From the sequence record DRR378314_251: a stretch of 64,000 nucleotides of DNA; one strand, 5' to 3'. Below are positions 1 to 64,000 of the stretch, piece by piece. Made by a program: the position numbers and the translations under genes. A model generated the notes under the pieces. It had not been told where the DNA came from, made no database searches, and saw nothing but the letters and a program-made list of their open reading frames with translations. Positions within the stretch are counted from its first letter, which is position 1, and the number at the start of each line of letters is the position of its first letter.

Positions 1-768
1 GTCATTGGTCAGGATCATGCCGCCGCGTGGACCGCGCAGGGTCTTGTGCGTCGTCGTGGTCGCAACATGCGCATATTCAAGCGGATTCGGATGTGCGCCG
101 CCGGCAACCAATCCAGCGAAGTGGGCCATATCCACCATGAACAGCGCACCGACCTCATCAGCGATTTCGCGGAAGCGCTTGAAATTGATCTGACGCGGGT
201 AAGCCGATCCACCGGCGATAATCAGTTGAGGACGATGTGCTTTCGCCAGTCGCTCAACCTCAACGAAATCGATCTGGTCGTCTTCGCGGCTAACTCCATA
301 CTGCACAGCATTGAACCATTTACCCGACTGGTTTGGACGCGCCCCATGCGTAAGGTGTCCACCGGCATCCAGGCTCATGCCAAGAATTGTGTCTCCTGGT
401 TTCAATACCGCCTGAAACACGCCTTGGTTGGCCTGACTACCGGAGTTGGGCTGTACGTTGGCAAACTCGCAATTGAAGAGTTGTTTGGCCCGTGAAATAG
501 CCAGCTCTTCCGCGATATCCACGAATTCGCATCCGCCATAATAGCGCCGACCGGGATACCCTTCCGCATACTTGTTCGTCAGGATCGTACCCTGCGCATC
601 AAGCACGGCCTGGGAAACGATATTTTCCGAAGCAATCAATTCAATTTGCTGCTGCTGACGCGTGCGCTCTTTCTTGATTGCTTCGAACAGTTCAGGATCA
701 CGTTCCTCCAGCCTTTGGCTGAAGAAATCAGTCGTGTCGGGGCGTGCTGACTGGGCTGTGTCTGCCAT
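1..768 (-). CDS. glyA: Serine hydroxymethyltransferase (5' part; runs off the window)
   Basis: Manual translation from ATG at 768: ...IELIASEN...[18 protein letters not shown]...GGHLTHG...[13 protein letters not shown] (PLP lysine motif). Missing from the ORF track because the stop lies outside the window. Confidence 0.97.
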
Positions 769-990
769 GTAGCGAATCTCCTGCTGGGTTACGCGCTGTT
801 TACGCCCGGCGGCGAGAAGCCGCAACCATTCCAAACCGCGCACGGCAGAATATCGCACTCAATGCCGCCATGATGCGAATTAACATCAAGAATATCATGT
901 AAATACTTGAAGATGTGTGGTATTTAAAGATTAACAGGGGCTACAAATCAAAACTCCATATCGCTTTTCATACCCGAGTCTTGTCCGACC

Positions 991-1416
991 ATGACCGAAT
1001 ACGAGACATCTGACCTACTCGACATGACGACGGAGATCGTTTCGTCGTACATCTCTAATAATCAAATTGATGCAGAGACGTTGCCTGTCCTGATCCGCAA
1101 TGTTTACAGCACAGTCTCTTCCCTGTCCGCGACAAGCGAACCAGTCACAGAGACAGCCGAGCCCGCCGTCCCAATCGCCAAATCCATATTGCCTGATTAC
1201 CTGATCTGCCTGGAGGATGGGCGAAAACTCAAGATGCTGAAGCGCTACCTTCGGTCGAAATTCGATATGACGCCGGAAGAGTATCGTGCGAAATGGGACC
1301 TTCCTTCGGATTATCCCATGGTTGCGCCCAACTACGCAAAACTCAGGTCAAAACATGCCAAACAAATCGGTCTGGGCAAGAAAGCGGCACCGACTACCGG
1401 CAAGAAAGCCAAATAG
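991..1416 (+). CDS. mucR: MucR/Ros family zinc-finger transcriptional regulator
   Basis: PAVPIAKSI..DYLICLEDGRKLKMLKRYLR..MTPEEYRAKWDLPSDYPMVAPNY signature. Confidence 0.93.
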   Translation: MTEYETSDLLDMTTEIVSSYISNNQIDAETLPVLIRNVYSTVSSLSATSEPVTETAEPAVPIAKSILPDYLICLEDGRKLKMLKRYLRSKFDMTPEEYRAKWDLPSDYPMVAPNYAKLRSKHAKQIGLGKKAAPTTGKKAK

Positions 1417-1428
1417 GCACTAAGATGC

Positions 1429-2646
1429 CTAAGCGGCCTTGTCGAGCCCAAGCTGTTTCCAAACAGCGAGAATGGCCGCGACCAGCTCGTCCATCATGAC
1501 CTCATCATGGACAGGGCTAGGCGTGAAGCGGAGACGCTCGGTGCCTTTTGGAACTGTTGGATAGTTGATCGGCTGCACGTAAATCCCGAAGTCAAACAGC
1601 AGCGTGTCAGACAGGGCCTTGCAACGCTCAGGGTCTCCCACAAGCAACGGAACAATATGGGTGTCCGTGTCAATCATTGGCAGACCGGCATCACGAAACT
1701 TCTGCTTCAGCAATGCAGCATTGGCCTGATGTTTTCCGCGCAATTCGCGCCCCGCATCTGTCCGCAACTTCTGAATGCTGGCCAGCGCACCAGCCGCCAT
1801 GACCGGGCAGGTTGACGTCGTGAAAATAAATCCCGAAGCCATCGACCGAATCGCGTCGACCACGGTCTCGTGGCTGGCGATATAGCCGCCCATCACACCA
1901 TAAGCTTTGCCGAGCGTACCCTCGATGATATCGATCCGGTCAGCCAGGCCCCACATTTCTGCGACGCCAGCGCCATTATCTCCGTACATGCCGACCGCAT
2001 GGACTTCGTCCAGATAGGTCAGGGCATCAAACTCATCGGCTAGATCACAGATTTCTTCCATGCGGCCGAAATCGCCATCCATGGAATAGACGCTCTCGAA
2101 TGCGATCAGCTTCGGACGGCTCGGATCGTCATTCTCCATGAGTGCCCGCAAATGCTCGACATCATTGTGACGGAAGATTCGACGGTCCGCCCCTGACCGA
2201 CGGATGCCTTCGATCATGGATGCGTGATTCAGGGAGTCTGAATAGATGATGAGATCTGGAAGGATCTTGCCCAATGTGGACAGCGTCGCCTCATTGGAAA
2301 CATACCCTGATGTGAACAGCAGCGCAGATTCCTTGCCATGCAAATCAGCGAGCTCTCGCTCAAGGTCTACGTGATATCGGGTCGTGCCAGAAATGTTGCG
2401 CGTACCGCCAGATCCTGCACCAAAACTGTCGATCGCCTGATGCATGGAGTTGATGACATCATCGTCCTGCCCCATGCCGAGATAATCGTTGGAACACCAG
2501 ATCGTGACTTCGCGCTCACCGTCCTCGAATCTCGCGGTCGCCTTTGGAAACCGTCCCTTGTGACGGTGCAAGTCCACGAATACGCGGTACCGGCCTTCGC
2601 CGTGAATGGAATTGAGGGCGTCTTCAAAGGCCTTCAGATGTTTCAT
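1429..2646 (-). CDS. hemA: 5-aminolevulinate synthase
   Basis: [44 protein letters not shown] motifs. Confidence 0.96.
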
Positions 2647-2749
2647 CTGCTTCGTTCCCGATATTTCGTGAGCCTACATAGTGCCGTATTGAGCAATTGA
2701 TAATGGCTCCATACGCCGCGGGCCGCTTTTGTCGCATAGGGGAAACCCC

Positions 2750-3556
2750 TTACGCGTCATAGCCCGGCATTTCACGGTCGAGCTTCCGCAACAGCGCTGG
2801 CCAGATCAGTTTCTCAGTCAACATGCTCATTCCAGAGCTGTGCTCGGTCATTCCACCCTGCCCGGCAACCTTTTGCTGTAGGTCGTTGTCACATTCGAGC
2901 ACGCCGTCGCGCCCAGCTGACAGCGCCATAATCTGCATGTTGCACGCGCGCTCGAGGAAGAACATGCGTGTGAATGCTGAAGCCGCCGTCTCTCCGATGG
3001 TAAGCGTGCCGTGGTTGCGCAGAAGCATGGAATGCTTCTTAGGACCAAGGTCAGCCACCAGGCGCTCACGCTCATCCAGATCCAGGGCGATACCCTCATA
3101 ATCGTGATAGGCAATGTCTTCGCGAACGATCATCGCAGTCTGGCTGAGCGGCATCAGCCCCTCTTTTTGCGAAGACACCGCTACGCCTTGATCTGTGTGG
3201 ACGTGAATGACCACTTTGGCGTCATCGCGTGCGTCATGAATCGCCGAGTGAATCGTGAAACCAGCCGGATTGATGAAGTGGTCAGTTTCCTGAACCACAT
3301 TCCCCTCAAGATCGACTTTAACCAGCGACGAAGCGGTAATCTCTTCGAAAAAGTGCCCATAGGGATTGATCAGGAAGTGGTGGTCGGGGCCTGGAACGCG
3401 ATGTGAAATATGGGTGAAAATCATGTCATCCCACCCATGCATGGCAATCAAACGATATAGTGCCGCAAGGTCGACGCGCGCTTGCCACTCCTCCGCTGAA
3501 ACACTGGAACGAATATCTACTTTCTGCGCGCCATCGGCCATGACCTGTTCTCCCAT
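2750..3556 (-). CDS. Class II aldolase/adducin family protein
   Basis: EEWQARVDLAA, THISHR, FLINPYG, GFTIHSAIH, HVHT, LRNHG. Confidence 0.9.
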   Translation of the reverse strand: MGEQVMADGAQKVDIRSSVSAEEWQARVDLAALYRLIAMHGWDDMIFTHISHRVPGPDHHFLINPYGHFFEEITASSLVKVDLEGNVVQETDHFINPAGFTIHSAIHDARDDAKVVIHVHTDQGVAVSSQKEGLMPLSQTAMIVREDIAYHDYEGIALDLDERERLVADLGPKKHSMLLRNHGTLTIGETAASAFTRMFFLERACNMQIMALSAGRDGVLECDNDLQQKVAGQGGMTEHSSGMSMLTEKLIWPALLRKLDREMPGYDA

Positions 3557-3697
3557 AGTAACTTTTGCAGGAGAGTAACGGATTAGTGGTGCCTACGCCA
3601 GAAAAAGCTGACACTGGCGTCATCTTGCAAATGCGCCGCACGCTCAGCTGATTTGGGTATTCCCAATGGCTTGACGCACCCTTCAATACCAAAGCAC

Positions 3698-4471
3698 ATG
3701 ACGCAAATGAGTGGACCACGCCTGCATTTTTACGCCTCCAAACGCCCTGAAGCTCAGGAAGCCTTATCCGTGTTGACCAACAAGTATGGCCAGCACGATG
3801 AGGAAGATGCCGAAGTTATCGTCGCCCTCGGAGGCGACGGTGCCATGCTGGATTCGCTCCGGCGGCAGTTCGAGGGTGGCAAACCGGTTTACGGCATGAA
3901 TCGAGGGACGGTTGGGTTCCTGATGAACGAATATGGCGTTGATGCCCTGCCCGACAGAATCAATGCAGCGGAACGCGCTGTAATCTCACCGCTGCGCATG
4001 ACCGTTCGCGACGTGCATGAACACGAGCATCACGCGTTGGCGATCAATGAAGTATCGATGTTTCGACAAACCGCGCAGACTTCACGCTTCCGGATTACGG
4101 TCGATGGAAAAACGCGCATGGACGAGCTTGCCTGCGACGGATTGATGGTGGCGACTCCCGCCGGTTCCACGGCATACAATTTGTCCGCCCATGGCCCCAT
4201 TTTGCCAATTGGTGCGGGCTTGCTGGCCCTGACACCTGTGAGTGCTTTCCGCCCGAGACGATGGAAAGGTGCCCTGCTCCGCCGCGATGCGCATGTGAGG
4301 ATTGATGTAATCGCCCCGATCCTGCGTCCTGTGGCGGCTGCTGCGGACAATCAGGAAGTCAGGGATATTGTCAGTGTGGACGTTCAGGAAGACCGCAGGC
4401 GCCTGACAATGTTGTTTGACCCGGGGCACGCCCTGGACGAGCGCATTCTCCGCGAACAGTTTGGTTTCTAA
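3698..4471 (+). CDS. nadK: NAD kinase
   Basis: LGGDG, GFL, NE and DGLMVATPAGSTAYNLSAHGP motifs; start at ATG 3698 (3707 alternative). Confidence 0.92.
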   Translation: MTQMSGPRLHFYASKRPEAQEALSVLTNKYGQHDEEDAEVIVALGGDGAMLDSLRRQFEGGKPVYGMNRGTVGFLMNEYGVDALPDRINAAERAVISPLRMTVRDVHEHEHHALAINEVSMFRQTAQTSRFRITVDGKTRMDELACDGLMVATPAGSTAYNLSAHGPILPIGAGLLALTPVSAFRPRRWKGALLRRDAHVRIDVIAPILRPVAAAADNQEVRDIVSVDVQEDRRRLTMLFDPGHALDERILREQFGF

Positions 4472-4547
4472 AGGAATTACAAAGGTTTTCGGTCAGGAAA
4501 ACGTTAAGCCTTATAAACTATGATGGCACCAAATACGGGGAGTCATC

Positions 4548-5114
4548 ATGCTCAAATCCATGCTTCAGAAACTCAAATCCGGAAATGGAGCTCGAACCAG
4601 TTCTTCGGATGTTGTCGTACCGGATATCAGCCGCGTAATCAAAATGCCCCCGTCCGCATCATCCCCTGATGCCGCACCTTCTGACCCGTCAATCGAGCAC
4701 GATCCGGAAGAGCTTGGTGATCGTGCAGAAGCCGCGGTCGATGACCTGTCATCACGTTTCGAGGCGTGGATGCAGGCAGATCTCGACAAGCTCAAACAGG
4801 CTTGGGCAGCTGCAAAGGAAGACGGCGCAACTTCAGACGTCTACAAGTCGCTGGAAACTTGCGCACACAATATCCGTGGCGTGGCGACGTCTTATGGATA
4901 CCCAGCGATATCGCGGCTCTGCGGTTCACTCTGCGCCTTGCTGGCCGACACGCAGCCCGGCGAGAATGACGCCTTGATCAACCTTCATGTTGAGGCATGC
5001 TCTGCAGCTTTTGGATCGATAGGGCGCGGTGAAGCGGCACATTCTGTTGCGGACGCCGTGTGCGACGCGCTTGAAGAACGCGTCGCAGTGAAAGCGAAAA
5101 AGTCCTCAGAGTAG
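4548..5114 (+). CDS. Hpt (histidine phosphotransfer) domain protein
   Basis: Helical domain with AHNIRGVATSYGYP (H-x-x-K/R-G Hpt motif). Confidence 0.75.
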   Translation: MLKSMLQKLKSGNGARTSSSDVVVPDISRVIKMPPSASSPDAAPSDPSIEHDPEELGDRAEAAVDDLSSRFEAWMQADLDKLKQAWAAAKEDGATSDVYKSLETCAHNIRGVATSYGYPAISRLCGSLCALLADTQPGENDALINLHVEACSAAFGSIGRGEAAHSVADAVCDALEERVAVKAKKSSE

Positions 5115-5189
5115 CTTTCAAAAGCTCTGCGCGCACTTTTTGCTGGAGCCGTGAAGCACAATCGTTCGGTGGTACTTTTCCGTTTGGGT

Positions 5190-5996
5190 CTATTTCATCA
5201 AACGTCTGGCCTGCTTCACCCACTCTTCTCTCACGATGCGACCGCGAGCCATGATCTTCGCATCAAGCGCCTCAATTTCTGCCTTGTTCAAGGCGGCGAT
5301 CTCGGAGAACGTTGCAATTCCTGCAGACTTCAATCTCGCGGCGAGCGCTGGCCCAACGCCCGTCATCAACGTGAAATCATCCGCCGGGTCTGTATCCTGT
5401 TTAGGCTTGGGTGTGGGCTTGTCGGAAGGTTTCGCAGGCGCATCGACAGAGCCGGCCATTGCTTCGTGAAGTGCATCCGTTGTCTTCTTGGCCGCCTTCA
5501 TACTGGACTTCACAATGTCTGAGCTCGCCTCAGCGGCAACGGCTTCAATTTCTGTAGACAGACGGGAAATACGCTCCTTCAGATCCTGACTTCGGGCCTT
5601 CGAGTGTGCCCTCGCTTTAGAGAATGACTGCACAACCTCCTCTTCAAGCTTTTCGAGTTTTGCTGCGAGCTTCTTTCCCTTTTTACCTGCTTCCGAGTTC
5701 TCTACACGAGCCTGCAATTCCTTCTCGATTTCCTGGCCCTGCTGGACCAGCTCCTCGAAGAGCTCAGTAGACTGTTTATTAAAGGCCTTGCTGCTCTCGA
5801 TCGCCTTGTCGTAGGCTTTTCCATATGCGCCAATTCCAGCGAGCCATATCTTATGCGCTATCTCAGTCGAGTTGAGTTCTGGAACCGGCGTCGAGGACTT
5901 CTTGTTCTTCTTTGCCTTCTTGGTCTCTTTTGGCGACTTGCTCGAGTTTGATTGCTCTGACGAGAGCTTGGACTTCTTGTCCTTCTTCTTGGCCAT
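5190..5996 (-). CDS. Phasin-like (PhaF/PhaI-type) protein with C-terminal helix-hairpin-helix domain
   Basis: KIWLAGIGAYGKA..LFEELVQQG phasin motif; C-terminal DDFTLMTGVGPALAARL..GIATFSEIA; Lys-rich N-terminus. Confidence 0.7.
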   Translation of the reverse strand: MAKKKDKKSKLSSEQSNSSKSPKETKKAKKNKKSSTPVPELNSTEIAHKIWLAGIGAYGKAYDKAIESSKAFNKQSTELFEELVQQGQEIEKELQARVENSEAGKKGKKLAAKLEKLEEEVVQSFSKARAHSKARSQDLKERISRLSTEIEAVAAEASSDIVKSSMKAAKKTTDALHEAMAGSVDAPAKPSDKPTPKPKQDTDPADDFTLMTGVGPALAARLKSAGIATFSEIAALNKAEIEALDAKIMARGRIVREEWVKQARRLMK

Positions 5997-6135
5997 GGAA
6001 TGACTCCTTCATTCGATTAATACTGTGAACATCCAATACTGGTTACAGTCAAATCTTATACTAAACGCGACACCCCTTGAAACCGGGCTTCGAATGTCCT
6101 GTATCTGACTCTCACGCACGAAGGAGAGCAAACAA

Positions 6136-6837
6136 ATGAGCGCAGTTGATTATACCGTCGATGGTAAGAGCTATGAAGGCTATTTCCTTCGGCCCAAAGG
6201 TAAGGAGGTTGCTCCGATCGTTGTCATCGCTCACGCTTGGGGCGGGCTTGGAGACAATGAACGCGAAAAAGCTGAGCGGATCGCCAATCTCGGCTATGCC
6301 GCTTTCGCCATGGATGTGTATGGCAAAGGCAAGCGCGGCTCGACTGTTGAAGAAAATCAGGCTCTGATGAATCCACTGGTCGAAGATCGCGCCGAGCTTC
6401 AAAAGCGCCTTGCTGGCAGCCTTGAAGCGGCGAAACAACAAGTCGGTGTTGATGCCAAGAAAGCGGCCGCAATCGGCTTTTGCTTTGGCGGCCTGGCTGT
6501 CCTGGACATGGCTCGCGCAAATCATGACGTTCTGGGCGTCGCGTCATTCCACGGGCTTTTCCGTCCGGCAGAAAATGTTCCGGCGCCAAAGATTACTGCC
6601 AAGGTCCTGATCGAGCATGGCTGGCACGATCCAATGGCAACGCCTGAAGACGTTTTTGCGATTGCAAAGGAACTGGAAGGCGCTGGAGCTGATTGGCAAC
6701 TGCACGCCCACGGCACCGCAGTTCATTCGTTCACAACGCTAGGCGCAGACAACAAGGAAATGGGAACAGTTTACAGCGCAGACGCGGACCGTCGCAGCTT
6801 CGAAAACCTTGAGAACTTCCTGGCTGAGCTGTTCTAG
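6136..6837 (+). CDS. Dienelactone hydrolase family protein
   Basis: GFCFGG nucleophile elbow, SFHG, HSFT. Confidence 0.9.
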   Translation: MSAVDYTVDGKSYEGYFLRPKGKEVAPIVVIAHAWGGLGDNEREKAERIANLGYAAFAMDVYGKGKRGSTVEENQALMNPLVEDRAELQKRLAGSLEAAKQQVGVDAKKAAAIGFCFGGLAVLDMARANHDVLGVASFHGLFRPAENVPAPKITAKVLIEHGWHDPMATPEDVFAIAKELEGAGADWQLHAHGTAVHSFTTLGADNKEMGTVYSADADRRSFENLENFLAELF

Positions 6838-7520
6838 TCGGCTCGAAGAGCATACCCGGCGGAGCGGACGGTCCTGATGGGATCGTCCCCGCCTTCCTGG
6901 CGCAACGCCTTGCGCAAACGCCCCACGTGAACATCAACTGTTCGCGCCTCGACATACACATCAGATCCCCAGACCGTGTCCAGCAATTGCTCTCGGGAAA
7001 ACACCCTCCCCGGATGCTGCATGAAGTAGTCCAAAAGACGGAACTCGGTTGGGCCCAAGTGAATATCCTGACCATTCCGCGCAACCTTATGAGCCACGCG
7101 ATCGATCTCTATATCCCCCACGGTGATCCGATCGTCTTTCAGGCCCGGTCGAATGCGGCGCAGGACGGCGCGCACACGCGCCATCAACTCTGTAGTTGAG
7201 AATGGTTTGGTGACGTAATCGTCCGCGCCAGTATCGAGGCCACGGATCCGGTCGCTTTCTTCACCGCGCGCAGTCAACATGATGATCGGCAAGTTTGGAT
7301 TCGTACCGCCACTGCGAACGCGGCGACAGACCTCAATCCCACTGACCTTTGGCAGCATCCAATCCAGCAACAGCAGATCTGGAGCGCGCTCCTCAATCAT
7401 GAGCATAGCCTCTTCACCGTCACTGGCGATGGCGACATCATAATCTTCTTTTTTGAGATTGTAGAAGAGCAGCTCCGAAACGGCACTTTCGTCTTCAGCA
7501 ATGAGCACATAGGGCTTCAT
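6834..7520 (-). CDS. phoB: Phosphate regulon response regulator
   Basis: REC (LLDWMLP) plus OmpR wHTH (LGPTEFRLL, RTVDVHVGRLRKAL); last gene of the pst-phoU operon. Confidence 0.96.
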   Translation of the reverse strand: MKPYVLIAEDESAVSELLFYNLKKEDYDVAIASDGEEAMLMIEERAPDLLLLDWMLPKVSGIEVCRRVRSGGTNPNLPIIMLTARGEESDRIRGLDTGADDYVTKPFSTTELMARVRAVLRRIRPGLKDDRITVGDIEIDRVAHKVARNGQDIHLGPTEFRLLDYFMQHPGRVFSREQLLDTVWGSDVYVEARTVDVHVGRLRKALRQEGGDDPIRTVRSAGYALRAD

Positions 7521-7547
7521 GACAGATCCTCTTGTCCTGCGTCCGGG

Positions 7548-8240
7548 TCAGACGCCCGTATTCGGTGATTTAGGGCGCTCATGGGGCATGAGATATTCGC
7601 CAGTGATTTGAAAGTAAATGAATTCTGCAATGTTCGTGCAGTGATCGCCAATCCGCTCGAGATTCTTTGCCATGAAAAGCATGTGCGCTCCGGCACCAAT
7701 CGTGCGGGGATCTTCGATCATGTAGGTTATCATCTCGCGAAATAGCGAATTATAATGCTGGTCGATGTCATCATCGCTTTCCCAAACGGTTTTGGCCGTC
7801 TCGGCGTTGCTAGTTGCATAGGCATCCAGCACGGAATGCAATTGAAACGATACGGGGCGCGCCATTCTCGCCACTCCGTGCCTCATATTTGAGGGCACGG
7901 AATCGTCCAGCATAAGTGTGCGTTTCCCGATATTCTTGGACAGGTCGCCAATTCGCTCCAGTTCGCCAGCAGTCTTGAGCGCTGCAAAAACTGATCTCAA
8001 ATCATGCGCCATCGGCTGCCGGCGCGCGATCAAACTGACGATCTGACGCTCAACCTCTTCCTCAAGCCGGTCCACGCTTGGATCGCGAGAGATGACATCT
8101 TTCGCAAGACTATGGTCATTTCTGTCCACAGCCAGGCATGAATCCAGGATCATTGTCTCAACAATGCCGCCCATTCGCATGAGATCAGCGGCGATTTTAT
8201 CGAGTTCATCTGTAAAGGCTGAGACGATATGGTCTGCCAT
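7548..8240 (-). CDS. phoU: Phosphate signalling protein PhoU
   Basis: QPMAHDLR, twin LERIGD motifs; operon context. Confidence 0.96.
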   Translation of the reverse strand: MADHIVSAFTDELDKIAADLMRMGGIVETMILDSCLAVDRNDHSLAKDVISRDPSVDRLEEEVERQIVSLIARRQPMAHDLRSVFAALKTAGELERIGDLSKNIGKRTLMLDDSVPSNMRHGVARMARPVSFQLHSVLDAYATSNAETAKTVWESDDDIDQHYNSLFREMITYMIEDPRTIGAGAHMLFMAKNLERIGDHCTNIAEFIYFQITGEYLMPHERPKSPNTGV

Positions 8241-8251
8241 TGCTGCTCCCT

Positions 8252-9076
8252 CTAGCCGAACCGGCCTGTAATGTAGTCTTCCGTGCGGCGCTCGCGCGGG
8301 CTGGTGAAGATTTGGTCTGTATCACCCATTTCGACCAAGTGCCCCAAATGGAAGAAGGCGGTACGCTGGGAAACGCGGGCAGCTTGTTGCATCGAGTGCG
8401 TGACAATTACGATGCAGTATCGCTTGCGAAGTTCATCAATCAACTCTTCGATCCGCGCCGTAGCAATCGGGTCGAGCGATGAACACGGCTCATCCATAAG
8501 GATCACTTCCGGACGCACCGCGATAGCCCGTGCGATACAAAGCCTTTGCTGCTGACCACCTGACAGGCTGGTACCGGGTTGTCCCAGACGATCCTTTACC
8601 TCTTCCCAGAGCCCAGCTCGGCGAAGGCTCTTTTCAACAATGGCGTCCAGTTCTTGCCGATCATCCACAAGCCCGTGAATGCGCGGCCCATAAGCGATGT
8701 TATCGTAGATCGATTTCGGGAATGGATTAGGCTTTTGAAATACCATCCCGACGCGGGAACGCAACAAGACTGGATCAATATGCGATGAGTTGATGTTTTC
8801 CCCGTCCATGAAAATCTCGCCGGTAACTTTCGCCCCATCGATCGTATCGTTCATGCGGTTCAGGCATCGAAGAAATGTCGACTTACCACAGCCAGAGGGA
8901 CCGATAAGAGCAGTTACCGAGCGGTCAAAAACCGGCAGCGACACATCAAACACAGCTTGCTTGCCGCTATAGAATACACTGACGTCCCGACAATCGATGC
9001 GCGGATAAAGCAGCGGTTGGCCATCGTCAGCGCCTTCTCCAGCAAGTGCCGGATCATAAGTCGTGTCCATTACCAT
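8252..9076 (-). CDS. pstB: Phosphate ABC transporter ATPase
   Basis: [44 protein letters not shown]. Confidence 0.97.
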
Positions 9077-10638
9077 CTCCGCTCAAACTTGCGCCGCAGC
9101 AGGACTACAGCAAGGTTCATCAGAACCAAAATCGCCAGCAGTATGACAATCACTGCTGCAGTCATAGGCTCCCATGCCCTTTCGGCATTGGAGGCCCAAC
9201 TATAGATCAGAACCGGCAACGCTGTTGCCTCATCTGTTGTAGAAGACGGAACTTCAGCAACAAATGCCACCATCCCGATCAGCAGCAGCGGCGCTGTTTC
9301 ACCAAGCGCGCGCGCCATGCCAAGGATTGCTCCAGTCAACATGCCCGGTAGGGCCAGCGGTAATACGTGATGGAAAACCGCCTGCATCCGGGATGCACCA
9401 ACGGCCAGGGCCCCGCTTCTGATTGAAGGGGGCACAGCGCGAAGTGCGGCTCGCGCGGCAATAATCACGACCGGCAGGATCAACAACGCCAATACCAGAC
9501 CTCCGACAAGTGGGGCTGATCGTGGCAGGCCGAATGTTCCCAACAGCAATGTCGCCCCCAGCAGTCCAAACACGATGGAAGGAACTGCGGCCAGATTGTT
9601 GATGTTCACCTCGATGATCTGAGTGAGTCGGTTCTTTGGGGCGAATTCTTCCAGGAAAATCGCCGCAAAAATACCCATCGGGATAGAAACCGCCGCTGTC
9701 ACGAGCATTGTCAACAAGGATCCGACAAGCGCTGCCAGTGCACCGGCCAGTTCCGGGTATGTGCTGTCGGTATGAGTAAGCAAACTAAAGTGAGGCACAC
9801 GCTTGATGACGCCCTCTGCTTTCAATGCCAACGCCCACGCAATTTGCTGGTCGGATACAGATCTTTGATCTTCCGGAGACGGAATTATCACTGCCTTCAC
9901 AGACGCGCCGTCAAACTGATCCTGACGGCCCGTCAGAATCTCCAAGATGACGTTACCGTCTTCCACACTTTTTATTCGCGCGACTGATGTGTCCGCAACC
10001 AGCAAGACGGTTGGCTCAGCACCATGTTGACCAATCGCGGCGATTTTAGCCGACACCTTGTTCAACCTGTCGACCTCAATCTTGAAGTCGCCCTCTTCCG
10101 CATTCCGCATTGGCGACCACGCTTCACCTACTCGCAGGAAGATTGCTCTGGGAGCCGCGCCTTTAAGAAACATGTCCACATCATCAGACAATGGCACATC
10201 TACCGATGTCGTCTGTCCGATCAGGTGAGGTTCATTCGCCACTTTTCGCGCCAGTGGCAGCACAGCCATTCTGTCTATCAGGGAACTAAAGGCCCGTTTT
10301 GACTGAACTGTTTCATTCGCTTCAGGAAATCGCGTTAGCAAGTCATTCCGAACCAGGGAATAGAAGCCTTCGATATTTCGAGTGATTTCCTCTGGTGACG
10401 CGTCCCCTTCCGGCAGAATGGTCTGCGGACTTAACTCCAGATCAACGCGGATAACGTGAAAAGTGGACGCGCCGCTAGCCTTCCAGGCAATAGCTGAAAT
10501 CAAGAATACCAACGCGAATAGCGCAAACCCCAGCGCCACAATTCCGTAGCCCTGAAATCGCATATCAGCATTCCGCCGGCGCCGCAGGCGCTTCAGGGCC
10601 TTTTCTGACCGAAACGGATTGTCCTGCGCGTTATTCAT
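9070..10638 (-). CDS. pstA: Phosphate ABC transporter permease with large periplasmic insert
   Basis: [27 protein letters not shown]. Confidence 0.94.
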
Positions 10639-12046
10639 ACTTGTCCCGATACCTCTGGACGACGCGCAAGGCGATCAGATTGAAAATCAACGTCACAACA
10701 AACAAGACCAAGCCAAGGGCAAATGCTGAAAGCGTCTTGGGGCTATCGAACTCGGTTTCTCCCGTGAGAAGGGCCACGATCTGAACAGTAATGGTCGTCA
10801 AGTCGGTAGACGGATCGAAGGAAATCCTGGCGCGCTGCCCCGCTGCCATCACAACAATCATCGTTTCGCCGATGGCCCTTGAAACCGCCAAGAGCATAGA
10901 GGCAACAATCCCTGGCAATGCTGCGGGCAGAATGATCTGCTTGATGGTCTCTGACTTCGTCGCCCCCATCGCAAATGCACCATCTCTCAATGAGTCCGGA
11001 ACCGCATTGATCACGTCGTCGGACAGCGACGACACAAACGGGATTACCATAACCCCCATCACCAATCCTGCGGCGAGCGCGCTTGTAGGTTGCGCGGCGA
11101 GAACCGGTCCGTTGGCCGCGCCCAGTTCAATTAGAAAACTATTGATTCCCAGCGCTGAGGCGCGAACCGCAGGTGCGATCACCAACAAAGCGAAGAAGCC
11201 ATAAACGACAGTCGGGATACCCGCGAGCATTTCCAGAAGCGGCTTCACATATCGACGTGTGCGGACCGATGCATACTCTGAAAGATAGATGGCAGAGAAA
11301 AGGCCCACCGGTGCCGCCACCAACATTGCGATGAGGGCGATCATGAACGTGCCGAAGAATAGCGGCAACGCTCCAAATTCTGCACTCGTCTGGGCGTTCC
11401 ATCGTGTGCCAAACAAGAAATCCGTGAAAGGCACCTCTGCAAAAAATCGCAGGCTTTCGTAAAGTAGAGACGCGACGATCCCGACCGTTGTAGCAATTGC
11501 GATTGCTGCGCAAAGGAACAGGAACGCCTCTGCACCTCGCTCCACTCTCAACCGCGCCCGAAACGCCGGGCTGACCTTCCGACGGGCGTACATGATCCCC
11601 ACCACGGCGCCAGCCAACATGAGCGCGAGGGTCGCGCCCTTCAGGCTACCCCATAACTCCAGATAGCGACCTGTTACTGTCGCGAATACAAGATCGCTTC
11701 CACTATAGCCCCCCATAGCCGCAGCATTGGCAACAGATTCCAGATAGGATTGAAGCTCGGCGGACGAAAGCGTGTGAAACGCCTCGGGAAGTTCGCTTGA
11801 AAGCAGGCCCAGCGCCGCTGGTTTCGCGAACAGTACGTAAAGCCCGGCAACCAATAGTGGCGGTATGAAGCCCCACATCGCGACATAATAGCCATGATAA
11901 TTGCCACGGGAATGAAACTTCTGACCGCCCGCGATCAGATAGCGCTCAGCCCTGATGCGACCTATCGAGAATCCCGAAGCGACCACGATCACTATCAACG
12001 CGGTCAGCAGCCATCCCATGGGGAGTTGACCGAGCTCTTGGGCCAT
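10631..12046 (-). CDS. pstC: Phosphate ABC transporter permease
   Basis: LEMLAGIPTVVYGFF, SRAIGETMIV. Confidence 0.94.
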   Translation of the reverse strand: MAQELGQLPMGWLLTALIVIVVASGFSIGRIRAERYLIAGGQKFHSRGNYHGYYVAMWGFIPPLLVAGLYVLFAKPAALGLLSSELPEAFHTLSSAELQSYLESVANAAAMGGYSGSDLVFATVTGRYLELWGSLKGATLALMLAGAVVGIMYARRKVSPAFRARLRVERGAEAFLFLCAAIAIATTVGIVASLLYESLRFFAEVPFTDFLFGTRWNAQTSAEFGALPLFFGTFMIALIAMLVAAPVGLFSAIYLSEYASVRTRRYVKPLLEMLAGIPTVVYGFFALLVIAPAVRASALGINSFLIELGAANGPVLAAQPTSALAAGLVMGVMVIPFVSSLSDDVINAVPDSLRDGAFAMGATKSETIKQIILPAALPGIVASMLLAVSRAIGETMIVVMAAGQRARISFDPSTDLTTITVQIVALLTGETEFDSPKTLSAFALGLVLFVVTLIFNLIALRVVQRYRDKYE

Positions 12047-12088
12047 TCGGGCGATCCCTTTCCATCCGCGCCCAAATAGCCGGGCAAA

Positions 12089-12131
12089 GCTACACTAATG
12101 TGACATATCTCTGTGGAAATTCATGTAACAG
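12089..12131 (-). promoter_or_regulatory. Possible Pho-box half-sites upstream of pstC
   Basis: Minus strand has CTGTTAC and ATGTCAC-ATTA-GTGTAGC, resembling CTGTCAT-N4 repeats; imperfect spacing. Confidence 0.35.
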
Positions 12132-12175
12132 GTCCTCTCTTGAACAGACAGCCCCGATCGGCCACATCAAGGCCC

Positions 12176-12733
12176 ATGACGAATGAACACACCAGCGCAG
12201 CTATCTGGCACGGCACAACCATTCTCGCTGTCCGGAAGGGACAGAAACTTGTCATGCTGAGCGATGGCCAGGTTTCGATGGGCCAAACCATCATGAAGGG
12301 AAACGCCCGCAAGGTGCGCCGCATCGCCAACGGCGAAATTCTGGCCGGTTTTGCCGGCGCCACTGCGGACGCCTTCACCCTCTTCGAGCGGCTCGAAGCG
12401 AAGTTGGAACGCCATCCGGGCCAGCTACAACGCGCAGCAGTCGAATTGGCCAAGGACTGGCGGACCGAGAAGTATCTCCAGAAGCTTGAGGCCCTATTGA
12501 TTGTGGCGGACAAGGAATCCACCCTGGTTATCACGGGCGCGGGTGATGTGCTGGAACCTGAGCACAATGTTGTCGCGGTAGGTTCAGGTGGGAATTATGC
12601 GCTCGCCGCAGCACGTGGGCTCTATGACTACGAGGCTGACGCGGAAGAAATCGGTCGCAAGGCCATGCAAATCGCGGCGGACATCTGCGTATACACGAAC
12701 AGCCACTTCACTCTGGAAACACTGGACCTCTGA
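12176..12733 (+). CDS. hslV: ATP-dependent protease peptidase subunit
   Basis: HGTTIL (N-terminal Thr nucleophile), [13 protein letters not shown]; start at ATG 12176. Confidence 0.96.
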
Positions 12734-12800
12734 GTTCGCTCCCCTTTTGCGCCTCATTGCCCCCCAAGTGGCACTGAAGCCGCCAAACTTGGAATGCCCT

Positions 12801-14105
12801 ATGAAAGACCTCACCCCTCGCGAAATCGTAGCTGAACTGGATCGACACATTGTTGGTCAAAACGGCGCCAAACGTGCTGTAGCCATCGCTCTGCGCAATC
12901 GCTGGCGACGCAAGCAGGCACCCGATGCCATCCGCTCGGAGATAACACCCAAGAACATCTTGATGATTGGGCCAACTGGAGTCGGCAAGACGGAAGTTTC
13001 CCGTCGCCTTGCCCGCCTCGCGAACGCCCCCTTCCTGAAGGTTGAAGCCACCAAGTTTACGGAAGTCGGCTATGTGGGACGAGATGTTGAGCAGATCATT
13101 CGTGATCTGGTTGAATCAGCCATCTCCATGATCCGTGAGCAAAAGCGCGAAGGCGTGTCTGCACAGGCACAGGACGCCGCCGAAGAGCGCTTGCTTGATG
13201 CGCTGGTCGGAGAGGACGCCCAGTCTTCAACCCGGGAAGTGTTTCGCGGGAAGTTAAGAGCGGGAGACCTGGACGACAAACCTGTCGATCTGGACATCAC
13301 TGACAGCGGTAACCCGATGCAGATGATGGACATCCCCGGCCAGGGCGGCTCCATGGGCATGATCAATCTGTCGGACATGCTAGGAAAGGCTATGGGCGGA
13401 CGCACCAAGCGCGTTCGCACCACAGTGAAGGAAGCTTACAAGCCGCTCATTGAAGAAGAGTCCGACCGCCTGCTCGACGAGGATGCCATTGTACGTGAAG
13501 CAGTTTCCTCAGTTGAGGAAGACGGCATCGTATTCCTTGACGAGATAGACAAGGTGGCTGCCAAGCAAGGTCGCGGCGGTGCAGACGTTAGTCGTGAAGG
13601 CGTTCAGCGGGACCTCTTGCCGCTCATCGAAGGCACAACTGTCAGTACAAAACGCGGAGCCGTAAAGACGGACCACATTCTTTTTATCGCATCCGGCGCG
13701 TTCCACGTTTCGAAACCATCTGACCTGCTGCCCGAACTTCAAGGCCGCTTGCCTATTCGCGTTGAACTGGATGCACTTACACGAGACGATTTGCGCCGTA
13801 TTCTCGTTGAACCCGAAGCCAGCCTCATCCGCCAGTATCAGGCACTAATGGAAGCCGAAGGGGTTACGCTGGAATTCGAAGATGCCGCAATAGATCGCCT
13901 CGCCGATCTGGCCGAGGCCGTGAACAGCAGCGTCGAGAATATTGGTGCACGCAGGCTCCAAACCGTACTCGAACGGCTGCTGGACGAAATCAGCTTTGAT
14001 GCCCCGGACAAGAAAGGTGAGACGATCACCATCACGCCTGATTATGTGAATGAGCGCGTTGAAAGCCTTGCCGGCAACGCCGACCTTTCCAAATTCATTC
14101 TCTAG
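12801..14105 (+). CDS. hslU: ATP-dependent protease ATPase subunit
   Basis: [19 protein letters not shown] pore motif, DLSKFIL C-terminus; start at ATG 12801. Confidence 0.97.
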
Positions 14106-14905
14106 ACATTTACGCGAGAGAGCAGTTCGACAGTCTGGCCATAGCCCTTCACGTCCGGAATCACGAGGCACGGCTCGCCTTCGGGTGTTTCTGACTGCTG
14201 CGGCTTTACTGTAACAACAGCCTCACTGCCAAAGCGTTGAATGGCATCCTCTACGGAATTCGCTGTTGCCAGCTTTTTCAAATTCATCCGCGTCGGGAAG
14301 ATAATGACAGATTCTCCTGACTCCTCTGAATTCAGCGCCGCTTGGGCGCCGATCCAGATCGCATCAGTTGTTTCCCTTCCATCATGGGCCGCGATTTGGT
14401 CCGGCGGTGCGGGAGCCAGGTAGAAATGGGTATCGAAGCGCTTCGGCATCATGTCAGGCGTAATCCAGTGTCCAAAGTACACAAGACTATCGAGCGCGAG
14501 CACGAGATCATTATCTTTGATGAGTTCCAGAAAGCTCTGCTCCCCTCGGTCAACAGCGCCCCGATAAGGGTTTAGTCGATCCGCCACATCGGGACCAACC
14601 AGTGGCCGGTCCGTTCCCCGCCGCGCCTTCGGGCGTGCGAGCAGCAATCCTGACTCCTCAAAAGCCTCGCGCACGGCCGCAATGCGAGCATCCTGTTGAA
14701 CCGGACCGAAGTCTCCGTCCGTATAGTCGTCCCACCCCGAACTCGCATCTTCGTCCGTCGCCTTTCCACCGGGAAATACCAGTGCGCCCGCCGCAAAATC
14801 TATCTGATAGTGCCGCTTCACCATCAAGACTTCAGGCAATGTCGCCCCGTCTCGTACAATCAGAACTGTTGCGGAAAGTCTCGGCGCATCGGGCGATGTT
14901 GTCAT
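14102..14905 (-). CDS. NUDIX hydrolase (Nudt19-like)
   Basis: VFPGG...[11 protein letters not shown] split Nudix box; [12 protein letters not shown]. Confidence 0.85.
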
Positions 14906-15020
14906 TCTTATTGTCCCGTCATTCTTTTAAATTTTCTCGAAATCCAAACGGTTTTCTGCGCGTGATCTTCAATCCTCTCCCCTAGGTAAGGCAATAGGCA
15001 CAGTCAGAAAGACGGGAAGA

Positions 15021-15704
15021 GTGATGCGGGAATTACTTCAAACGAAAATTGTCGCTCACAGTGGACAGAAGGTCCATCTCCGTTTCCAGCCCGTGATGCA
15101 CGTGCAAGACGGATCTTCCTACGGTGCCGTTTGCGAGATGTCTCGCCAATACGAAGAGCGTGTGCGTTTCGGGCCGGCTGCCAAAACCACCACAGAGAAC
15201 GGCCCAGCCAAATGGTTGGCCGATCGCCTACTCGAAGTCGCCTCCGCTGCGCACGATGCCGACCATCGTCTGAGACCAATTCTGGTGCCAGCACCTACAG
15301 CGGCGCTGTTTGACGACAATACAGCAATTGGCTGCGATGCAGTCATTCGCCGCACGACGCTGTGCCAACAGGAAATCAGTCTCGAATTTCAGGATTCAGC
15401 CTTTGCCGAAGGCAATCAAGACGTAATCCATTGTGTGGCAAATCTGCGTAAACGCGGCTTTCGAGTCGCCATCGACATGCGCAAAACCTGGAAAACACAG
15501 CTCAGAGATGGTCTGGGCCTCTTGGTCGACAGCATCCGCGTTGATGCACGCGAACTCAGCGACAATGAGCAATTGATGGATCTGTGCGAATCCGTAGGCA
15601 CCGCAGGTATCCTGGTGATTGCCGATCAGGCGAATTGGCGCGACGGCGAATTCCTTGAACGTATTGGGGTCAAAGCAGGCGTTCGCATGCAAAGCGACTG
15701 TTAG
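15021..15704 (+). CDS. Degenerate EAL-fold protein
   Basis: FQPV, ISLE, LRKRGFRVAID pattern of EAL domains, but EAL and DDFG motifs are absent. Confidence 0.6.
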   Translation: MMRELLQTKIVAHSGQKVHLRFQPVMHVQDGSSYGAVCEMSRQYEERVRFGPAAKTTTENGPAKWLADRLLEVASAAHDADHRLRPILVPAPTAALFDDNTAIGCDAVIRRTTLCQQEISLEFQDSAFAEGNQDVIHCVANLRKRGFRVAIDMRKTWKTQLRDGLGLLVDSIRVDARELSDNEQLMDLCESVGTAGILVIADQANWRDGEFLERIGVKAGVRMQSDC

Positions 15705-16861
15705 GCAGCCCCGACCGAGCTTTCGACGTCGTCCATCGCGGCCATTTCAGAATAGTAGTCCAGCTTCTCCAGAAGGTAATCGAGGTCTTCCTTGGGGATG
15801 GCCTGGAACTGGGTCAGAACACGCTCAATCATGCGCGCGCGGAACCTGGCCCGGTCGTTCGGGCCGCCGTCATGGCTTGTTTCATGGAACACATTCACTG
15901 CGGCTCGGAAGGCAGGAAGCATCTTGCGAGGCATGCCGGCACGATCAAACACAGCCTGAAGCCCCAAAGGCCCGGCATCATGGATCATCAACCACACGCG
16001 CTGGTGGCCAACGCCTGAAAGTTCGGCGAGCGAATGCTCTACAAAAGGCATCTGGCCACAGCACAAAGCTCGCATGATCAGCGAATGCGTCAGTCTGCCA
16101 TTCAGATGCAACTGGGACACAAATCTCGGCAAATCATGAGTTCGCCCCGCCTGCTCAACCAAGTCTATCGTCGCGCGTTCACGCGCGCCTGAGGCAAGAT
16201 CAATGGCCAGCTGCGCCGGCAGCTCGTGACGATTGACCAAGAGGTCGAACAATTGGCCCGACACCAGCGAAACCATTTTCTCTGCAATGTGTGTCGGAAT
16301 GTATTCTCGGCTGATCAGGCCCTTCTGAACGCCCTCATCCGAGCCAAAGCGGCGTATTGAATGCTCGAAAGCACGATCCGTGTATTCTGCGCCTTCATTC
16401 GCGGACAATGCCCGTACGGCTTCGACCGCGCCATGTTCTGAGATCACTTCGGTCAAAGTTACTGACAGCCCATCACGATTGGCGATGGCGGCCTGCTTCG
16501 AAGCAGTCACTGACAGCACCAATTCGATCAAGTCTTCATCTGTGAAGACCGGCGAGTCCTGAAGGACAGGAATTGCAACAGCTTCCACGTCCTGAGCAAG
16601 CTGTATCGCAATGTCACGTGGCAGAATGGGGGAATTGCGAAGCGTCACAGACAAGGTACGGCGCACCAGATCGGCAGCATCCTTGGCCAAAATCGCCATG
16701 ATTTCCTGCGCGTAGGCTCTCTCTGCATCGCTCAGGACATCAAGCGCAATGCGACGACACAAGCGATGCGCAACCGTTGCACGGTCTTCCGGTGTCTCAC
16801 CCTTGATGAGTCTGTGGATGTCCTGCTCAGTCAATTGAGGGCGAATGCTCTGGACGCTCAT
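15701..16861 (-). CDS. DUF2336 domain protein (SpbR-like)
   Basis: VRRTLSVTLRNSPILPRD..LAQD..VAIPVL.DSPVFTDEDL..AIANR pattern; start at ATG 16861. Confidence 0.8.
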   Translation of the reverse strand: MSVQSIRPQLTEQDIHRLIKGETPEDRATVAHRLCRRIALDVLSDAERAYAQEIMAILAKDAADLVRRTLSVTLRNSPILPRDIAIQLAQDVEAVAIPVLQDSPVFTDEDLIELVLSVTASKQAAIANRDGLSVTLTEVISEHGAVEAVRALSANEGAEYTDRAFEHSIRRFGSDEGVQKGLISREYIPTHIAEKMVSLVSGQLFDLLVNRHELPAQLAIDLASGARERATIDLVEQAGRTHDLPRFVSQLHLNGRLTHSLIMRALCCGQMPFVEHSLAELSGVGHQRVWLMIHDAGPLGLQAVFDRAGMPRKMLPAFRAAVNVFHETSHDGGPNDRARFRARMIERVLTQFQAIPKEDLDYLLEKLDYYSEMAAMDDVESSVGAA

Positions 16862-16908
16862 CTTCTGATGCCTCTTCCTTACGATTCGACACAAATTCGC
16901 TAGATGCG

Positions 16909-16924
16909 GTTAACATCCAGTTTA
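16909..16924 (-). promoter_or_regulatory. CtrA-like binding site upstream of DUF2336 gene
   Basis: Minus strand TAAA-N7-TTAAC, one mismatch to TTAA-N7-TTAAC; extra TTAAC at 16929-16933. Confidence 0.5.
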
Positions 16925-16945
16925 CCTATTAACGTTCGCAGCATG

Positions 16946-16974
16946 AAAAAAGCCGGTCACTGCGGACCGGCTTT
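16946..16974 (-). terminator. Rho-independent terminator of tig
   Basis: AGCCGGTC/GACCGGCT stem followed by a T-run on the minus strand. Confidence 0.8.
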
Positions 16975-17001
16975 CTAGAAATTCGAAATTCGTGTGGACG
17001 A

Positions 17002-18351
17002 CTATTCGTCGTCTTCCTTGAACAAGTCTTCGCGTGAAACAGTTTCCTCGGTGATTTCAGCCACTTCCAGGATGTGATCAACCACCTTGTCTTCATAGAT
17101 CGGCGCACGAAGCTGGGCCATCGCGCCCGGATTATTGCGGAAAAATTCCACAACCTGCTGCTCCTGCCCCGGATACTGGCGTGCTTCGCGGACGAGTGCC
17201 TGGTTCACTTCCTGCTCTGAAATGCGAACATCGGCGACACGACCGATCTCGGCAAGCACCAGACCGAGACGCACGCGGCGCTCAGCGATCTTGCGATACT
17301 CTTCTTTCAGCTCGTCTTCGGACTTGTCCTTGTCCTCATCCGCCGTGCGCCCGGCATCCATTTCAGCCTGCAGCTGTTGCCAGATCTGATTGAACTCTTG
17401 TTCAACCATATTCGGCGGCAGATCAAAGCTATGTGCCTCGTCCAGTTGATCCAGAAGATTGCGCTTCGCCTTCGCACGGGATGCACCATCATGTTCGGCT
17501 TTCAGCTGATCCTTCACCAAGCCCGTAAGTTGCTCGAGGCTTTCAAGGCCAAGACCCTTCGCAAACTCATCATCGACGTCTGCGGTTTTCGGAGCGCGCA
17601 CTTCGTGTACTTTCACCTCGAAGACCGCTTCTTTTCCGGCGAGATGCTCAGCGCCATATTCTTCAGGGAACGTGACGGTGACTTCTTTTTCTTCACCTGC
17701 CTTCTCGCCAACGAGTTGATCTTCGAAACCGGGAATGAACTGTCCGGAACCAAGAACCAGCGTCTGTTGTTCAGCGCTACCGCCCTCAAACGCTTCACCA
17801 TCGATCTTGCCGACAAAATCCATGACGACTGCGTCGCCATCTTTCGCCTTGGCCGTCTTGGCGCGCGGCTCGTACTGGGTGTTCTGCTCTGCAATACGGG
17901 CCAGAGCTTCGTCAATCTGCTCTTGCGAAACCTCAGCAACTGGGCGCGTGATCGTCAGCTTGGTTACGTCAGCTGGCTCGAATTCCGGCATTACATCGAC
18001 GTTCATGTTGTAGGAAAGGTCAGCCTCCCCCTTCACGACAGCTTCCATGTCGCCGTCAATCTGAACATCGGGCTGGCCAGCCGGACGCAGTTCGTTGTCT
18101 TCCAGCGCCTTCTGATTGGTTTCTGTGACGAGCTTGTTGATCAACTCACCCATCAGATCCTGACCGTACATCTTGCGCACGTGGGAAGCAGGGACTTTGC
18201 CCGGACGGAAGCCTTTCAGCTTCATTTGCGGCCGGATTTCCTCGATCCGCTCATCAAGTTTCGCCTGCAGCTCAGATGCCGGCACCTTGATGGCAAACGT
18301 GCGGCTGAGACCTTCTGACTTGGTCTGGGTAACTTCCATCGGTTCAATCAT
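17002..18351 (-). CDS. tig: Trigger factor
   Basis: GFRPGKVP ribosome-binding motif; FKBP domain (FIPGFEDQL). Confidence 0.97.
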   Translation of the reverse strand: MIEPMEVTQTKSEGLSRTFAIKVPASELQAKLDERIEEIRPQMKLKGFRPGKVPASHVRKMYGQDLMGELINKLVTETNQKALEDNELRPAGQPDVQIDGDMEAVVKGEADLSYNMNVDVMPEFEPADVTKLTITRPVAEVSQEQIDEALARIAEQNTQYEPRAKTAKAKDGDAVVMDFVGKIDGEAFEGGSAEQQTLVLGSGQFIPGFEDQLVGEKAGEEKEVTVTFPEEYGAEHLAGKEAVFEVKVHEVRAPKTADVDDEFAKGLGLESLEQLTGLVKDQLKAEHDGASRAKAKRNLLDQLDEAHSFDLPPNMVEQEFNQIWQQLQAEMDAGRTADEDKDKSEDELKEEYRKIAERRVRLGLVLAEIGRVADVRISEQEVNQALVREARQYPGQEQQVVEFFRNNPGAMAQLRAPIYEDKVVDHILEVAEITEETVSREDLFKEDDE

Positions 18352-18559
18352 CCGTAATCTTGGGTCACGGGCGCAAGAAATGCGCGCGGGCGCCCTGTGA
18401 ATCCTGTCTGAAGGGGCGGCTTATGTCATAGCCGAAAGCCCCTGTCCACGCTGGACTATGCGCTGATAGCAGCGCTTTCAAGCGTGCTGTTCCGGGAAAC
18501 CATTGTTGTAAGGTTTTCCGCGCAAGCTAACACCCGGAATTCACGATCTCCTGAAACGG

Positions 18560-18589
18560 AAAAGGCCCGCCGCATTTGCGGCCGGGCCT
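18560..18589 (-). terminator. Rho-independent terminator of hfa-like operon
   Basis: GC-rich stem (AGGCCCG.CCGC / GCGG.CGGGCCT) then TTTT on the minus strand. Confidence 0.7.
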
Positions 18590-18674
18590 GAGACCAGGGA
18601 GTAGACTGGTCGGAAATGAGGGCGCCGAACGTTCATTCGGGGGACTGACGGCCGCCCGGCGCCCTCTTCCGCAC

Positions 18675-19688
18675 TTACTGAACCGAAATGTTCACCGTGT
18701 TGCCGATCGACGCTGCGGTAGCAGCAGCTTCAGCACCATGGCAAACTTGGGCAGCGAGTGTGGAAATCTGATGACCCGAATTGGCTTGATTGATGCGGGT
18801 CAAAACGTTGCCGACAACATCGGAGTTGAGGCTGGTCAGCGATGCCGAGTTGCCGATTGCCGCAGCGGTTGCTGCACCATCTGCAAATCCGGACAGGCGG
18901 CCATTCAATTCGGCAACCATGGTTCCGGAATTGTACTGCTGAGCACTCATGCTGCCACTTCCGGGTACTTCGACAGACAATGAGTTGCCGATCGACGCTG
19001 CGGTTGCAGTAGCTTCAGTGATGTCGTCGATCGAAGCATTCATTTGCGTCGTCATGTAGCCACTGTTTGACTGCAAGGAACGTGTGGCAATCGTGCTGAC
19101 ATCAGACGTAACAGATGCCGTGTTGCCGATGGCAGCTGTCGTCGCTGTGGCGATTCCGGAGTTCTGGATGTCCACGTTTGCGTTAGCGTAACCGGCTCCG
19201 GAATTTGCCTGATTGACCGAAGAGACGGCATCCGCGACAGAGTCGATTGAATACGAGTTGCCGATGGCGGCTGCAGTTCCAGCGATTTCACCCATGGCAC
19301 CGCTGACGAGGTTCAGCGTCGCCGTTTGGTTGCCGCTGTTCACTTGGCGTGTTGCGTAGTTCACAGCGTTGGCTGCTGCGTTTGAAGCATCACCCGCCAC
19401 TGGTGTGTCCAGGCCGAGATTGATGTCAGCGTCCACCAAAGTGTCTCCACCAAGGTTTACATCCGCATCAACCAGGTCTCCGCCGAGCACATCAACATTG
19501 GCATCCACTAGATCGCCACCGAGAACATCGACATTGGCGTCAACCAGGCTGTCACCGCCCACGTCGACGGTCGCGTCCACGACACCGCCAAGGCCCAGGT
19601 CGACGTCAACAAGGCTGGAATCCTGCGCCATGGCAGCTGGGGCTGCAAGAATGAGGGCAGAAGCGAAGAAAAGAGCAGACCGTTTCAT
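18675..19688 (-). CDS. HfaD-like secreted repeat protein (holdfast anchor / amyloid-like)
   Basis: Signal peptide; six acidic ~12-aa repeats; five QxNSG...AA(A/S)IGN repeats; third gene after hfaA- and hfaB-like genes. Confidence 0.7.
   Translation of the reverse strand: MKRSALFFASALILAAPAAMAQDSSLVDVDLGLGGVVDATVDVGGDSLVDANVDVLGGDLVDANVDVLGGDLVDADVNLGGDTLVDADINLGLDTPVAGDASNAAANAVNYATRQVNSGNQTATLNLVSGAMGEIAGTAAAIGNSYSIDSVADAVSSVNQANSGAGYANANVDIQNSGIATATTAAIGNTASVTSDVSTIATRSLQSNSGYMTTQMNASIDDITEATATAASIGNSLSVEVPGSGSMSAQQYNSGTMVAELNGRLSGFADGAATAAAIGNSASLTSLNSDVVGNVLTRINQANSGHQISTLAAQVCHGAEAAATAASIGNTVNISVQ
19407..19616 (-). repeat. Six imperfect ~36-nt coding repeats (LVDAxVDVLGGD)
   Basis: Residues ~25-94 of the HfaD-like protein. 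Confidence 0.85.
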
Positions 19689-19700
19689 GAATATTCTCCT

Positions 19701-20555
19701 TTAATGTTGGGTCTGTTGAAGGGCAGGCACGTCCGACATGACGAACTCTGCTTGAGAGCAGGCTTGCGCGGACGGGCCGGCGATGCCTGAGACGAGGTCG
19801 AAAACTGCGCTTTCGACAATCGTTCGAATTGCGGTGTGAACCGGCTCCTGAGCGCGCTCGCCCAAACCGATATCAATGGTCGTGTCTCCGATGAACTCAA
19901 AGACCCCCGCGCGAATTTCGCGGCCGCGAATAACTTTCCGTTGACTGACCAGATTGACCACGGACAGGTCCGTCGTGTTTACCAGTCGAAGGTCGAGCGC
20001 CACAGTCATGGCATAATGTCTGGCACCGCCGATGACTGGGCCGATACGTGCCTCTCGAACACCGCTATGCACATTGAAGTTCAGCTCTGTTATGCCGCCG
20101 AGCAGAATGTAGTCGCTGCCAGCAATGGAACCCGTAAACACTTTGCGGTAGTCTTCTGTCGGCTCGCCTGCTTCACTGATCAGGCGATTATTGGCAAACT
20201 CGAGTTCCTGCTCTGCAACAGCCGTATCAAGACGTTCAGCAAGCGGAAATCCTGCTTGGCTCAATGCAGACATCACCATGAGAGAGGCGCCTTGCGTGGC
20301 AACCGCCCCTTCAAATGTGGAGAATCTGCCCGTCATGTCGCGAATATCACCGACGGCAATGCGGGGCTTCTCCGCAGGCGTGTTCCACCTCATGCAGCTG
20401 AGCTGCTCTGAATAAGCCGTTGAGCTGTTTTCAACGATCGCTCCGGTCGCCAGATAGTCGGGGTCGGAGACTACGCCTTCCATGGAAGTGCATGCCGTTG
20501 CCGCTATCAAGCCCGAACCGATCAGCAAGTTACGAAGTAATTTCGTGTAGGCCAT
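19701..20555 (-). CDS. hfaB: HfaB/CsgG family outer-membrane secretion lipoprotein
   Basis: Lipobox ATAC; IAVGDIRDMTG, VATQGASLMVMSAL, ERLD, GGITELNFN, VALDLRLV, QEPVHTAIR. Confidence 0.85.
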   Translation of the reverse strand: MAYTKLLRNLLIGSGLIAATACTSMEGVVSDPDYLATGAIVENSSTAYSEQLSCMRWNTPAEKPRIAVGDIRDMTGRFSTFEGAVATQGASLMVMSALSQAGFPLAERLDTAVAEQELEFANNRLISEAGEPTEDYRKVFTGSIAGSDYILLGGITELNFNVHSGVREARIGPVIGGARHYAMTVALDLRLVNTTDLSVVNLVSQRKVIRGREIRAGVFEFIGDTTIDIGLGERAQEPVHTAIRTIVESAVFDLVSGIAGPSAQACSQAEFVMSDVPALQQTQH

Positions 20556-20557
20556 GA

Positions 20558-20944
20558 TCAGTCACTCCCGCTTGTTGGAAGGTGAGCAACAATGGCGGTC
20601 TGATCGCCCAGATTGATCTGTGACGCGTCCACAACGACAGTGTTGTTGTTTCCTTCAATTTCGACGCTGATCATGTTTCCGATCGCGGTGGCCTGACCGC
20701 CCGTGCTGGTTCCGGACCAGGCTGGCATCATGGGGCCCGCACCGCGGAATGAACTTATTTGGGCTGAAGGGCTCGCGCCGCCTCCCGTCACCACGACGCG
20801 GTTGGCTTGAGCGTCTCTGGAAAATCCGAGAGGCTGTTGCGCCCATCCAGAAGCTTCCATGCTAATCTGGGCGGCAGCGGGTGCTCCAGAGAAGAACAGT
20901 GCCGCAAGGCCAATCGATTGTATTTTTAAATTCAAGTCAGTCAT
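20558..20944 (-). CDS. hfaA: HfaA-like holdfast anchor protein
   Basis: Signal peptide; RDAQANRVVV and ATAIGNMISVEIEGNNNTVVVDASQINLGDQTA match recalled HfaA motifs. Confidence 0.75.
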   Translation of the reverse strand: MTDLNLKIQSIGLAALFFSGAPAAAQISMEASGWAQQPLGFSRDAQANRVVVTGGGASPSAQISSFRGAGPMMPAWSGTSTGGQATAIGNMISVEIEGNNNTVVVDASQINLGDQTAIVAHLPTSGSD

Positions 20945-21051
20945 TTCGTATCCCCGAATGAGTGCTTAGCTCGAGTACACAAATGCCGGGAAAGATCGCC
21001 GCCGTATATTCTCCGGAAGGATGGCTCTGCAGCGCAAAAGGCGTGCCCCAC

Positions 21052-21069
21052 CCTGACCTTTTGGTCAGG
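21052..21069. promoter_or_regulatory. Palindrome CCTGACC-TTTT-GGTCAGG, candidate response-regulator operator
   Basis: Perfect 7-bp arms in the middle of the divergent hfaA / H-NOX intergenic region. Confidence 0.55.
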
Positions 21070-21170
21070 TAGTCCTGTCGTTTGACCACTGGTATCTATC
21101 CAGAAGTCGAATTCTGAGCCGCGCATCTTGTTGTAGCCGTCAATTTTCACCGCATCTGGAGGTAAAAAAC

Positions 21171-21725
21171 TTGAAGGGCGTTGTTTTCAGGCAGTTTCTG
21201 GAATTTTCCGAACGAGAGTTTGGGGAAGCCGTTATAGATGAGCTGCTAAACACAACAGAATTGGCGTCCGGCGGCGTTTACACCAATGTAGGATATTACG
21301 ATCACTCTGAAATGATCGCACTCGTCACGGCCCTATCCAATCGGACCGGAACTTCAGCGCGTGCCCTTCTGGTCAAATTCGGACAAAATCTGTTCCCAAG
21401 GCTTATTGCAGGTCACCCTCAAGACGGAGTGACGCATGCCTTCGACCTGATCGAACAGATTCACGGCGTCATCCATAGAGACGTTAAGAAGCTCTACCCG
21501 GATGCAGAGGTTCCGGATATTCGCCCGTCCATGCGAAATGGTAACGACGAAATGCGCATTACCTACGACTCAGCCCGGCCTATGGCTGATTTGTGCGAAG
21601 GCATGATTATGGCCGCTCTGGACCATTACGACGATCTCGAAGATTTTGAGATCTCGAGAACCGATAGTAAACACCGTTATCTCTATAATGCGGACTTTCA
21701 CATAATCCGCAGGAACGGATGTTGA
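21171..21725 (+). CDS. H-NOX (heme NO-binding) sensor
   Basis: MKGVVF N-terminus, proximal His (IHRDV), LYPDAEVP, YxSxR (YDSAR); TTG start after GGAGG. Confidence 0.92.
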   Translation: MKGVVFRQFLEFSEREFGEAVIDELLNTTELASGGVYTNVGYYDHSEMIALVTALSNRTGTSARALLVKFGQNLFPRLIAGHPQDGVTHAFDLIEQIHGVIHRDVKKLYPDAEVPDIRPSMRNGNDEMRITYDSARPMADLCEGMIMAALDHYDDLEDFEISRTDSKHRYLYNADFHIIRRNGC

Positions 21726-23389
21726 GCGAACACGACGACCAGATTGCCCGGCTCAGACGAAAGCTCGAAAGAGAGGCTTCGGCGCGCGCAGCTGCGGAAG
21801 AATTGCTCGAACAACGCTCCGCCGAGCTCTATGAGATCTCAGAACAGCTGCGCGCTGAAGCGCTTCAAGTACAGCACTTGTCGACCGCCATTGACGTATC
21901 AGCAGACGGCGTCGCGATTACCGACAAGGATGGGTACTATACTTACATGAATCCGACCCATGCGAGCATGTTCGGCTATGCTCAGGCACAGGAATGCATC
22001 GGCAAGCCCTGGAGCATGATGTATAATCAGGACACGCTCCTGCGTTTCGAGAAGGACATATTTCCGCTTTTCCAACAAAACGGCTATTGGCGTGGAGAAG
22101 TGACCGGACGCGCGAATGACGGCTCCAAGGTACATCAGGACCTTTCGCTTACAGCCCTCTCCGATGGCGGAATTCTGTGCTCGACACGTGATATCGGCAT
22201 TATTCGTCGACGCGAGGCGCAGCGTGAACAGTTGCATGAAATGTTGCTGGACGCCGAACGCCGCGACGCGCTCGGCCGCATGGCCAAATCGGTCGGACAC
22301 GATTTTGCGAACATTCTCGCGATTATCAATGCGTCTGCACAATTGCTGACAGACAAGATGCAGGCTGATTTGTATGATATCCTCGTGGACAGGATCATAC
22401 AGTCTTGCCGGCAGGCGAACGAACTAGTCGATGATCTAATGAATTTCGACACCGCACCCGAACAGAAGATGTGTGCACTGAATGACCTCGTTCGAGATGT
22501 AGGTGACCTGAACAGCAATCAATTTCTTGCCACGCAAGGGTTTGAAGTCTTGGTAACGAGTGAAAAGCTCGTGTGCGAAACTGACCCGACCCTGTTTTCC
22601 CGAATGGTGTTCAACCTCGTCAAAAATGCTCGAGAGGCTATCGAAGAAGACGGGAATGTTTGCCTGTCGCTGGAACTGATTTCGGAGCAAACTGATATTG
22701 AACCCCATTTCAGCCCGTCCGCCTTTATCGAACGGGGCGAGTGTAATGCGTATCCTGCGGCGCGTCTGATTGTCAGGGATGATGGCGCGGGCATGTCGCA
22801 AAAAGCGCTCGATACGGCGTTCATTCCTTTTCAATCTACAAAAGGGACCGGCCGAGGCTTGGGCCTTACGACTGTTGATGCACTGCTTCAGGGGCAACCG
22901 GGGCGGATGCAGGCGTTCAGTCGTCCCGGCGAAGGCGTGTGGATCGTTATCGATCTGCCATTAGGTGCCGCCTTGAGCCCGGCACCGTCAGTAATTGATC
23001 GCGACGTCCACACCACTCCGAAAGGCGCTATGGTCGTTGACGATGACCGTTTCCAAGCGGACCTTGTCACAGGATTGTTGAAGGAATTCGGATGGGATGC
23101 GGTTTGCTTTTACGATCCCTTGGAAGCCTTGTCGGTATTTAAAGTCGCTCCGTCCGCTTTCGGCTTGATCATCACAGACCGCAGAATGCCTCAGATGAGC
23201 GGTGACGATCTCGTTCCACAACTGCTTGAGATACAGCCAGACATCCCAATCATTCTGAGCTCTGGTGCCTTGGCCTCTCCCCTGCCTGCGGGCCTTGCCG
23301 GAACGCTTCCCAAGCCTGTATCGAGGGAAACACTCTGGGCAACCTTGGACTATATTGGCCTCAAGGCACCACTCGAGTCGCAAGACTGA
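21719..23389 (+). CDS. PAS hybrid histidine kinase with C-terminal receiver domain
   Basis: Coiled coil, PAS, H-box GHDFAN, NLVKNA, DDGAG, GRGLGL, REC (DDD..TDRRMP..KP); overlaps H-NOX stop. Confidence 0.92.
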   Translation: MLSEHDDQIARLRRKLEREASARAAAEELLEQRSAELYEISEQLRAEALQVQHLSTAIDVSADGVAITDKDGYYTYMNPTHASMFGYAQAQECIGKPWSMMYNQDTLLRFEKDIFPLFQQNGYWRGEVTGRANDGSKVHQDLSLTALSDGGILCSTRDIGIIRRREAQREQLHEMLLDAERRDALGRMAKSVGHDFANILAIINASAQLLTDKMQADLYDILVDRIIQSCRQANELVDDLMNFDTAPEQKMCALNDLVRDVGDLNSNQFLATQGFEVLVTSEKLVCETDPTLFSRMVFNLVKNAREAIEEDGNVCLSLELISEQTDIEPHFSPSAFIERGECNAYPAARLIVRDDGAGMSQKALDTAFIPFQSTKGTGRGLGLTTVDALLQGQPGRMQAFSRPGEGVWIVIDLPLGAALSPAPSVIDRDVHTTPKGAMVVDDDRFQADLVTGLLKEFGWDAVCFYDPLEALSVFKVAPSAFGLIITDRRMPQMSGDDLVPQLLEIQPDIPIILSSGALASPLPAGLAGTLPKPVSRETLWATLDYIGLKAPLESQD

Positions 23390-23404
23390 ACAGGATTTAC
23401 CGTA

Positions 23405-24013
23405 ATGCGTATCCTTATCGCTGATGATCACGACCTTGTACTCGACGCCGTTCGATCACTTCTGGAGCATGAATTGCCAGACGCTGACATTTCAGTAGCT
23501 CGAAATGGCGATGATCTCCGTAATTCGTTGACGACTCAAGACCCGGAATTCGATCTCGCCCTTATTGATTTGCGCATGCCGGGCATCACAGGCGTTCAGG
23601 ATATCAAGGACCTGATCGCAGAGTTTCCCGAACAAAGATTTGCAATCCTGTCAGGCGTAGCCGGTCAAATGGAAATCGCCGCCTTGATGGAGAGCGGCGC
23701 GCGCGGCTTCATACCGAAAACCATGCCCGGAGATGGCCTGGTTGCGGCCGTGCGCTTGATCCTGGCGGGACAAGTCTTCACACCAACTCAATCTGAAACC
23801 GATAGTGGCGCAGACGGTGCAGCTCTAACACCCAGAGAGCGGGAAGTTCTCTTCTGCCTGCAGCGTGGTGAATCAAACAAGCAAATCGCACGTGTACTGG
23901 ATATTCAGGAGACGACCGTCAAACTTCATCTGAGGTCTCTGGCGCTGAAACTTGAGGCTCGCAACCGGACTGAAGTGGTTGTGAAGGCGATCCAGTCCGG
24001 CTTGATTGCGTGA
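23405..24013 (+). CDS. NarL/LuxR family response regulator
   Basis: ADDH, DLRMPG; LTPREREVL..GESNKQIA..TVKLH HTH. Confidence 0.93.
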   Translation: MRILIADDHDLVLDAVRSLLEHELPDADISVARNGDDLRNSLTTQDPEFDLALIDLRMPGITGVQDIKDLIAEFPEQRFAILSGVAGQMEIAALMESGARGFIPKTMPGDGLVAAVRLILAGQVFTPTQSETDSGADGAALTPREREVLFCLQRGESNKQIARVLDIQETTVKLHLRSLALKLEARNRTEVVVKAIQSGLIA

Positions 24014-24227
24014 TACAGGATTTGGCGCTGCCTGAATCTTTTCATTTTGCGCATTCATGATACTCCTCATCGGGGTTCGGAACGCATTTCCTGCTATAGA
24101 TAAAACTACCAACATTAAGACGAGTTCTGATCTTTTGACTCAATAGGACTTCGTTGAAAATTCGTCTTGAGACGATTTCGCTTCTAATTTAGGGGCACGA
24201 CGAAGAAATAAGACGAAACGCATCACC

Positions 24228-24851
24228 GTGAATTCAGTATCAGCCCAGATTAAACTCAAGAACCTGTCCGATTGTCGAGAGAAGTTTGACGAGGCGTTTG
24301 AAATTTATGAAATTTCTCTCCCCGCAAGCGAACGCAAGTCTCGCACCGGGGTTCTCAGCCTTCTGGACAGAAAAGACTACAGGCTCACGATCGCAGAACT
24401 CGATTCCCATGTCGTAGGCATTTCGATCGTCTATGTATCACGCTTTTTCCCAATCAGCTTGCTAGACTATATGGCAACCAGCGAAGCATGTCGTAACACA
24501 GGTATCGGCAAATCAATGTTCGTCCACACATTGGCGACCAGCGCCGATCGACTGATGTTCGTTGAAGTCGAGGCTGAACACGGATCCGCTGGTGAACGGG
24601 AAATGCAGAGACGCAGACAAGCCTGGTACGCACGCCTTGGCTGCAGGAAAGTCGACGACATCGCCTATCACATGCCACAACTAAACGACGCGCCACCTCC
24701 GCCGCTGAACCTGTTGTACCACCCGAATGGCACAGAGACTGATCCAACACGCAGCCAGCTACGCAATTGGATTTCAGACGTGTATTCAGGCGTGTATGGC
24801 CTCGACAATTGTGAAGAAGAAATCGAGGCCATGTTCCTGAGGGCAAGCTAG
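24228..24851 (+). CDS. GNAT family N-acetyltransferase
   Basis: LLDYMAT..RNTGIGK acetyl-CoA motif; RRQAWYARLG. Confidence 0.75.
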   Translation: MNSVSAQIKLKNLSDCREKFDEAFEIYEISLPASERKSRTGVLSLLDRKDYRLTIAELDSHVVGISIVYVSRFFPISLLDYMATSEACRNTGIGKSMFVHTLATSADRLMFVEVEAEHGSAGEREMQRRRQAWYARLGCRKVDDIAYHMPQLNDAPPPPLNLLYHPNGTETDPTRSQLRNWISDVYSGVYGLDNCEEEIEAMFLRAS

Positions 24852-24875
24852 TCCTACAGAGTGAACGCCACTCGG

Positions 24876-25337
24876 CTACTCTGCCGGATCGTCGACAGCC
24901 GTATCGGTCACGATCTTCCAGACACCGTCTACCTTGCGCCACACCGTCACGTAGTTACCCGTTGTCTCCGGATCTCCATCAACGCTGAAACTTCCCCAGG
25001 TGACTCCCATATCGCCACTTGCAGACCCCATCGCACCGATCGGTTTCCAGTGAACAGGTGATGGCACCGTATCCAGTTGTCGCTCTGCCATGATCGCAGC
25101 CTCACCTGTGAGAAAGCCTTCGCCAGCTTCGAGCATGAACCCCTTGTCGAAATCCACGAACTTCTTCGAGGCAGCTTCATAACCGTGTTCCAGATTAAAC
25201 GCCTCATAGGCCATGTCCGCCTCCATTAGCTCCGCCTCAATCGTAGCCGGAGAGACAGGCGCACTGACGCACCCGACAATCGAAAGTACGGCACTGCCAA
25301 GGGCCATTGAACGAAGGGCTTTTGCGGTCTGTTTCAT
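24876..25337 (-). CDS. NTF2-like/DUF4440 lipoprotein
   Basis: Lipobox IVGC; SGDMGVTWG..GNYVTVWRKVDGVWKIVTD; AGGAG upstream of ATG 25337. Confidence 0.8.
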   Translation of the reverse strand: MKQTAKALRSMALGSAVLSIVGCVSAPVSPATIEAELMEADMAYEAFNLEHGYEAASKKFVDFDKGFMLEAGEGFLTGEAAIMAERQLDTVPSPVHWKPIGAMGSASGDMGVTWGSFSVDGDPETTGNYVTVWRKVDGVWKIVTDTAVDDPAE

Positions 25338-25409
25338 GAAGTTCTCCTGATTGCCGCGAAACTGTATCGCCGCCAGAAGGAGATCCACACTGCGTTTTAG
25401 GGCCTGAAC

Positions 25410-25426
25410 GGTGCGCATACATCACC
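25410..25426. promoter_or_regulatory. LysR-type operator 1 (GGTGC-N7-TCACC)
   Basis: T-N11-A dyad between divergent genes; GCATC half-site ends 21 bp downstream. Confidence 0.75.
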
Positions 25427-25497
25427 AGCCAATCGACAGTTTGCATCACTCAAGAACAAAATCCGGTGCTAGCCTCAAAGCCGGAGGAAAATAAATT

Positions 25498-28400
25498 ATG
25501 CGAATCCGTCACTTCATCCTCGCTGTCGCATGCAGTCTTCCGGGCGTTTTGTGCACAGCCAATGCCCAGACTAACGAGACAGAGACTGAACCGAAAGTCG
25601 TCACACTCGAGCTTACAGAAGGCACCTGGATGAGCCTGGATGTAAGTCCTGATGGCGAAACCATCGTCTTCGACCTGCTGAATGATATCTATTCGATGCC
25701 CTCCACTGGGGGCACGGCCATCGCAATTCACGATGGATCCGTGACCCAACGCAGCCCTCAATTCAGTCCTGACGGTCAGTTCATCACGTACCTGAGCGAT
25801 CAGAGCGGCGCAGACAATGTCTGGATATCGAAGGCCGACGGAACCGACGCTAGACAGATCACGCATGAAACACATGCCATGGTCGCCGGCCCGGCCTGGT
25901 CCTCTGATGGAAAGTCCATCGCAAGTGTAATTACCTATTCAGACATATTCCGTGTCCGAAATTCTGAAATTCACCTGTACGGCATTGATGACGGTTCAGA
26001 AGAAATTGTCGTACCTCCGCCGACGAGCGGAAAAGACGTACAGGAACCACGCTTCGCGCCGAATGGCCGTCACCTCTATTACACAGAGAGAATCGGCGGA
26101 GATCACTACGTTTACATGAACACAGGTTTGAAGAATTTCGCGATCAAGCGGTTGGATCTCGAAACCGGCGAAAGAAAGAAAGCCATTTCCGGTTTCGGGG
26201 GCGCCTCAACACCGCAGATCTCGCCGAATGGAAAATCCATCGCTTTCATCCGTCGCTTGGGCGCAAAGACAGTTCTGTTCGTAAAAGATCTGGAGTCCGG
26301 ATATGAAGAGCCGATCTATCAGGATCTAGGGCGCGACTTGCACGGAGATTACCTGCCACAGGAGCATTATTACCCCTCCTTCGACTGGTTTCCTGACAGC
26401 CATCACATTGCGATCTGGGCAAAGGGAAAGCTGCTGAAGATCGACACCCTGTCTGCTCTGGCGGAAGAGATACCGTTTAATCTGAAAGCGCGCCATGAAT
26501 TGCAACCAGCAATTCGGGTGAAGCAGGACCTCGCGCCAGACCAGGTTCAAGTCCGCACAATTCGCCAACTCGCCCCGAATCCGGACGGTAGCTCGATACT
26601 CTTCCGTGCAATGGGCAAGATCTGGGAAGTCGGGTCCAGCTCTCCTTCACGGCCTTCTCGCTTGACGAATTCCATGGCCATGGAATCTGAACCAACATGG
26701 TCCCCCGACGGAAAACAAATCGCATATGTGAGCTGGCAAGACCAAACCGGTAGCAAGTTGATCCTGCGGCATGCCGATACAGGCCAAGAGACGGTTCTTG
26801 CAGAAAGCCATGCGGTCATTCGAGAGCCGCAGTTCTCAAATTCTGGAGAACTGATCGCCTATCGGATCATGAGTCCCGACACAGCTTTCAACGCACCAGG
26901 GCCCGAGACAGGCATTTATCTCCTGAACCTGGCCGGAGGTAGTCCGGAATACCTGACGGAAGCCTCGGGCCTGTCAGTGTTCTCTCCCGATGATAGCAGA
27001 CTCTTCTTTCTTGGAGAGCCGTCCTCATACGCGAAACGATCATCTGTGTTGATGAGCATCACGCTCGACGGCAGCGACGTACAGGAACATGCCATTTCTG
27101 AAATGGCAGACATCCGGGACTTCTCCTTGAGTCCTGACCTGAAGTGGCTGGCGTTCAAGTCCAACAATCGCCCTTACGTCATGCCGTTCGACGTCAAGCC
27201 GGCCCCCGTAACCATCAACACGCCGGACAATGGCTCGGCTCGTCTGCTGAGTGATATTGGTGGATACGCTTTCGGATGGTCGAAAGACTCGTCCACACTC
27301 TTCTGGACGATGGGCGCAGAAATTCTTTCAACCACGCCTGCCGACAAGAGCGGCACGCCTCACTCCCTGACAATCAATATACAGCTGCCGACAGACAAGC
27401 CTGAAGGCATAGTTGCGTTCGTTGGCGGCAAGATCGTTCCGATCGAAGGCGATGTTATCAAGAACGGAACTGTTGTTGTTGAAGGAAACCGGATTGTCGC
27501 CGTCGGTCCGCGACGCAAGGTCAAGATTCCGAAAGACGCCACCCGGATCGACATCAAGGGCAAAGTCTTGATGCCTGGCTTCTTCGATGCGCATGGCCAT
27601 ATCGAATGTTGCTTCGACGCCGGCACTATGCCTCAGCAACACCCAACGCGTCTTGCCGCCCTCGCCTATGGCGTCACCACGAACTTCGATCCGTACTCAG
27701 AGGACCTTACTTCCTACGAAAGCGGTGAGATGACTATGACGGGAGAATTGGTCGGTCCGCGCTGGCTCAAATCTGGTCAGGTTGTTCACGGAGTGAAAGG
27801 ACGCACCGCTGGTGTGTATCACCCACTTGCCTCTTTGGATGATGCTCGAAACGTCCTGAAGCGCCGCAAAGCGCTCGGCCCGTCAATTCTGAAAAGCTAC
27901 AAGCTGTCGACTAGAGCTCAGCGTCAGCGACTTCTCCAGGCGGCGAGAGAATACGACTTCATGGTTGATGGCGAAGGCGCCGGACAATTCTACACAAACA
28001 TCGGGATGATCCTCGATGGACACACCAATCTTGAGCACAACCTTCCGGTTGCCACCTATTATGATGATCTTCAGCAGCTGATTGCTGCATCCGACGTCTC
28101 AATGACGCCAACACTGATCGTGACGTTCGGTGAGCTGTTTGGCGAAAATTACATCTACGAAAACGAAGACTCCTGGTCCCAGGACAAAGTCAAAGCCTTC
28201 ATTCCCGACGTAAACAATGCGTATAACCCTATCACGGGCGATAGTGGCACACCCCTGCATGTTCGCTGCATGCATTCGATCCATGTATCAGATGAAATCT
28301 ACGACATCGGATTCCGCTCAGTCGGTCGCTCCTTGACGAAACTGGCAAAAGCCGGCGCAACGGTGAATGTTGGCTCTCACGGTCAGGTTTCCGGGCTCGC

Positions 28401-28737
28401 CATGTACTGGGAGATGCTGCTCTTTGCGGAAAGCGGCATGGAACCGATGGAAATCCTGCGAGCCGCTACGATCAATGGCGCAAAGACCTACGGGCTTGAC
28501 CATCAACTCGGGTCAATCACCCCCGGCAAGCTCGCAGACCTCATTGTACTTGACGAGGATCCGACCGAGGACATCCGCAATGCCAACAGCGTTCGGTATA
28601 CAATGGTCAATGGGCGCCTCTACGATTCCCATACCATGAACGAAATCGGAAATTATAACCGTCCCCGGAGCAAATTCTATTGGGAAATGAAGCCAACAAA
28701 CGGAATAGATTGGAAATCCACATGGTCCGGCGAATAA
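25498..28737 (+). CDS. Secreted amidohydrolase with N-terminal TolB/PD40 beta-propellers (paralog 1)
   Basis: Signal peptide; repeated SPDG blades; PGFFDAHGH, KSY, EH, GSHGQ, GKLADL. Confidence 0.9.
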   Translation: MRIRHFILAVACSLPGVLCTANAQTNETETEPKVVTLELTEGTWMSLDVSPDGETIVFDLLNDIYSMPSTGGTAIAIHDGSVTQRSPQFSPDGQFITYLSDQSGADNVWISKADGTDARQITHETHAMVAGPAWSSDGKSIASVITYSDIFRVRNSEIHLYGIDDGSEEIVVPPPTSGKDVQEPRFAPNGRHLYYTERIGGDHYVYMNTGLKNFAIKRLDLETGERKKAISGFGGASTPQISPNGKSIAFIRRLGAKTVLFVKDLESGYEEPIYQDLGRDLHGDYLPQEHYYPSFDWFPDSHHIAIWAKGKLLKIDTLSALAEEIPFNLKARHELQPAIRVKQDLAPDQVQVRTIRQLAPNPDGSSILFRAMGKIWEVGSSSPSRPSRLTNSMAMESEPTWSPDGKQIAYVSWQDQTGSKLILRHADTGQETVLAESHAVIREPQFSNSGELIAYRIMSPDTAFNAPGPETGIYLLNLAGGSPEYLTEASGLSVFSPDDSRLFFLGEPSSYAKRSSVLMSITLDGSDVQEHAISEMADIRDFSLSPDLKWLAFKSNNRPYVMPFDVKPAPVTINTPDNGSARLLSDIGGYAFGWSKDSSTLFWTMGAEILSTTPADKSGTPHSLTINIQLPTDKPEGIVAFVGGKIVPIEGDVIKNGTVVVEGNRIVAVGPRRKVKIPKDATRIDIKGKVLMPGFFDAHGHIECCFDAGTMPQQHPTRLAALAYGVTTNFDPYSEDLTSYESGEMTMTGELVGPRWLKSGQVVHGVKGRTAGVYHPLASLDDARNVLKRRKALGPSILKSYKLSTRAQRQRLLQAAREYDFMVDGEGAGQFYTNIGMILDGHTNLEHNLPVATYYDDLQQLIAASDVSMTPTLIVTFGELFGENYIYENEDSWSQDKVKAFIPDVNNAYNPITGDSGTPLHVRCMHSIHVSDEIYDIGFRSVGRSLTKLAKAGATVNVGSHGQVSGLAMYWEMLLFAESGMEPMEILRAATINGAKTYGLDHQLGSITPGKLADLIVLDEDPTEDIRNANSVRYTMVNGRLYDSHTMNEIGNYNRPRSKFYWEMKPTNGIDWKSTWSGE

Positions 28738-29600
28738 TTTCAACTACGTGCTTGGCATTGATGGCGATGACAGTTTCCGCCTGTTCGCAACCCGCAGGTT
28801 CGCCTTCTGGTGCAGAAATGGTGGTTATACCTGCAGCCAGTTTCGAGATGGGCGAGACAATCGACTACGGATATGGAGAGATCGATGGACCCCGACACAC
28901 CGTCGATATTCAAAGGTCTTTTGCGTTAGCCAAGACAGAAGTGACGGTAGGCGAGTTCAGACAGTTCGTTGAAGCAACAGGGCACCTGTCCGAAGGCAAA
29001 TGCAACATCTACACAGACGAAAAATCCTGGCACATCGATCCTGACCGAAACTGGGAGCACCCCGGATTTGTGCAAGCCGAAGATCATCCTGTCGTCTGCG
29101 TTAGTTGGGAAGATACACAAGCATACGCATCCTGGCTGACGCAACAAACCGGGGAAGCGTATCGCCTACCGTCGGAAGCAGAATGGGAATACGTGGCGAC
29201 ATTTGGCGACATTGAAGGCGAGGACGGCGTCGTCGGGCACGACGAAGCAAATATCGGCTTGGTTGACTGCTGCGGCGGCAAAGCGGAAGGACGGGATGTC
29301 TGGATTGAAACCGCCCCCGTCGGGAGTTTTCCTTCCGACAAGTTCGGCATCCACGACATGCGAGGAAACGTCTGGGAGTGGCAAGCTGACTGTCATCAAG
29401 ACAACTATGTGGGCGCGCCTGTCGATGGCTCCGCACGCACAGAATGCGACACACCGGACAAACGCTCAATTCGTGGCGGCTCCTACGGCGATGCTGGCGA
29501 CTATCTGTCACCGAGATATCGACTGCCCGGACCTAAGGATCAGGGATATTTCACTGTTGGCTTCCGGTTGGCCCACGACGTTCGCGAACCGCAACGGTGA
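28722..29600 (+). CDS. FGE-sulfatase (SUMF1/PvdO-like) domain lipoprotein
   Basis: Lipobox VSAC; HPVVCVSWED, RLPSEAEWEY, DMRGNVWEW, RGGS, GFR; FGE catalytic Cys pair absent; start ATG 28722. Confidence 0.85.
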   Translation: MVRRIISTTCLALMAMTVSACSQPAGSPSGAEMVVIPAASFEMGETIDYGYGEIDGPRHTVDIQRSFALAKTEVTVGEFRQFVEATGHLSEGKCNIYTDEKSWHIDPDRNWEHPGFVQAEDHPVVCVSWEDTQAYASWLTQQTGEAYRLPSEAEWEYVATFGDIEGEDGVVGHDEANIGLVDCCGGKAEGRDVWIETAPVGSFPSDKFGIHDMRGNVWEWQADCHQDNYVGAPVDGSARTECDTPDKRSIRGGSYGDAGDYLSPRYRLPGPKDQGYFTVGFRLAHDVREPQR

Positions 29601-29612
29601 CCTGAGCGCACC
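29596..29612. promoter_or_regulatory. LysR-type operator 2 (GGTGA-N7-GCACC)
   Basis: 77 nt upstream of the NylC-like gene; GCATC at +21. Confidence 0.75.
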
Positions 29613-29689
29613 AGCACATCAATATATCGCATCTATGTCGGCAAAGCTGCTTTCACGTATGCTGGCCTCCAGAATCGAGGAACAAGATT

Positions 29690-31135
29690 ATGAACACCCG
29701 TACCAAGCTGAAGTGTAACCCCGTTCCCGCTATTGGAATGGCATTGGCAGCGACACTTATGACGGCTTGCGCGACCCTTCCTCAATCAGCGCTGGCAGAT
29801 ATGCCGCCCGTCGGTCAGGACGAACTTCCAGCCCTGATAAATGATGGCTTTGACAGCGAGACGGCGCTGACCTTCGATTGGCCGATGCTGGAGATTGGAA
29901 CGGGCCAGTACGAAGATGGGCCAACAGGCCTGACGGTTCTGAAATTTGGAAAAAAAGTGAACGCTGCCGTCGATTCTCGCGGTGGTGGACCAGGCACCGT
30001 CAACGCCAAATATCTGGAACTAGGATACAATCAGCCCGAACTCGACGCCATCGTCCTGTCTGGTGGCTCCTGGTATGGTCTGGAAGCGGTGACAGCCGCC
30101 AATACTGCGTTGCTCGATGACAAGTATCGTGGCGGTCGCTGGGACAATGTGGGCCTCGTTGTCGGTTCCATCATCTACGATTTCGGCGGTCGGCGCCTCA
30201 ACGAAATCTATCCCGACAAACGTCTTGCCCAACTGGCATTGAGGGCTGCAGAACCGGGCGTATTTCCAAATGGCGCCTATGGCGCAGGTCGTTCTGCCAT
30301 GAATGGCGGCATTTTCGGCTGCAACGCACGCTCCGGACAAGGCAGCGCGTTCCGCCAGATTGGTGATGTGAAGATTGCGGTATTCACCGTCGTCAACGCT
30401 CTTGGCACGGTGACCGACCGTGAAGGTAATGTCGTCGCTTGTCACAAGGGAAGCAACTGGCCGGAAAACCTGAAAGCGACAGATCTGATGCGGGCGGCAC
30501 CAGATAGCGTGCAGCCCGGCTGGAATGGCGACGAGGAGTCACCAGGCGCTGAGCGAAAGAACACAACGATCAGCGTTGTCGTTACCAACCGCTCAATGAC
30601 GCCAGCCGAGCTGCAACGACTTGCTGTTCAGGTACACACATCGATGGCGCGAGGTATTCAACCTTTCGCAAGCGAATTTGACGGTGATGTACTCTACGCT
30701 GTGTCGACGAATGAGGTGGAGACCGGCCCCGGCGAAACCATCCCGAGCATGGAGATCGGCGTCGCCGCGTCTGAACTGATGTGGGATGCCATCCTCGCCG
30801 CAGTGCCTGCGCATCAGGTAACTCAGCCAGACCCAGATCCGGAACTCGTTCTCCCAGCCCGCACGCTGGAAAAGTACGCCGGAACCTATCGCTTCAGCCA
30901 TCTGGCTGAATTAACGGTTAGCGTGGAGAATGGCGCGCTCGTCGCATCTGCAACGGGAGAGCGTGATGTCTTTCAGGTCAAAAAGGGCACTCCCCGTCCC
31001 CTCTTGGCCGCCACCCGAGACACATTCACTGTCGAGCGTGGCCGCTACCCGTTCAGCATTCAGTTTGCGGGTGACGAGATCATAATCAATCCAGGCCGCT
31101 GGCAGCAGACCGGATACCGCGTTTCGGCTGATTAG
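29690..31135 (+). CDS. NylC-like Ntn-hydrolase (peptidase S58/DmpA family) lipoprotein with extra C-terminal domain
   Basis: YEDGPTG, VDSRGG, YGLEA, IYDF, YPDK, GQGSAFR, N|TTIS autocleavage site, [26 protein letters not shown] are collinear with recalled NylC; lipobox MTAC. Confidence 0.85.
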
Positions 31136-31170
31136 ACGCTCAAGACACTCATAAATATCAGGACAGCAAA

Positions 31171-32349
31171 ATGACCAAGCACTCTGCCTTCAACTGGGCC
31201 GACGCCCTTTCGCTCGCTTCCGATCTGACTGAGGAAGAACGGTTTGTGCAAAAGACCGCTGCAGATTTTGCCGACAAACGCCTTCTGCCTGGAATTGTGG
31301 AAGCCAATCGGTCAGGTCATTTTGATCGCGAAATCATGCGGGAAATGGGCGCGCTCGGTCTGCTTGGGCCAACCCTGCCGGAAGAGTATGGCGGCGCGGC
31401 GGTCAGCCACGTAGCCTATGGTTTGGTCTCGCACGAAGTTGAAGCTGTTGATTCAGGCTACCGATCTGCCTTGAGCGTTCAATCCTCGCTCGTCATCCAC
31501 CCTATTCATGCCTATGGCGACGAACAACAACGCCAACGCTGGCTGCCTGGTCTTGTGTCAGGTGATCTCGTTGGCTGTTTCGGCCTGACTGAACCCGACC
31601 ACGGTTCGGACCCCGGCAATATGGCCACGCGGGCGGTAAAGACGGATGGCGGATACCGCCTGAACGGTGCAAAGATGTGGATCACGAACAGCCCGATCGC
31701 CGATGTCATGGTGGTCTGGGCGAAACTCGACGGAGTCATTCGCGGGTTTGTGCTTGAACGCGGCATGAGTGGCCTGTCGACGCCCGAAATCAAAGGTAAG
31801 CTCGCGCTGCGCGCATCCATCACCGGTGAAATTGTCATGGACGATGTGTTCGTCCCTGAAGAAAACCTGCTCCCGAACGCCCGTGGACTGTCAGGCCCGT
31901 TTGGCTGCTTGAACAAGGCACGTTTCGGAATTGCCTGGGGCGCACTCGGCGCGGCTCGCACCTGTTGGACCGCTGCGCGCGACTACACGCTGGATCGAAA
32001 GCAGTTTGGCCGCCCGCTCGCCGCGAACCAGCTGATACAACGCAAACTAGCTGACATGCAGACTGAAATTTCTATTGGTTTGCAAGCCTGTCTGAAGGTG
32101 GGCCGCCTGCTGGATACTCATCAGGCAACGCCGGAAATGGTTTCGCTGATCAAGCGCAATAGTGCTGGGAAGGCGCTGGAGATCGCCCGGACATCGCGCG
32201 ACATGCATGGTGGCAACGGTGTTTCGGATGAGTTCCACATCATGCGGCACATGTGCAATCTGGAAGCCGTGAATACCTATGAAGGCACTCACGACGTGCA
32301 CGCCCTCATTCTTGGGCGGGCTCAAACCGGTATCGCGGCTTTCAACTGA
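31171..32349 (+). CDS. gcdH: Glutaryl-CoA dehydrogenase
   Basis: [63 protein letters not shown]. Confidence 0.9.
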
Positions 32350-32350
32350 T

Positions 32351-33592
32351 ATGGCACAGGCACTCGCGGGTCTTCGTGTGTTGGATCTCAGCCGTGTGCT
32401 GGCAGGCCCCTGGGCCACACAGCTCTTGGGTGACCTCGGGGCTGAAATCATAAAGATTGAGCGCCCTGGTCGCGGCGACGACACACGCAGCTGGAGCCCT
32501 CCATTCCAGTATGGATCAGACCCAAACACCCGCGAAGCTTCCTACTTCTTGAGCGCAAACCGCAACAAGAAATCAGTGTGCGTGGATATCACACGAGTGG
32601 AAGGCCAGAATATCATCCGGCAACTGGCAAAGACCAGCGACGTTCTGATCGAGAATTTCAAGACGGGAAGCCTCGCCAAATATGGCCTCGATGCTGAAAC
32701 GCTCTGCGCCGAGAATCCCGGGTTGATCTATTGTTCAATTACCGGCTTCGGACAGACAGGCCCATATGCGAGCCAGCCGGGTTACGATCTGTTGATTCAG
32801 GCAATGGGCGGCTTGATGAGCATTACGGGCGTTCCAGACGGAGAACCGGGGGCCGGCCCGATGAAGGTCGGGGTGGCACTCGTCGATATCCTTACCGGTC
32901 TGTACGCCGCCAACGCCGTTCAGGCGGCGCTACGGCATCGCGACAAAACCGGCGAAGGGCAAGCAATCGACATCTCGCTTCTGGACAGCCTTGTCGCTGC
33001 CCTGGCCAACCAGTCCCAAGGCTTCCTTGCAACGGGCCAGAGCCCGTCCCGTATGGGGAACGCACACCCCAGCATCGCACCCTATGATGTGTTTAAAACC
33101 GGCGACGGACACATCGTGCTGGCGGTTGGCAATGACGACCAGTTTGAAGATCTCTGCAGCCGCCTCGGCCTCTCAGAGCTATCCAAGGATCCCCGCTTCC
33201 GGTCGAACGCCAATCGCGTGCAAAATCGCACGGTTCTCACCGACATTCTGCACAATACATTGCAGACCGCGACGACATCTCACTGGCTGGACACTCTGGA
33301 CGGATGCAAGGCTCCTGTAGGCCCTGTGAATAGAGTCGGTGACGTATTTGCAGACCCTCATATTCAGGCACGCAATACTCGGATTACGCTACCGCACTCC
33401 AGTCTGGGCGACGTGTCGGGCGTCGCCTTTCCAGCGCGCCTCAGTCGCACTCCGGCGGAGTATGTATCGGCTGCACCAATTTTAGGCGAACATACCCAAG
33501 ATGTACTCAAGACTTTACTTGGATACTCAGATGAAGCACTGAGCGCACTCGGCACCGATGGTGTGATCAACACCCCGTCCGAAACAGACTAA
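32351..33592 (+). CDS. CaiB/BaiF class III CoA-transferase (glutarate CoA-transferase-like)
   Basis: LAGLRVLDLSRVLAGP, GDDTR.W, NRNKKS, ALVDILTG; directly follows gcdH; start ATG 32351. Confidence 0.9.
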   Translation: MAQALAGLRVLDLSRVLAGPWATQLLGDLGAEIIKIERPGRGDDTRSWSPPFQYGSDPNTREASYFLSANRNKKSVCVDITRVEGQNIIRQLAKTSDVLIENFKTGSLAKYGLDAETLCAENPGLIYCSITGFGQTGPYASQPGYDLLIQAMGGLMSITGVPDGEPGAGPMKVGVALVDILTGLYAANAVQAALRHRDKTGEGQAIDISLLDSLVAALANQSQGFLATGQSPSRMGNAHPSIAPYDVFKTGDGHIVLAVGNDDQFEDLCSRLGLSELSKDPRFRSNANRVQNRTVLTDILHNTLQTATTSHWLDTLDGCKAPVGPVNRVGDVFADPHIQARNTRITLPHSSLGDVSGVAFPARLSRTPAEYVSAAPILGEHTQDVLKTLLGYSDEALSALGTDGVINTPSETD

Positions 33593-33676
33593 TCAGCGAG
33601 ACTCCCCTGTCTGACTGGGTTTCGCAAGACTGTCGGAACCCATTTGTAAGACGTATGCACAACGACCGCACTGGCA

Positions 33677-33693
33677 GGTGCGCAATTCGCACC
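33677..33693. promoter_or_regulatory. LysR-type operator 3 (GGTGC-N7-GCACC)
   Basis: Perfect dyad 85 nt upstream of the TonB receptor; GCATC at +21. Confidence 0.8.
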
Positions 33694-33778
33694 ATGTGTC
33701 TCAATTTTGGCATCTGCCCAATATTCTGTTTGTCCGTCTTACTTCCCTCTAATGTAGCAAAAGCGAGCGGGAGAAGAC

Positions 33779-35914
33779 ATGAAACGTAAATATCTTTGGA
33801 CAACAGGCAGCGCTGTCATCGCTCTGATGCATGCAGCGACTGCGGGGGCCCAGACAACCGAGCCGACAACGGAAGATACCGAACTGGTACAGTCCGCGAT
33901 TATGGTAACGGCTCAAAAACGGGAACAGCGCCTGATCGATGTGCCGATGGCTATCGAGTCCATTTCTGGTGACGAATTGGACAAGCTGGGCATCGAGAGT
34001 GTGCAAGACCTGTCATTCAACGTACCTGGTCTGACCATGAGGGAAGATGGTCCGGGCAGCTACACGATTTTTGTCCGTGGTCTGGCGAACCAATCCGGTT
34101 CCGGTGCACTTGTCGGAATGTATATGGACGAAGCCCCTCTATCATTGAGCGGCTATGATCAGTTGAGCCCGGTGGCGCTTGATCTGGAGCGCGTCGAAGT
34201 TCTGAAAGGTCCACAAGGCACACTCTACGGACAGGGCGCCGCAGGTGGCGTCATTCGCTTTATCACGGCTGATCCGGTCCTCGACAAGGTCGAAGGAAAA
34301 GTCAAAGGCGAGCTGTACACTGTTTCAGAAGGTGAAGTTGGCCAGAAGGCTGAGCTTGTCGTCAATGCGCCGATCGTTGAAGACAAACTGGCAGTTCGTC
34401 TCGCTCTTGGTCTCGAAAGTGGCGGCGGCTGGATTGATCAACCTGAAGCCGGCATCGAGGATGGTAACGGCACTGAGCTGCTGAACGCACGCGGTAAAGT
34501 CCTCTGGGTTCCAACAGAAAACTTCACCGCCAAGGCAATGGTGCAGATCCAGCGCGCTGAAACCGAGCTGGGTATGGGTTATGAAGAACCAGATCGCACG
34601 GTTGATGTGGGGCCAGACCGCAGCAAGGTCATGATCCCCAAGAAGTTCGATTTCGATATCTACAATCTCGAACTCACCTACGACTTTGGCTTTGCGGAAT
34701 TAACGTCCTCAACAACCCAAATCGATCACGACCACCAGTACCCATTCACCTACATCGCGCGTGAGGGTAACTACTCCTACGGATTTGTTGAAGGTAATGA
34801 TGATCGCTTCGTAAAGGCCGAACAGTTCTCTCAGGAACTGCGCCTTGCTGATGCAGGTGAAAACTTTGCCTGGACGATTGGCGCTTACTACAGCGATGGC
34901 GAACGTTCGCTGACGGCCGACTACGAATATGCTTATGCGCCCGGCGGCGATCTGTATGAAGGTGGCGGAGTGCTGTACGACGACCTCTACTACTATTCTG
35001 CCTCAACGTCGGAATCCTATTCCCTGTTCGCAGATGGCGCTTATGATCTGACAGACAGGCTTACGCTTGGTGCTGGCCTTCGCTACTTCCATGACGAGCA
35101 AACCAGCCTCATTGAATACGCACCCGGAACCGGCACGGAGCTTTCGGACACATTCCAATCGGTCGATCCGCGCGTGTACATGACCTATGAGTACAATCCG
35201 GACGCAACTATCTATGCCAGCGCGGGTTCTGGTTTCAGGAGCGGTGGATTCAACTCTGCGCCGTTCGATCCCTACGGTCCTGAAAACATCCTGACCTATG
35301 AAATCGGTACGAAGGGAAGCACAAGTAACCTTCAATACGATGTCGCTGTCTTCTTCACCGAATACAAAGACATGGTACGCCGTCGACTGACCGAAGTGAA
35401 TGGAGCATTCCTGGGTGAGTCCAGCAATATTGGTAAGGTTGAGGTCAAAGGCGTAGAAGCTGGCGTCGCGTACCAGCCTATGTCCGGTTTGACGCTTTCG
35501 GCCAATGCCGCGTATCTCGATAGTGAGATCGTCGAAACTGCCGATACCGACGAAGTAAACCAGGTGGGCGATCCGACCGACTACACGCCGGAATTGAGCT
35601 ACACGCTCGGCGTGAATTACGACTTTGACGTCACACCGGATCACCCGGCATTTGTACGGGTCGACTTCAACCACCGTGACAAGGTCACCTATATCGACCG
35701 TTCCAGCTTCTTTGAGTCAGCATTGCCCCAAAGCTCGGATGCTTTGAACCTGCTCAATGCACGTGCAGGCGTACAGGTTGGACAGTTCGACCTGGAAGTC
35801 TTCGCAACGAACCTGACAGACGAGAACAAGTCGATTGACCCCTATCAGGCGTGGGCAAATGCAAACCGCACACGTCCACGGGTGGTTGGCGTGAGCGCTG
35901 CGTACAATTTCTAG
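33779..35914 (+). CDS. TonB-dependent receptor
   Basis: Signal peptide; VTAQKREQ, ERVEVLKGPQGTLYG plug; terminal Phe. Confidence 0.95.
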   Translation: MKRKYLWTTGSAVIALMHAATAGAQTTEPTTEDTELVQSAIMVTAQKREQRLIDVPMAIESISGDELDKLGIESVQDLSFNVPGLTMREDGPGSYTIFVRGLANQSGSGALVGMYMDEAPLSLSGYDQLSPVALDLERVEVLKGPQGTLYGQGAAGGVIRFITADPVLDKVEGKVKGELYTVSEGEVGQKAELVVNAPIVEDKLAVRLALGLESGGGWIDQPEAGIEDGNGTELLNARGKVLWVPTENFTAKAMVQIQRAETELGMGYEEPDRTVDVGPDRSKVMIPKKFDFDIYNLELTYDFGFAELTSSTTQIDHDHQYPFTYIAREGNYSYGFVEGNDDRFVKAEQFSQELRLADAGENFAWTIGAYYSDGERSLTADYEYAYAPGGDLYEGGGVLYDDLYYYSASTSESYSLFADGAYDLTDRLTLGAGLRYFHDEQTSLIEYAPGTGTELSDTFQSVDPRVYMTYEYNPDATIYASAGSGFRSGGFNSAPFDPYGPENILTYEIGTKGSTSNLQYDVAVFFTEYKDMVRRRLTEVNGAFLGESSNIGKVEVKGVEAGVAYQPMSGLTLSANAAYLDSEIVETADTDEVNQVGDPTDYTPELSYTLGVNYDFDVTPDHPAFVRVDFNHRDKVTYIDRSSFFESALPQSSDALNLLNARAGVQVGQFDLEVFATNLTDENKSIDPYQAWANANRTRPRVVGVSAAYNF

Positions 35915-35934
35915 TACGCGTAAACTGCACAATC

Positions 35935-35963
35935 GTTGATAACCGGACACTCCGGTTATCAAC
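35935..35963. repeat. Perfect inverted repeat (13-bp arms)
   Basis: GTTGATAACCGGA-cac-TCCGGTTATCAAC. Confidence 0.85.
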
Positions 35964-35982
35964 AGGCAACAAGACATAGACT

Positions 35983-36017
35983 GACCCGGGCGAAACTATC
36001 GTCCGGGTCTTTTGTTT
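35983..36017 (+). terminator. Rho-independent terminator after TonB receptor
   Basis: GACCCGGGCGA/TCGTCCGGGTC stem then TTTTGTTT. Confidence 0.8.
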
Positions 36018-36021
36018 GCCC

Positions 36022-36056
36022 AAAAGAAAACCGCCCCATCATCAAGATGGAGCGGC
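36022..36056 (-). terminator. Rho-independent terminator of convergent operon
   Basis: CCGCTCCATC/GATGGGGCGG stem then TTTTCTTTT on the minus strand. Confidence 0.75.
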
Positions 36057-36092
36057 TTCCGGTCTGATTGCCGACAAGGGCGAGGCATCAGG

Positions 36093-37016
36093 TCAAACTC
36101 GACATTCCTCGACGGCGTTAATTAGAACCGACCCCTCGCCTTCGACACCTGTGTCATCCTCATTTCCGGCCATATTACTTTCGCAGATAACAATCGTGCT
36201 TTCGTCTGCCGCGCGCGCGCCGAATGGGGAGTTGTTCAAGATATCTGAACGCATCGTAACGATTTGAGCACGATTTTCTGTGTAGAGACCATCGTCCTGA
36301 TTGCCATCAATCACGCTCTCCACGACCGTTGCGGTCGCGTCTCCATAGGCGGCAACACCCGCAGACTCGCTTCCCACAATTCGACTGTTCTTCATCTCAA
36401 AATGTGCAGTCTCCTCCAGCCATACGCCAAGGTGAGAGTTTTCGATTACCAACCCACTTGCCGATACGTGACCAGCTTCCCTGCCTGTAACCGCCATCTT
36501 CTCGATGCCTGATATTCGAACACCTTGCAGAGATACCTGACTATCGATGGTGAAGACTCCATGGCCGTCGTAGATATCATCCTCTGGCTCTCCATAGAAG
36601 AAATCAGAGATCGTAAGTCCTGAGATTGTGACGTCGGAATCTCGAACAACAATTGCACTTACGGGAAACTCCTTGCGTCCTTGGAGAACAACCCCAGGAC
36701 TTGCCCGCAGGGTGAGATCTTTCCCCTCGATCACAAGCGCTCCACGTATCGCCAAGTCCTGAAACGGTACATCCCTGTAGGCGCCAGGCGCGTAGGATCC
36801 AGATTGCATGCTGATCACTGCTCCAGGCGGTGCAGCATCTACCGCGCTCTGAAGACCATCAAAACCAAGATAGTCACAAGCGCCTTCATGAGTTGGATCT
36901 GCGCACACATTTATGTTGGCGCTGGATTTCTCCTCAATACGTTCTGGCGCGACGCAGGCTGTCATTGCAATCAAGGCCGTTACTGAAACGGCTCTCAACA
37001 AATGGGTCGTCATCAA
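36093..37016 (-). CDS. Right-handed parallel beta-helix lipoprotein
   Basis: Lipobox MTAC; LQSAVDAA.PG..I....GSY cap; repeated G-V/L, I.GN beta-helix rungs. Confidence 0.75.
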   Translation of the reverse strand: MMTTHLLRAVSVTALIAMTACVAPERIEEKSSANINVCADPTHEGACDYLGFDGLQSAVDAAPPGAVISMQSGSYAPGAYRDVPFQDLAIRGALVIEGKDLTLRASPGVVLQGRKEFPVSAIVVRDSDVTISGLTISDFFYGEPEDDIYDGHGVFTIDSQVSLQGVRISGIEKMAVTGREAGHVSASGLVIENSHLGVWLEETAHFEMKNSRIVGSESAGVAAYGDATATVVESVIDGNQDDGLYTENRAQIVTMRSDILNNSPFGARAADESTIVICESNMAGNEDDTGVEGEGSVLINAVEECRV

Positions 37017-38452
37017 ATACTCTCCTGCTCTGCGGACAGAGCATCACTTGGTTCAGGGTTTGGGTCTTCCAATCGCATAGCACGGGACAGCGCAGGCCGA
37101 AGCGCGATAATCAGGACAGCCGCTGCCCCCACAATCGCGGCGTGCATGAGCCAAAATCCCGATGCGGACATTGTTTCGTAGAAGCGCGCCAACCAGCCAC
37201 TGAACAGACCTCCCACAAAGATCGCCAGGTAGTACGATCCCACCATCATTGAATTGACGGATTCCGGCGCTGCTCGCGAAGTAAGTGCCAAAGCGATTGG
37301 GCCAACATACAAGAACCCGATTGCGCAGACGAAATGGAAGATGGTCGGCCACAACAACGACACAGCCCCATCTCCGGACATCAAGTCACCAAATCCCAGC
37401 AACACGAACGCAGAAGCGAACACTGCGCAACCGAGGGCCAGCTTCACAAGGTCGCCCGGTTCAGCATTCCGGCGAGACTGAGATCGCCAATACCACAGCA
37501 CCAGTGGTGCCAGGAGCAAGACGGCTAATGAATCAAGAGACTGGAACCATGTTACCGGCACATCCAGACCAAAAATGTTCCGGTCCACATCGGTTCGCAG
37601 CCAGAGCGGATAAGCATTCCAAACCTGGCTTTGCGCAGTCCAATACAGGGATGTCAGCGCAAGCATCAGCAGGATCGATAAAATGACAATGCCATCACCT
37701 TTTTGGAGGCGCGGGCGATCTTCGCTTTTCTTAACTGTATCGACGGGCAGATAGGACAATCCGGAAAGGTACACCGCCAGTCCAATCATCATGCCGATGC
37801 CGGCCGCACCAAAGCCGTAGTGCCAGCCATAAACTTCTCCCAAGGTTCCGCACACGAGGGGGGCAATAAATGCTCCAACATTGATGCTAAACACATAGAT
37901 CGAGTAACCGGAATCCCTGCGCTTGTCGGACTTGTCGTACAATCCGCCAACTTGAGCCGCCAAGTTGCCTTTCAGCAGGCCTGATCCGAGTATCAGCGTT
38001 GCCAATGCCAACAGAAAGCTCGCTTCGAATGCCATCAGGAAATGACCGAGTGCCATAAGCAACGCACCAAGAAGCACCGCCTTTGTCCGCCCCAGCAATC
38101 GGTCGCCGATTAGTCCGCCAAGCACTGGCGCGAAATAGACGAGCCCCACATAAGCTCCGAACACCTGAGAGGCGAGCGCCTGGACACTGAGTGGACCGAA
38201 GACCGCTTCAAACATGCCCCGGAAGGGCTCAAATGCTGCAACATTCCCCGAGTTTTCCGGCAGGAACAGATAAGTCGCCATATAGAGGATGAGCAGTGCC
38301 TGCATTCCGTAGAACGAAAAGCGTTCCCAGGCTTCGGTGAAGACGATGTAAGCCAGTCCTTTTGGGTGGCCGAAAAACACCGTGTCTCCACCATCCACTC
38401 CGCGCGCAGTTCCTGCACCAGTCACTTCGCCGGTGTCGTGCGTGTCACTCAT
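37013..38452 (-). CDS. POT/PTR family proton-dependent oligopeptide transporter
   Basis: FFGHPKGL, EAWERFSFYG (ExxERFxYY-like), INVG; start 38452 (38470 alternative). Confidence 0.93.
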   Translation of the reverse strand: MSDTHDTGEVTGAGTARGVDGGDTVFFGHPKGLAYIVFTEAWERFSFYGMQALLILYMATYLFLPENSGNVAAFEPFRGMFEAVFGPLSVQALASQVFGAYVGLVYFAPVLGGLIGDRLLGRTKAVLLGALLMALGHFLMAFEASFLLALATLILGSGLLKGNLAAQVGGLYDKSDKRRDSGYSIYVFSINVGAFIAPLVCGTLGEVYGWHYGFGAAGIGMMIGLAVYLSGLSYLPVDTVKKSEDRPRLQKGDGIVILSILLMLALTSLYWTAQSQVWNAYPLWLRTDVDRNIFGLDVPVTWFQSLDSLAVLLLAPLVLWYWRSQSRRNAEPGDLVKLALGCAVFASAFVLLGFGDLMSGDGAVSLLWPTIFHFVCAIGFLYVGPIALALTSRAAPESVNSMMVGSYYLAIFVGGLFSGWLARFYETMSASGFWLMHAAIVGAAAVLIIALRPALSRAMRLEDPNPEPSDALSAEQESI

Positions 38453-38490
38453 ACTCTTTTCTCTCTTCATTTGGCGCGATCTATCCGGGC

Positions 38491-41400
38491 TCAATGATGG
38501 CCCCAAGCGGGTTTCCACTGGATGTGGTTGGGCACATCATTCTCTTCCCAATAGAAGGGCATTCGAGGACGATCGTAGTTTCCAACTTCATTCATGCTGT
38601 AAGAATTATAAAGGCGTCCGTTCATCATGGTCATGGAAACTGACTCCGTATTACGAATATCCGTGAGCGGGTTTTCATCCAGAACAATGATGTCAGCGAG
38701 CTTTCCGGCACGTAGCGATCCGATTTGTTCCTCAAGGCCCAAAGTCTTCGCGCCATTTATGGTACCAGCTTTCAATACATCCAGATTGCTCATCCCGCCT
38801 TCGGCGAGAAGCTGAAGCTCCCAATGCATGGCCAGCCCATAGACTTGGCCGTGCGAACCGGCATTCACCAGCCCGCCCGCATCATTGAGTTCCTTCATCG
38901 AGCGCGCAGCCGCCCTGAACCCGATATCCCAAATCTCTTCAGCGGCCTGCAATCCGGTCATGCCCCGAACATAAGGCGGGGCGCCGACGGGCACGGCCAG
39001 CGGGCTGTAAGAGCTTGTCGTGGTCTGGACGTAGGTCTCGACGCGCGGATCATTCCACAAGCGAGATGAGGTGAAGAGATAATTTTCTCCCATCAGCTCA
39101 CCAAACAGAACAATCAATGTCGGCGTATGTGCGACATCCGACGCGGCCATGAGCTGTATGAAGTCATCATACAGCGTCTCGACAGGCACATTGTGTTGCA
39201 AATTCATGTTGCCGTCGAGAATGGCCGTTATCCCATTGAAGAAATGGCTCTCGCCCTCAACATCCACCATGATCCCTTTTTCTCGACCGGCCTTGTTCAG
39301 CATCTGCCTTTGCTGGCGTTGGATCTGTCGATAACTCTTGATCACTGTTCCGCCCAAGGACTGCTTTCGATCCATGATGACTTCTGCGTCCTCATAAGAA
39401 TCGATCGGGATGAACACCGGATCATACTTCCGCTTCCGGCCGTATATGACGCTTCCGACTGCGATATTGCGTGGCCCTGTCATGTCGCCTGCGAGGGTCA
39501 TTTCTGATGCCGTGTAGGTTGGCAACTCAGACGTATACGGGTCGTAATTCGTGGTCACCCCGAAGGACAACGCCGCATAGCGAGAGGCCTGCTGTTGCGG
39601 CAAAAGCCCGGCAGATGCGTAGTAGCACGTATCCAAATGCCCATGCATATCTACCAAACCCGGCATAAGGGTTTTACCCCCTACATCAACAATGTGTGCG
39701 CCGGCTGGAATCTGGATTTCGTCGGCTGGACCGACCGCCGAAATGCGATTGCCGTCCGTGATGATTGTTCCACGCTCGATAATGCCGGCATCGTCCAGCG
39801 TGATGATGCGACCGCCTACCAATGCTGTCATTCCGACGGGGCGGTCGGCCGGCACATGCAAGTTCACTTGTGCGAACAGTTTTGGCTCATTCACTTCGGA
39901 AGCGATGGCTGCATGATAAACGTCCGGTCCCAAGGCCCAGTAAACGCCGCTGGAATCATGATCCCAAATGAGTTCGTATCCACCCGCCTGCTCTATCTGA
40001 ACGCCCTCTTCAGCGTTCAGGGTTAATTCTGTCGCATCAGGATCAAACGGGGCGATATGGTAAGTCTGGTAGTGCCTGTAGGCGATCCACTTCAGGTCAG
40101 GGCTGAGCTTCAATTCGCTCGTGTCCGAATCCTGGGTTCTCAAATGAATACGATGGTCACCGCCTGCGAACGCGATGCTTTCCAATGTTGTGATCAGCGT
40201 GCCATCTTCATATCCGGCTGTCGTGAAGTAGACGCGAGATCCATCTGGCGAGAAGCGTGGATTTGCGCCCGCGATGCCAAGCGGAACCTCCGTCCCGCCT
40301 TCTGTCGACATCCAATAAATTCCCGGATCAGCGCGATAACCGCCGAGACAATCATCACCTGACGCAATCTGGAACAGGATCTTGGAGCCATCGGGCGAAA
40401 AGACCGGTTCGCGAACAATACCGATGGACTGGAAAAGCGTAACCGGCGGCTCACCATCAGATTTGAGCTTGAGCGCCCCACCCTTTACGTCATTCCATTG
40501 GATGTATGCCGTTTTTGAACCATCCGGAGAAAAACTGGCATCCGATTGCGATGCTTTGGTCGGTGAGAGCTGATGAGGCTCTCCTCCAGAAGAAACCGAT
40601 TGCTGCCAAGTGCGTCCAAGCGCGCCAAACATGAGCGTGTCACCATCGGGCGACAGCGCAAGCCTGGAGATTGCTTTGACCCGGAACTCTTCGGGCGCCA
40701 GATCCTGTGAAAACCGGACGGACTCTGTCAGCCTGTGATGCGCTGTAAGGGAGAAGGATATTTCCTCGGCCCGGCCATCTTGGAGGAATATCCGCTTGAT
40801 TTTTCCTCCGCTCCAAATGGCAATTGATTGTCCGTCAGGAAACCAGGAGAAACGCGGATAGTATGCTCCCTGTCCCAGGAAATCTGCTTGGCCGTCGCGA
40901 TCAAGTTCATCGAATATGGGAACCTGCTCTCGGGTTTCGAAATCGTAGACAAAGAGCATGGTCTGCTCTTTGACGCGCCGCACGAAAGCCATCTTGCTTC
41001 CATCGGGAGAAATCGAAGGCGCCAGCGCGCCGCCAAAGCCTCCAACAACGGTTTCCATCTGACTACTGTTCAACTCAATTCTTTGAATCGCGAAATTCTT
41101 GTGGTTCGCGTCGACATATATGGCTGACGCATGCGGTGGAGTAACCTTCTCCACATAGTAGAGATAATCGCCGTCTGGTGAGTATTCCGCATCGTGTACG
41201 TTTTCGCCATTCGCAGGCATCTCGACGACAATTTCGGCCGCGCCGCCGCCGGACGGGTATGCCACCAGTTCGGACGCATGCAGCTTGTCAGCGGTATCGA
41301 ACATGCGCGCCGCGGCGATAGATTTGCCGTCTGCACTCCAATCCGGATCGACGACAGCCTGTGTTTCCTCAAACGACACCTGAACCCGGTTGCCGCCGTC

Positions 41401-41751
41401 GAGATCGGCCGTCCAGATATTATCTGTGCCATCTACATCACTTATATAGGCGACCCGGCGACCATCTGGACTAATGACGGGAGAGTGCTGGATTGCGGAG
41501 CCACCCAATACGAGGCGCGCCTCTCCACCTTCTGCAGACATGGAGTAAATGTCGCCGAGCACGTCGAAGAGAATGGTTTTGCCAGAGGGGTGCACAGCTA
41601 CGCTTATCCACGTGCCCTCTTCGAGCGTCAGCGCCACTTCACGATAGGGTTCCCCGGTATCCGTCACGTCCCATTCCTGGGCGCTAGAGATACACGCTGT
41701 GCTCAGCGCCAGTCCAAACATGCCGAAGGCGAGTGACGAAAACTTTCTCAA
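38491..41751 (-). CDS. Secreted amidohydrolase with TolB/PD40 propellers (paralog 2)
   Basis: SPDG repeats; PGLVDMHGH, KSY, GSHGQ, GKLAD; probable TTG start at 41751 gives a signal peptide. Confidence 0.9.
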   Translation of the reverse strand: MRKFSSLAFGMFGLALSTACISSAQEWDVTDTGEPYREVALTLEEGTWISVAVHPSGKTILFDVLGDIYSMSAEGGEARLVLGGSAIQHSPVISPDGRRVAYISDVDGTDNIWTADLDGGNRVQVSFEETQAVVDPDWSADGKSIAAARMFDTADKLHASELVAYPSGGGAAEIVVEMPANGENVHDAEYSPDGDYLYYVEKVTPPHASAIYVDANHKNFAIQRIELNSSQMETVVGGFGGALAPSISPDGSKMAFVRRVKEQTMLFVYDFETREQVPIFDELDRDGQADFLGQGAYYPRFSWFPDGQSIAIWSGGKIKRIFLQDGRAEEISFSLTAHHRLTESVRFSQDLAPEEFRVKAISRLALSPDGDTLMFGALGRTWQQSVSSGGEPHQLSPTKASQSDASFSPDGSKTAYIQWNDVKGGALKLKSDGEPPVTLFQSIGIVREPVFSPDGSKILFQIASGDDCLGGYRADPGIYWMSTEGGTEVPLGIAGANPRFSPDGSRVYFTTAGYEDGTLITTLESIAFAGGDHRIHLRTQDSDTSELKLSPDLKWIAYRHYQTYHIAPFDPDATELTLNAEEGVQIEQAGGYELIWDHDSSGVYWALGPDVYHAAIASEVNEPKLFAQVNLHVPADRPVGMTALVGGRIITLDDAGIIERGTIITDGNRISAVGPADEIQIPAGAHIVDVGGKTLMPGLVDMHGHLDTCYYASAGLLPQQQASRYAALSFGVTTNYDPYTSELPTYTASEMTLAGDMTGPRNIAVGSVIYGRKRKYDPVFIPIDSYEDAEVIMDRKQSLGGTVIKSYRQIQRQQRQMLNKAGREKGIMVDVEGESHFFNGITAILDGNMNLQHNVPVETLYDDFIQLMAASDVAHTPTLIVLFGELMGENYLFTSSRLWNDPRVETYVQTTTSSYSPLAVPVGAPPYVRGMTGLQAAEEIWDIGFRAAARSMKELNDAGGLVNAGSHGQVYGLAMHWELQLLAEGGMSNLDVLKAGTINGAKTLGLEEQIGSLRAGKLADIIVLDENPLTDIRNTESVSMTMMNGRLYNSYSMNEVGNYDRPRMPFYWEENDVPNHIQWKPAWGHH

Positions 41752-41887
41752 TTCCTGCTCCCCATTAGAGTGCGACCCATCATGTCGACAGGATGCGAGA
41801 TCCTGTACGTGTCTTGTAGGCTTTTCCGCACCTGTAACTTGACCACGCGCCGCCAGCATTGGCGAAGGGGCCTAGGACGCACTAATA

Positions 41888-41904
41888 GGTGCCTTTTTCG
41901 CACC
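41888..41904. promoter_or_regulatory. LysR-type operator 4 (GGTGC-N7-GCACC)
   Basis: Perfect dyad in divergent region, 88 nt upstream of the PepSY gene; GCATC at +21. Confidence 0.8.
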
Positions 41905-41992
41905 ACCTCGCTCACGCTTCGCATCTGTCGGATGTCAAAACCTGTTTGCCATACTGACCAAAGGCAATTCGCCGCCGACGGCTGGAGGTCGC

Positions 41993-43072
41993 ATGAAACT
42001 CTCGAAACTTCGACTCATTCACAAATGGCTAAGTCTGGTCTGTCTGACCGTATGGATTTTGCAGGCAACATCCGGCCTGATGATTGCGTTTCGAGCCGAC
42101 ATTGACGATTTCCTGTTGCGACAAAAAGCGACAAAAACCGACAGCGCTGCAATCGCGGCGACAATTGACGACATGCTCGCAAATGGGGACGACATTTCTT
42201 CAGTCTGGTTTTCAGGCGGACGTGATGGCCAGTATGATGCGTATCTTGAGCGCGATGGAGAGAGCCGCACGGTTCGGATAGATGGCGTCGGCAACAGGGT
42301 TCGTGACCGCTCGGATTCCAACTTGTTCTCTGACGGCGCCGTTTTCGAAACGGCTACCCAATTCCACAAAACGCTCCTGCTTGGATCGGTGGGCTATACC
42401 TTCCTTACCGTTTCCGGCCTGCTGTTGGTGTCAAACATCGCGATGGGCCTCACCATCGGATGGTCAAGGCGAAAGCGCCTCACAGCGTTTGCCCAAGCGC
42501 CAAATGCACCAAAACCAGCCAGTCTCTCTGGATGGCATTGGCGGGTCGGGTTTTGGGGCGCGTTACCAGCTTCTGTCGTCATTCTGTCGGGAACTGCGCT
42601 CGCACAGGCAGATGTGATCGCGAACTGGCTGGGCGTGACACAAAACGCACCGGCGATCACCGACCCCGTCCGAACACCTCATGTCCCTCTCGAACACGTG
42701 CTTGATACGGCCCTGGACCAATATCCCGGCTCTACGTTGACTGCCATTTCCCTCCCCTCCGAAAATCGGCCGTGGTATCGGATACGCGTCAATGCGCCCG
42801 GAGAGATGCCCCGGCTTTACGGTGCAACGCGCGTTTTCGTAGGCTTGGATGGCAAAGTTCTGCTCGAGCACGATGCGGCCAACAGCGCCGCCAATGAACG
42901 GATTACTGAAGCTTTATATCCGCTTCATACAGGTCAGATCGGAGGATTGCCGGGCAGGCTCCTCAATTTCGCGACCGGCATCTGGCTGCTTGTGATGATC
43001 ACTCTCGGAATTCAGCTTTGGCTGGCGCGACGTCGACAGCGTCAATCGAAGTCCGTGCAGGGAGACACCTAA
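41993..43072 (+). CDS. PepSY-associated TM helix protein (FoxB/PiuB-like)
   Basis: HKWLSL, ATSG, FHKTLL, WHWRVG, LYPLHTG: four His-led TM segments. Confidence 0.85.
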   Translation: MKLSKLRLIHKWLSLVCLTVWILQATSGLMIAFRADIDDFLLRQKATKTDSAAIAATIDDMLANGDDISSVWFSGGRDGQYDAYLERDGESRTVRIDGVGNRVRDRSDSNLFSDGAVFETATQFHKTLLLGSVGYTFLTVSGLLLVSNIAMGLTIGWSRRKRLTAFAQAPNAPKPASLSGWHWRVGFWGALPASVVILSGTALAQADVIANWLGVTQNAPAITDPVRTPHVPLEHVLDTALDQYPGSTLTAISLPSENRPWYRIRVNAPGEMPRLYGATRVFVGLDGKVLLEHDAANSAANERITEALYPLHTGQIGGLPGRLLNFATGIWLLVMITLGIQLWLARRRQRQSKSVQGDT

Positions 43073-43195
43073 ATGATCAGCTCTGAATTCGGGCGCGATG
43101 CATCAGCAGCCCAACTGGACTCACCAGAAAACTTGACTTCATCCCAGCGACCGCCGTCAATTGCGAATGAGAAGCGTAACAACAAGGAAGCATTC

Positions 43196-44182
43196 ATGGC
43201 CGACCGCAAGGGCGACCTACCCGCTCCAGGGCAACAGCCACCTCAGCGCAAAGCTCTACCGCCATTCGAGGGCTTGAGGGCATTTGATGCCATCGCGCGT
43301 CTGGGAGGTGTACGCAAAGCCGCCAAATGGCTCGACCGGGACCATGCGGTCCTCAGCCGGCATTTGAGAACCCTCGAGGAATGGGTCGGAATCACTCTCG
43401 TCGAACGCGCCCCTACCGGTCTGATCCTGACCGAAGCGGGGAAGGATTATCACAAATCCATCGCCGCCGCGCTGGATATGGTCGCGCATGCGACGCTGGA
43501 TGTATTGAACCAGGGCATTCATCACCAACTGCTTATCTGGAGTACACCCGGATTCGCACAGCAATGGTTGTCGCGTCGCCTCGCGTCGCTGGAGCGCGCA
43601 AATCAGGGGGTTGAGATCGAACTCAAGCCATCTGTTAGCGCTCCGGATTTTCTGTCTCATGAGGCAACTGCGGACATCCGCTACTGGGCATCTTATGAAG
43701 ATCTTGGTGAGCTTCCCCCCCATCTGAGAAGCCAGGTAGTTGCACAATCTCCGATCATTCCTGTGGCGAGTCCGGAATATCTGGAGAAATCTCCCCCCAT
43801 TGAAACGCCTGAAGACCTGCTCGAGCATCAGCTCTTGCACGAGAACACGACGGAAACCTGGAAGATATGGCTGGAATCTCTTGGGGTCGATTGCGGCAGC
43901 GGGCTCAAAGGCCCGCGCCTGTGGCAGGGCAATCTGACAGCAGATGCGTCTCGGCATGGCCGCGGAATTGCCCTTACGAACCCACTGCTTTCCGAAAAGC
44001 ATCTCGCGAGAGGTGATCTGGTCTGGATCGGAAAGGACAATCCTGCCTTCCCGCCCAGACGCGGAGATTACGTGCTTATCGCGCGGCACGATCGGTGGAA
44101 CGAGCCGAGCCTGCGAAAGTTCAGACAGTGGCTGGCCAATACGATCGCCAAGGACACACCGGAATTCAAACCAGTGCTCTAG
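43196..44182 (+). CDS. LysR family regulator (GcvA/AmpR-like)
   Basis: LPPFEGLRAFDAIARLG..AA..L..AVLSRHLRTLEEW.G..L HTH; substrate-binding domain; start ATG 43196. Confidence 0.92.
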   Translation: MADRKGDLPAPGQQPPQRKALPPFEGLRAFDAIARLGGVRKAAKWLDRDHAVLSRHLRTLEEWVGITLVERAPTGLILTEAGKDYHKSIAAALDMVAHATLDVLNQGIHHQLLIWSTPGFAQQWLSRRLASLERANQGVEIELKPSVSAPDFLSHEATADIRYWASYEDLGELPPHLRSQVVAQSPIIPVASPEYLEKSPPIETPEDLLEHQLLHENTTETWKIWLESLGVDCGSGLKGPRLWQGNLTADASRHGRGIALTNPLLSEKHLARGDLVWIGKDNPAFPPRRGDYVLIARHDRWNEPSLRKFRQWLANTIAKDTPEFKPVL

Positions 44183-45330
44183 CCCAGTGCATCCGCAGCC
44201 GCGTTGAAGAAATCATTGTCCAGAATCGCTTCAGCGAACTTCGGCTTTGACCGGCAGCTGAGGACCGTCAGAACAATGTTCCGGGTTGGGTTGATGTAGA
44301 TGTACTGCCCGAATATGCCGCGGGCGCTATACGCGCCTTCCGAAAAATCTCCATCTCGGCTTGGCACTGGCCACCACATGTAGCCATAGTTCAGCGGCGC
44401 ATCGCCCGCCATGCGCGGCTCGGTCGCTTCGACGAACCAATTGTCAGGCACGACAGACTCGCCATCGATGACGCCCTTGTTCAATGCGAACAGGCCGAGG
44501 CGCGCATAGTCGTGCAATGTCGCGCAGATTCCACTTCCGGCCACTTCCAGGCCATCAGGCGCTTCAAGCCACCATGCGGCATCTGAATCCATACCAAGTC
44601 GCGACCACATTTTTTCCGAACAATAATCTGCCAGCCACTTCCCTGTCGCTGCTTTGACCAACGCACCGACAACATGGGTTTCACCCGTGCTGTAGTTCCA
44701 GACCTGTCCTGGCTCAGCGATACGTGGCAACGACGCCATGAGATCCATAATTGCACCTGGTTGCTGGGCCACCTGCAAGTCCAACATGACGCGGCGCTCA
44801 GAACCGGGCGTCGTATGGGTATCATCCCATTTCACGCCAGACGTCATTTGAAGCAGGTGCCGGATGGAAACGCCATCATAGCCACTCCCAGACAGTTCCG
44901 GCATGTATTTTACAAGCTGGTCGTCCACACTGTCGATGTAGCCATCCTTGATGGCAGTACCGACCAATGTCGTTGAAACGGACTTGGCCATCGACATCGA
45001 CATCCAGCGCGTGTCGGCGTCAAATCCGCTCTCATGATATTCATGAACGATTTGGCCATCCTTGAGTGCAAGCAAGCCAACGAGGCGATTCCGGGACACA
45101 TAATCAAACAGATCGTAGGTGTCGCCATTTGTCGGGATAGCCAGATCCGTCAGGGTGTTCGCCGTCCGTGGCAGTTCACTTGGCGTACCGCCTGATTTTA
45201 TGATCCGCGTTGGAAAAATTTCGTGTGTTCGGGCAAACGTCCTCATCTGGACATCCGGCATCAACTGGCCAGCATATGCCGAAACGATGTCACCCAACTC
45301 AGGTGATTGTTGATCATAGGATTGCGTCAC
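44179..45330 (-). CDS. NylB-like serine hydrolase (class C beta-lactamase fold), no signal peptide
   Basis: SMAK (SxxK), LLQMTSG, NYST, RGIFGQ; probable GTG start at 45330 after AGGGAG. Confidence 0.85.
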   Translation of the reverse strand: MTQSYDQQSPELGDIVSAYAGQLMPDVQMRTFARTHEIFPTRIIKSGGTPSELPRTANTLTDLAIPTNGDTYDLFDYVSRNRLVGLLALKDGQIVHEYHESGFDADTRWMSMSMAKSVSTTLVGTAIKDGYIDSVDDQLVKYMPELSGSGYDGVSIRHLLQMTSGVKWDDTHTTPGSERRVMLDLQVAQQPGAIMDLMASLPRIAEPGQVWNYSTGETHVVGALVKAATGKWLADYCSEKMWSRLGMDSDAAWWLEAPDGLEVAGSGICATLHDYARLGLFALNKGVIDGESVVPDNWFVEATEPRMAGDAPLNYGYMWWPVPSRDGDFSEGAYSARGIFGQYIYINPTRNIVLTVLSCRSKPKFAEAILDNDFFNAAADALG

Positions 45331-45436
45331 AAAATTTCTCCCTGCTGGCATACCGAGTGCAATTGCCACGCGGTCAGTCTGCAAAAAACCTTACAGGTCC
45401 TCTGCGCGAGGCTCAGTTGCCAAGGAGTTGCGCTCC

Positions 45437-45453
45437 GGTGCCCTGCCCGCACC
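45437..45453. promoter_or_regulatory. LysR-type operator 5 (GGTGC-N7-GCACC)
   Basis: Perfect dyad in divergent region, 82 nt upstream of the PaiB gene. Confidence 0.8.
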
Positions 45454-45535
45454 AGTGGAGAGGCATTTCGCGCCTCACATCGTGCGTTCATGACAGGAAA
45501 GGTGGTAGGACAAATCAATAAGGAGCGCGATCAGA

Positions 45536-46180
45536 ATGCCGAATGAATCTTCTTCGTGGAACATGTATATTCCCAAAGCCTATCGGTCAGACGACCCTGT
45601 TTCGATCATCGACAGATTCCCATTCGGCCAATTGGTCACCAGTCATGAGGGATTTCCTTACGCGACAGCGGTGCCGATGTATCTTGATGTGCAGCCTGAT
45701 GGCGCCACGCAACTCGTCGGGCATCTCGCGAGACATAACCCCCACGCAGGAACGTTGGCCAAGGGGCAACCGGCGCTCGCCATCTTCACCGGACCGAACG
45801 CCTATATCTCTGCCAGCTGGTATGAGGAACGCCCGACCGTACCGACGTGGAACTACATAGCTGCGCAGGTTCGCGGCGTGTTGACCCCTGTTGATGATGA
45901 CGACGAACAACTCAGCATCATGCGAACAACCATTCGCCGCAGCGAGACAGACTCCAGCTCCAACTGGATGATGGAGCACGCTCCAGACGGCAAGGTCGAA
46001 ACCCTCCTGCCCCATATCAGATCATTCCGTATTGCGATCAGCCAGATGGATGCCGTGACCAAATTAAGCCAGACGCATCCCGTGGGCGATCAGACGCGCG
46101 TTGCAGACGCATTGGAAGCACGTGGGAAAGTCGCGGATCTGGAGATCGCGAGATACATGCGTGATCTTCTAGCGAACTAA
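45536..46180 (+). CDS. PaiB family (split-barrel heme/FMN-binding) protein
   Basis: MYIP, GHLARHNPH, YISASWY, VPTWNY, KLSQ. Confidence 0.9.
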   Translation: MPNESSSWNMYIPKAYRSDDPVSIIDRFPFGQLVTSHEGFPYATAVPMYLDVQPDGATQLVGHLARHNPHAGTLAKGQPALAIFTGPNAYISASWYEERPTVPTWNYIAAQVRGVLTPVDDDDEQLSIMRTTIRRSETDSSSNWMMEHAPDGKVETLLPHIRSFRIAISQMDAVTKLSQTHPVGDQTRVADALEARGKVADLEIARYMRDLLAN

Positions 46181-46205
46181 CCAGATGGTGATGTTTCCAC
46201 CCCTC

Positions 46206-46222
46206 GGTGCTGAAACCGCACC
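46206..46222. promoter_or_regulatory. LysR-type operator 6 (GGTGC-N7-GCACC)
   Basis: Perfect dyad 78 nt upstream of the aminotransferase; TCATC at +21. Confidence 0.8.
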
Positions 46223-46300
46223 GGGCCCATCGGTTTAGTCATCTTCTCCCAAATCGGGTGGCGATCCAACATGTGATCAAAGACATGAAAGGGACGCGCA

Positions 46301-47674
46301 ATGGCGATCGTACAACGAAACACGGCACAGTGGCAGGCACTCGATGCCTCGCATCACATCCATCCATTTTGTGATCCGAAATCACTGGCCGAACGCGGTG
46401 TGCGTGTCATTACCAGCGCTGACGGCTGCTATGTGACAGACAGTGACAACAATCGCATCCTGGATGGCATGGCCGGTCTATGGTGCGTGAATGTCGGCTA
46501 CGGTCGTCAGGAACTTGTCGATGTTGCCACCCAGCAAATGGAACGACTGCCGTTCTACAACTCCTTCTTTCAGAGCTCCACGCCGAGCCAGATCGAACTG
46601 GCCCAAAAGCTGTCTGAAGTTGCGCCTGGCAATCTGAACCATTTCTTCTTTGCGAATTCCGGGTCTGAAGCAAACGACACAGTAATCCGCATGGCTCGCC
46701 ACTACTGGCACGTTCGCGGAAAGCCGAAGAAATACGCCTTCATCGGTCGAAATCTTGGCTATCATGGCAGCACACTGGCGGCGACGAGCCTCGGCGGCAT
46801 GAAGCACATGCATGACATGGGCTCATCCACGCTTCCCGGCTTTGAGCATATCATGGAGCCCCACTGGTATGCTCACGGAGGGAATATGACCCCGGAGGAG
46901 TTCGGACTGCGCGCAGCACAAGCGCTTGAAGACAAGATCCTTGAGGTCGGTGCGGACAACATCGCCGCCTTCATCGGAGAACCTATCCAGGGTGCGGGCG
47001 GCGTCATCGATCCACCATCGACCTACTGGCCCGAGATTCAGCGCATCTGCCGCAAGCATGACATCCTGCTTGTATGTGACGAAGTCATCTGTGGCTTTGG
47101 GCGTCTGGGCGAATGGTTCGGATGTCAGTATTATGGTGTACAGCCTGACATCATGCCGATGGCGAAGGGCATGTCCTCAGGATACCTCCCTATTTCGGCT
47201 GTGGCCTTCAGCGATGAGATTTTTGAAACCCTCAATGAAGGCGGCCCGATCTCGCACGGCTATACTTATTCCGGGCATCCGGTCTCCTGCGCAGTTGCGC
47301 ATGCGAACATCAACATCATTGAGCGTGAAGGCCTCGTTGAGCGTGTCAAGGAAGACGTTGGCCCTTACTTGCACGAGCGCCTGCAGGAACTTGCTGCAAA
47401 ACACAAGATTATTGGCGAAGTCCGCGGCACAGGCTTGATTGCAGGCCTGCAACTCGTGAAGTCTCAGGAAGCCCGCGAACCGTTTACGGCCGAAGACAAC
47501 GCCGCCAACATTTGCCGCGATGCTTGCCTCGACAAGGGTCTGATCATGCGCGCGGTTGGTCAGTCGATGGTGATCTGTCCACCTCTCACGATCTCTCGCG
47601 AACAGATTGATGATATGATCCGTATGGCATCAGAAGGCTTGGCCGAAACATCTGCTCAGTTCGGAATTTCCTGA
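46301..47674 (+). CDS. Class III omega-amino acid/polyamine:pyruvate aminotransferase (SpuC-like)
   Basis: WQALDASHHIHPF, DGMAGLWCVNVGYGR, SGSEAND, DEVICGFGR, MAKG, HGYTYSGHP. Confidence 0.9.
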   Translation: MAIVQRNTAQWQALDASHHIHPFCDPKSLAERGVRVITSADGCYVTDSDNNRILDGMAGLWCVNVGYGRQELVDVATQQMERLPFYNSFFQSSTPSQIELAQKLSEVAPGNLNHFFFANSGSEANDTVIRMARHYWHVRGKPKKYAFIGRNLGYHGSTLAATSLGGMKHMHDMGSSTLPGFEHIMEPHWYAHGGNMTPEEFGLRAAQALEDKILEVGADNIAAFIGEPIQGAGGVIDPPSTYWPEIQRICRKHDILLVCDEVICGFGRLGEWFGCQYYGVQPDIMPMAKGMSSGYLPISAVAFSDEIFETLNEGGPISHGYTYSGHPVSCAVAHANINIIEREGLVERVKEDVGPYLHERLQELAAKHKIIGEVRGTGLIAGLQLVKSQEAREPFTAEDNAANICRDACLDKGLIMRAVGQSMVICPPLTISREQIDDMIRMASEGLAETSAQFGIS

Positions 47675-47675
47675 C

Positions 47676-49148
47676 ATGTCGGTCGATCTCGCACCTCCCT
47701 TGCCACAGACTGTTTCCTCCAACGCTCTGCTGAAACGGATTCTGCTTGAAACGCGGCTTGAACCAGCCGAGAACACATTCGATGTGCTCAACCCGGCCGA
47801 CGGTTCTATTGTCGCCCAGCTGCCGGATCTTGGTGCAGCAGAGACCGAACTGGCCGTTGAATACGCGCGGCAGGCTCAACCAGATTGGGCGTCCCGAACG
47901 GCGAAAGAACGCGGAGAAATTCTTCGCCGGTGGCATGACCTGATCCTGTCTAACGAACAAGAGTTAGGGGAAATCCTAACTCTCGAACAGGGGAAACCGC
48001 TTGCTGAGGCGCGCCGTGAGATCACCTTCAATGCGGGCTATATCGACTGGTTTGCCGAAGAAGCCAAACGCGCCTATGGCGATGTCATTCCGACCAGCGC
48101 CTCTAATCGCAGGCAAGTCGTCCTTAAACAGCCGATTGGTATCGTCGGCGCGATCACACCCTGGAACTTCCCCAGTGGAATGATTACGCGCAAGGCCGCA
48201 CCGGCTCTGGCAGCAGGCTGCGTAATAATCCTGAAGCCCTCCGATGAAACGCCTCTGTCCGCTCTTGCGCTCGAGTGCCTCGCGCGAGACGCGGGCTTCC
48301 CGGAAGGGGTCTTTCAAGTGATCCCGTCAAAAGACCCAGCACCGGTTGCAAACGTGCTGACGAGTCACCCACTTGTTCGGAAAGTCTCTTTCACGGGATC
48401 AACGCGTGTGGGCAAGTTGCTGATGCGGCAGAGCGCCGACACCATGAAACGCCTGTCTCTGGAGCTTGGAGGTAACGCGCCCTTCATTGTTTTTGAAGAC
48501 GCCGATATTGATGCCGCTGTCGCCGGCGCCATGGTTGCCAAGTTTCGCAACGCCGGGCAAACTTGCATTTGCGCAAACCGAATTCTTCTGCATACGGCAA
48601 TTCAGGACGAGTTCCTGTCCAAATTCCTCTCGGCTGCCGATGCCATGAATGTGACCGATGGATTCGATTCTTCTTGCGCAATGGGCCCGATGATCAACTC
48701 GGCTGCCAAGAACAAGGTGGCGGCCTTGGTGGACGACGCGCTAGCGAAAGGCGCGAAGCGCGCGACGCGCCGGCTGCCGGATAGTGACGGTACTTTTTTT
48801 CCGCCTACCATCCTGACTGGCGTGTCCGGTGATATGGATATCGCCCACACAGAGATATTCGGTCCGGTCGCACCTGTATTCACTTTTGATACGGATGCAG
48901 AAGCCATCGCCCTGGCAAACGACACGCCCTACGGTCTGGCTTCCTATTTCTGGACTCGGGACTATTCACGCGCCTGGCGCGTCTCAGAGCAATTGGAAGC
49001 CGGGATGATTGGCCTCAACGATGTGGCAATTTCCGGCGACTCCACACCGTTCGGCGGCATCAAGGAGTCAGGTGTCGGCCGAGAGGGCTCCCACTACGGT
49101 CTCGACGACTATCTGGAAATCAAATATGTCGCGATGGGGGGGATCTGA
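47676..49148 (+). CDS. NAD(P)-dependent succinate/glutarate-semialdehyde dehydrogenase (GabD/DavD-like)
   Basis: ITPWNFP, FTGST, LELGGNAP, FRNAGQTCIC, EIFGP, PFGGIKESG. Confidence 0.9.
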   Translation: MSVDLAPPLPQTVSSNALLKRILLETRLEPAENTFDVLNPADGSIVAQLPDLGAAETELAVEYARQAQPDWASRTAKERGEILRRWHDLILSNEQELGEILTLEQGKPLAEARREITFNAGYIDWFAEEAKRAYGDVIPTSASNRRQVVLKQPIGIVGAITPWNFPSGMITRKAAPALAAGCVIILKPSDETPLSALALECLARDAGFPEGVFQVIPSKDPAPVANVLTSHPLVRKVSFTGSTRVGKLLMRQSADTMKRLSLELGGNAPFIVFEDADIDAAVAGAMVAKFRNAGQTCICANRILLHTAIQDEFLSKFLSAADAMNVTDGFDSSCAMGPMINSAAKNKVAALVDDALAKGAKRATRRLPDSDGTFFPPTILTGVSGDMDIAHTEIFGPVAPVFTFDTDAEAIALANDTPYGLASYFWTRDYSRAWRVSEQLEAGMIGLNDVAISGDSTPFGGIKESGVGREGSHYGLDDYLEIKYVAMGGI

Positions 49149-50461
49149 TGATCCGGCCTCCCGTGTCTTTCTCCGCGCAAAATCTGAGATGGGCGTCTAT
49201 CACTCTGACTACGCTCATTCTCGCGGGATACTTGCCGGCATCCAGCGAAACACTGGGTGACGACGACACAGCCGCGATCATTGCTGAACTCCAGGAGATA
49301 ATTCGGGAACAAGATGCACGACTGGCCAGGCTGGAAGCCCAAATCGCTCAATCGCGGCCACACGATGTATCGCCAGTCATCCAGCCAATGGCTAATCCCG
49401 CTACCGCCCCAAATAATCTCCTGCTCAAGCCTGCTCAGCAAGGCACCTCCAAACTAAGCATCAATGGAGACCTTCGGCTCCGTTACGAGTACAACACGTC
49501 CGATGGCGACGCCCGCACGGACTCTCGCGGTGTGGCGCGAGGGCGTGTAGCAGCAATCTATACAGCGAACCCAACACTCGAATTCGGCGCCAGGCTCGTC
49601 ACCGGCGATCCGGATGATCCAAACTCCGCAGACGTATCTCTTTCTAATTTCAACGATGATTTGCAGGTCAGCCTGGACCAGATCTACGCCCGGAAAGTCT
49701 ATGGCGCTCTTACGCTTACTGGCGGCAAGTTCTCGAACCCCTTTCGCCGCACTGACCTTGTCTGGGACGGCGATGTGAACCCACAAGGGGTCGCCGGCCA
49801 ATATGATTTCGTTGATACCGAGACCAGCACCATCACAGGCCGCGCCCTATTCTTTCCGATTGAAAGATCCGTGGCGGCTGCTGACAGTACGGCATCAGGC
49901 CTCCAATTGACCCTTGACCAACAGTTTGGTGCGGGCTGGAGCATGGGCCTGGCGACTGGCTACTATGATTACGAGATCGAGGCCACTGATACGGCGAACA
50001 CAGGCGACACGCGCACCAACAGGCTCGACGGCGCTGGAGCCTATATCTCTGACTTTGACCTGTTCAATCTGATCGCCTCGATTACATATGACGGCCTTGG
50101 AGATCGTTGGCCTCTTCAACTCCAGGCCGATTATGTTCAGAATATCGGAGCTGACGACTTCAACACGGGCTATAATGTATCAGCGGCGCTTGGCCAATCT
50201 GCTGAAACCGGTGACTACCGCTTCAGTTATGGATATCATCAGGCGGAGGCCGATGCAGTCTTCGCGGCGTTTGCTCAAGACAACATATCATATGGCAGCA
50301 ACTATCTTCAGCACGCGGTGACCGCCTCTTACGTTCTGAACGATCACCTTACCCTGGATGCAGCGTTTTATGCATTCCGCGTCAAAGACATAGAACTGCT
50401 CCCACTGTCGACAGAAGATTGGCAGCAACGCCTGCGCCTGAATCTGATCGCCCGCTTCTAA
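49148..50461 (+). CDS. Putative outer-membrane porin
   Basis: Signal peptide, coiled coil, GDLRLRYE, GKFSNPF..LVWDGDVNPQG, terminal Phe. Confidence 0.75.
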   Translation: MIRPPVSFSAQNLRWASITLTTLILAGYLPASSETLGDDDTAAIIAELQEIIREQDARLARLEAQIAQSRPHDVSPVIQPMANPATAPNNLLLKPAQQGTSKLSINGDLRLRYEYNTSDGDARTDSRGVARGRVAAIYTANPTLEFGARLVTGDPDDPNSADVSLSNFNDDLQVSLDQIYARKVYGALTLTGGKFSNPFRRTDLVWDGDVNPQGVAGQYDFVDTETSTITGRALFFPIERSVAAADSTASGLQLTLDQQFGAGWSMGLATGYYDYEIEATDTANTGDTRTNRLDGAGAYISDFDLFNLIASITYDGLGDRWPLQLQADYVQNIGADDFNTGYNVSAALGQSAETGDYRFSYGYHQAEADAVFAAFAQDNISYGSNYLQHAVTASYVLNDHLTLDAAFYAFRVKDIELLPLSTEDWQQRLRLNLIARF

Positions 50462-50505
50462 CCTGCTTTTTTATCAACCGGCTGTTACTTCAAAGGATAG
50501 TTGAA

Positions 50506-51597
50506 TTGCGTATTGGTACCCCGAAAGAACTCAAGAACCGCGAATACCGTGTGGGGCTAACCCCGCAAGGCGCTCAGGAACTCATCCGTTCAGGACACTC
50601 AGTCTTTGTTGAAACTGGCGCTGGTGCGACGGTCGGATTTTCCGATGAGATATACGAATCCGTCGGCTGCACAATTTCTGCGTCTGCTGACGAATTGTTC
50701 GAAGACTCTGACATGATCATCAAGGTCAAGGAGCCACAGCCGGTCGAGATCGCCCGTCTGGAGCCTCGCCACACGCTGTTCACCTATCTTCACCTCGCTC
50801 CGGACCCGGAACAAACGCTGGGCCTTCTGAAGTCTGGTGCAACTTGTATCGCATATGAGACCGTGACTGACCGGTTTGGTCGTTTGCCTCTCCTTACTCC
50901 AATGAGCGAAGTGGCCGGTAGATTGTCCATCCAAGCCGGCGCCAAGTATCTCGAAATCTCGAATGGCGGCTCCGGGACTCTTCTTGGGGGCGTCACTGGT
51001 GTTGCACCCGGCAATGTTCTTGTCATTGGTGGTGGAGTCGCCGGGCGGAACGCGGCTGAAATGGCCGTCGGCCTCGGAGCGAATGTCACAATTCTGGATC
51101 GCTCGCTCGATCGGCTCCGCGAACTCGACATCATCTTTGGTGGCCGCGCCCGCTGCCTCTATTCAACCTCTGCGGCGATTGAGACAGCTCTGCAGACTGC
51201 AGACCTCGTGGTCGGCGCGGTGCTGCTTCCAGGCTCCGAAGCCCCGAAAGTGGTTTCAGCAGAACAAATTGCCATGATGAAACCCGGTTCGGTTGTTGTC
51301 GACATCGCCATCGACCAAGGCGGCTGTTTCGAAACCAGTCGTCCCACAACCCATGATGATCCGGTTTATGAAATTGGTGGTGTCATTCACTACTGTGTGA
51401 CGAATATGCCAGCCGCGGTCGCGCGCACATCAACCATCGCCCTGTCCAATGCCACACTGCCGTTTGCCATGGCACTTGCCAACAAAGGTACAGCGGAAGC
51501 AATTGCATCTGACCCTCACCTTGCGGGCGGTGTAAATGTGGCAGACGGAAAAATTGTTCATCCCGAAATCGTCGCAGCGATGACCGGGAAAATCTGA
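50506..51597 (+). CDS. ald: Alanine dehydrogenase
   Basis: RIGTPKELKNREYRV, KVKEP, FTYLHLA, PMSEVAG, DIAIDQGG, YCVTNMP; TTG start at 50506 after AAGGA. Confidence 0.94.
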   Translation: MRIGTPKELKNREYRVGLTPQGAQELIRSGHSVFVETGAGATVGFSDEIYESVGCTISASADELFEDSDMIIKVKEPQPVEIARLEPRHTLFTYLHLAPDPEQTLGLLKSGATCIAYETVTDRFGRLPLLTPMSEVAGRLSIQAGAKYLEISNGGSGTLLGGVTGVAPGNVLVIGGGVAGRNAAEMAVGLGANVTILDRSLDRLRELDIIFGGRARCLYSTSAAIETALQTADLVVGAVLLPGSEAPKVVSAEQIAMMKPGSVVVDIAIDQGGCFETSRPTTHDDPVYEIGGVIHYCVTNMPAAVARTSTIALSNATLPFAMALANKGTAEAIASDPHLAGGVNVADGKIVHPEIVAAMTGKI

Positions 51598-51622
51598 AAC
51601 ACTATATGAGGGAACACAGGAC

Positions 51623-52339
51623 ATGCGATCTGCATTGACTGCCGCAGCAATAGCAACCAGCGTCGCCCCCGCCGCTGAAGCGCAATCCCGCTCGGTCTTC
51701 GGTGAAGCGCGCATGTCCTCCTCTCTTCATGACCGCGGCGAACAACTCAGTGCAGAAACGCTTGAGCTTCTGCTGGGACTGGAGCAGTCCACCGCATTCG
51801 GCGCGGTCTACACGTCCATTTACCGCATCGACCCTATTGGCCCCACAGCAGGTGCCTTCGCATCTGAAACCGACTATTCGATCGGCGTCATCGTCGAAGA
51901 AGACACCTTCTCGGCAGACCTCTCCGCGAACTGGCTCACCTATCCAGGCAGTGAGGACGATTCGACACTGGAGTTGGCACTATCGATAGATATTGTTGGC
52001 ACCTTATCTCCAAACCTTTCAGCGTTCTATGATGCGCACACCAGTGACAAGGGATTTGAAGTGTCAGCAGGCCCCTTCGTTGAAATGGGAGCCTGGACGA
52101 CGAATTTGCGCGGCCGCGCGGGAATGGTCTCGATAGGAGATGGTTCCCCGAACCGCTCCTATGCAGGAATCGAAGTATCAAGCAGCCGCGCTGTTGCAGA
52201 CAATTGGGAGTTCGGCGTGCACGCATCCATTGATGCCGCAAACCGGGAAACGCTTTCAGCGAGTTTCAGGCAAGGCGAAATCGTTTCATTCGAACACCAA
52301 GGCGTTTCGGCCGGAATCTCACTCTCCTACACAAACTGA
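51623..52339 (+). CDS. Small beta-barrel outer-membrane protein (TorF-like)
   Basis: Signal peptide; RGEQLS, ETDY, TYPG motifs; alternating beta-strands. Confidence 0.55.
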   Translation: MRSALTAAAIATSVAPAAEAQSRSVFGEARMSSSLHDRGEQLSAETLELLLGLEQSTAFGAVYTSIYRIDPIGPTAGAFASETDYSIGVIVEEDTFSADLSANWLTYPGSEDDSTLELALSIDIVGTLSPNLSAFYDAHTSDKGFEVSAGPFVEMGAWTTNLRGRAGMVSIGDGSPNRSYAGIEVSSSRAVADNWEFGVHASIDAANRETLSASFRQGEIVSFEHQGVSAGISLSYTN

Positions 52340-52374
52340 GCGGCTACACTGCCGGAGCGTCTATTGCCCTCTCT

Positions 52375-52391
52375 GGTGCCTGACGGACACC
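52375..52391. promoter_or_regulatory. LysR-type operator 7 (GGTGC-N7-ACACC)
   Basis: 79 nt upstream of second NylB-like gene; degenerate second site GATGC-N7-TCCTC shifted by 21 bp. Confidence 0.72.
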
Positions 52392-52470
52392 ATTCGATGC
52401 GCTATTGTCCTCTTTCCAAAGAAATTTCTTGTGCCGCACTATAAGCAGATTGAAACAGAGGACGGTATCG

Positions 52471-53664
52471 ATGAAGAAAGTGTGGATGGGCGCGGGGGCA
52501 CTGATCATCGCAGGTGTCATTGGCTGGTGGATGATTGGTTCGGATTGGCGGCGTCTGGCCACAAATCTGCCGACAGACAAGAACATGCTGTTCTGGACGG
52601 TAGACCAGCGCGATGCAGCGTTCCGCATGCTGGATCGGCTCCCCTTCCTTGTGAAGGCGAGGCCAATCGAGGCAGGAACATCAGTCCGCGCACTGGAGAC
52701 GGGAGCCCCCCTCAATCTCGATTTTGACATTGACGCTTATGTGGAAGAGCAACGTCACTCAGCTGTCGTAATTCTGCACGACGGAAAAGTTCGTTACGAG
52801 AAATACAATCTGGGCTTCACGGACTCCGGCCGCTGGACCAGCCACTCTGTGGCCAAATCCATTACGTCCACTCTGGTCGGCGCCGCTATCCGTGACGGAT
52901 ACATTCAAAGCCTGAATGACCCTGTTTCCAACTATATCGGTGGCCTCAAGGGGTCCGCTTATGATGATGTCACTGTGGAGCAATTGTTGACCATGACATC
53001 GGGGGTCGCATGGAATGAAGACTACGACGATCCGAATTCAGATGTCGCAAAATTTGGAACGCATGAATCGAGTGACGGTCTCCCTGCTCTGGTAAGCTAT
53101 ATGAGCCAGCTCCCACGTGCTCATGCGGCAGGAGACGTGTGGAACTATTCAACTGGCGAAACCAATCTGATTGGCATTCTCGTCTCGGAGGCGACCGGAA
53201 AGCCGCTCGCCACATACCTGTCTGAAAAGATCTGGGCGCCCTATGGGATGCAGCAAGATGCCTCATGGTTGCTTAGCCCGGATGGTCAGGAAATCAGCGG
53301 GTGCTGCATTCAGGCCGCCACAAGAGACTTTGCGCGGTTTGGCCAGTTCATTCTGGAGAATGGCACAATCGACGGCATCTCTGTTGTGCCGGATGATTGG
53401 CTTGCCTCTGCCACGACATCCCGCGTTGCTACCGGCTATGACGGCGTGGCATATGGATATCAATGGTGGGTGTACGGAGAGGACGCCTTCGCTGCCATCG
53501 GGATCTTTGGCCAGGGAATCTACATCGATCGGAAGCGCAAACTGGTCATCGCATCAAACTCGAACTGGACGACGGCATTGGGCGGTAAGGACGGCGAAAA
53601 CCTCAGACGCCACCAATTCTACATGGACATCACGCGCGCAATTGATGCCGAGCCGTCCGAATAA
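52471..53664 (+). CDS. NylB-like serine hydrolase with N-terminal membrane anchor
   Basis: Hydrophobic N-terminus; SVAK, LLTMTSG, NYST, IGIFGQ; start ATG 52471. Confidence 0.87.
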   Translation: MKKVWMGAGALIIAGVIGWWMIGSDWRRLATNLPTDKNMLFWTVDQRDAAFRMLDRLPFLVKARPIEAGTSVRALETGAPLNLDFDIDAYVEEQRHSAVVILHDGKVRYEKYNLGFTDSGRWTSHSVAKSITSTLVGAAIRDGYIQSLNDPVSNYIGGLKGSAYDDVTVEQLLTMTSGVAWNEDYDDPNSDVAKFGTHESSDGLPALVSYMSQLPRAHAAGDVWNYSTGETNLIGILVSEATGKPLATYLSEKIWAPYGMQQDASWLLSPDGQEISGCCIQAATRDFARFGQFILENGTIDGISVVPDDWLASATTSRVATGYDGVAYGYQWWVYGEDAFAAIGIFGQGIYIDRKRKLVIASNSNWTTALGGKDGENLRRHQFYMDITRAIDAEPSE

Positions 53665-53809
53665 ACGGCCTCTTTCGGGTCCTGAAGCGCATGACCTCTC
53701 AGACAATGAGACCTCGATGCGTTTGCGACGTGATTAATTTTGGGGGGATTCTTCGAGCTACAGCGTTGTGTAAGTAGAGAGTTGAACCGTCTGTGAGTAA
53801 AATCCCGTC

Positions 53810-54355
53810 ATGTATATGCCGAAAAGCAACGGTTCCGCGACGCAGTTTCACCCGGATTTCGTCAAGCGACTGATGCGCTATGTCCGCCGCAAATGCGGCG
53901 CACAGGCGGACCCGGACGACATATTACAGGAAACATTCTCCCGCGTTCTGACCCGTATGGCGGATGGTGGACTGTCCGCCGAGGAGCATGAACCCTATGC
54001 CTTCAGAGTCGCTTCAAATCTCATTATTGATGGTCACCGACGTAACCGCAGAGAGTTTGTCGACTTACCGGAAGCCCTGTCATCTGACTCGCCAGGGCTC
54101 GAACGGATTACCGAAGCCAAGCGCGAACTGTCTGCCACGATGGAGGTTATCGATGCGATGCCGAAGCTGCGCCGGCAAGTGTTCATCATGGCCCGCGTCG
54201 AAGGCCATAGTCATGTCGAAATCTCCCAGAGCCTGGGCGTAAGCCGCAAAGCAATAGAAAAGCACATGTCACGCGCGCTGGCAGATCTTGTGAAGGCGCG
54301 GCGGAAGTGGCGGGGAGAATCCGAACGAACCGGGGAGATCCACGCTCTTGGATAA
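53810..54355 (+). CDS. FecI-like ECF sigma factor
   Basis: DDILQETF, FRVASNLIID, RQVFIMARVEGHSHVEI..LGVS..IEKHMSRAL. Confidence 0.9.
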   Translation: MYMPKSNGSATQFHPDFVKRLMRYVRRKCGAQADPDDILQETFSRVLTRMADGGLSAEEHEPYAFRVASNLIIDGHRRNRREFVDLPEALSSDSPGLERITEAKRELSATMEVIDAMPKLRRQVFIMARVEGHSHVEISQSLGVSRKAIEKHMSRALADLVKARRKWRGESERTGEIHALG

Positions 54356-55379
54356 TGAGAAGAATAAAGAGAACAATGGTTTGATTATGGACGACGATTT
54401 CGACACGGCGATGGATTGGGCTGCAAGATTGGCTCTTGGTGAGCTCAGCGTGCCTGATAGGCAGGCGCTGTCTGCGTGGCTGAACAGTCGTCCAGATCGT
54501 CAGGCCCTGATGGATGAAGCCGCCACCGCGTGGTCGGCGCCATCTGTCGAACTGGCTGCGAACATTGCGGCGCAGACGATCGAAAGACAGGATCGGTCAT
54601 CGCCGAGGGAGCCTTCGTCGCGAGGGCTGTCAGCTTGGTGGAATCGAGCCCTCCCCATTGCCTCCATCGCGGGGGGAGCAGCGGTGGCTGCGGCGCTGGC
54701 TCTGGCATTCTACGTGCCAAGCCTCTCCGGAACGGACACTTCCACAGAACAGCTGGTCGTCGAAGCACCCCAGAGTGAAGACGTTCAAGAACAACTCGCT
54801 GACGGAAGCCTGATGCATCTGGCCCGCTCAAGCCGCGCGACCTTCAGCCAAAACCAGACTGAGCGGCGGGTAACTCTGGCGGCGGGTGAAGCTGTATTCG
54901 ATGTCGCCACAGACCCCCAGCGTCCGTTCATCGTCGCTGCGGGTGACGCGAAGATCCGCGTGGTTGGCACATCATTCAATGTAAGCCGCTGGGATCAGGG
55001 CGTTCGTGTCACGGTATTCGAAGGAAAAGTCGAATTTGGCGACGAAAATGGCACGAATTCTGTCGACCTCGTCGGGGGGCAAGGCGCCCTGCTCCTTGCC
55101 GGAGACACTCTGACAACCTTTGCGTTCAACCCGGATGAGTATGTGGATTGGCGCTCTGGTTGGGTTGATGCAACGGATATGACACTGAGTGAAATCATCG
55201 CGAAGCTGGATCGTTACTCAGACACCACAATACTGTTGAAAAACCCGGATTTGGGACAGTCTCTTGTCAGTGGACGATTTAAACTGTCACAATCCAGCGC
55301 CACACTTGAAACGCTCGCGTTGCTTTATGAGTTGAATATTGAACACCAGCCAGGTCGAGTCGTGCTGTCCCAAGACTAG
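54348..55379 (+). CDS. FecR family anti-sigma/signal transducer
   Basis: AMDWAARL..W N-terminal domain, TM helix, LADGS, GEAVFDV, RPFIV, VVGTSF. Confidence 0.92.
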   Translation: MDNEKNKENNGLIMDDDFDTAMDWAARLALGELSVPDRQALSAWLNSRPDRQALMDEAATAWSAPSVELAANIAAQTIERQDRSSPREPSSRGLSAWWNRALPIASIAGGAAVAAALALAFYVPSLSGTDTSTEQLVVEAPQSEDVQEQLADGSLMHLARSSRATFSQNQTERRVTLAAGEAVFDVATDPQRPFIVAAGDAKIRVVGTSFNVSRWDQGVRVTVFEGKVEFGDENGTNSVDLVGGQGALLLAGDTLTTFAFNPDEYVDWRSGWVDATDMTLSEIIAKLDRYSDTTILLKNPDLGQSLVSGRFKLSQSSATLETLALLYELNIEHQPGRVVLSQD

Positions 55380-55426
55380 CACATCGCACGCAGCATTGAC
55401 CGGCGCGGTGATTAGGTGGCCTGGTC

Positions 55427-58400
55427 GTGCATTTCACGCGTGCGTTTCTTGCTGGCGCAGCTTGCCTGATCGCCATGCACGCCAATGCGCAGGATAATGA
55501 TGCGTATGATATCGCGATTCCTAAAGGCCCCCTCCAATCCGCTCTGACATCACTGTCGGAGCAAATCGAATTGCCAATTCTCGCTCGGTCCGCCGACTTG
55601 GCCGAACTGACAGTCCCGCAACTGGAAGGACAGTACTCCGCGGAGGAGGCACTCCGAAAATTGCTCGCCAGTTCCAATCTTGAGTTCAGGAAGGTTGGCG
55701 ATGGGTTCGCAGTGGTCAAATCAGCCAGCGCACCAAGAGATTCAACCAAAGACATTCCCGCCGCCAAGAGGCCACGCGACGGAACTCTCAAACCGCCTGA
55801 AACAGACCCAGCCCCTTTGCTCAACCGTCCCGTCATCGTAACGGGATATCGCAGCGCAAATAGCGCAAGCCTTTGGGACAAGCGGCGCGCCCGAACGATT
55901 GTCGACGGCCTCAATCAGGATACAATCACGATGCTGCCCGACTTGGCCGTGTCGGACATTGCGCGTCGCATCCCCGGCGTGTCAGCCATCCCGGAATATG
56001 GGACAGCCACGACGCGACAGATTGAGAGCCGACAAAGCGTGGTCATTCGCGGCCTCGATGCGAACTACATTCAAACGACCATAGATGACCTTCCGTTCGC
56101 GACCGCAAGCGAAGACAACCGCGCCCCCAATCTGAGCCTGGTCCCCCCCACGGCAATCCGGCGGGTCGAAGCACTGAAAGTGCTGACAGCATCGGACGAC
56201 CCCCACGGGCTGACTGGCCGGCTCAATCTCAAAACAGCGTCCGCCTTTGATTTTGATGAACCGCGCTGGACTGTAAGAGCCTCTCTGGGAAAGAACTCCA
56301 CATCCGGAAATGGCCTGGATGATCAGGGGCTCAATCGCCGTATTGATGGCCTTCTCACCAGAACCTTTGGCGCGACAGATGCGATAGGACTGTCTGCAGC
56401 CGCATCATATGAACGTTTCTATTCGACCAGTTTCGACGAACGGCCCGGAGGTCAGGCGGATACGTACCTGTTCTATTCGCCCGATCCAGAAGACCCGGCA
56501 CGTGTTCAATACTTCGCCGCATCCAATGGATACCCGGCTCCAGGACGCAATCAGCTCTATCTGTTTGAAAGCAGTCAGGCGCGAGGGTCCGGGCTTCTCA
56601 AGCTGGAGTATGCGCCCGGCAGTTCAACCTATTTCTCACTTCTCGGTGGCGCATTTTGGCAAGAGGAGGAAGAGACCCGAAACGAACACCTGGTGGTTGT
56701 GGACAAAGATCAGCGTCCACTCGAGCAGACTGCAAGTTCAGGCGTCTGGACGAACGGCACGGTTGAAAGCGGATATGTCTACCAACCGGAAACAACCGTC
56801 ACCGGATTATTGGCGGCTCACTTTAATCACCAACTATCTCGCCAAAGCTCAATCTCTATCGCAGGAACCGTATCGCGTTCCGATGTCGATGTGACGCGCA
56901 ACATGTCGAAGTTCATTCGCGGCGCGACCCTGGGCGATACGGTTCGTAACGATCAGTTTGCCTATCAAGTTACAGCATCTGGCGTGGTGCTCGATTTTCT
57001 TGAGCCTGACGCCATCAATGATCCATCCACCTATACTTCATCCTATGTCCGCGCGCGCGACCAGGATATCCAACAGGATCTGGCGCACTTTACCGGCCGA
57101 TACCGATTTGAACCTGACGATCATCCTATTGGGCTCGAGACTGGACTATCACTCACGGTTCAAGAGCGCGAGTTCGACCGGACCTATTTCGAAGGCGATG
57201 TGTTCGATACCACGAATTGCGTGGCTGCCGATATCCGTGACTGCCCCTTGGCGACATTCTCAAACTTTGTGGAAATGACGCGATTTTCCACAACAGATCC
57301 GGATGTCGACTTTCTTCTTGTGGATGATCAAACAGTTCGTCAGGCTTGGCTGGCGCAAGGGATGCCCCTCACAGTCGACCGGACCGCTAATTCACTGGAT
57401 ACCGATTACGAGCTTTTTGAAACCCTCTTCGGCGCTTATGCGAAACTGACCTATCAGCAAGGCCCTGTCTATGCAGAGGCTGGGTTGCGATATGATCTGG
57501 CTGACGCAGAGATTGACCTCTTCCTGCGCGATGTGCGCCTTGCTGGCGAGATGGATTCAGACCAATTCGTTCCGGCAACGCGTGCCTCCAGCTATCAAGA
57601 CGTGCTGCCCTCTGCCCTTATCAAGATTGACGCAACGCCCGACATTCAGGTCCGGGCCGCGTATTCGCGGACAATCGGCCGCCCGAATGTGAAGGACCTC
57701 ACAAGCAAGGAAGAAATCGGTATTCCGGAAAATGGTCTGGTGACCATCAAGCGCGGAAATCCGGATTTAACGCCACTTGCTTCCGACAATTTTGACTTGG
57801 CACTGGATTGGTATTTCGACGGCGGAGACAGTGCCATATCGGCGGCCGCCTTTTACAAGAATGTTGATGATCTGATCTTTCTCCAGACAACCCGCATCGA
57901 CGATTACGAACTGGATGGAGAAAACTTCTCCGTGTCGATTGTGCAGCCGACCAACGCCAATTCTGCATCGCTCTACGGCCTTGAACTGTCAGCCACAAAA
58001 GATTTCAGTGACATACTGCCCACCCCCTTTGATGGACTATCCCTCAAAGGCAACATCACATGGATCGGCAGTGAATTGACCTTTCTGGATGCTCAGGGAG
58101 ATTCCCGCGATACAGGAGGATGGGTGAACCAGCCGGAGTTTATCTTCAACGGTCAGGTCGCCTATGAATCTGGCCCCCTGGGGGTGAATGTCGCCTACAA
58201 TCACGTCAGTGAATATCTATCGAATGTGCTCTCCGACACAGGTGATCTGCACGATACCTATGCGCAACCCCGAGGCGTTCTCGATTTTCAGGTTCGGTAC
58301 GATTTCAACGATCACCTCACACTGATCGCCGAGGCAGAAAACGTGACTTCAGAAGACATCGTCTTTCACCGCCGATTTCCGTTTGGAGACTTGCTGGCCA

Positions 58401-58453
58401 CACGTGTCGAACGTGGGCGAGTTCTATGGCTCGGGTTTAGACTACAGAATTAA
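55427..58453 (+). CDS. TonB-dependent receptor with N-terminal STN signalling extension
   Basis: IPKGPLQSAL..LEGQYSAEEALRKLL STN; VTGYR, LPD..ARRIPGV plug; GNPDLTP. Confidence 0.9.
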   Translation: MHFTRAFLAGAACLIAMHANAQDNDAYDIAIPKGPLQSALTSLSEQIELPILARSADLAELTVPQLEGQYSAEEALRKLLASSNLEFRKVGDGFAVVKSASAPRDSTKDIPAAKRPRDGTLKPPETDPAPLLNRPVIVTGYRSANSASLWDKRRARTIVDGLNQDTITMLPDLAVSDIARRIPGVSAIPEYGTATTRQIESRQSVVIRGLDANYIQTTIDDLPFATASEDNRAPNLSLVPPTAIRRVEALKVLTASDDPHGLTGRLNLKTASAFDFDEPRWTVRASLGKNSTSGNGLDDQGLNRRIDGLLTRTFGATDAIGLSAAASYERFYSTSFDERPGGQADTYLFYSPDPEDPARVQYFAASNGYPAPGRNQLYLFESSQARGSGLLKLEYAPGSSTYFSLLGGAFWQEEEETRNEHLVVVDKDQRPLEQTASSGVWTNGTVESGYVYQPETTVTGLLAAHFNHQLSRQSSISIAGTVSRSDVDVTRNMSKFIRGATLGDTVRNDQFAYQVTASGVVLDFLEPDAINDPSTYTSSYVRARDQDIQQDLAHFTGRYRFEPDDHPIGLETGLSLTVQEREFDRTYFEGDVFDTTNCVAADIRDCPLATFSNFVEMTRFSTTDPDVDFLLVDDQTVRQAWLAQGMPLTVDRTANSLDTDYELFETLFGAYAKLTYQQGPVYAEAGLRYDLADAEIDLFLRDVRLAGEMDSDQFVPATRASSYQDVLPSALIKIDATPDIQVRAAYSRTIGRPNVKDLTSKEEIGIPENGLVTIKRGNPDLTPLASDNFDLALDWYFDGGDSAISAAAFYKNVDDLIFLQTTRIDDYELDGENFSVSIVQPTNANSASLYGLELSATKDFSDILPTPFDGLSLKGNITWIGSELTFLDAQGDSRDTGGWVNQPEFIFNGQVAYESGPLGVNVAYNHVSEYLSNVLSDTGDLHDTYAQPRGVLDFQVRYDFNDHLTLIAEAENVTSEDIVFHRRFPFGDLLATRVERGRVLWLGFRLQN

Positions 58454-58587
58454 TTCTTATACTTTTCAAACCTCTGATGGGCGTCGCAAAAGCTTCGCAA
58501 AATTCCGTGTCGGGCTGATCATCTCTTCTCCGTTGTCTGTTTTGTAGCGCCCCTCGGCGTTGCACCAATCAGTTTCAAGGGGAAACC

Positions 58588-61347
58588 ATGTCCACCAAAT
58601 TGTTCGCGGGCGTCTCGCTCGCAGCCATCCTTGCCGTATCGGGAACGGCAATTGCGCAGGAAGTCGACTCGGACGCCAGCGCCACGGAGGCCAATGAAGA
58701 CGCACGCACGCTGGAAACCGTCATCGTTAGTGGGTTTCGTCAGGCCAACTCGGCAGCTATCGCCGACAAGCGCTCAGCAAACGGAATTACCGACGGCATC
58801 AACCAGGATACAATCGGACTGCTGCCAGATCTGACCGTTGCAGACATCGCCCGCCGGATTCCAGGCGTAACATCCGTGTCGTCCACGGGCGTGGCAGGTC
58901 CCCGCTCGCAGTCCGCCTCAGAAAACATCGTTATTCGCGGTCTCGCTCCTGACTATAACCTATCGACATTTGATGGTGCGCCAATTGCGACGGCAAGTGA
59001 AAGCAATCGCGCCGCGAATCTCAGCCTGTTCCCGCCGGCAATCGTTGGACGCGTCGAGGCGATCAAGACGATATCAGCTGACATGAACCCTCATGGCCTG
59101 TCTGGTCAATTGAACCTCATTACGACATCGGCTTTCGACCGGGATGAGCCATTCGGAAATCTGCGGGTTTCGGTAGGTGAAAACTCGACCGCAGGGAAAG
59201 TTGTCGACGATCAAGGCGAGAACATTCGCGCCACTGGCCTCTACGCAACCAGCTTCGGGTCGCAGGATCAGTTCGGATTTGTCGCGGCGGGTTCATTTGA
59301 AAAATTCTACGCGACCACGCGCGCCGTTCGCCCAGGTGGTGAAAGCGGAACCTACTATTTTTACACGGATGACCCGGCAAGCAACGCAACCGTCGATTCA
59401 TTCGCCGATTCCAATGGCTTTGCGGCCCCTCGCCGTAACCAGATCTATTTGTTCGAGAACGAGCAGGAACGCGCCTCAGCTGTCGCCAAACTGGAATGGC
59501 GTCCTTCAGCCGCGACGTATGCTTCGTTGTTCGGGGGGTGGTTCTACCAGGATGAACAGGAAGTTCGCCATGAACACCTGGCGATTTCCAACCAGAGCAT
59601 CCGCCCTGAAAATCAGACTGAAAACACAGGCGACTGGACGCAAGGGCGTATCGAAGCCGGCTACGTTTATCAGCCAGAGGAAACGACTACGACTGCAATT
59701 ACCGGCCGTTTGACTCACGACTTTTCAGAAGACAATGCAATCGATCTGACAGCATCCTTCTCAAGTGCGGAGGTCGATATCGTCCGGAACATGTCCAAGT
59801 TCCTGCCTGCCATGTCCGAAGACACAACCTTTTCCTACGACCAGTCGAGTGGGAATCCGCTTTTGACATTCGTGAACCCAGACTTGTCGAACGACCCGTC
59901 CATCTCTTCCAACTCCTACATTCGCGAACGCTATCAGGACATCAAACAGGACCTGATCTATCTCGATGGCGCCTGGATGCACAATTACGAAGAAGATGAT
60001 CGCGGTTTTGGATACAAACTCGGTGGTTCCTTCGTAAACCGGTCCCATAGTTTTGACCGGGAATATATTGAAGGCGACGTGTTCAACACGGACGGATGCA
60101 CAGAGGCCGACATTACCAATTGTCCGCTCGTCACGTTTGACCAGTATGTCGAAGATCCAACGTTCTCGACAACAGACCCGAATGTCCGCTTCTTCCTTGT
60201 GGACGACGCAGCACTGCGTGCGGACTGGATTGCTCAAGGCAAACCCCAGACCACGGACAGAACGGACAATTCGATCAATACGGACTATGAGATCGATGAA
60301 ACGATCTACGCTTTCTACGCTCAGGCGGCCTATCAAACGGATCGACTCAAGGTGCATGCCGGCCTGCGCTACGACAAGACCGAGGCTGACGTTGATCTGT
60401 ATATACGCGACGTCCGTCTGCCCAGCGATCCAGACTCGGCACAATTCGTCCCAGCCAAGCGATCCTACGAATACGACTTCCTACTTCCGTCGATCATTGC
60501 ATCCTACGAAGCCACAGATGACGTACTCCTGCGCGCGGCCTACACCCGCACGATTGGGCGACCAAACTTCGAATATATCAAACGGGGTGAAGCCTACAGC
60601 GCCCCGGACGACACAGACCCAAGCGATCCTCGCATCTCGATTTCGCGTGGAAATCCGGATCTGAAACCACTCGTAAGTGATAATTTCGACATCTCTGCCG
60701 AATACTACTTCGACAATGGCGGCTCGCTTATTTCGATTGCCGGCTTCTACAAGGACGTCGACGATTTGATTTATATCGTTACCGCGGAAATCCCTGATTT
60801 TGAGTATGAAGGAAATCTGTATACGGCGACCGTCAACCAGCCCGTCAACGCAACGGGGGCATCTGTCTACGGTGTCGAATTCGGTCTTCGGAAAGACTTC
60901 GCAGATCTTCTGCCCGCCCCCTTTGACGGATTTGTGTTTGACGCAAACGCCACCTGGATTGGAAGCGAGTTCACTTACATCAACGCCGAAGGCGATGAGC
61001 GCGACCCAGGCGGCTGGGTCAACCAACCAGAGCTCATGCTGAATGCTCAACTCTCATACGAGTACGGTCCATTCGGAGCCAAGATTGCCTACAGCTGGGT
61101 TGACGAATATTTGTCAAACATTCTTGCCGACAGCGGTGACGTCTACGACGTCTACGCCCAACCGAATGGCGTGATCGATATGCAGGCTCGGTATGAGTTG
61201 ACAGACCGGATCACAATTCTGGGTGAAGTGCAGAACGTCACGGAGGAGAAACTTGAGTTCAATCGCCGATTCCCCACTGGCGATTTGTTGAGCGGAAATA
61301 CTCAGCGCGGCCGCGTGGTCTGGCTCGGTGTGAATTTCCAATACTAA
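58588..61347 (+). CDS. TonB-dependent receptor (paralog of upstream gene, no STN)
   Basis: ETVIVSGFR TonB box; LPD..ARRIPGV; GNPDLKP; terminal aromatic residue. Confidence 0.93.
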   Translation: MSTKLFAGVSLAAILAVSGTAIAQEVDSDASATEANEDARTLETVIVSGFRQANSAAIADKRSANGITDGINQDTIGLLPDLTVADIARRIPGVTSVSSTGVAGPRSQSASENIVIRGLAPDYNLSTFDGAPIATASESNRAANLSLFPPAIVGRVEAIKTISADMNPHGLSGQLNLITTSAFDRDEPFGNLRVSVGENSTAGKVVDDQGENIRATGLYATSFGSQDQFGFVAAGSFEKFYATTRAVRPGGESGTYYFYTDDPASNATVDSFADSNGFAAPRRNQIYLFENEQERASAVAKLEWRPSAATYASLFGGWFYQDEQEVRHEHLAISNQSIRPENQTENTGDWTQGRIEAGYVYQPEETTTTAITGRLTHDFSEDNAIDLTASFSSAEVDIVRNMSKFLPAMSEDTTFSYDQSSGNPLLTFVNPDLSNDPSISSNSYIRERYQDIKQDLIYLDGAWMHNYEEDDRGFGYKLGGSFVNRSHSFDREYIEGDVFNTDGCTEADITNCPLVTFDQYVEDPTFSTTDPNVRFFLVDDAALRADWIAQGKPQTTDRTDNSINTDYEIDETIYAFYAQAAYQTDRLKVHAGLRYDKTEADVDLYIRDVRLPSDPDSAQFVPAKRSYEYDFLLPSIIASYEATDDVLLRAAYTRTIGRPNFEYIKRGEAYSAPDDTDPSDPRISISRGNPDLKPLVSDNFDISAEYYFDNGGSLISIAGFYKDVDDLIYIVTAEIPDFEYEGNLYTATVNQPVNATGASVYGVEFGLRKDFADLLPAPFDGFVFDANATWIGSEFTYINAEGDERDPGGWVNQPELMLNAQLSYEYGPFGAKIAYSWVDEYLSNILADSGDVYDVYAQPNGVIDMQARYELTDRITILGEVQNVTEEKLEFNRRFPTGDLLSGNTQRGRVVWLGVNFQY

Positions 61348-61425
61348 TCACCTGAAAAGGTGATTGTGCGCTGTCGGATGCCCCACCCCGCATTCGGCAG
61401 CGCATTTTTACAGCAAGGATTTTCC

Positions 61426-62370
61426 ATGAAACATTTCACTTTTGCTTTCTCGACGCTCGCCTTGGCCCTGGGTGCCTGCTCCACAAACTCACCAGACACA
61501 CGCCCTTCAGTTTCGCCATTCGATCTGCCTCCACATCTCGCCAGGACTGTCGAAATAGCGCACGACCCCACTGACCCCTACGTGCTGATTGAGGCGCATC
61601 GGGGGTGTTTCTCAGCCGAACGCCCAGAGAATACATTGCCATCCCTTGAGCATTGCATCACCATTGGGGCTGACTGGATCGAAATAGATGTTGCGCTCAC
61701 GAAGGACAAACAACTTGTTCTCATGCACGACAAGACTCTTGATCGCACAACGACTTTGAGCGGAAAGACGACACAATATACGCTCGCGGAAATTACCAAC
61801 GCAACAATCCTGGATGATGCGGGAAACCCGACAAACCTCACGCCTCCGTCGCTCTCTGATGCGCTCGACCTTATGGCAAATCGCATCATGTTCCGGCTGG
61901 ACCTGAAATGCGGCAACGGGTGCCTTGATCAAGTGTACGACATGGTCGAGGCAAAAGGTCTGCTCGATCAGGCCGTCGTACCGGAAAGAGCGCGCCGTCG
62001 ATTGATTTCGGCCGGCCTGACCGACGATCAGATCATTGTCGTCGGTGCCAACATCGAAGCCATTGGCTCACCGGACCAGATACCGGCCCATGTCGACCAT
62101 GTTCAGGTGAAGGATTTCAAAGCCGACAATCCTCCGATCGAGTTGATGGCCCAGTTTGAACCCGAAACCAGAATGATCGCTTTTCCGTATAGTGATGACC
62201 GCTCGGGTGGTCATGGCGACAAGGCTTCTGAAAGCGATCCCGATTCGGGCTGGGGTTGGCTGGTCGATCACGGCATAGACATGTTCCTGACCGATCACCC
62301 AGACGCCGCCATCGCGTATTTGGAATCCCGTGGTCTTCGTAACCGCGAAGCTGTTTCCTCGACAAATTAG
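61426..62370 (+). CDS. Glycerophosphodiester phosphodiesterase family lipoprotein
   Basis: Lipobox LGAC; AHRG, PENT, EIDV, LMHD..LDRTT, TDHP; start ATG 61426. Confidence 0.9.
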   Translation: MKHFTFAFSTLALALGACSTNSPDTRPSVSPFDLPPHLARTVEIAHDPTDPYVLIEAHRGCFSAERPENTLPSLEHCITIGADWIEIDVALTKDKQLVLMHDKTLDRTTTLSGKTTQYTLAEITNATILDDAGNPTNLTPPSLSDALDLMANRIMFRLDLKCGNGCLDQVYDMVEAKGLLDQAVVPERARRRLISAGLTDDQIIVVGANIEAIGSPDQIPAHVDHVQVKDFKADNPPIELMAQFEPETRMIAFPYSDDRSGGHGDKASESDPDSGWGWLVDHGIDMFLTDHPDAAIAYLESRGLRNREAVSSTN

Positions 62371-62475
62371 GCGGTGAAAGGACCCAACCTCCCAATTCCC
62401 GCGTCAAATACCATCAGAAAGCCACCACTCTGAACGCGGAAAGACCGCGCAAACTTCTCTGCGCTCAGGCTGCTT

Positions 62476-62510
62476 ACCTCGGGCGAGGCCGTTTAAACCT
62501 TGCCCGAGGT
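62476..62510. terminator. Hairpin downstream of GDPD gene
   Basis: ACCTCGGGCGAGG / CCTTGCCCGAGGT stem; no clear T-tail. Confidence 0.45.
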
Positions 62511-63124
62511 TCAGCATAACTGACCTAGAGTTACTCAGCGCCATCGAGACGGCCCACACAGACCGTGACCGGCCCGACTGTCAGAATGAAATCATTCCCA
62601 CTCGATAATGAACGAGCCTAATTTAGTGTTCAATTACAGAATGTTAAACGAGCCTGTGTATGAAAGTACCGTTATCCACAACTTATTTTTTCAAGGCTGG
62701 GTTTTCAATCATGAACCCAGCGTCGAAGATAAGGATTGACAGAATTTGGTGCACGCCGTTCTCCGTTCACTATCTGCGAAGGTTCTTTCATATACGGGTT
62801 TCAAGAGAAGCAAAGTTGCGTCCTCTGTGACCTGAGGACCTCGGGGCCCACATTCATTTCGAGAGTCTGCCCCCTTGTAGTCCATTGGTTGAGGTGCGGC
62901 GAGCGCGTCGGTAGCGGATCTTCCGACATTGCGGGCTTCAGCCCCGCCCAGCCATAAGTGAGGCAGGTGGTGATTGTTTTCGTGACGACGGACACCGGCG
63001 TTCGGGAAATCTGAAACACATATTGATGAAATTCAGGCTTGACCCTCACGCTAGTGGCAACCCGCTACCTAGACTATGCGCTCTTTAGCGCAGCCATGTT
63101 TCAAAAGTGAAAGCAAGACTGAAT

Positions 63125-63889
63125 ATGACACAACTTAGCGAATGGTACGGTAAAGTCGCGATCGTAACCGGGGGCAGTTCCGGCATCGGAAAAGCAACAG
63201 CTTTGGCGCTACAGGCGCAAGGGGCCAAAGTGGTCATCACTGGCCGCGACCGGGCCAAGCTCGACAACATCGCGAACCAGTATGATGGGATTACAACCGT
63301 TCAGGCCAATAGCGCAGATCCAGCAAGCGCAGAACGCATCGTCGCAGCTGCATTGAATGAATCGGGTCGAATTGACTTTGTCATGAATAATGCGGGCGCT
63401 GGCGCCCTGCTTCCAGTCAGTGACTACAACTACGATACAATTGCCAATCTCTGCGCTGTCAACATTACTGCTCCATCACTTCTGGTTAAGGAAGCGCTAC
63501 CCGCACTGAAAGAATCGAAAGGTACGATCGTAAATATCGGAACCGCCATTTCCCGAAACGCAGCACCAATGCTTGCGCATTATTCGGCAACGAAAGCCGC
63601 ACTCGAGCATCTAACGCAGGCATGGGCTGTCGAGCTTGCTGGTGACGGAATACGCGTCAATGCAATTGCACCCGGTCCCGTGAAAAGTGGCGCGCTAACC
63701 GGACTAATGGGCTTGTCCGACGAGATGGCAAATTCCATCGAAGAAGCTGAAGCCGCTCAAGTGCCGCTCGGCCGCCGAGGCGTTACAGACGATATTGTCC
63801 CTTGGATTTTGAAGCTCGCGAGCCCCGCAAACAAATGGACAAGCGGCCAGGTGATTACCGTGGATGGCGCCTGGACACTTCGAAGCTAA
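63125..63889 (+). CDS. Short-chain dehydrogenase/reductase
   Basis: TGGSSGIG, NNAG, YSATK, RVNAIAPG; start ATG 63125 (GTG 63107 alternative). Confidence 0.92.
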   Translation: MTQLSEWYGKVAIVTGGSSGIGKATALALQAQGAKVVITGRDRAKLDNIANQYDGITTVQANSADPASAERIVAAALNESGRIDFVMNNAGAGALLPVSDYNYDTIANLCAVNITAPSLLVKEALPALKESKGTIVNIGTAISRNAAPMLAHYSATKAALEHLTQAWAVELAGDGIRVNAIAPGPVKSGALTGLMGLSDEMANSIEEAEAAQVPLGRRGVTDDIVPWILKLASPANKWTSGQVITVDGAWTLRS

Positions 63890-64000
63890 ATCACTCCGTC
63901 AGATATCTGAGCTCCGCCTTAAGGCGACTCTACAGCTCGCTCTGACAGCTCCGAAGACGGATGTTTAAGTTCGCCGTCATTACAAAATGATGACCGGATT

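Follow-up and report, generated by a model that had tools for sequence, protein, structure and literature searches.

Described systems whose enzyme families resemble those of the locus analysed here are the nylon-oligomer pathway of NylC, NylB, NylD and NylE and the route through glutarate. The S58 family, to which the NylC endo-hydrolases belong, also includes the DmpA and BapA aminopeptidases, and Lys189 is credited with a role in NylC. Omega-amine transaminases and SSADH-like aldehyde dehydrogenases have terminal amines, not alpha-amino acids, as their substrates, and the usual cargo of POT permeases is di- and tripeptides. PIB-1 is reported to be a carbapenem-hydrolysing enzyme. No description of the gene arrangement presented below was found in the literature searched; the preliminary description of this DNA had likewise not recognised it as a described system.

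A marine Hyphomonas carries a 29-kb gene island at positions 24876–53664 of the window (the whole stretch of DNA analysed, 64,000 nucleotides), in which 20 genes form about 10 transcription units. The bounds proposed earlier fit: the left flank is an H-NOX/kinase/response-regulator set and the right flank an ECF sigma/FecR/TonB transducer set, both unrelated to the cluster and without its operator. The island appears to have spread horizontally, and in it one LysR-type switch appears to control the uptake and stepwise breakdown of an amide-linked compound. We assign a probability of about 0.6 to the reading, based on the sequence, that it constitutes a catabolic regulon, self-contained and horizontally mobile, probably governed by its own LysR regulator (g12) through a composite operator, with a natural native substrate rather than nylon. 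Co-conservation is counted below over 29 loci, for genes within 10 kb of the S58 gene.

The five amide hydrolases of three folds announced earlier are all present according to Pfam and solved-structure matches: one S58 enzyme, two PIB-1/NylB-like enzymes and two propeller/amidohydrolase fusions.

25498–28737, + strand: g02, predicted periplasmic TolB-type propeller/metallo-amidohydrolase fusion, 1079 aa (PD40, DPPIV_N, Amidohydro_1/3)
29690–31135, + strand: g04, NylC-like S58 Ntn-hydrolase lipoprotein with C-terminal DUF3471 (Peptidase_S58)
38491–41859, − strand: g10, second TolB-propeller/amidohydrolase fusion, 1122-aa ORF (TolB/PD40, amidohydrolase domain)
44179–45384, − strand: g13, PIB-1-like serine hydrolase of the class-C-beta-lactamase fold
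52405–53664, + strand: g20, second PIB-1/NylB-like serine hydrolase (beta-lactamase fold, N-terminal membrane anchor)

The best solved relative of g04 is NylC (5xyt, E 5.8e-58, 200 bits). Its NTT self-cleavage site aligns with N266/T267 of NylC, and its N-terminus has a signal sequence and a lipobox-like Cys. The alignment places Gly where NylC has Lys189, which is counted against the main reading. The best solved relative of g13 is PIB-1 (8rlj, 1.1e-89), followed by NylB (about 1e-27), to which its SxxK motif and Tyr align. The g20 protein, 38.6% identical to g13, is also closest to PIB-1 (8rlj, 6.1e-72) and then to NylB (4e-32). An HGH motif is found at residue 699 of g02, which has a signal peptide, and at residue 739 of g10, which is 42.6% identical to g02 and whose true start is probably later than that of the annotated ORF. 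The two metallo-amidohydrolases named earlier do exist; their amidohydrolase domains are nearest to prolidase, arginine carboxypeptidase (Cc2672) and phenylurea hydrolase, the first two being peptide hydrolases in type, and their propellers are DPP-IV/TolB-like. Ordinary peptide or beta-lactam hydrolases occur in each hydrolase family represented here.

The envelope and uptake features are as follows.

33779–35914, + strand: g07, TonB-dependent outer-membrane receptor, 711 aa (Plug, TonB_dep_Rec_b-barrel)
35983–36009, + strand: terminator-like hairpin after g07 (11 pairs, 8 of them G-C, then a T run)
37013–38518, − strand: g09, POT/PTR2 proton-coupled permease (PTR2 E 1e-43; TIGR00924 243 bits, cutoff 130)
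49148–50461, + strand: g17, outer-membrane porin (Porin_5 E 1.6e-21; signal peptide; C-terminal Phe)
51623–52339, + strand: g19, secreted 238-aa protein (signal peptide; syntenic in L061 and L062)

The nearest solved receptor to g07 is FyuA (E 6e-26). Of the two porins proposed earlier, g17 holds; g19 has no Pfam or NCBIfam match, and its feature-level likeness to Gcw_chp clusters (0.97), a lead only, hints at a small outer-membrane barrel. A signal peptide or lipobox is predicted for g01–g04, g07, g08, g10, g17 and g19, and a membrane anchor for g20; at the N-termini of g05, g06, g13 (inspected individually for a signal peptide), g14–g16 and g18, no signal peptide, lipobox or anchor was seen.

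The enzymes for amine and carbon disposal are encoded by five genes.

31171–32349, + strand: g05, glutaryl-CoA dehydrogenase, GcdH (solved GcdHs, E 8e-169)
32279–33592, + strand: g06, class III CoA-transferase of succinate-glutarate type (CoA_transf_3 E 3e-130)
46301–47674, + strand: g15, SpuC/CV2025-type omega-amine:pyruvate transaminase (PRK07480 740 bits, cutoff 510)
47676–49148, + strand: g16, SSADH-like semialdehyde dehydrogenase (Aldedh E 5e-164)
50419–51597, + strand: g18, alanine dehydrogenase (TIGR00518 476 bits, cutoff 392)

Solved matches of g15 include 5ti8 (6e-180) and the polyamine:pyruvate transaminase 9j4z (1e-168). The g16 protein scores 634.2 bits on TIGR01780, just short of the 646.35 cutoff, and g06 scores 494 bits on NF052585, below the 750 cutoff; the true start of g06 is probably near 32351. 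With the reservation for g16, all these enzymes, the TonB receptor and the POT permease are confirmed as named in the preliminary description. The glutaryl-CoA branch is specific to one lineage. Only the Hyphomonadaceae clusters (5 of the 29 loci) include GcdH and the CoA-transferase; in that family, the cluster copy is the only GcdH found in genomes G002–G004, and a search of the island-free genome of the same species (G001) found none. In other carriers, the two genes are located elsewhere, and the operator was found at 0 of 8 GcdH loci.

The regulator and the accessory genes complete the island.

24876–25418, − strand: g01, small lipoprotein divergent from g02 (weak DUF4440, Pfam E 6.6e-05, below cutoff)
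28680–29600, + strand: g03, FGE-sulfatase-fold (PvdO-like) lipoprotein (Pfam E 1.4e-51)
36093–37016, − strand: g08, right-handed beta-helix (NosD-like) lipoprotein (Beta_helix E 9e-12; 12 of 29 loci)
41993–43072, + strand: g11, PepSY_TM inner-membrane protein of the FoxB family (Pfam E 1e-38; 7abw 2.7e-08)
43073–44182, + strand: g12, LysR-type regulator, GcvA-like (HTH_1, LysR_substrate)
45536–46180, + strand: g14, PaiB-like FMN_bind_2 protein (Pfam E 2e-46)

These six genes were missed in the earlier gene list, whose named genes stand, the second porin aside. In g01, an N-terminal signal sequence is followed by Cys, and synteny of the gene is kept in 4 of the 29 loci. The g03 protein reaches 163 bits on the PvdO model (cutoff 500); in 7 of the 29 loci, its orthologue forms a pair with an amidohydrolase or S58 gene, while that of g14 adjoins hydrolase and transaminase genes in six.

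Each cluster transcription unit is preceded by an operator site, with the site centres 80–97 nt upstream of the start codons. The core is the palindrome GGTGC-N7-GCACC, which contains a T-N11-A LysR box; in the composite form, the hexamer GCATCT sits 16 nt downstream.

25410–25426, no strand assigned: operator with one mismatch between g01 and g02 (GCATCA at +16)
29596–29634, + strand: composite operator with one mismatch, upstream of the g04-g05-g06 unit
33677–33715, + strand: exact composite operator upstream of the receptor gene g07
41866–41926, both strands: two-sided composite operator between the g10-g09-g08 and g11-g12 units (exact palindrome, hexamer at +16 on both strands)
45415–45475, both strands: two-sided composite operator between g13 and g14
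46206–46244, + strand: exact composite operator upstream of the g15–g18 unit
52375–52413, + strand: composite operator with one mismatch, upstream of g20

The exact palindrome occurs four times in the window versus 0.02 expected, and with at most one mismatch eight times versus 2.67 expected, seven of the eight being intergenic inside the cluster. The composite GGTGC-N7-GCACC-N16-GCATCT occurs eight times versus 0.06 expected, always in cluster promoters, and it is two-sided at both divergent promoters. The shared operator claimed earlier is thus borne out, and its place at each transcription unit argues for a single co-regulated unit. Where a mismatch is present, orthologous sites can be exact (L018 and L019 for g01/g02; L016–L018 for g04-g05-g06), and ten exact sites among the loci lie at most 400 nt upstream of receptor orthologues. 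The 29 loci hold 44 exact sites, 37 of them in cluster spans and 35 of these 37 between matched genes. GCATCT is found at +16 in 28 of 40 sites in the relatives' loci, versus 0–2 of 40 at any other offset. Across whole genomes, the cluster stretch holds 7 of the 11 exact sites of G002 (21-kb span) and 5 of the 7 of G004 (17-kb span). The g12 protein, whose orthologues have operator sites upstream or divergent, is presumably the operator-binding protein. A scan for sigma-70 promoters found sites at the chance rate in 24800–42100 and gave 11 sites versus 5.9 (sd 2.3) expected in 42100–54000; only the site at 25433–25462 adjoins an operator, so the scan places no promoter. RNA-library contigs span cluster genes, and such coverage is not a sign of transcription or co-induction.

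Co-conservation, named beforehand as a test of the proposal, was found across families and classes. The synteny search proposed for Hyphomonadaceae and Sphingomonadales recovered the cluster genes with the operator in both, as well as in Steroidobacter and Cellvibrionaceae, the gene order being rearranged across at least four families. Within 10 kb of S58, orthologues of g07 are found in 22 of 29 loci, of g09 in 21, of a serine hydrolase in 14, of g12 in 12 and of the transaminase in only seven, a count bounded by flank length. In L060 and L062, the g12 orthologue lies beyond the 10-kb flank (80–85% identity) and g09 to g18 are syntenic, in L062 also g19; L061 covers only g14 to g19. The island is patchy: S58 and, on the same contig, the transaminase (at least 61% identity) are found in the same 4 of 151 genomes of the host's family, and the island is absent from G001. 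Between different orders and classes, orthologues share only 54–69% identity. L028, a distant variant of the cluster, additionally encodes a MOSC protein and an acylase of the penicillin-amidase type.

We propose an order of steps from the protein families and predicted locations. g12 would bind the composite operator and switch the regulon on. An amide-linked aliphatic oligomer, a natural compound rather than nylon, would cross the outer membrane through g07, and small pieces through g17. In the periplasm, g04 would cut the oligomer, and g02, g10 (both propeller-gated) and the anchored g20 would trim the products, after which short fragments with a terminal amine and, at the opposite end, a carboxylate would enter the cell via g09. 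In the cytoplasm, g13 would free monomers, g15 would take off the terminal amine in a pyruvate-dependent reaction, g18 would restore pyruvate and release ammonium, and g16 would yield a dicarboxylate. In Hyphomonadaceae, this would be glutarate, activated by g06 and oxidised by g05. Most likely, the island serves to import an aliphatic oligoamide, cleave it in the periplasm, take up the pieces through the permease and hydrolyse them in the cytoplasm, and then to transaminate and oxidise an omega-amino monomer. The envelope-to-CoA pathway suggested earlier agrees with this order, whereas its CoA end is confined to the Hyphomonadaceae clusters. A polyamide, an acyl-polyamine or a siderophore would be candidate substrates.

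The locus might instead serve ordinary peptide scavenging, with the TonB receptor and POT permease importing protein-derived oligopeptides, the hydrolases acting as peptidases, and the transaminase, aldehyde dehydrogenase, alanine dehydrogenase and GcdH disposing of released amino acids, e.g., lysine-derived carbon. The di-/tripeptide permease family of g09, the prolidase- and Cc2672-like domains, the DPP-IV/TolB-like propellers and the aminopeptidases of S58 suit this reading. However, L-aminopeptidase/D-esterase 9yys matches g04 at 3.6e-17 and 65 bits versus 200 bits for NylC, the SpuC-type transaminase and SSADH-like dehydrogenase travel with the hydrolases, and no lysine-specific entry enzyme was found among the cluster genes scanned against Pfam and NCBIfam; we consider peptide scavenging unlikely. 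The locus could also take up and dismantle a desferrioxamine-type siderophore, a hydroxamate polyamide of foreign origin, mainly for iron, with amide hydrolases releasing the metal and the carbon route being secondary. The small g07 has a siderophore receptor model as its best NCBIfam subfamily (144 bits, below cutoff), the FoxB-family g11 shares the operon of g12, the PvdO-like g03 is conserved, and the L028 variant has its acylase and a MOSC protein, a family with a role in reducing N-hydroxy compounds. The described desferrioxamine B degrading enzyme is reported to be serine-peptidase-like, its gene being unnamed in that report (PMC5805875). Nevertheless, the presumed control is a LysR operator, the g07–FoxA match is confined to the plug domain (1.1e-10), g11 orthologues occur in only 6 of 29 loci, and a complete route for disposing of carbon and nitrogen speaks for nutrition over iron, which makes this quite improbable.

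It is very improbable that unrelated operons lie together here by chance, or that the locus is a beta-lactam resistance unit in which an AmpR-like LysR controls a class-C-like enzyme. Both g13 and g20 have the carbapenem-hydrolysing PIB-1 as their closest characterised relative, and g12 falls in the GcvA group (best NCBIfam match PRK11139, 191.7 bits, cutoff 288). Against this, one operator serves all units, the genes co-occur across taxa, and g12 reaches only 72 bits on the model of the beta-lactamase regulator PenR (cutoff 625). The g12 and g13 genes are convergent, unlike the divergent ampR-ampC layout. Recent adaptation to synthetic nylon oligomers at sea, e.g., from fishing gear or in communities growing on plastic, would be consistent with the NylC and NylB homology and with the many marine metagenome runs that contain the stretch (19 rows, 11 studies). 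We find it barely credible, since the low identity of orthologues across orders and classes and the rearranged gene order with a kept composite operator suggest a divergence far older than nylon manufacture.

The preferred reading of a natural oligoamide regulon can be set beside the known pathways. The parallel drawn earlier with NylC, NylB, NylD, NylE and the glutarate route is upheld by the matching enzyme families. The label "NylB-like" applies to g13 and g20 in their beta-lactamase fold but not in closeness, both being much nearer to PIB-1 (304 and 246 bits) than to NylB (about 97–116 bits). Since relatives of nylon-degrading enzymes appear to stand here under one switch, the island offers a way to their natural role and may show what such relatives do in nature.

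Twenty genes were identified between 24876 and 53664 from the ORF listing and from Pfam and NCBIfam scans; they are numbered here from left to right.

g01, 24876-25418, minus strand: small lipoprotein with a weak DUF4440 match
g02, 25498-28737, plus strand: TolB/PD40 propellers and amidohydrolase, 1079 aa
g03, 28680-29600, plus strand: FGE-sulfatase fold, PvdO-like
g04, 29690-31135, plus strand: Peptidase_S58 and DUF3471, 481 aa
g05, 31171-32349, plus strand: acyl-CoA dehydrogenase (GcdH)
g06, 32279-33592, plus strand: class III CoA-transferase
g07, 33779-35914, plus strand: TonB-dependent receptor
g08, 36093-37016, minus strand: beta-helix lipoprotein
g09, 37013-38518, minus strand: POT permease
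g10, 38491-41859, minus strand: second propeller-amidohydrolase, 1122 aa
g11, 41993-43072, plus strand: PepSY_TM
g12, 43073-44182, plus strand: LysR-type regulator
g13, 44179-45384, minus strand: beta-lactamase-fold hydrolase
g14, 45536-46180, plus strand: PaiB-like FMN_bind_2
g15, 46301-47674, plus strand: class III aminotransferase
g16, 47676-49148, plus strand: aldehyde dehydrogenase
g17, 49148-50461, plus strand: Porin_5
g18, 50419-51597, plus strand: alanine dehydrogenase
g19, 51623-52339, plus strand: secreted protein without a family match
g20, 52405-53664, plus strand: second beta-lactamase-fold hydrolase

The N-termini place the products of g01-g04, g07, g08, g10, g17 and g19 outside the cytoplasm, together with that of g20 via a membrane anchor, and those of g05, g06, g13-g16 and g18 inside it. 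On the left flank (21171-24013), genes for an H-NOX (haem-NO-binding) protein, then a PAS hybrid histidine kinase and a LuxR-type response regulator look like a nitric-oxide sensing module located just left of the cluster. The right flank (53810-62370) encodes an ECF sigma factor with a FecR anti-sigma factor and a 1008-aa STN-domain TonB transducer, and after these a second TonB receptor (919 aa) and a GDPD phosphodiesterase; these genes form an independent uptake system with cell-surface signalling and have no copy of the cluster operator. Since the neighbours on both sides are unrelated, the bounds of 24876-53664 set in the preliminary description are right.

The exact palindrome GGTGC-N7-GCACC occurs four times in the window, with 0.02 occurrences expected. 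When up to one mismatch is allowed, eight palindrome sites are found (2.67 expected), seven of which are intergenic within the cluster. Alignment of the sites revealed the sequence GCATCT, or a near variant of it, exactly 16 nt 3' of the palindrome. This composite pattern has eight matches compared to 0.06 expected, and all of them are confined to the cluster, which confirms the earlier claim of a shared operator. The site centres are located 80-97 nt 5' of the starts of g02, g04, g07, g11, g14, g15 and g20, and at the two divergent promoters (41.9 kb and 45.4 kb) the composite is present on both strands. With a spacing of 11 nt, T3 and A15 of the palindrome make up the classical LysR T-N11-A box; LysR operators usually consist of a dyad with a half-site nearer the promoter. 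The g12 product matches HTH_1 (58 bits) and LysR_substrate (74 bits), its gene lies within the cluster behind one operator site, and it is presumably the protein that binds the operator. Another palindrome with one mismatch, at 23816, was rejected as an operator; it is inside the response-regulator gene and was taken as a chance occurrence.

A sigma-70 scan of 24800-54000 placed no transcription start, because only one promoter-like site adjoins an operator. Eight promoter-like sites were detected in 24800-42100, a chance level (10.2 expected), and 11 in 42100-54000, with 5.9 (sd 2.3) expected. In the terminator scan, only the hairpin after g07 was convincing. Contigs of the RNA libraries X16, X17 and X18 cover 27, 25 and 17 of the 30 bins of 29001-49000, respectively, at low depth; they show neither transcription, strand nor co-induction, may derive from DNA carry-over and were not counted as support. 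The runs containing this stretch are mostly labelled as marine metagenome.

A scan with g04, keeping one genome per species, yielded 29 loci, in which the window proteins were searched for by tblastn within 10 kb of the S58 gene. A TonB receptor was found in 22 of the 29 loci, POT in 21 and a serine hydrolase in 14; LysR, the propeller-amidohydrolase and the beta-helix protein were found in 12 loci each, the FGE-like protein and the transaminase in seven each, PaiB and PepSY_TM in six each, and GcdH and the CoA-transferase in five each. The carriers include Hyphomonas and Henriciella, Pelagerythrobacter, Altererythrobacter, Sphingopyxis and Pacificimonas, a Phenylobacterium-labelled MAG, Steroidobacter, Cellvibrionaceae including Pseudoteredinibacter, several unclassified MAGs and one Flavobacteriaceae-labelled contig. 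Gene order differs among them. The synteny check, which extends across families and classes, indicates that the cluster genes are co-conserved, as the preliminary description required of its reading, although in rearranged order. In six loci (L036, L038-L041 and L043; 42-59% identity), the S58 gene occurs without the cluster. Longer stretches were compared in three Hyphomonadaceae genomes: L060 and L062 contain g09-g18 in the window order, L062 also has g19, and the L061 stretch covers only g14-g19.

The 29 loci contain 44 exact palindromes, 37 within the cluster spans (316 kb) and seven outside them (221 kb); 35 of the 37 are located between matched genes. The GCATCT hexamer is found at +16 in 28 of 40 sites versus 0-2 of 40 at offsets 8-25, as counted without L017 (a near-duplicate of L016) and among loci that, where related, are not independent. 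In the genomes of three Hyphomonadaceae carriers, the cluster contig holds 7 of 11 (G002), 5 of 7 (G004) and 3 of 10 (G003) exact sites genome-wide, within spans of about 17-21 kb. Cluster genes and operator travel together.

A sequence matching or nearly matching the palindrome recurs within the POT genes of many loci (for example at 18166 in L018, 14355 in L023 and 18200 in L016); it was rejected as a site and is most likely a conserved coding stretch specifying a peptide motif. An identical exact palindrome, GGTGCATCTTCAGCACC, is present outside the cluster in all four Hyphomonadaceae genomes searched, including G001, the island-free genome of the same species (G001 C3:89647; G002 C20:20483; G003 C14:916821; G004 C5:338222). 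Either a conserved piece of coding sequence or an unrelated site could account for it.

The Flavobacteriaceae-binned contig (L029, 7254-20761) carries a proteobacterial-type cluster with the same operator and an S58 protein that is 61% identical; this can be explained either by a binning error or by cross-phylum transfer. Two unclassified Pseudomonadota MAGs (L028, 5735-19997, and L030) carry a variant cluster, in which the operator arm is changed to GCAAC and an amidase-signature enzyme, a MOSC-domain protein and a penicillin-amidase-type Ntn hydrolase are added. Of ten extra ORFs scanned in distant loci, four have no Pfam family, and the remaining ones encode an amidase-signature enzyme, MOSC, penicillin amidase, a second PepSY_TM, a pyridine-nucleotide oxidoreductase and DUF2961. 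These extra genes are suggestive as to the substrate without deciding it.

When the window is compared with the G001 genome, DNA identity is 97-100% on both sides, and the region 29634-59175 is missing from G001. This region comprises g04-g20 and the ECF/FecR/TonB set, as well as the 5' portion of the gene for the 919-aa receptor. Its left break, at 29634, coincides exactly with the end of the composite operator of g04. The G001 contigs end 28-29 nt past the two breakpoints, and the 28-mer at the left break is present at four contig ends (the contigs concerned are C62 at its end, C45 at its start, C9, C15 and C46); this suggests a multicopy insertion sequence, with the gap arising from IS-linked deletion or replacement. 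Of the 151 family genomes sampled, four contain the S58 gene (2 of 28 in the genus and 2 of 7 in a second genus). A transaminase with at least 61% identity is present in exactly these four genomes, on the same contig and 12-17 kb away; three further family genomes have only a 53% transaminase relative. Because the S58 gene and the transaminase occur in the same 4 of 151 genomes and the island is absent from G001, the unit is accessory and moves as a whole; it is found across classes.

The g04 protein matches Peptidase_S58 with 88 bits (Pfam cutoff 23.9) and the solved NylC structure 5xyt with an E-value of 5.8e-58 (200 bits, residues 58-371). Its KNTTIS aligns with GNTTIS of NylC (residues 265-270), so that the Asn-Thr self-cleavage site is kept, and this agrees with its earlier designation as a probable NylC-like Ntn hydrolase. 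The DGD motif of NylC is also aligned, and N219 is conserved. At the position of NylC Lys189, which we take to be a helper residue, g04 has Gly, near a stretch of lower alignment confidence. The catalytic residue of NylC is T267 according to the accessible text of PMC10858056. With 481 aa, a signal/lipobox N-terminus and a C-terminal DUF3471, g04 differs from the single-domain NylC of about 355 aa. DUF3471 (residues about 389-448), a domain of unknown function in Pfam, is usually attached to beta-lactamase-fold proteins; on an S58 hydrolase encoded beside beta-lactamase-fold hydrolases, it may be a shared substrate-binding module.

The beta-lactamase-fold hydrolases g13 and g20 (Beta-lactamase Pfam scores of 130 and 131 bits, respectively) had been described as two NylB-like enzymes. 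The class-C beta-lactamase fold, SxxK and Tyr hold: SMAK of g13 aligns with SVSK of NylB, and the Tyr of WNYST with that of FQYCS. However, their nearest characterised relative is PIB-1 (8rlj; 1.1e-89 and 304 bits for g13, 6.1e-72 and 246 bits for g20), while NylB matches them at about 1e-27 to 1e-32 with about 97-116 bits. PIB-1 is therefore much nearer, and 'NylB-like' is a loose label. In g02 and g10, the HGH metal motif is present in the amidohydrolase domains, which among solved structures are closest to phenylurea hydrolase B, prolidases and the arginine carboxypeptidase Cc2672.

Among the downstream enzymes, g05 matches the solved GcdH structures 3eom, 3gnc and 3d6b with E-values of about 8e-169 (residues 5-391) and human GcdH 1sir with 1e-162, and is predicted to be a true glutaryl-CoA dehydrogenase. 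The g15 protein scores 740.3 bits with PRK07480 (cutoff 510) and 1e-168 to 3e-176 against the polyamine/omega-amine:pyruvate transaminases 9j4z, 6hx9 and 4a6r; by similarity, it is a SpuC/CV2025-type omega-amine:pyruvate transaminase, and the adjoining alanine dehydrogenase fits pyruvate as the amino acceptor. The g16 protein scores 634.2 bits with the SSADH model TIGR01780 (cutoff 646.35). It is SSADH-like (634 bits) rather than aminobutyraldehyde-dehydrogenase-like (412 bits), and thus fits omega-amino acids better than diamines.

The cluster copy is the only GcdH found in G002-G004 (E 1e-80 or better), and no GcdH was found in the island-free G001 genome, which is 99% complete. The g05 gene starts 36 nt past g04, and the likely start of g06 is 2 nt past g05; both appear to be co-transcribed with the S58 gene in Hyphomonadaceae. 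Taken together, the sole GcdH being the cluster copy, its absence from G001 and this apparent co-transcription argue that the Hyphomonadaceae pathway ends in glutarate, and hence for a C5 monomer such as 5-aminovalerate or cadaverine. In five carriers of other lineages, GcdH is placed elsewhere than in the cluster. There, GcdH as a distant regulon member was rejected: the operator was found in none of eight loci when 1.5 kb upstream was searched. The pairing of GcdH with a class III CoA-transferase in the preliminary description stands as to the presence of both genes, but they lie within the cluster only in Hyphomonadaceae (5 of 29 loci each). This shows that the glutarate branch is a lineage-specific addition to a core consisting of S58, the receptor, POT, LysR, serine hydrolase, PaiB and the transaminase.

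The most likely course of the pathway would begin with TonB-dependent import of an amide-linked aliphatic oligomer, followed by periplasmic endo-cleavage by the NylC-like lipoprotein g04. The two propeller-gated amidohydrolases, together with the anchored serine hydrolase, would then trim the product, and POT would take up short fragments bearing a terminal amine and, opposite to it, a terminal carboxylate; POT carriers accept omega-amino fatty acids. In the cytoplasm, g13 would carry out hydrolysis. Transamination to pyruvate would follow, with alanine dehydrogenase recycling pyruvate and releasing ammonium, then oxidation to a dicarboxylate and, in Hyphomonadaceae, CoA transfer and GcdH.

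At its boldest, the island would be the hitherto missing genetic basis for the catabolism of natural nylon-like oligoamides, with the desferrioxamine/bisucaberin class serving as a C and N source, to which we would give roughly one chance in eight. These compounds are cadaverine-succinate hydroxamate siderophores. The TonB receptor and the FoxB-like PepSY_TM would take them up and strip the iron, the NylC-like and PIB-1-like hydrolases would cut the amides, POT would import the amine-to-carboxylate fragments, and the carbon of the C5 diamine would pass through 5-aminovalerate and glutarate to GcdH. For a siderophore there are only hints: PepSY_TM, the PvdO-like protein and the small receptor, as well as MOSC and penicillin amidase in L028. 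The g11 protein belongs to the PepSY_TM family and matches 7abw at 2.7e-08; the g07 receptor matches FoxA at 1.1e-10 in the plug domain only, and scores 44 bits with the FoxA model (cutoff 1300). A further hint is that the gene of the serine-type desferrioxamine B hydrolase is so far unnamed (PMC5805875). The cluster may also serve ordinary peptides, since every hydrolase family in it includes peptidases. A recent adaptation to nylon is unlikely, because identity between orders is 54-69% and the operator is conserved. In the boldest reading, the nylonases NylC and NylB would be offshoots of this natural system.

What NylC- and NylB/PIB-1-type enzymes do in nature is, to our knowledge, a question of long standing; most studies treat them as isolated 'nylonases' or as a weak carbapenemase. 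In this island, homologues of them are found within one conserved operator-defined regulon, with transporters and a downstream C and N route, which makes this question directly testable. The regulator and its seven sites offer a reporter for inducer screening, and the island-free genome of the same species is a natural control. According to record titles, cultivable carriers include Hyphomonas sp. L-53-1-40, Henriciella pelagia, Sphingopyxis sp. R3-92, Pelagerythrobacter spp., Pacificimonas aurantium and Steroidobacter agaridevorans. The cluster also offers secreted enzymes of the NylC type that carry an extra domain. Moreover, it suggests that marine bacteria may use amide-linked oligomers in a TonB-dependent manner, analogous to the loci for polysaccharide utilisation.

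We class the cluster as a probable TonB-dependent, LysR-controlled utilisation regulon for amide-linked oligomers, built on NylC- and PIB-1-type enzymes. No description of this arrangement was found in the literature on NylC homologues, PIB-1 and siderophore degradation, apart from supplements, which may hold genomic-context tables and were outside the search. TonB-dependent nutrient utilisation loci, which resemble polysaccharide-utilisation systems, combine a TonB receptor in the outer membrane, periplasmic or surface hydrolases, a permease in the inner membrane, cytoplasmic finishing enzymes and a dedicated regulator. The cluster shares this layout; however, its target would be amide-linked instead of glycosidic, a partner resembling SusD is absent, and the regulator is of the LysR type.

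In the nylon-6 oligomer pathway of Arthrobacter/Paenarthrobacter sp. KI72, NylC is the endo-hydrolase, NylB the dimer hydrolase, NylD the aminotransferase and NylE the semialdehyde dehydrogenase. The order of an Ntn endo-amidase, a beta-lactamase-fold exo-amidase, an omega-transaminase and a semialdehyde dehydrogenase is common to both systems, whereas the S58 enzyme described here is a secreted lipoprotein with DUF3471, and the serine hydrolases are nearer to PIB-1 than to NylB. The cluster adds a TonB receptor, a porin, POT, two propeller-amidohydrolases, alanine dehydrogenase, GcdH, a CoA-transferase and one LysR operator. Being conserved across classes, it is older than nylon. Compared with the SpuC/CV2025 routes, the transaminase g15 is alike, but its partner dehydrogenase is SSADH-like, not aminobutyraldehyde-dehydrogenase-like.

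The Nyl4A polyamide-4 (poly-GABA) hydrolases of Pseudoxanthomonas and Pseudoalteromonas have a beta-lactamase-fold catalytic domain, which has been compared with 8rlj and NylB (PMC13269358, accessible text). They yield GABA oligomers, whose breakdown could be completed by a transaminase and SSADH; the enzymes are extracellular and multi-domain, with a carbohydrate-binding-like domain, and the accessible text describes no regulon of this kind. PIB-1 (PA5542) of Pseudomonas aeruginosa is characterised, in the accessible part of the preprint, as an atypical class C beta-lactamase-fold enzyme with weak metal-stimulated carbapenemase activity (bioRxiv 10.1101/2024.03.05.583521), and the literature found on PIB-1/PA5542 comprises resistance papers only. 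It is the nearest solved relative of g13 and g20, with SxxK and Tyr in common; its homologues here belong to a catabolic regulon with a transaminase. In Pseudomonas putida, glutarate catabolism by GcdH and a CoA-transferase is under the LysR regulator GcdR (PMC6667623, accessible text). Judging from that text, the two systems share the GcdH/class III CoA-transferase pair with a LysR-type regulator; unlike in P. putida, the pair here is located behind an S58 hydrolase, as one branch of a 20-gene regulon, and is part of the cluster only in Hyphomonadaceae.

Follow-up and report, generated by a model that had tools for sequence, protein, structure and literature searches.

A seven-site LysR regulon and its conserved cassette in a marine bacterium, a candidate for catabolism of desferrioxamine-type siderophores

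LysR regulators bind a T-N11-A recognition dyad plus a weaker activation site about two helical turns downstream. The Arthrobacter nylon-oligomer system, with which part of our locus invites comparison, includes NylD and NylE as well as NylB and NylC. Passages of a study of a 95-member panel of NylC homologues report that many of them hydrolyse nylons in vitro, that they do not lie near homologues of NylA or NylB, and that their native function is undetermined (PMC11601465). Excerpts of the description of NohD state that it dehydrates N-hydroxylamines and that its native role is obscure (PMC12576811). Parts of two papers describe Azospirillum (now Niveispirillum) irakense as degrading desferrioxamines by amide hydrolysis (PMC10866069, PMC11800396). 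A section of a review states that in earlier bacterial studies the hydroxamate groups "remained intact", and Microbulbifer sp. CNSA002 appears in a passage of the literature as a strain that does not degrade desferrioxamine.

The window considered here is the whole stretch of 64,000 nucleotides from sequence record DRR378314_251. A first-pass annotation had listed seven GGTGC-N7-GCACC dyads, four perfect and three with one mismatch, at 25410, 29596, 33677, 41888, 45437, 46206 and 52375, with start codons 71, 77, 85, 88, 82, 78 and 79 nt further on (the last being ATG 52471) and pentamers ending at +21 (GCATC four times, GCGCC, TCATC and TCCTC); recomputation returned the same positions, mismatches, gaps and pentamers. 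The absence of such sites before the H-NOX, GNAT and FecIR modules, previously judged by eye, agrees with a scoring matrix trained only on 62 sites from distant relatives, which finds nothing above 13 bits there. Applied to the window, this matrix places the seven sites and two reverse readings at ranks 1 to 9 (22.0-34.1 bits), the next match scoring 12.8 and the maximum of 30 shuffles 14.9. With up to one mismatch, the dyad matches 8 times against 2.67 expected, and none of 100 shuffles reaches 8 (maximum 7); this window count is by itself only modest evidence. The eighth match, at 23816, lies inside a LuxR response-regulator ORF without a half-site and was left out of the set. Three of the dyads lie between divergent genes, with a mirror half-site that is good at two and weak at one, a feature overlooked earlier.

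Site 1 (25410..25447, plus strand; GGTGC-N7-TCACC, half-site GCATC at 25443-25447; 22.0 bits forward, 11.8 reverse) is conserved in genomes G001, G511, G527 and G428, and its mirror half-site is the weak one, facing a divergent gene for a DUF4440-like small predicted lipoprotein (24876..25337, minus; Pfam below cut-off) that travels with the cassette. On its other side lie the first of two accessory exported proteins with a beta-propeller and an amidohydrolase domain (25498..28737, plus) and a predicted lipoprotein with an FGE-sulfatase domain (28722..29600, plus; PvdO-like below cut-off), which one homologue (P0223) carries in fusion with S58. The TGA stop codon of this FGE gene is the mismatch of site 2 (29596..29633, plus; GGTGA-N7-GCACC, half-site GCATC; 25.0 bits), which stands before a peptidase S58/NylC-like Ntn hydrolase with an export signal (29690..31135, plus; E 6e-58 to NylC), a proposed endo-amidase. 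This hydrolase retains the Asn/Thr (N/T) autocleavage site and the DxD motif, and has Gly aligned to the Lys of the NylC "AGKV". A glutaryl-CoA dehydrogenase-like acyl-CoA dehydrogenase (31171..32349, plus), named from sequence likeness and context with no NCBIfam cut-off passed, and a family III CoA-transferase (32354..33592, plus; best model succinate-glutarate CoA-transferase, E 3e-148, below cut-off) complete this stretch.

Site 3 (33677..33714, plus; perfect dyad, half-site GCATC; 34.1 bits) precedes a TonB-dependent receptor that is not a FoxA orthologue (33779..35914, plus). The minus strand then encodes a right-handed beta-helix predicted lipoprotein (36093..37013), a POT-family peptide:H+ symporter (37013..38452) and the second accessory beta-propeller and amidohydrolase protein (38491..41751; start codon picked by eye); with a paralogue as query, no amidohydrolase was found in four Azospirillaceae carriers. 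Site 4 (41867..41925; perfect dyad 41888-41904; 32.2 and 23.4 bits) is a divergent promoter with half-sites on both sides, GCATC at 41921-41925 and the mirror GCCCC at 41867-41871. Next come a PepSY-TM membrane protein (41993..43072, plus), a proposed ferri-siderophore reductase matching 7abw (E 3e-8), which we take to be FoxB, and a GcvA-like LysR-type regulator (43196..44182, plus; ATG at 43196) with HTH_1 and LysR substrate-binding domains, the sole regulator found within the cassette and the proposed reader of the sites. A beta-lactamase-fold serine hydrolase of NylB/PIB-1 type without an export signal (44179..45351, minus; SxxK kept; NylB matches at E about 1e-26) and a PaiB/PF04299 protein (45536..46180, plus) share the divergent promoter at site 5 (45416..45474; perfect dyad 45437-45453; 28.3 and 29.8 bits), whose half-sites are GCGCC at 45470-45474 and the mirror GCAAC at 45416-45420 (GCACC in relatives). 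Site 6 (46206..46243, plus; perfect dyad, half-site TCATC; 34.1 bits) lies before the transaminase operon. From here the plus strand encodes a class III aminotransferase of putrescine/polyamine:pyruvate type (46301..47674; PRK07480 above cut-off), a GabD-like semialdehyde dehydrogenase (47676..49148; just under the SSADH cut-off), a putative porin (Porin_5; 49148..50461), an alanine dehydrogenase (50419..51597 as the longest ORF, above cut-off, the true start being probably about 30 codons downstream) and an exported protein with no Pfam match that is kept in close relatives (51623..52339). Site 7 (52375..52412, plus; GGTGC-N7-ACACC, half-site TCCTC; 26.0 bits) precedes a second beta-lactamase-fold serine hydrolase with an N-terminal anchor (52471..53664, plus), which is lineage-restricted; site and gene are retained together in locus L051.

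Comparison across genomes shows how strongly the motif is tied to the cassette. Four perfect dyads fall within 13 kb of the window, as many as are spread over the 3.6 Mb of the nearest genome, G001, where the backwards control also gives 4; in the complete genome G527 six of the eight perfect dyads lie within 21 kb around the orthologous cassette. In 62 distant, partly redundant metagenome loci (LysR 44-58% identical; 595 kb), 44 perfect dyads were counted versus 5 in the control. A half-site at offset 21 is found on 29 of the 72 sides of 36 distinct perfect dyads from these loci, each other offset from 8 to 30 occurring at most 3 times. Among 262 Hyphomonadaceae genomes, full-motif matches number 3-7 in the eight with the LysR orthologue and 0-4 in the remaining 254. 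Counted from the start of the dyad, a -10-like hexamer is most frequent at 58-63 nt (15 and 19 out of 62 sites, versus 0-7 in 15 other bins), a spacing that indicates activator geometry and from which we infer that the sites are centred near -64/-65. The LysR promoter layout is present here in both its parts, a T-N11-A dyad and a weaker second site next to the -35 at fixed spacing.

The motif also tracks a single GcvA-like LysR clade despite shuffled gene orders. Cassette LysRs form one supported clade (96/95; 24 of 31 rows), and all four Azospirillaceae genomes examined, although fetched by the hydrolase and not by the LysR, carry both the LysR orthologue and the motif. In keeping with this, a Sinorhizobium plasmid with a hydrolase homologue, where no LysR is annotated in 31 kb, has no site. 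Against it, L125, a member of the clade, has no site either. The orthologous LysR occurs in 1 of 401 sampled Alphaproteobacteria. In G304, G493, G498, G767, G774 and G777, where lysR is transcribed from a promoter of its own, a dyad lies immediately upstream; in the window the matrix scan finds no site directly before lysR, which would then be expressed either by read-through from site 4 or from another promoter. The earlier proposal that this LysR activates the whole cluster is thus favoured by its co-occurrence with the motif, by the dyad before lysR and by the -10 spacing. Its boundaries need correction: the minus-strand units 38491-41751 (together with the POT and beta-helix genes) and 44179-45351 would also be driven and 24876-25337 is probably in the regulon as well, which moves the edges to about 24876 on the left and 53664 on the right. 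Judged from these sequence patterns, the GcvA-like LysR very likely binds the dyads and activates some ten transcription units with about twenty genes. With an inducer, it would occupy two elements: a dyad of 19 bp (Y-GGTGC-N7-GCACC-R) whose centre is near -64, and 21 bp further a degenerate second site (C-N4-TTgGCATC-T) that borders the -35 region; at divergent promoters a single dyad would serve both directions. The regulation by itself is that of an ordinary, textbook LysR regulon, and the interest lies in the cassette that it regulates.

Taken together, the TonB receptor, POT symporter, NylC- and NylB-like hydrolases, PaiB/NohD homologue, transaminase, GabD and glutarate genes fit the catabolism of desferrioxamines. 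We give a LysR regulon serving such a route a probability of roughly 0.57 as a whole, and siderophores built of N-hydroxycadaverine and succinate are the substrate that gene content somewhat favours. The receptor would import the compound and the PepSY-TM protein would help strip its iron. The exported NylC-like hydrolase, perhaps with the amidohydrolases, would cut the amide links to pieces the size of N-hydroxy-N-succinylcadaverine, to be taken up by the POT symporter. From these the NylB-like hydrolase would release succinate and N-hydroxycadaverine, and the PaiB/NohD-like haem enzyme would dehydrate the N-hydroxy amine; the resulting imine would yield ammonia and 5-aminopentanal. Glutarate could then be formed by the transaminase and GabD and passed to the CoA-transferase and glutaryl-CoA dehydrogenase, with alanine dehydrogenase regenerating pyruvate.

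The PaiB protein is a homologue of the N-hydroxylamine dehydratase NohD and of piperazate synthases, and belongs to the minimal core in almost every cassette that is seen in full. With NohD positions assigned by motif, it keeps His64, Thr104 and Lys176 and has Ala66 at the HP2-equivalent position; among orthologues the haem His and catalytic Thr are kept in 17 of 17 and the Lys in 15 of 17. The Thr/Lys pair and the Ala at HP2 are widespread in PF04299 and are therefore no specific mark of hydroxylamine substrates. The cluster residues H2/F4 of NohD are absent from the window protein, which reads MYIP, like generic PaiB, versus MHVF, so the comparison with NohD is a claim about how the protein works only.

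After the desferrioxamine idea had been proposed, an orthologue of the hydrolase turned up in N. irakense (WP_154667358.1). Genome G767 encodes this protein at 100%, the degrader phenotype being recorded for the species, and has a core cassette in the order hydrolase-hydrolase-POT-transaminase together with a TonB receptor, LysR, GabD, PaiB and four motif sites. Its cassette proteins are 50-59% identical to those of the window (receptor 26%); no PepSY, glutarate or amidohydrolase genes were seen in its cassette regions, and GCDH is encoded elsewhere in that genome, with no site (it is outside the regulon also in G774 and G777). A full-length hydrolase orthologue at 72% or more occurs in 5 of 130 Azospirillaceae genomes and in none of 69 in genus g57 (that of G057, with 16S 97% identical to Azospirillum sp. 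B510). That a known degrader species carries a core cassette rare in its relatives counts for the desferrioxamine reading. Against it, the hydrolase is found in 4 of the 16 genomes of G767's own genus, where a chance match would thus arise at 25%; a LysR homologue occurs in Microbulbifer species other than CNSA002; and hydroxamates that "remained intact" fit the NylB and PaiB steps poorly.

The same LysR regulon might instead serve another natural amide of a diamine or omega-amino acid (acyl-polyamines, citrate-diamine siderophores, polyamine conjugates or peptide-like antibiotics), the N. irakense match being coincidental. The transaminase, GabD, the GabT-like second transaminase of Niveispirillum and the glutarate genes would suit any cadaverine or putrescine derivative, the PaiB residues are family-wide, and desferrioxamine leaves the beta-helix, FGE and amidohydrolase genes unexplained. 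The receptors differ among carriers and are unlike FoxA, neither that of the window nor that of G767 showing full-length similarity (plug-only matches, E 1e-8 to 1e-11). We consider this alternative unlikely, though the strongest of those weighed, because it accounts neither for a PaiB/NohD homologue in the minimal core nor for a cassette in a known degrader, given the background of 5/130.

It is improbable that genuine sites are recognised by another paralogue of GcvA/GcdR type, or that the LysR is mainly a repressor. Pseudomonas putida GcdR does bind a similar repeat, AGTGA-N7-TCACT, according to part of its description (PMC6667623), and near paralogues share the recognition helix H[AT]VxSRH, two of them with look-alike sites (29 bits in G777 and 20 bits in Azospirillum brasilense). 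Yet the sites are concentrated at the cassette and rare elsewhere, lysR genes with a promoter of their own are directly preceded by a dyad, and the best paralogue in the nearest genome is only 31% identical, while the -10 spacing is of the activator type. A nylon-oligomer degradation system with nylB, nylC, nylD and nylE equivalents, selected by plastic pollution, is less probable still. NylC and NylB homologues do stand beside an omega-transaminase and a semialdehyde dehydrogenase, and passages on the NylC panel report activity on nylons (PMC11601465); but orthologues that are 40-55% different and reshuffled across lineages make the cassette much older than nylon, the downstream genes indicate C5 glutarate and not C6 adipate, and GC content is flat with no island. 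A side activity on nylon is likely all the same. Chance palindromes, for which the modest window count could speak, are refuted by the independent matrix, by conservation across lineages and by the constant +21 offset.

Our literature search, whose coverage excluded most subscription journals, found no paper linking desferrioxamine to this cassette. If the desferrioxamine reading is true, it would name genes for a use that the accessible parts of the literature describe as a phenotype without genes, suggest a natural job for NylC-like hydrolases and other relatives of nylon-degrading enzymes, and give PaiB/NohD dehydratases a purpose. It would also point to organisms by which strong iron ligands are removed from seawater and soil, with consequences for iron cycling and for experiments in which desferrioxamine B is added, and would offer polyamide hydrolases that are exported and a regulator of possible use in a biosensor; as it stands, the regulon delimits a conserved pathway in a marine bacterium. 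More tentatively, and with somewhat less than even odds, the cassette could be a complete, regulator-defined desferrioxamine-type set across soil and marine Proteobacteria, from whose enzymes the NylB/NylC nylon hydrolases would descend; PaiB/NohD proteins would then clear N-hydroxy-amines derived from siderophores, and those marine Hyphomonadaceae that have PepSY-TM would act as a sink for iron-bound ferrioxamines in the sea.

Set beside the GcvA/GcdR group (E. coli GcvA, PDB 8y6u; P. putida GcdR), the window LysR has a GcvA-like sequence, a second site abutting the -35 and targets that include GCDH and a glutarate CoA-transferase. The AGTGA-N7-TCACT repeat given for GcdR in part of PMC6667623 is close to our T-N11-A dyad with its 7-bp spacer. 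Identity with GcvA itself was rejected (191.7 bits versus a cut-off of 288, and no gcv genes in the cassette). Unlike that group, the window has seven dyads and about 20 genes instead of one operon, and no target, GCDH included, is transcribed divergently from its lysR. With the Arthrobacter system the window shares NylC-type Ntn and NylB-fold serine hydrolases, an omega-transaminase and an aldehyde dehydrogenase; in contrast, its NylC homologue is exported and extended at the C-terminus, a NylA-type amidase is not seen in the window, TonB receptor, POT, PaiB and glutarate genes are added, and the cassette is ancient and chromosomal. With NohD and piperazate synthases the window PaiB shares the haem His and the catalytic Thr and Lys, and with NohD the Ala at HP2, but similarity to NohD is distant (E about 1e-22), and its gene belongs to a catabolic regulon in which neither a hydroxylase nor an NRPS was seen. 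The A./N. irakense hydrolase and the Mesorhizobium loti serine protease resemble the proposed route in hydrolysing amides for growth, and the parts of this literature considered describe phenotype and enzyme activity without naming genes. Desferrioxamine degradation is reported for the iron-free form only, whereas the PepSY-TM protein of the window might open the iron-bound form.

Seven LysR-type dyads of the form GGTGC-N7-GCACC lie in the window at 25410, 29596, 33677, 41888, 45437, 46206 and 52375 (sites 1 to 7), and we put at about 90% the probability, judged from sequence comparison, that the cassette around them is the regulon of a LysR regulator. With up to one mismatch allowed, the pattern occurs eight times in the window versus 2.67 expected, and seven of these matches are the sites listed by the first-pass annotation; its distances from dyad to start codon (71, 77, 85, 88, 82, 78, and 79 nt) and its pentamers at +21 bp (GCATC four times, TCATC, GCGCC, and TCCTC) were recovered exactly when recomputed. 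The eighth match, at 23816, was excluded as a regulon site, as it falls within an ORF, has no half-site, and scores 4.8 bits. In site 2 (29596-29600), the mismatch coincides with the TGA stop codon that ends the preceding gene; at this position the dyad is perfect in the genomes G511 and G527. The closest named relatives of the window are Hyphomonas and Henriciella; dyads and half-sites are kept in the named relatives while the spacers vary.

The dyads are not a product of chance. The genome-wide motif scan that had been proposed as a check was run on two relatives: in the complete genome G527, six of eight perfect dyads cluster within 21 kb around the orthologous genes, and in G001, the nearest genome to the window, the count is at control level (four perfect dyads in 3.6 Mb, with four also in the backwards control). 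The LysR alignment retrieved 62 distant, partly redundant metagenome loci, whose 595 kb hold 44 perfect dyads versus 5 controls; for the 36 distinct dyads among them, offset 21 carries a half-site on 29 of 72 sides, and other offsets on at most 3. From 62 distant sites we derived a matrix whose consensus is Y-GGTGC-N7-GCACC-R-N7-C-N4-TTgGCATC-T, and its scores, being circular for the training loci, are independent only for the window, G527, G428, G444, other close relatives, and paralogues. Its ranks 1 to 9 in the window are the seven sites plus two reverse readings (22.0-34.1 bits), the next match reaching 12.8 bits and the shuffle maximum 14.9. On the matrix columns that were unused in picking the training sites, five of the seven window sites rank among the best 0.4% of positions, one at 3%, and one at 10%.

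Sites 1, 4, and 5 are located between divergent genes, a point missed by the first-pass annotation. At sites 4 and 5 a half-site stands 21 bp out on either side of the dyad, with reverse readings of 23.4 and 29.8 bits, and relatives often have a perfect GCACC as the mirror half-site of site 5. Such two-sided half-sites at divergent promoters suggest that the minus-strand units belong to the regulon, and the cassette would then have approximate limits at 24876 and 53664. Counted from the start of the dyad, −10-like hexamers are enriched at 58-63 nt (in 15 and 19 of 62 sites, versus 0-7 in other bins); on this basis the dyad would be centred near −64, and the half-site would span roughly −39 to −35. 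A dyad near −64 with a half-site abutting the −35 element is the standard layout of LysR activators. Four runs of RNA data gave low-depth contigs only, some of them across promoter DNA, with neither start sites nor expression visible. A sigma-54 promoter reading was excluded by eye, since the half-site GC is not preceded by a GG at a distance of twelve bases. A scan with consensus motifs, which is a weak test, found no Fur or Irr boxes in the cassette and a single poor Fur-like match at 23419.

The GcvA-like LysR encoded at 43196-44182 on the plus strand is the sole regulator found within the cassette. Its orthologue occurs in 8 of 262 Hyphomonadaceae and in 1 of 401 sampled Alphaproteobacteria (G424 and G342 left out as paralogues), and full-motif matches number 3-7 in the Hyphomonadaceae genomes that carry it and 0-4 in the other 254. 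Where gene order is shuffled (G493, G498, G304, and Pacificimonas pallii), the motif goes with the new promoters, including that of the LysR itself. Four genomes retrieved via the hydrolase rather than the regulator and then examined (G767, G774, G777, and G759) all carry both LysR and motif. The LysRs of G342 and G424 (39-44%) were rejected as orthologues, as they fall outside the clade, have other neighbours, and lack a site of at least 15 bits. G001 had looked like a case of sites without a LysR; its contig C62 stops 30 bases past site 2, an assembly break that is evidence neither way. Look-alike sites do occur at two loci of LysR paralogues, and one member of the LysR clade has no site. 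One such site, of 29 bits, precedes a transaminase-GabD-LysR paralogue cluster (G777:C1:13148, L171), and its reader could be either the paralogue or the cassette LysR.

The genes of the proposed regulon include, for uptake, a TonB receptor, a porin, a peptide:H+ symporter (POT), and a PepSY-TM protein. The exported S58 hydrolase (29690-31135) has NylC as its best solved relative (E 6e-58) and keeps the autocleavage site. A serine hydrolase (44179-45351), without signal, is related to NylB and nearer to PIB-1; its best solved relative is P. aeruginosa PIB-1 (PDB 8RLJ, E 1e-89), labelled a beta-lactamase, and this subfamily may act metabolically in amide hydrolysis. A second, anchored serine hydrolase and two propeller-amidohydrolases complete the set. 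Nitrogen and carbon genes comprise a PaiB-family protein (45536-46180) homologous to NohD, an N-hydroxylamine dehydratase; a polyamine:pyruvate transaminase; GabD; a succinate-glutarate CoA-transferase; and two further dehydrogenases, one GCDH-like and the other for alanine. Across 23 distant loci of at least 12 kb, we counted transaminases in 18 and the receptor in 17 (both including distant homologues), GabD in 15, the NylB-like hydrolase in 13, S58 in 12, POT and PaiB in 10 each, PepSY in 9, the CoA-transferase in 8, and GCDH in 6; these are undercounts, as the LysR itself scored in only 16 of the 23. Clustering of unassigned ORFs gave mostly shadow frames.

Several side observations concern these genes. 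The 754-residue protein P0223 fuses an S58 hydrolase to an FGE-sulfatase domain, which supports a functional link between the window genes at 28722-29600 (FGE) and 29690-31135. In the cassettes of G493 and G304, a small gene, Lrp-like by eye, is divergent from alanine dehydrogenase; in the window, ald lacks a neighbour of this kind and is apparently transcribed from site 6. In the metagenome-assembled G444, a frameshift or assembly error leaves amidohydrolase 2 as two overlapping ORFs (G444:C17:86763-89994).

Desferrioxamines are repeats of N-hydroxycadaverine and succinate joined by amides, a chemistry near that of nylon oligomers, and their monomer resembles the 6-aminohexanoate dimer cleaved by NylB in having both a free amine and a carboxyl terminus. 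Their complete catabolism would need an N-hydroxy-amine dehydratase and a C5 exit via glutarate. On balance, we incline towards a desferrioxamine-type substrate, at somewhat better than even chances. The idea was formulated first, and the cassette then sought in Niveispirillum irakense, a known desferrioxamine degrader according to the portions available of PMC10866069 and PMC11800396. Its S58 orthologue was found by name and is encoded by G767 at 100%. There, one unit holds a site, S58 (58%), the NylB-like hydrolase (54%), POT (59%), and a transaminase (53%); another a site and a TonB receptor (26%); and a third, carried by a different contig, a site that separates a GabT-like gene from the LysR (53%), followed by a site, GabD (52%), and PaiB (50%). 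The same core forms one uninterrupted block in G774, G777, and G759. An MFS transporter gene lies between lysR and the gabD site in G767 (C7:17740-19299, L169) and is not there in the other three. Full-length S58 orthologues occur in 5 of 130 Azospirillaceae genomes and in none of 69 from genus g57; cassette context was read in four of the five carriers, G772 being left out. Winkelmann is said to have found in 1999 that activity among azospirilla is confined to A. irakense, which would match this distribution.

Against desferrioxamine, however, the receptors are unlike FoxA outside the generic plug, and the key residues of PaiB are common to its whole family. The hydrolase occurs in a quarter of the genus of G767, which weakens the N. 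irakense test. In the four Azospirillaceae carriers, propeller-amidohydrolases were not found and GCDH lies away from the cassette, in three without a site. The beta-helix and FGE proteins are not placed in the proposed route; an atlas search with the former gave generic matches only. Hydroxamates remained uncleaved in earlier studies, according to the excerpted text of a review, and desferrioxamine was reported not to be degraded by one Microbulbifer strain, although a LysR homologue is present in other Microbulbifer.

A second module adjoins the cassette in G428 (C5:55343-68954, L041-L042), and a similar one is found in G444 (C17:62497-70484). It comprises an AraC regulator, a propeller-amidohydrolase (30%), a TonB receptor, an alpha/beta hydrolase, a second PaiB (27%), a PepSY-TM protein, and a pair of small amidohydrolases; among the listed motif sites, no dyad falls within it. 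Such a module may act on another class of hydroxamates and suggests a recurring design of PaiB, PepSY, receptor, and hydrolase. In the window, the matrix scan agrees that the H-NOX, GNAT, and FecIR modules are without a motif site, as had been noted by eye. At 18675-24013, a module of H-NOX, PAS histidine kinase, and LuxR response regulator diverges from a minus-strand operon that contains CsgG; this region has no site and was not seen beside the cassette in G527, G428, or G511. The weak GNAT gene (24228-24851) adjoins the left edge of the cassette in those three genomes too. A separate uptake module at 53810-62370 encodes an ECF sigma factor, FecR, two related TonB receptors, and a glycerophosphodiester phosphodiesterase. 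Translations from 991-18351 read by eye as ordinary housekeeping (MucR-like, hemA, NAD kinase, phoB-phoU-pst, hslVU, and trigger factor).

The literature searched held no description of this combination of known families in a pathway. Six genus names are absent from one supplement file of PMC11601465, whose panel table is possibly in another file. With the cassette, the genetics of siderophore catabolism can be put directly to the test, as can the natural functions of enzymes resembling NylC and PaiB. The regulation itself is of an already familiar LysR type: literature on GcdR-type sites led to GcdR itself, which recognises a similar repeat according to the excerpted text of PMC6667623.
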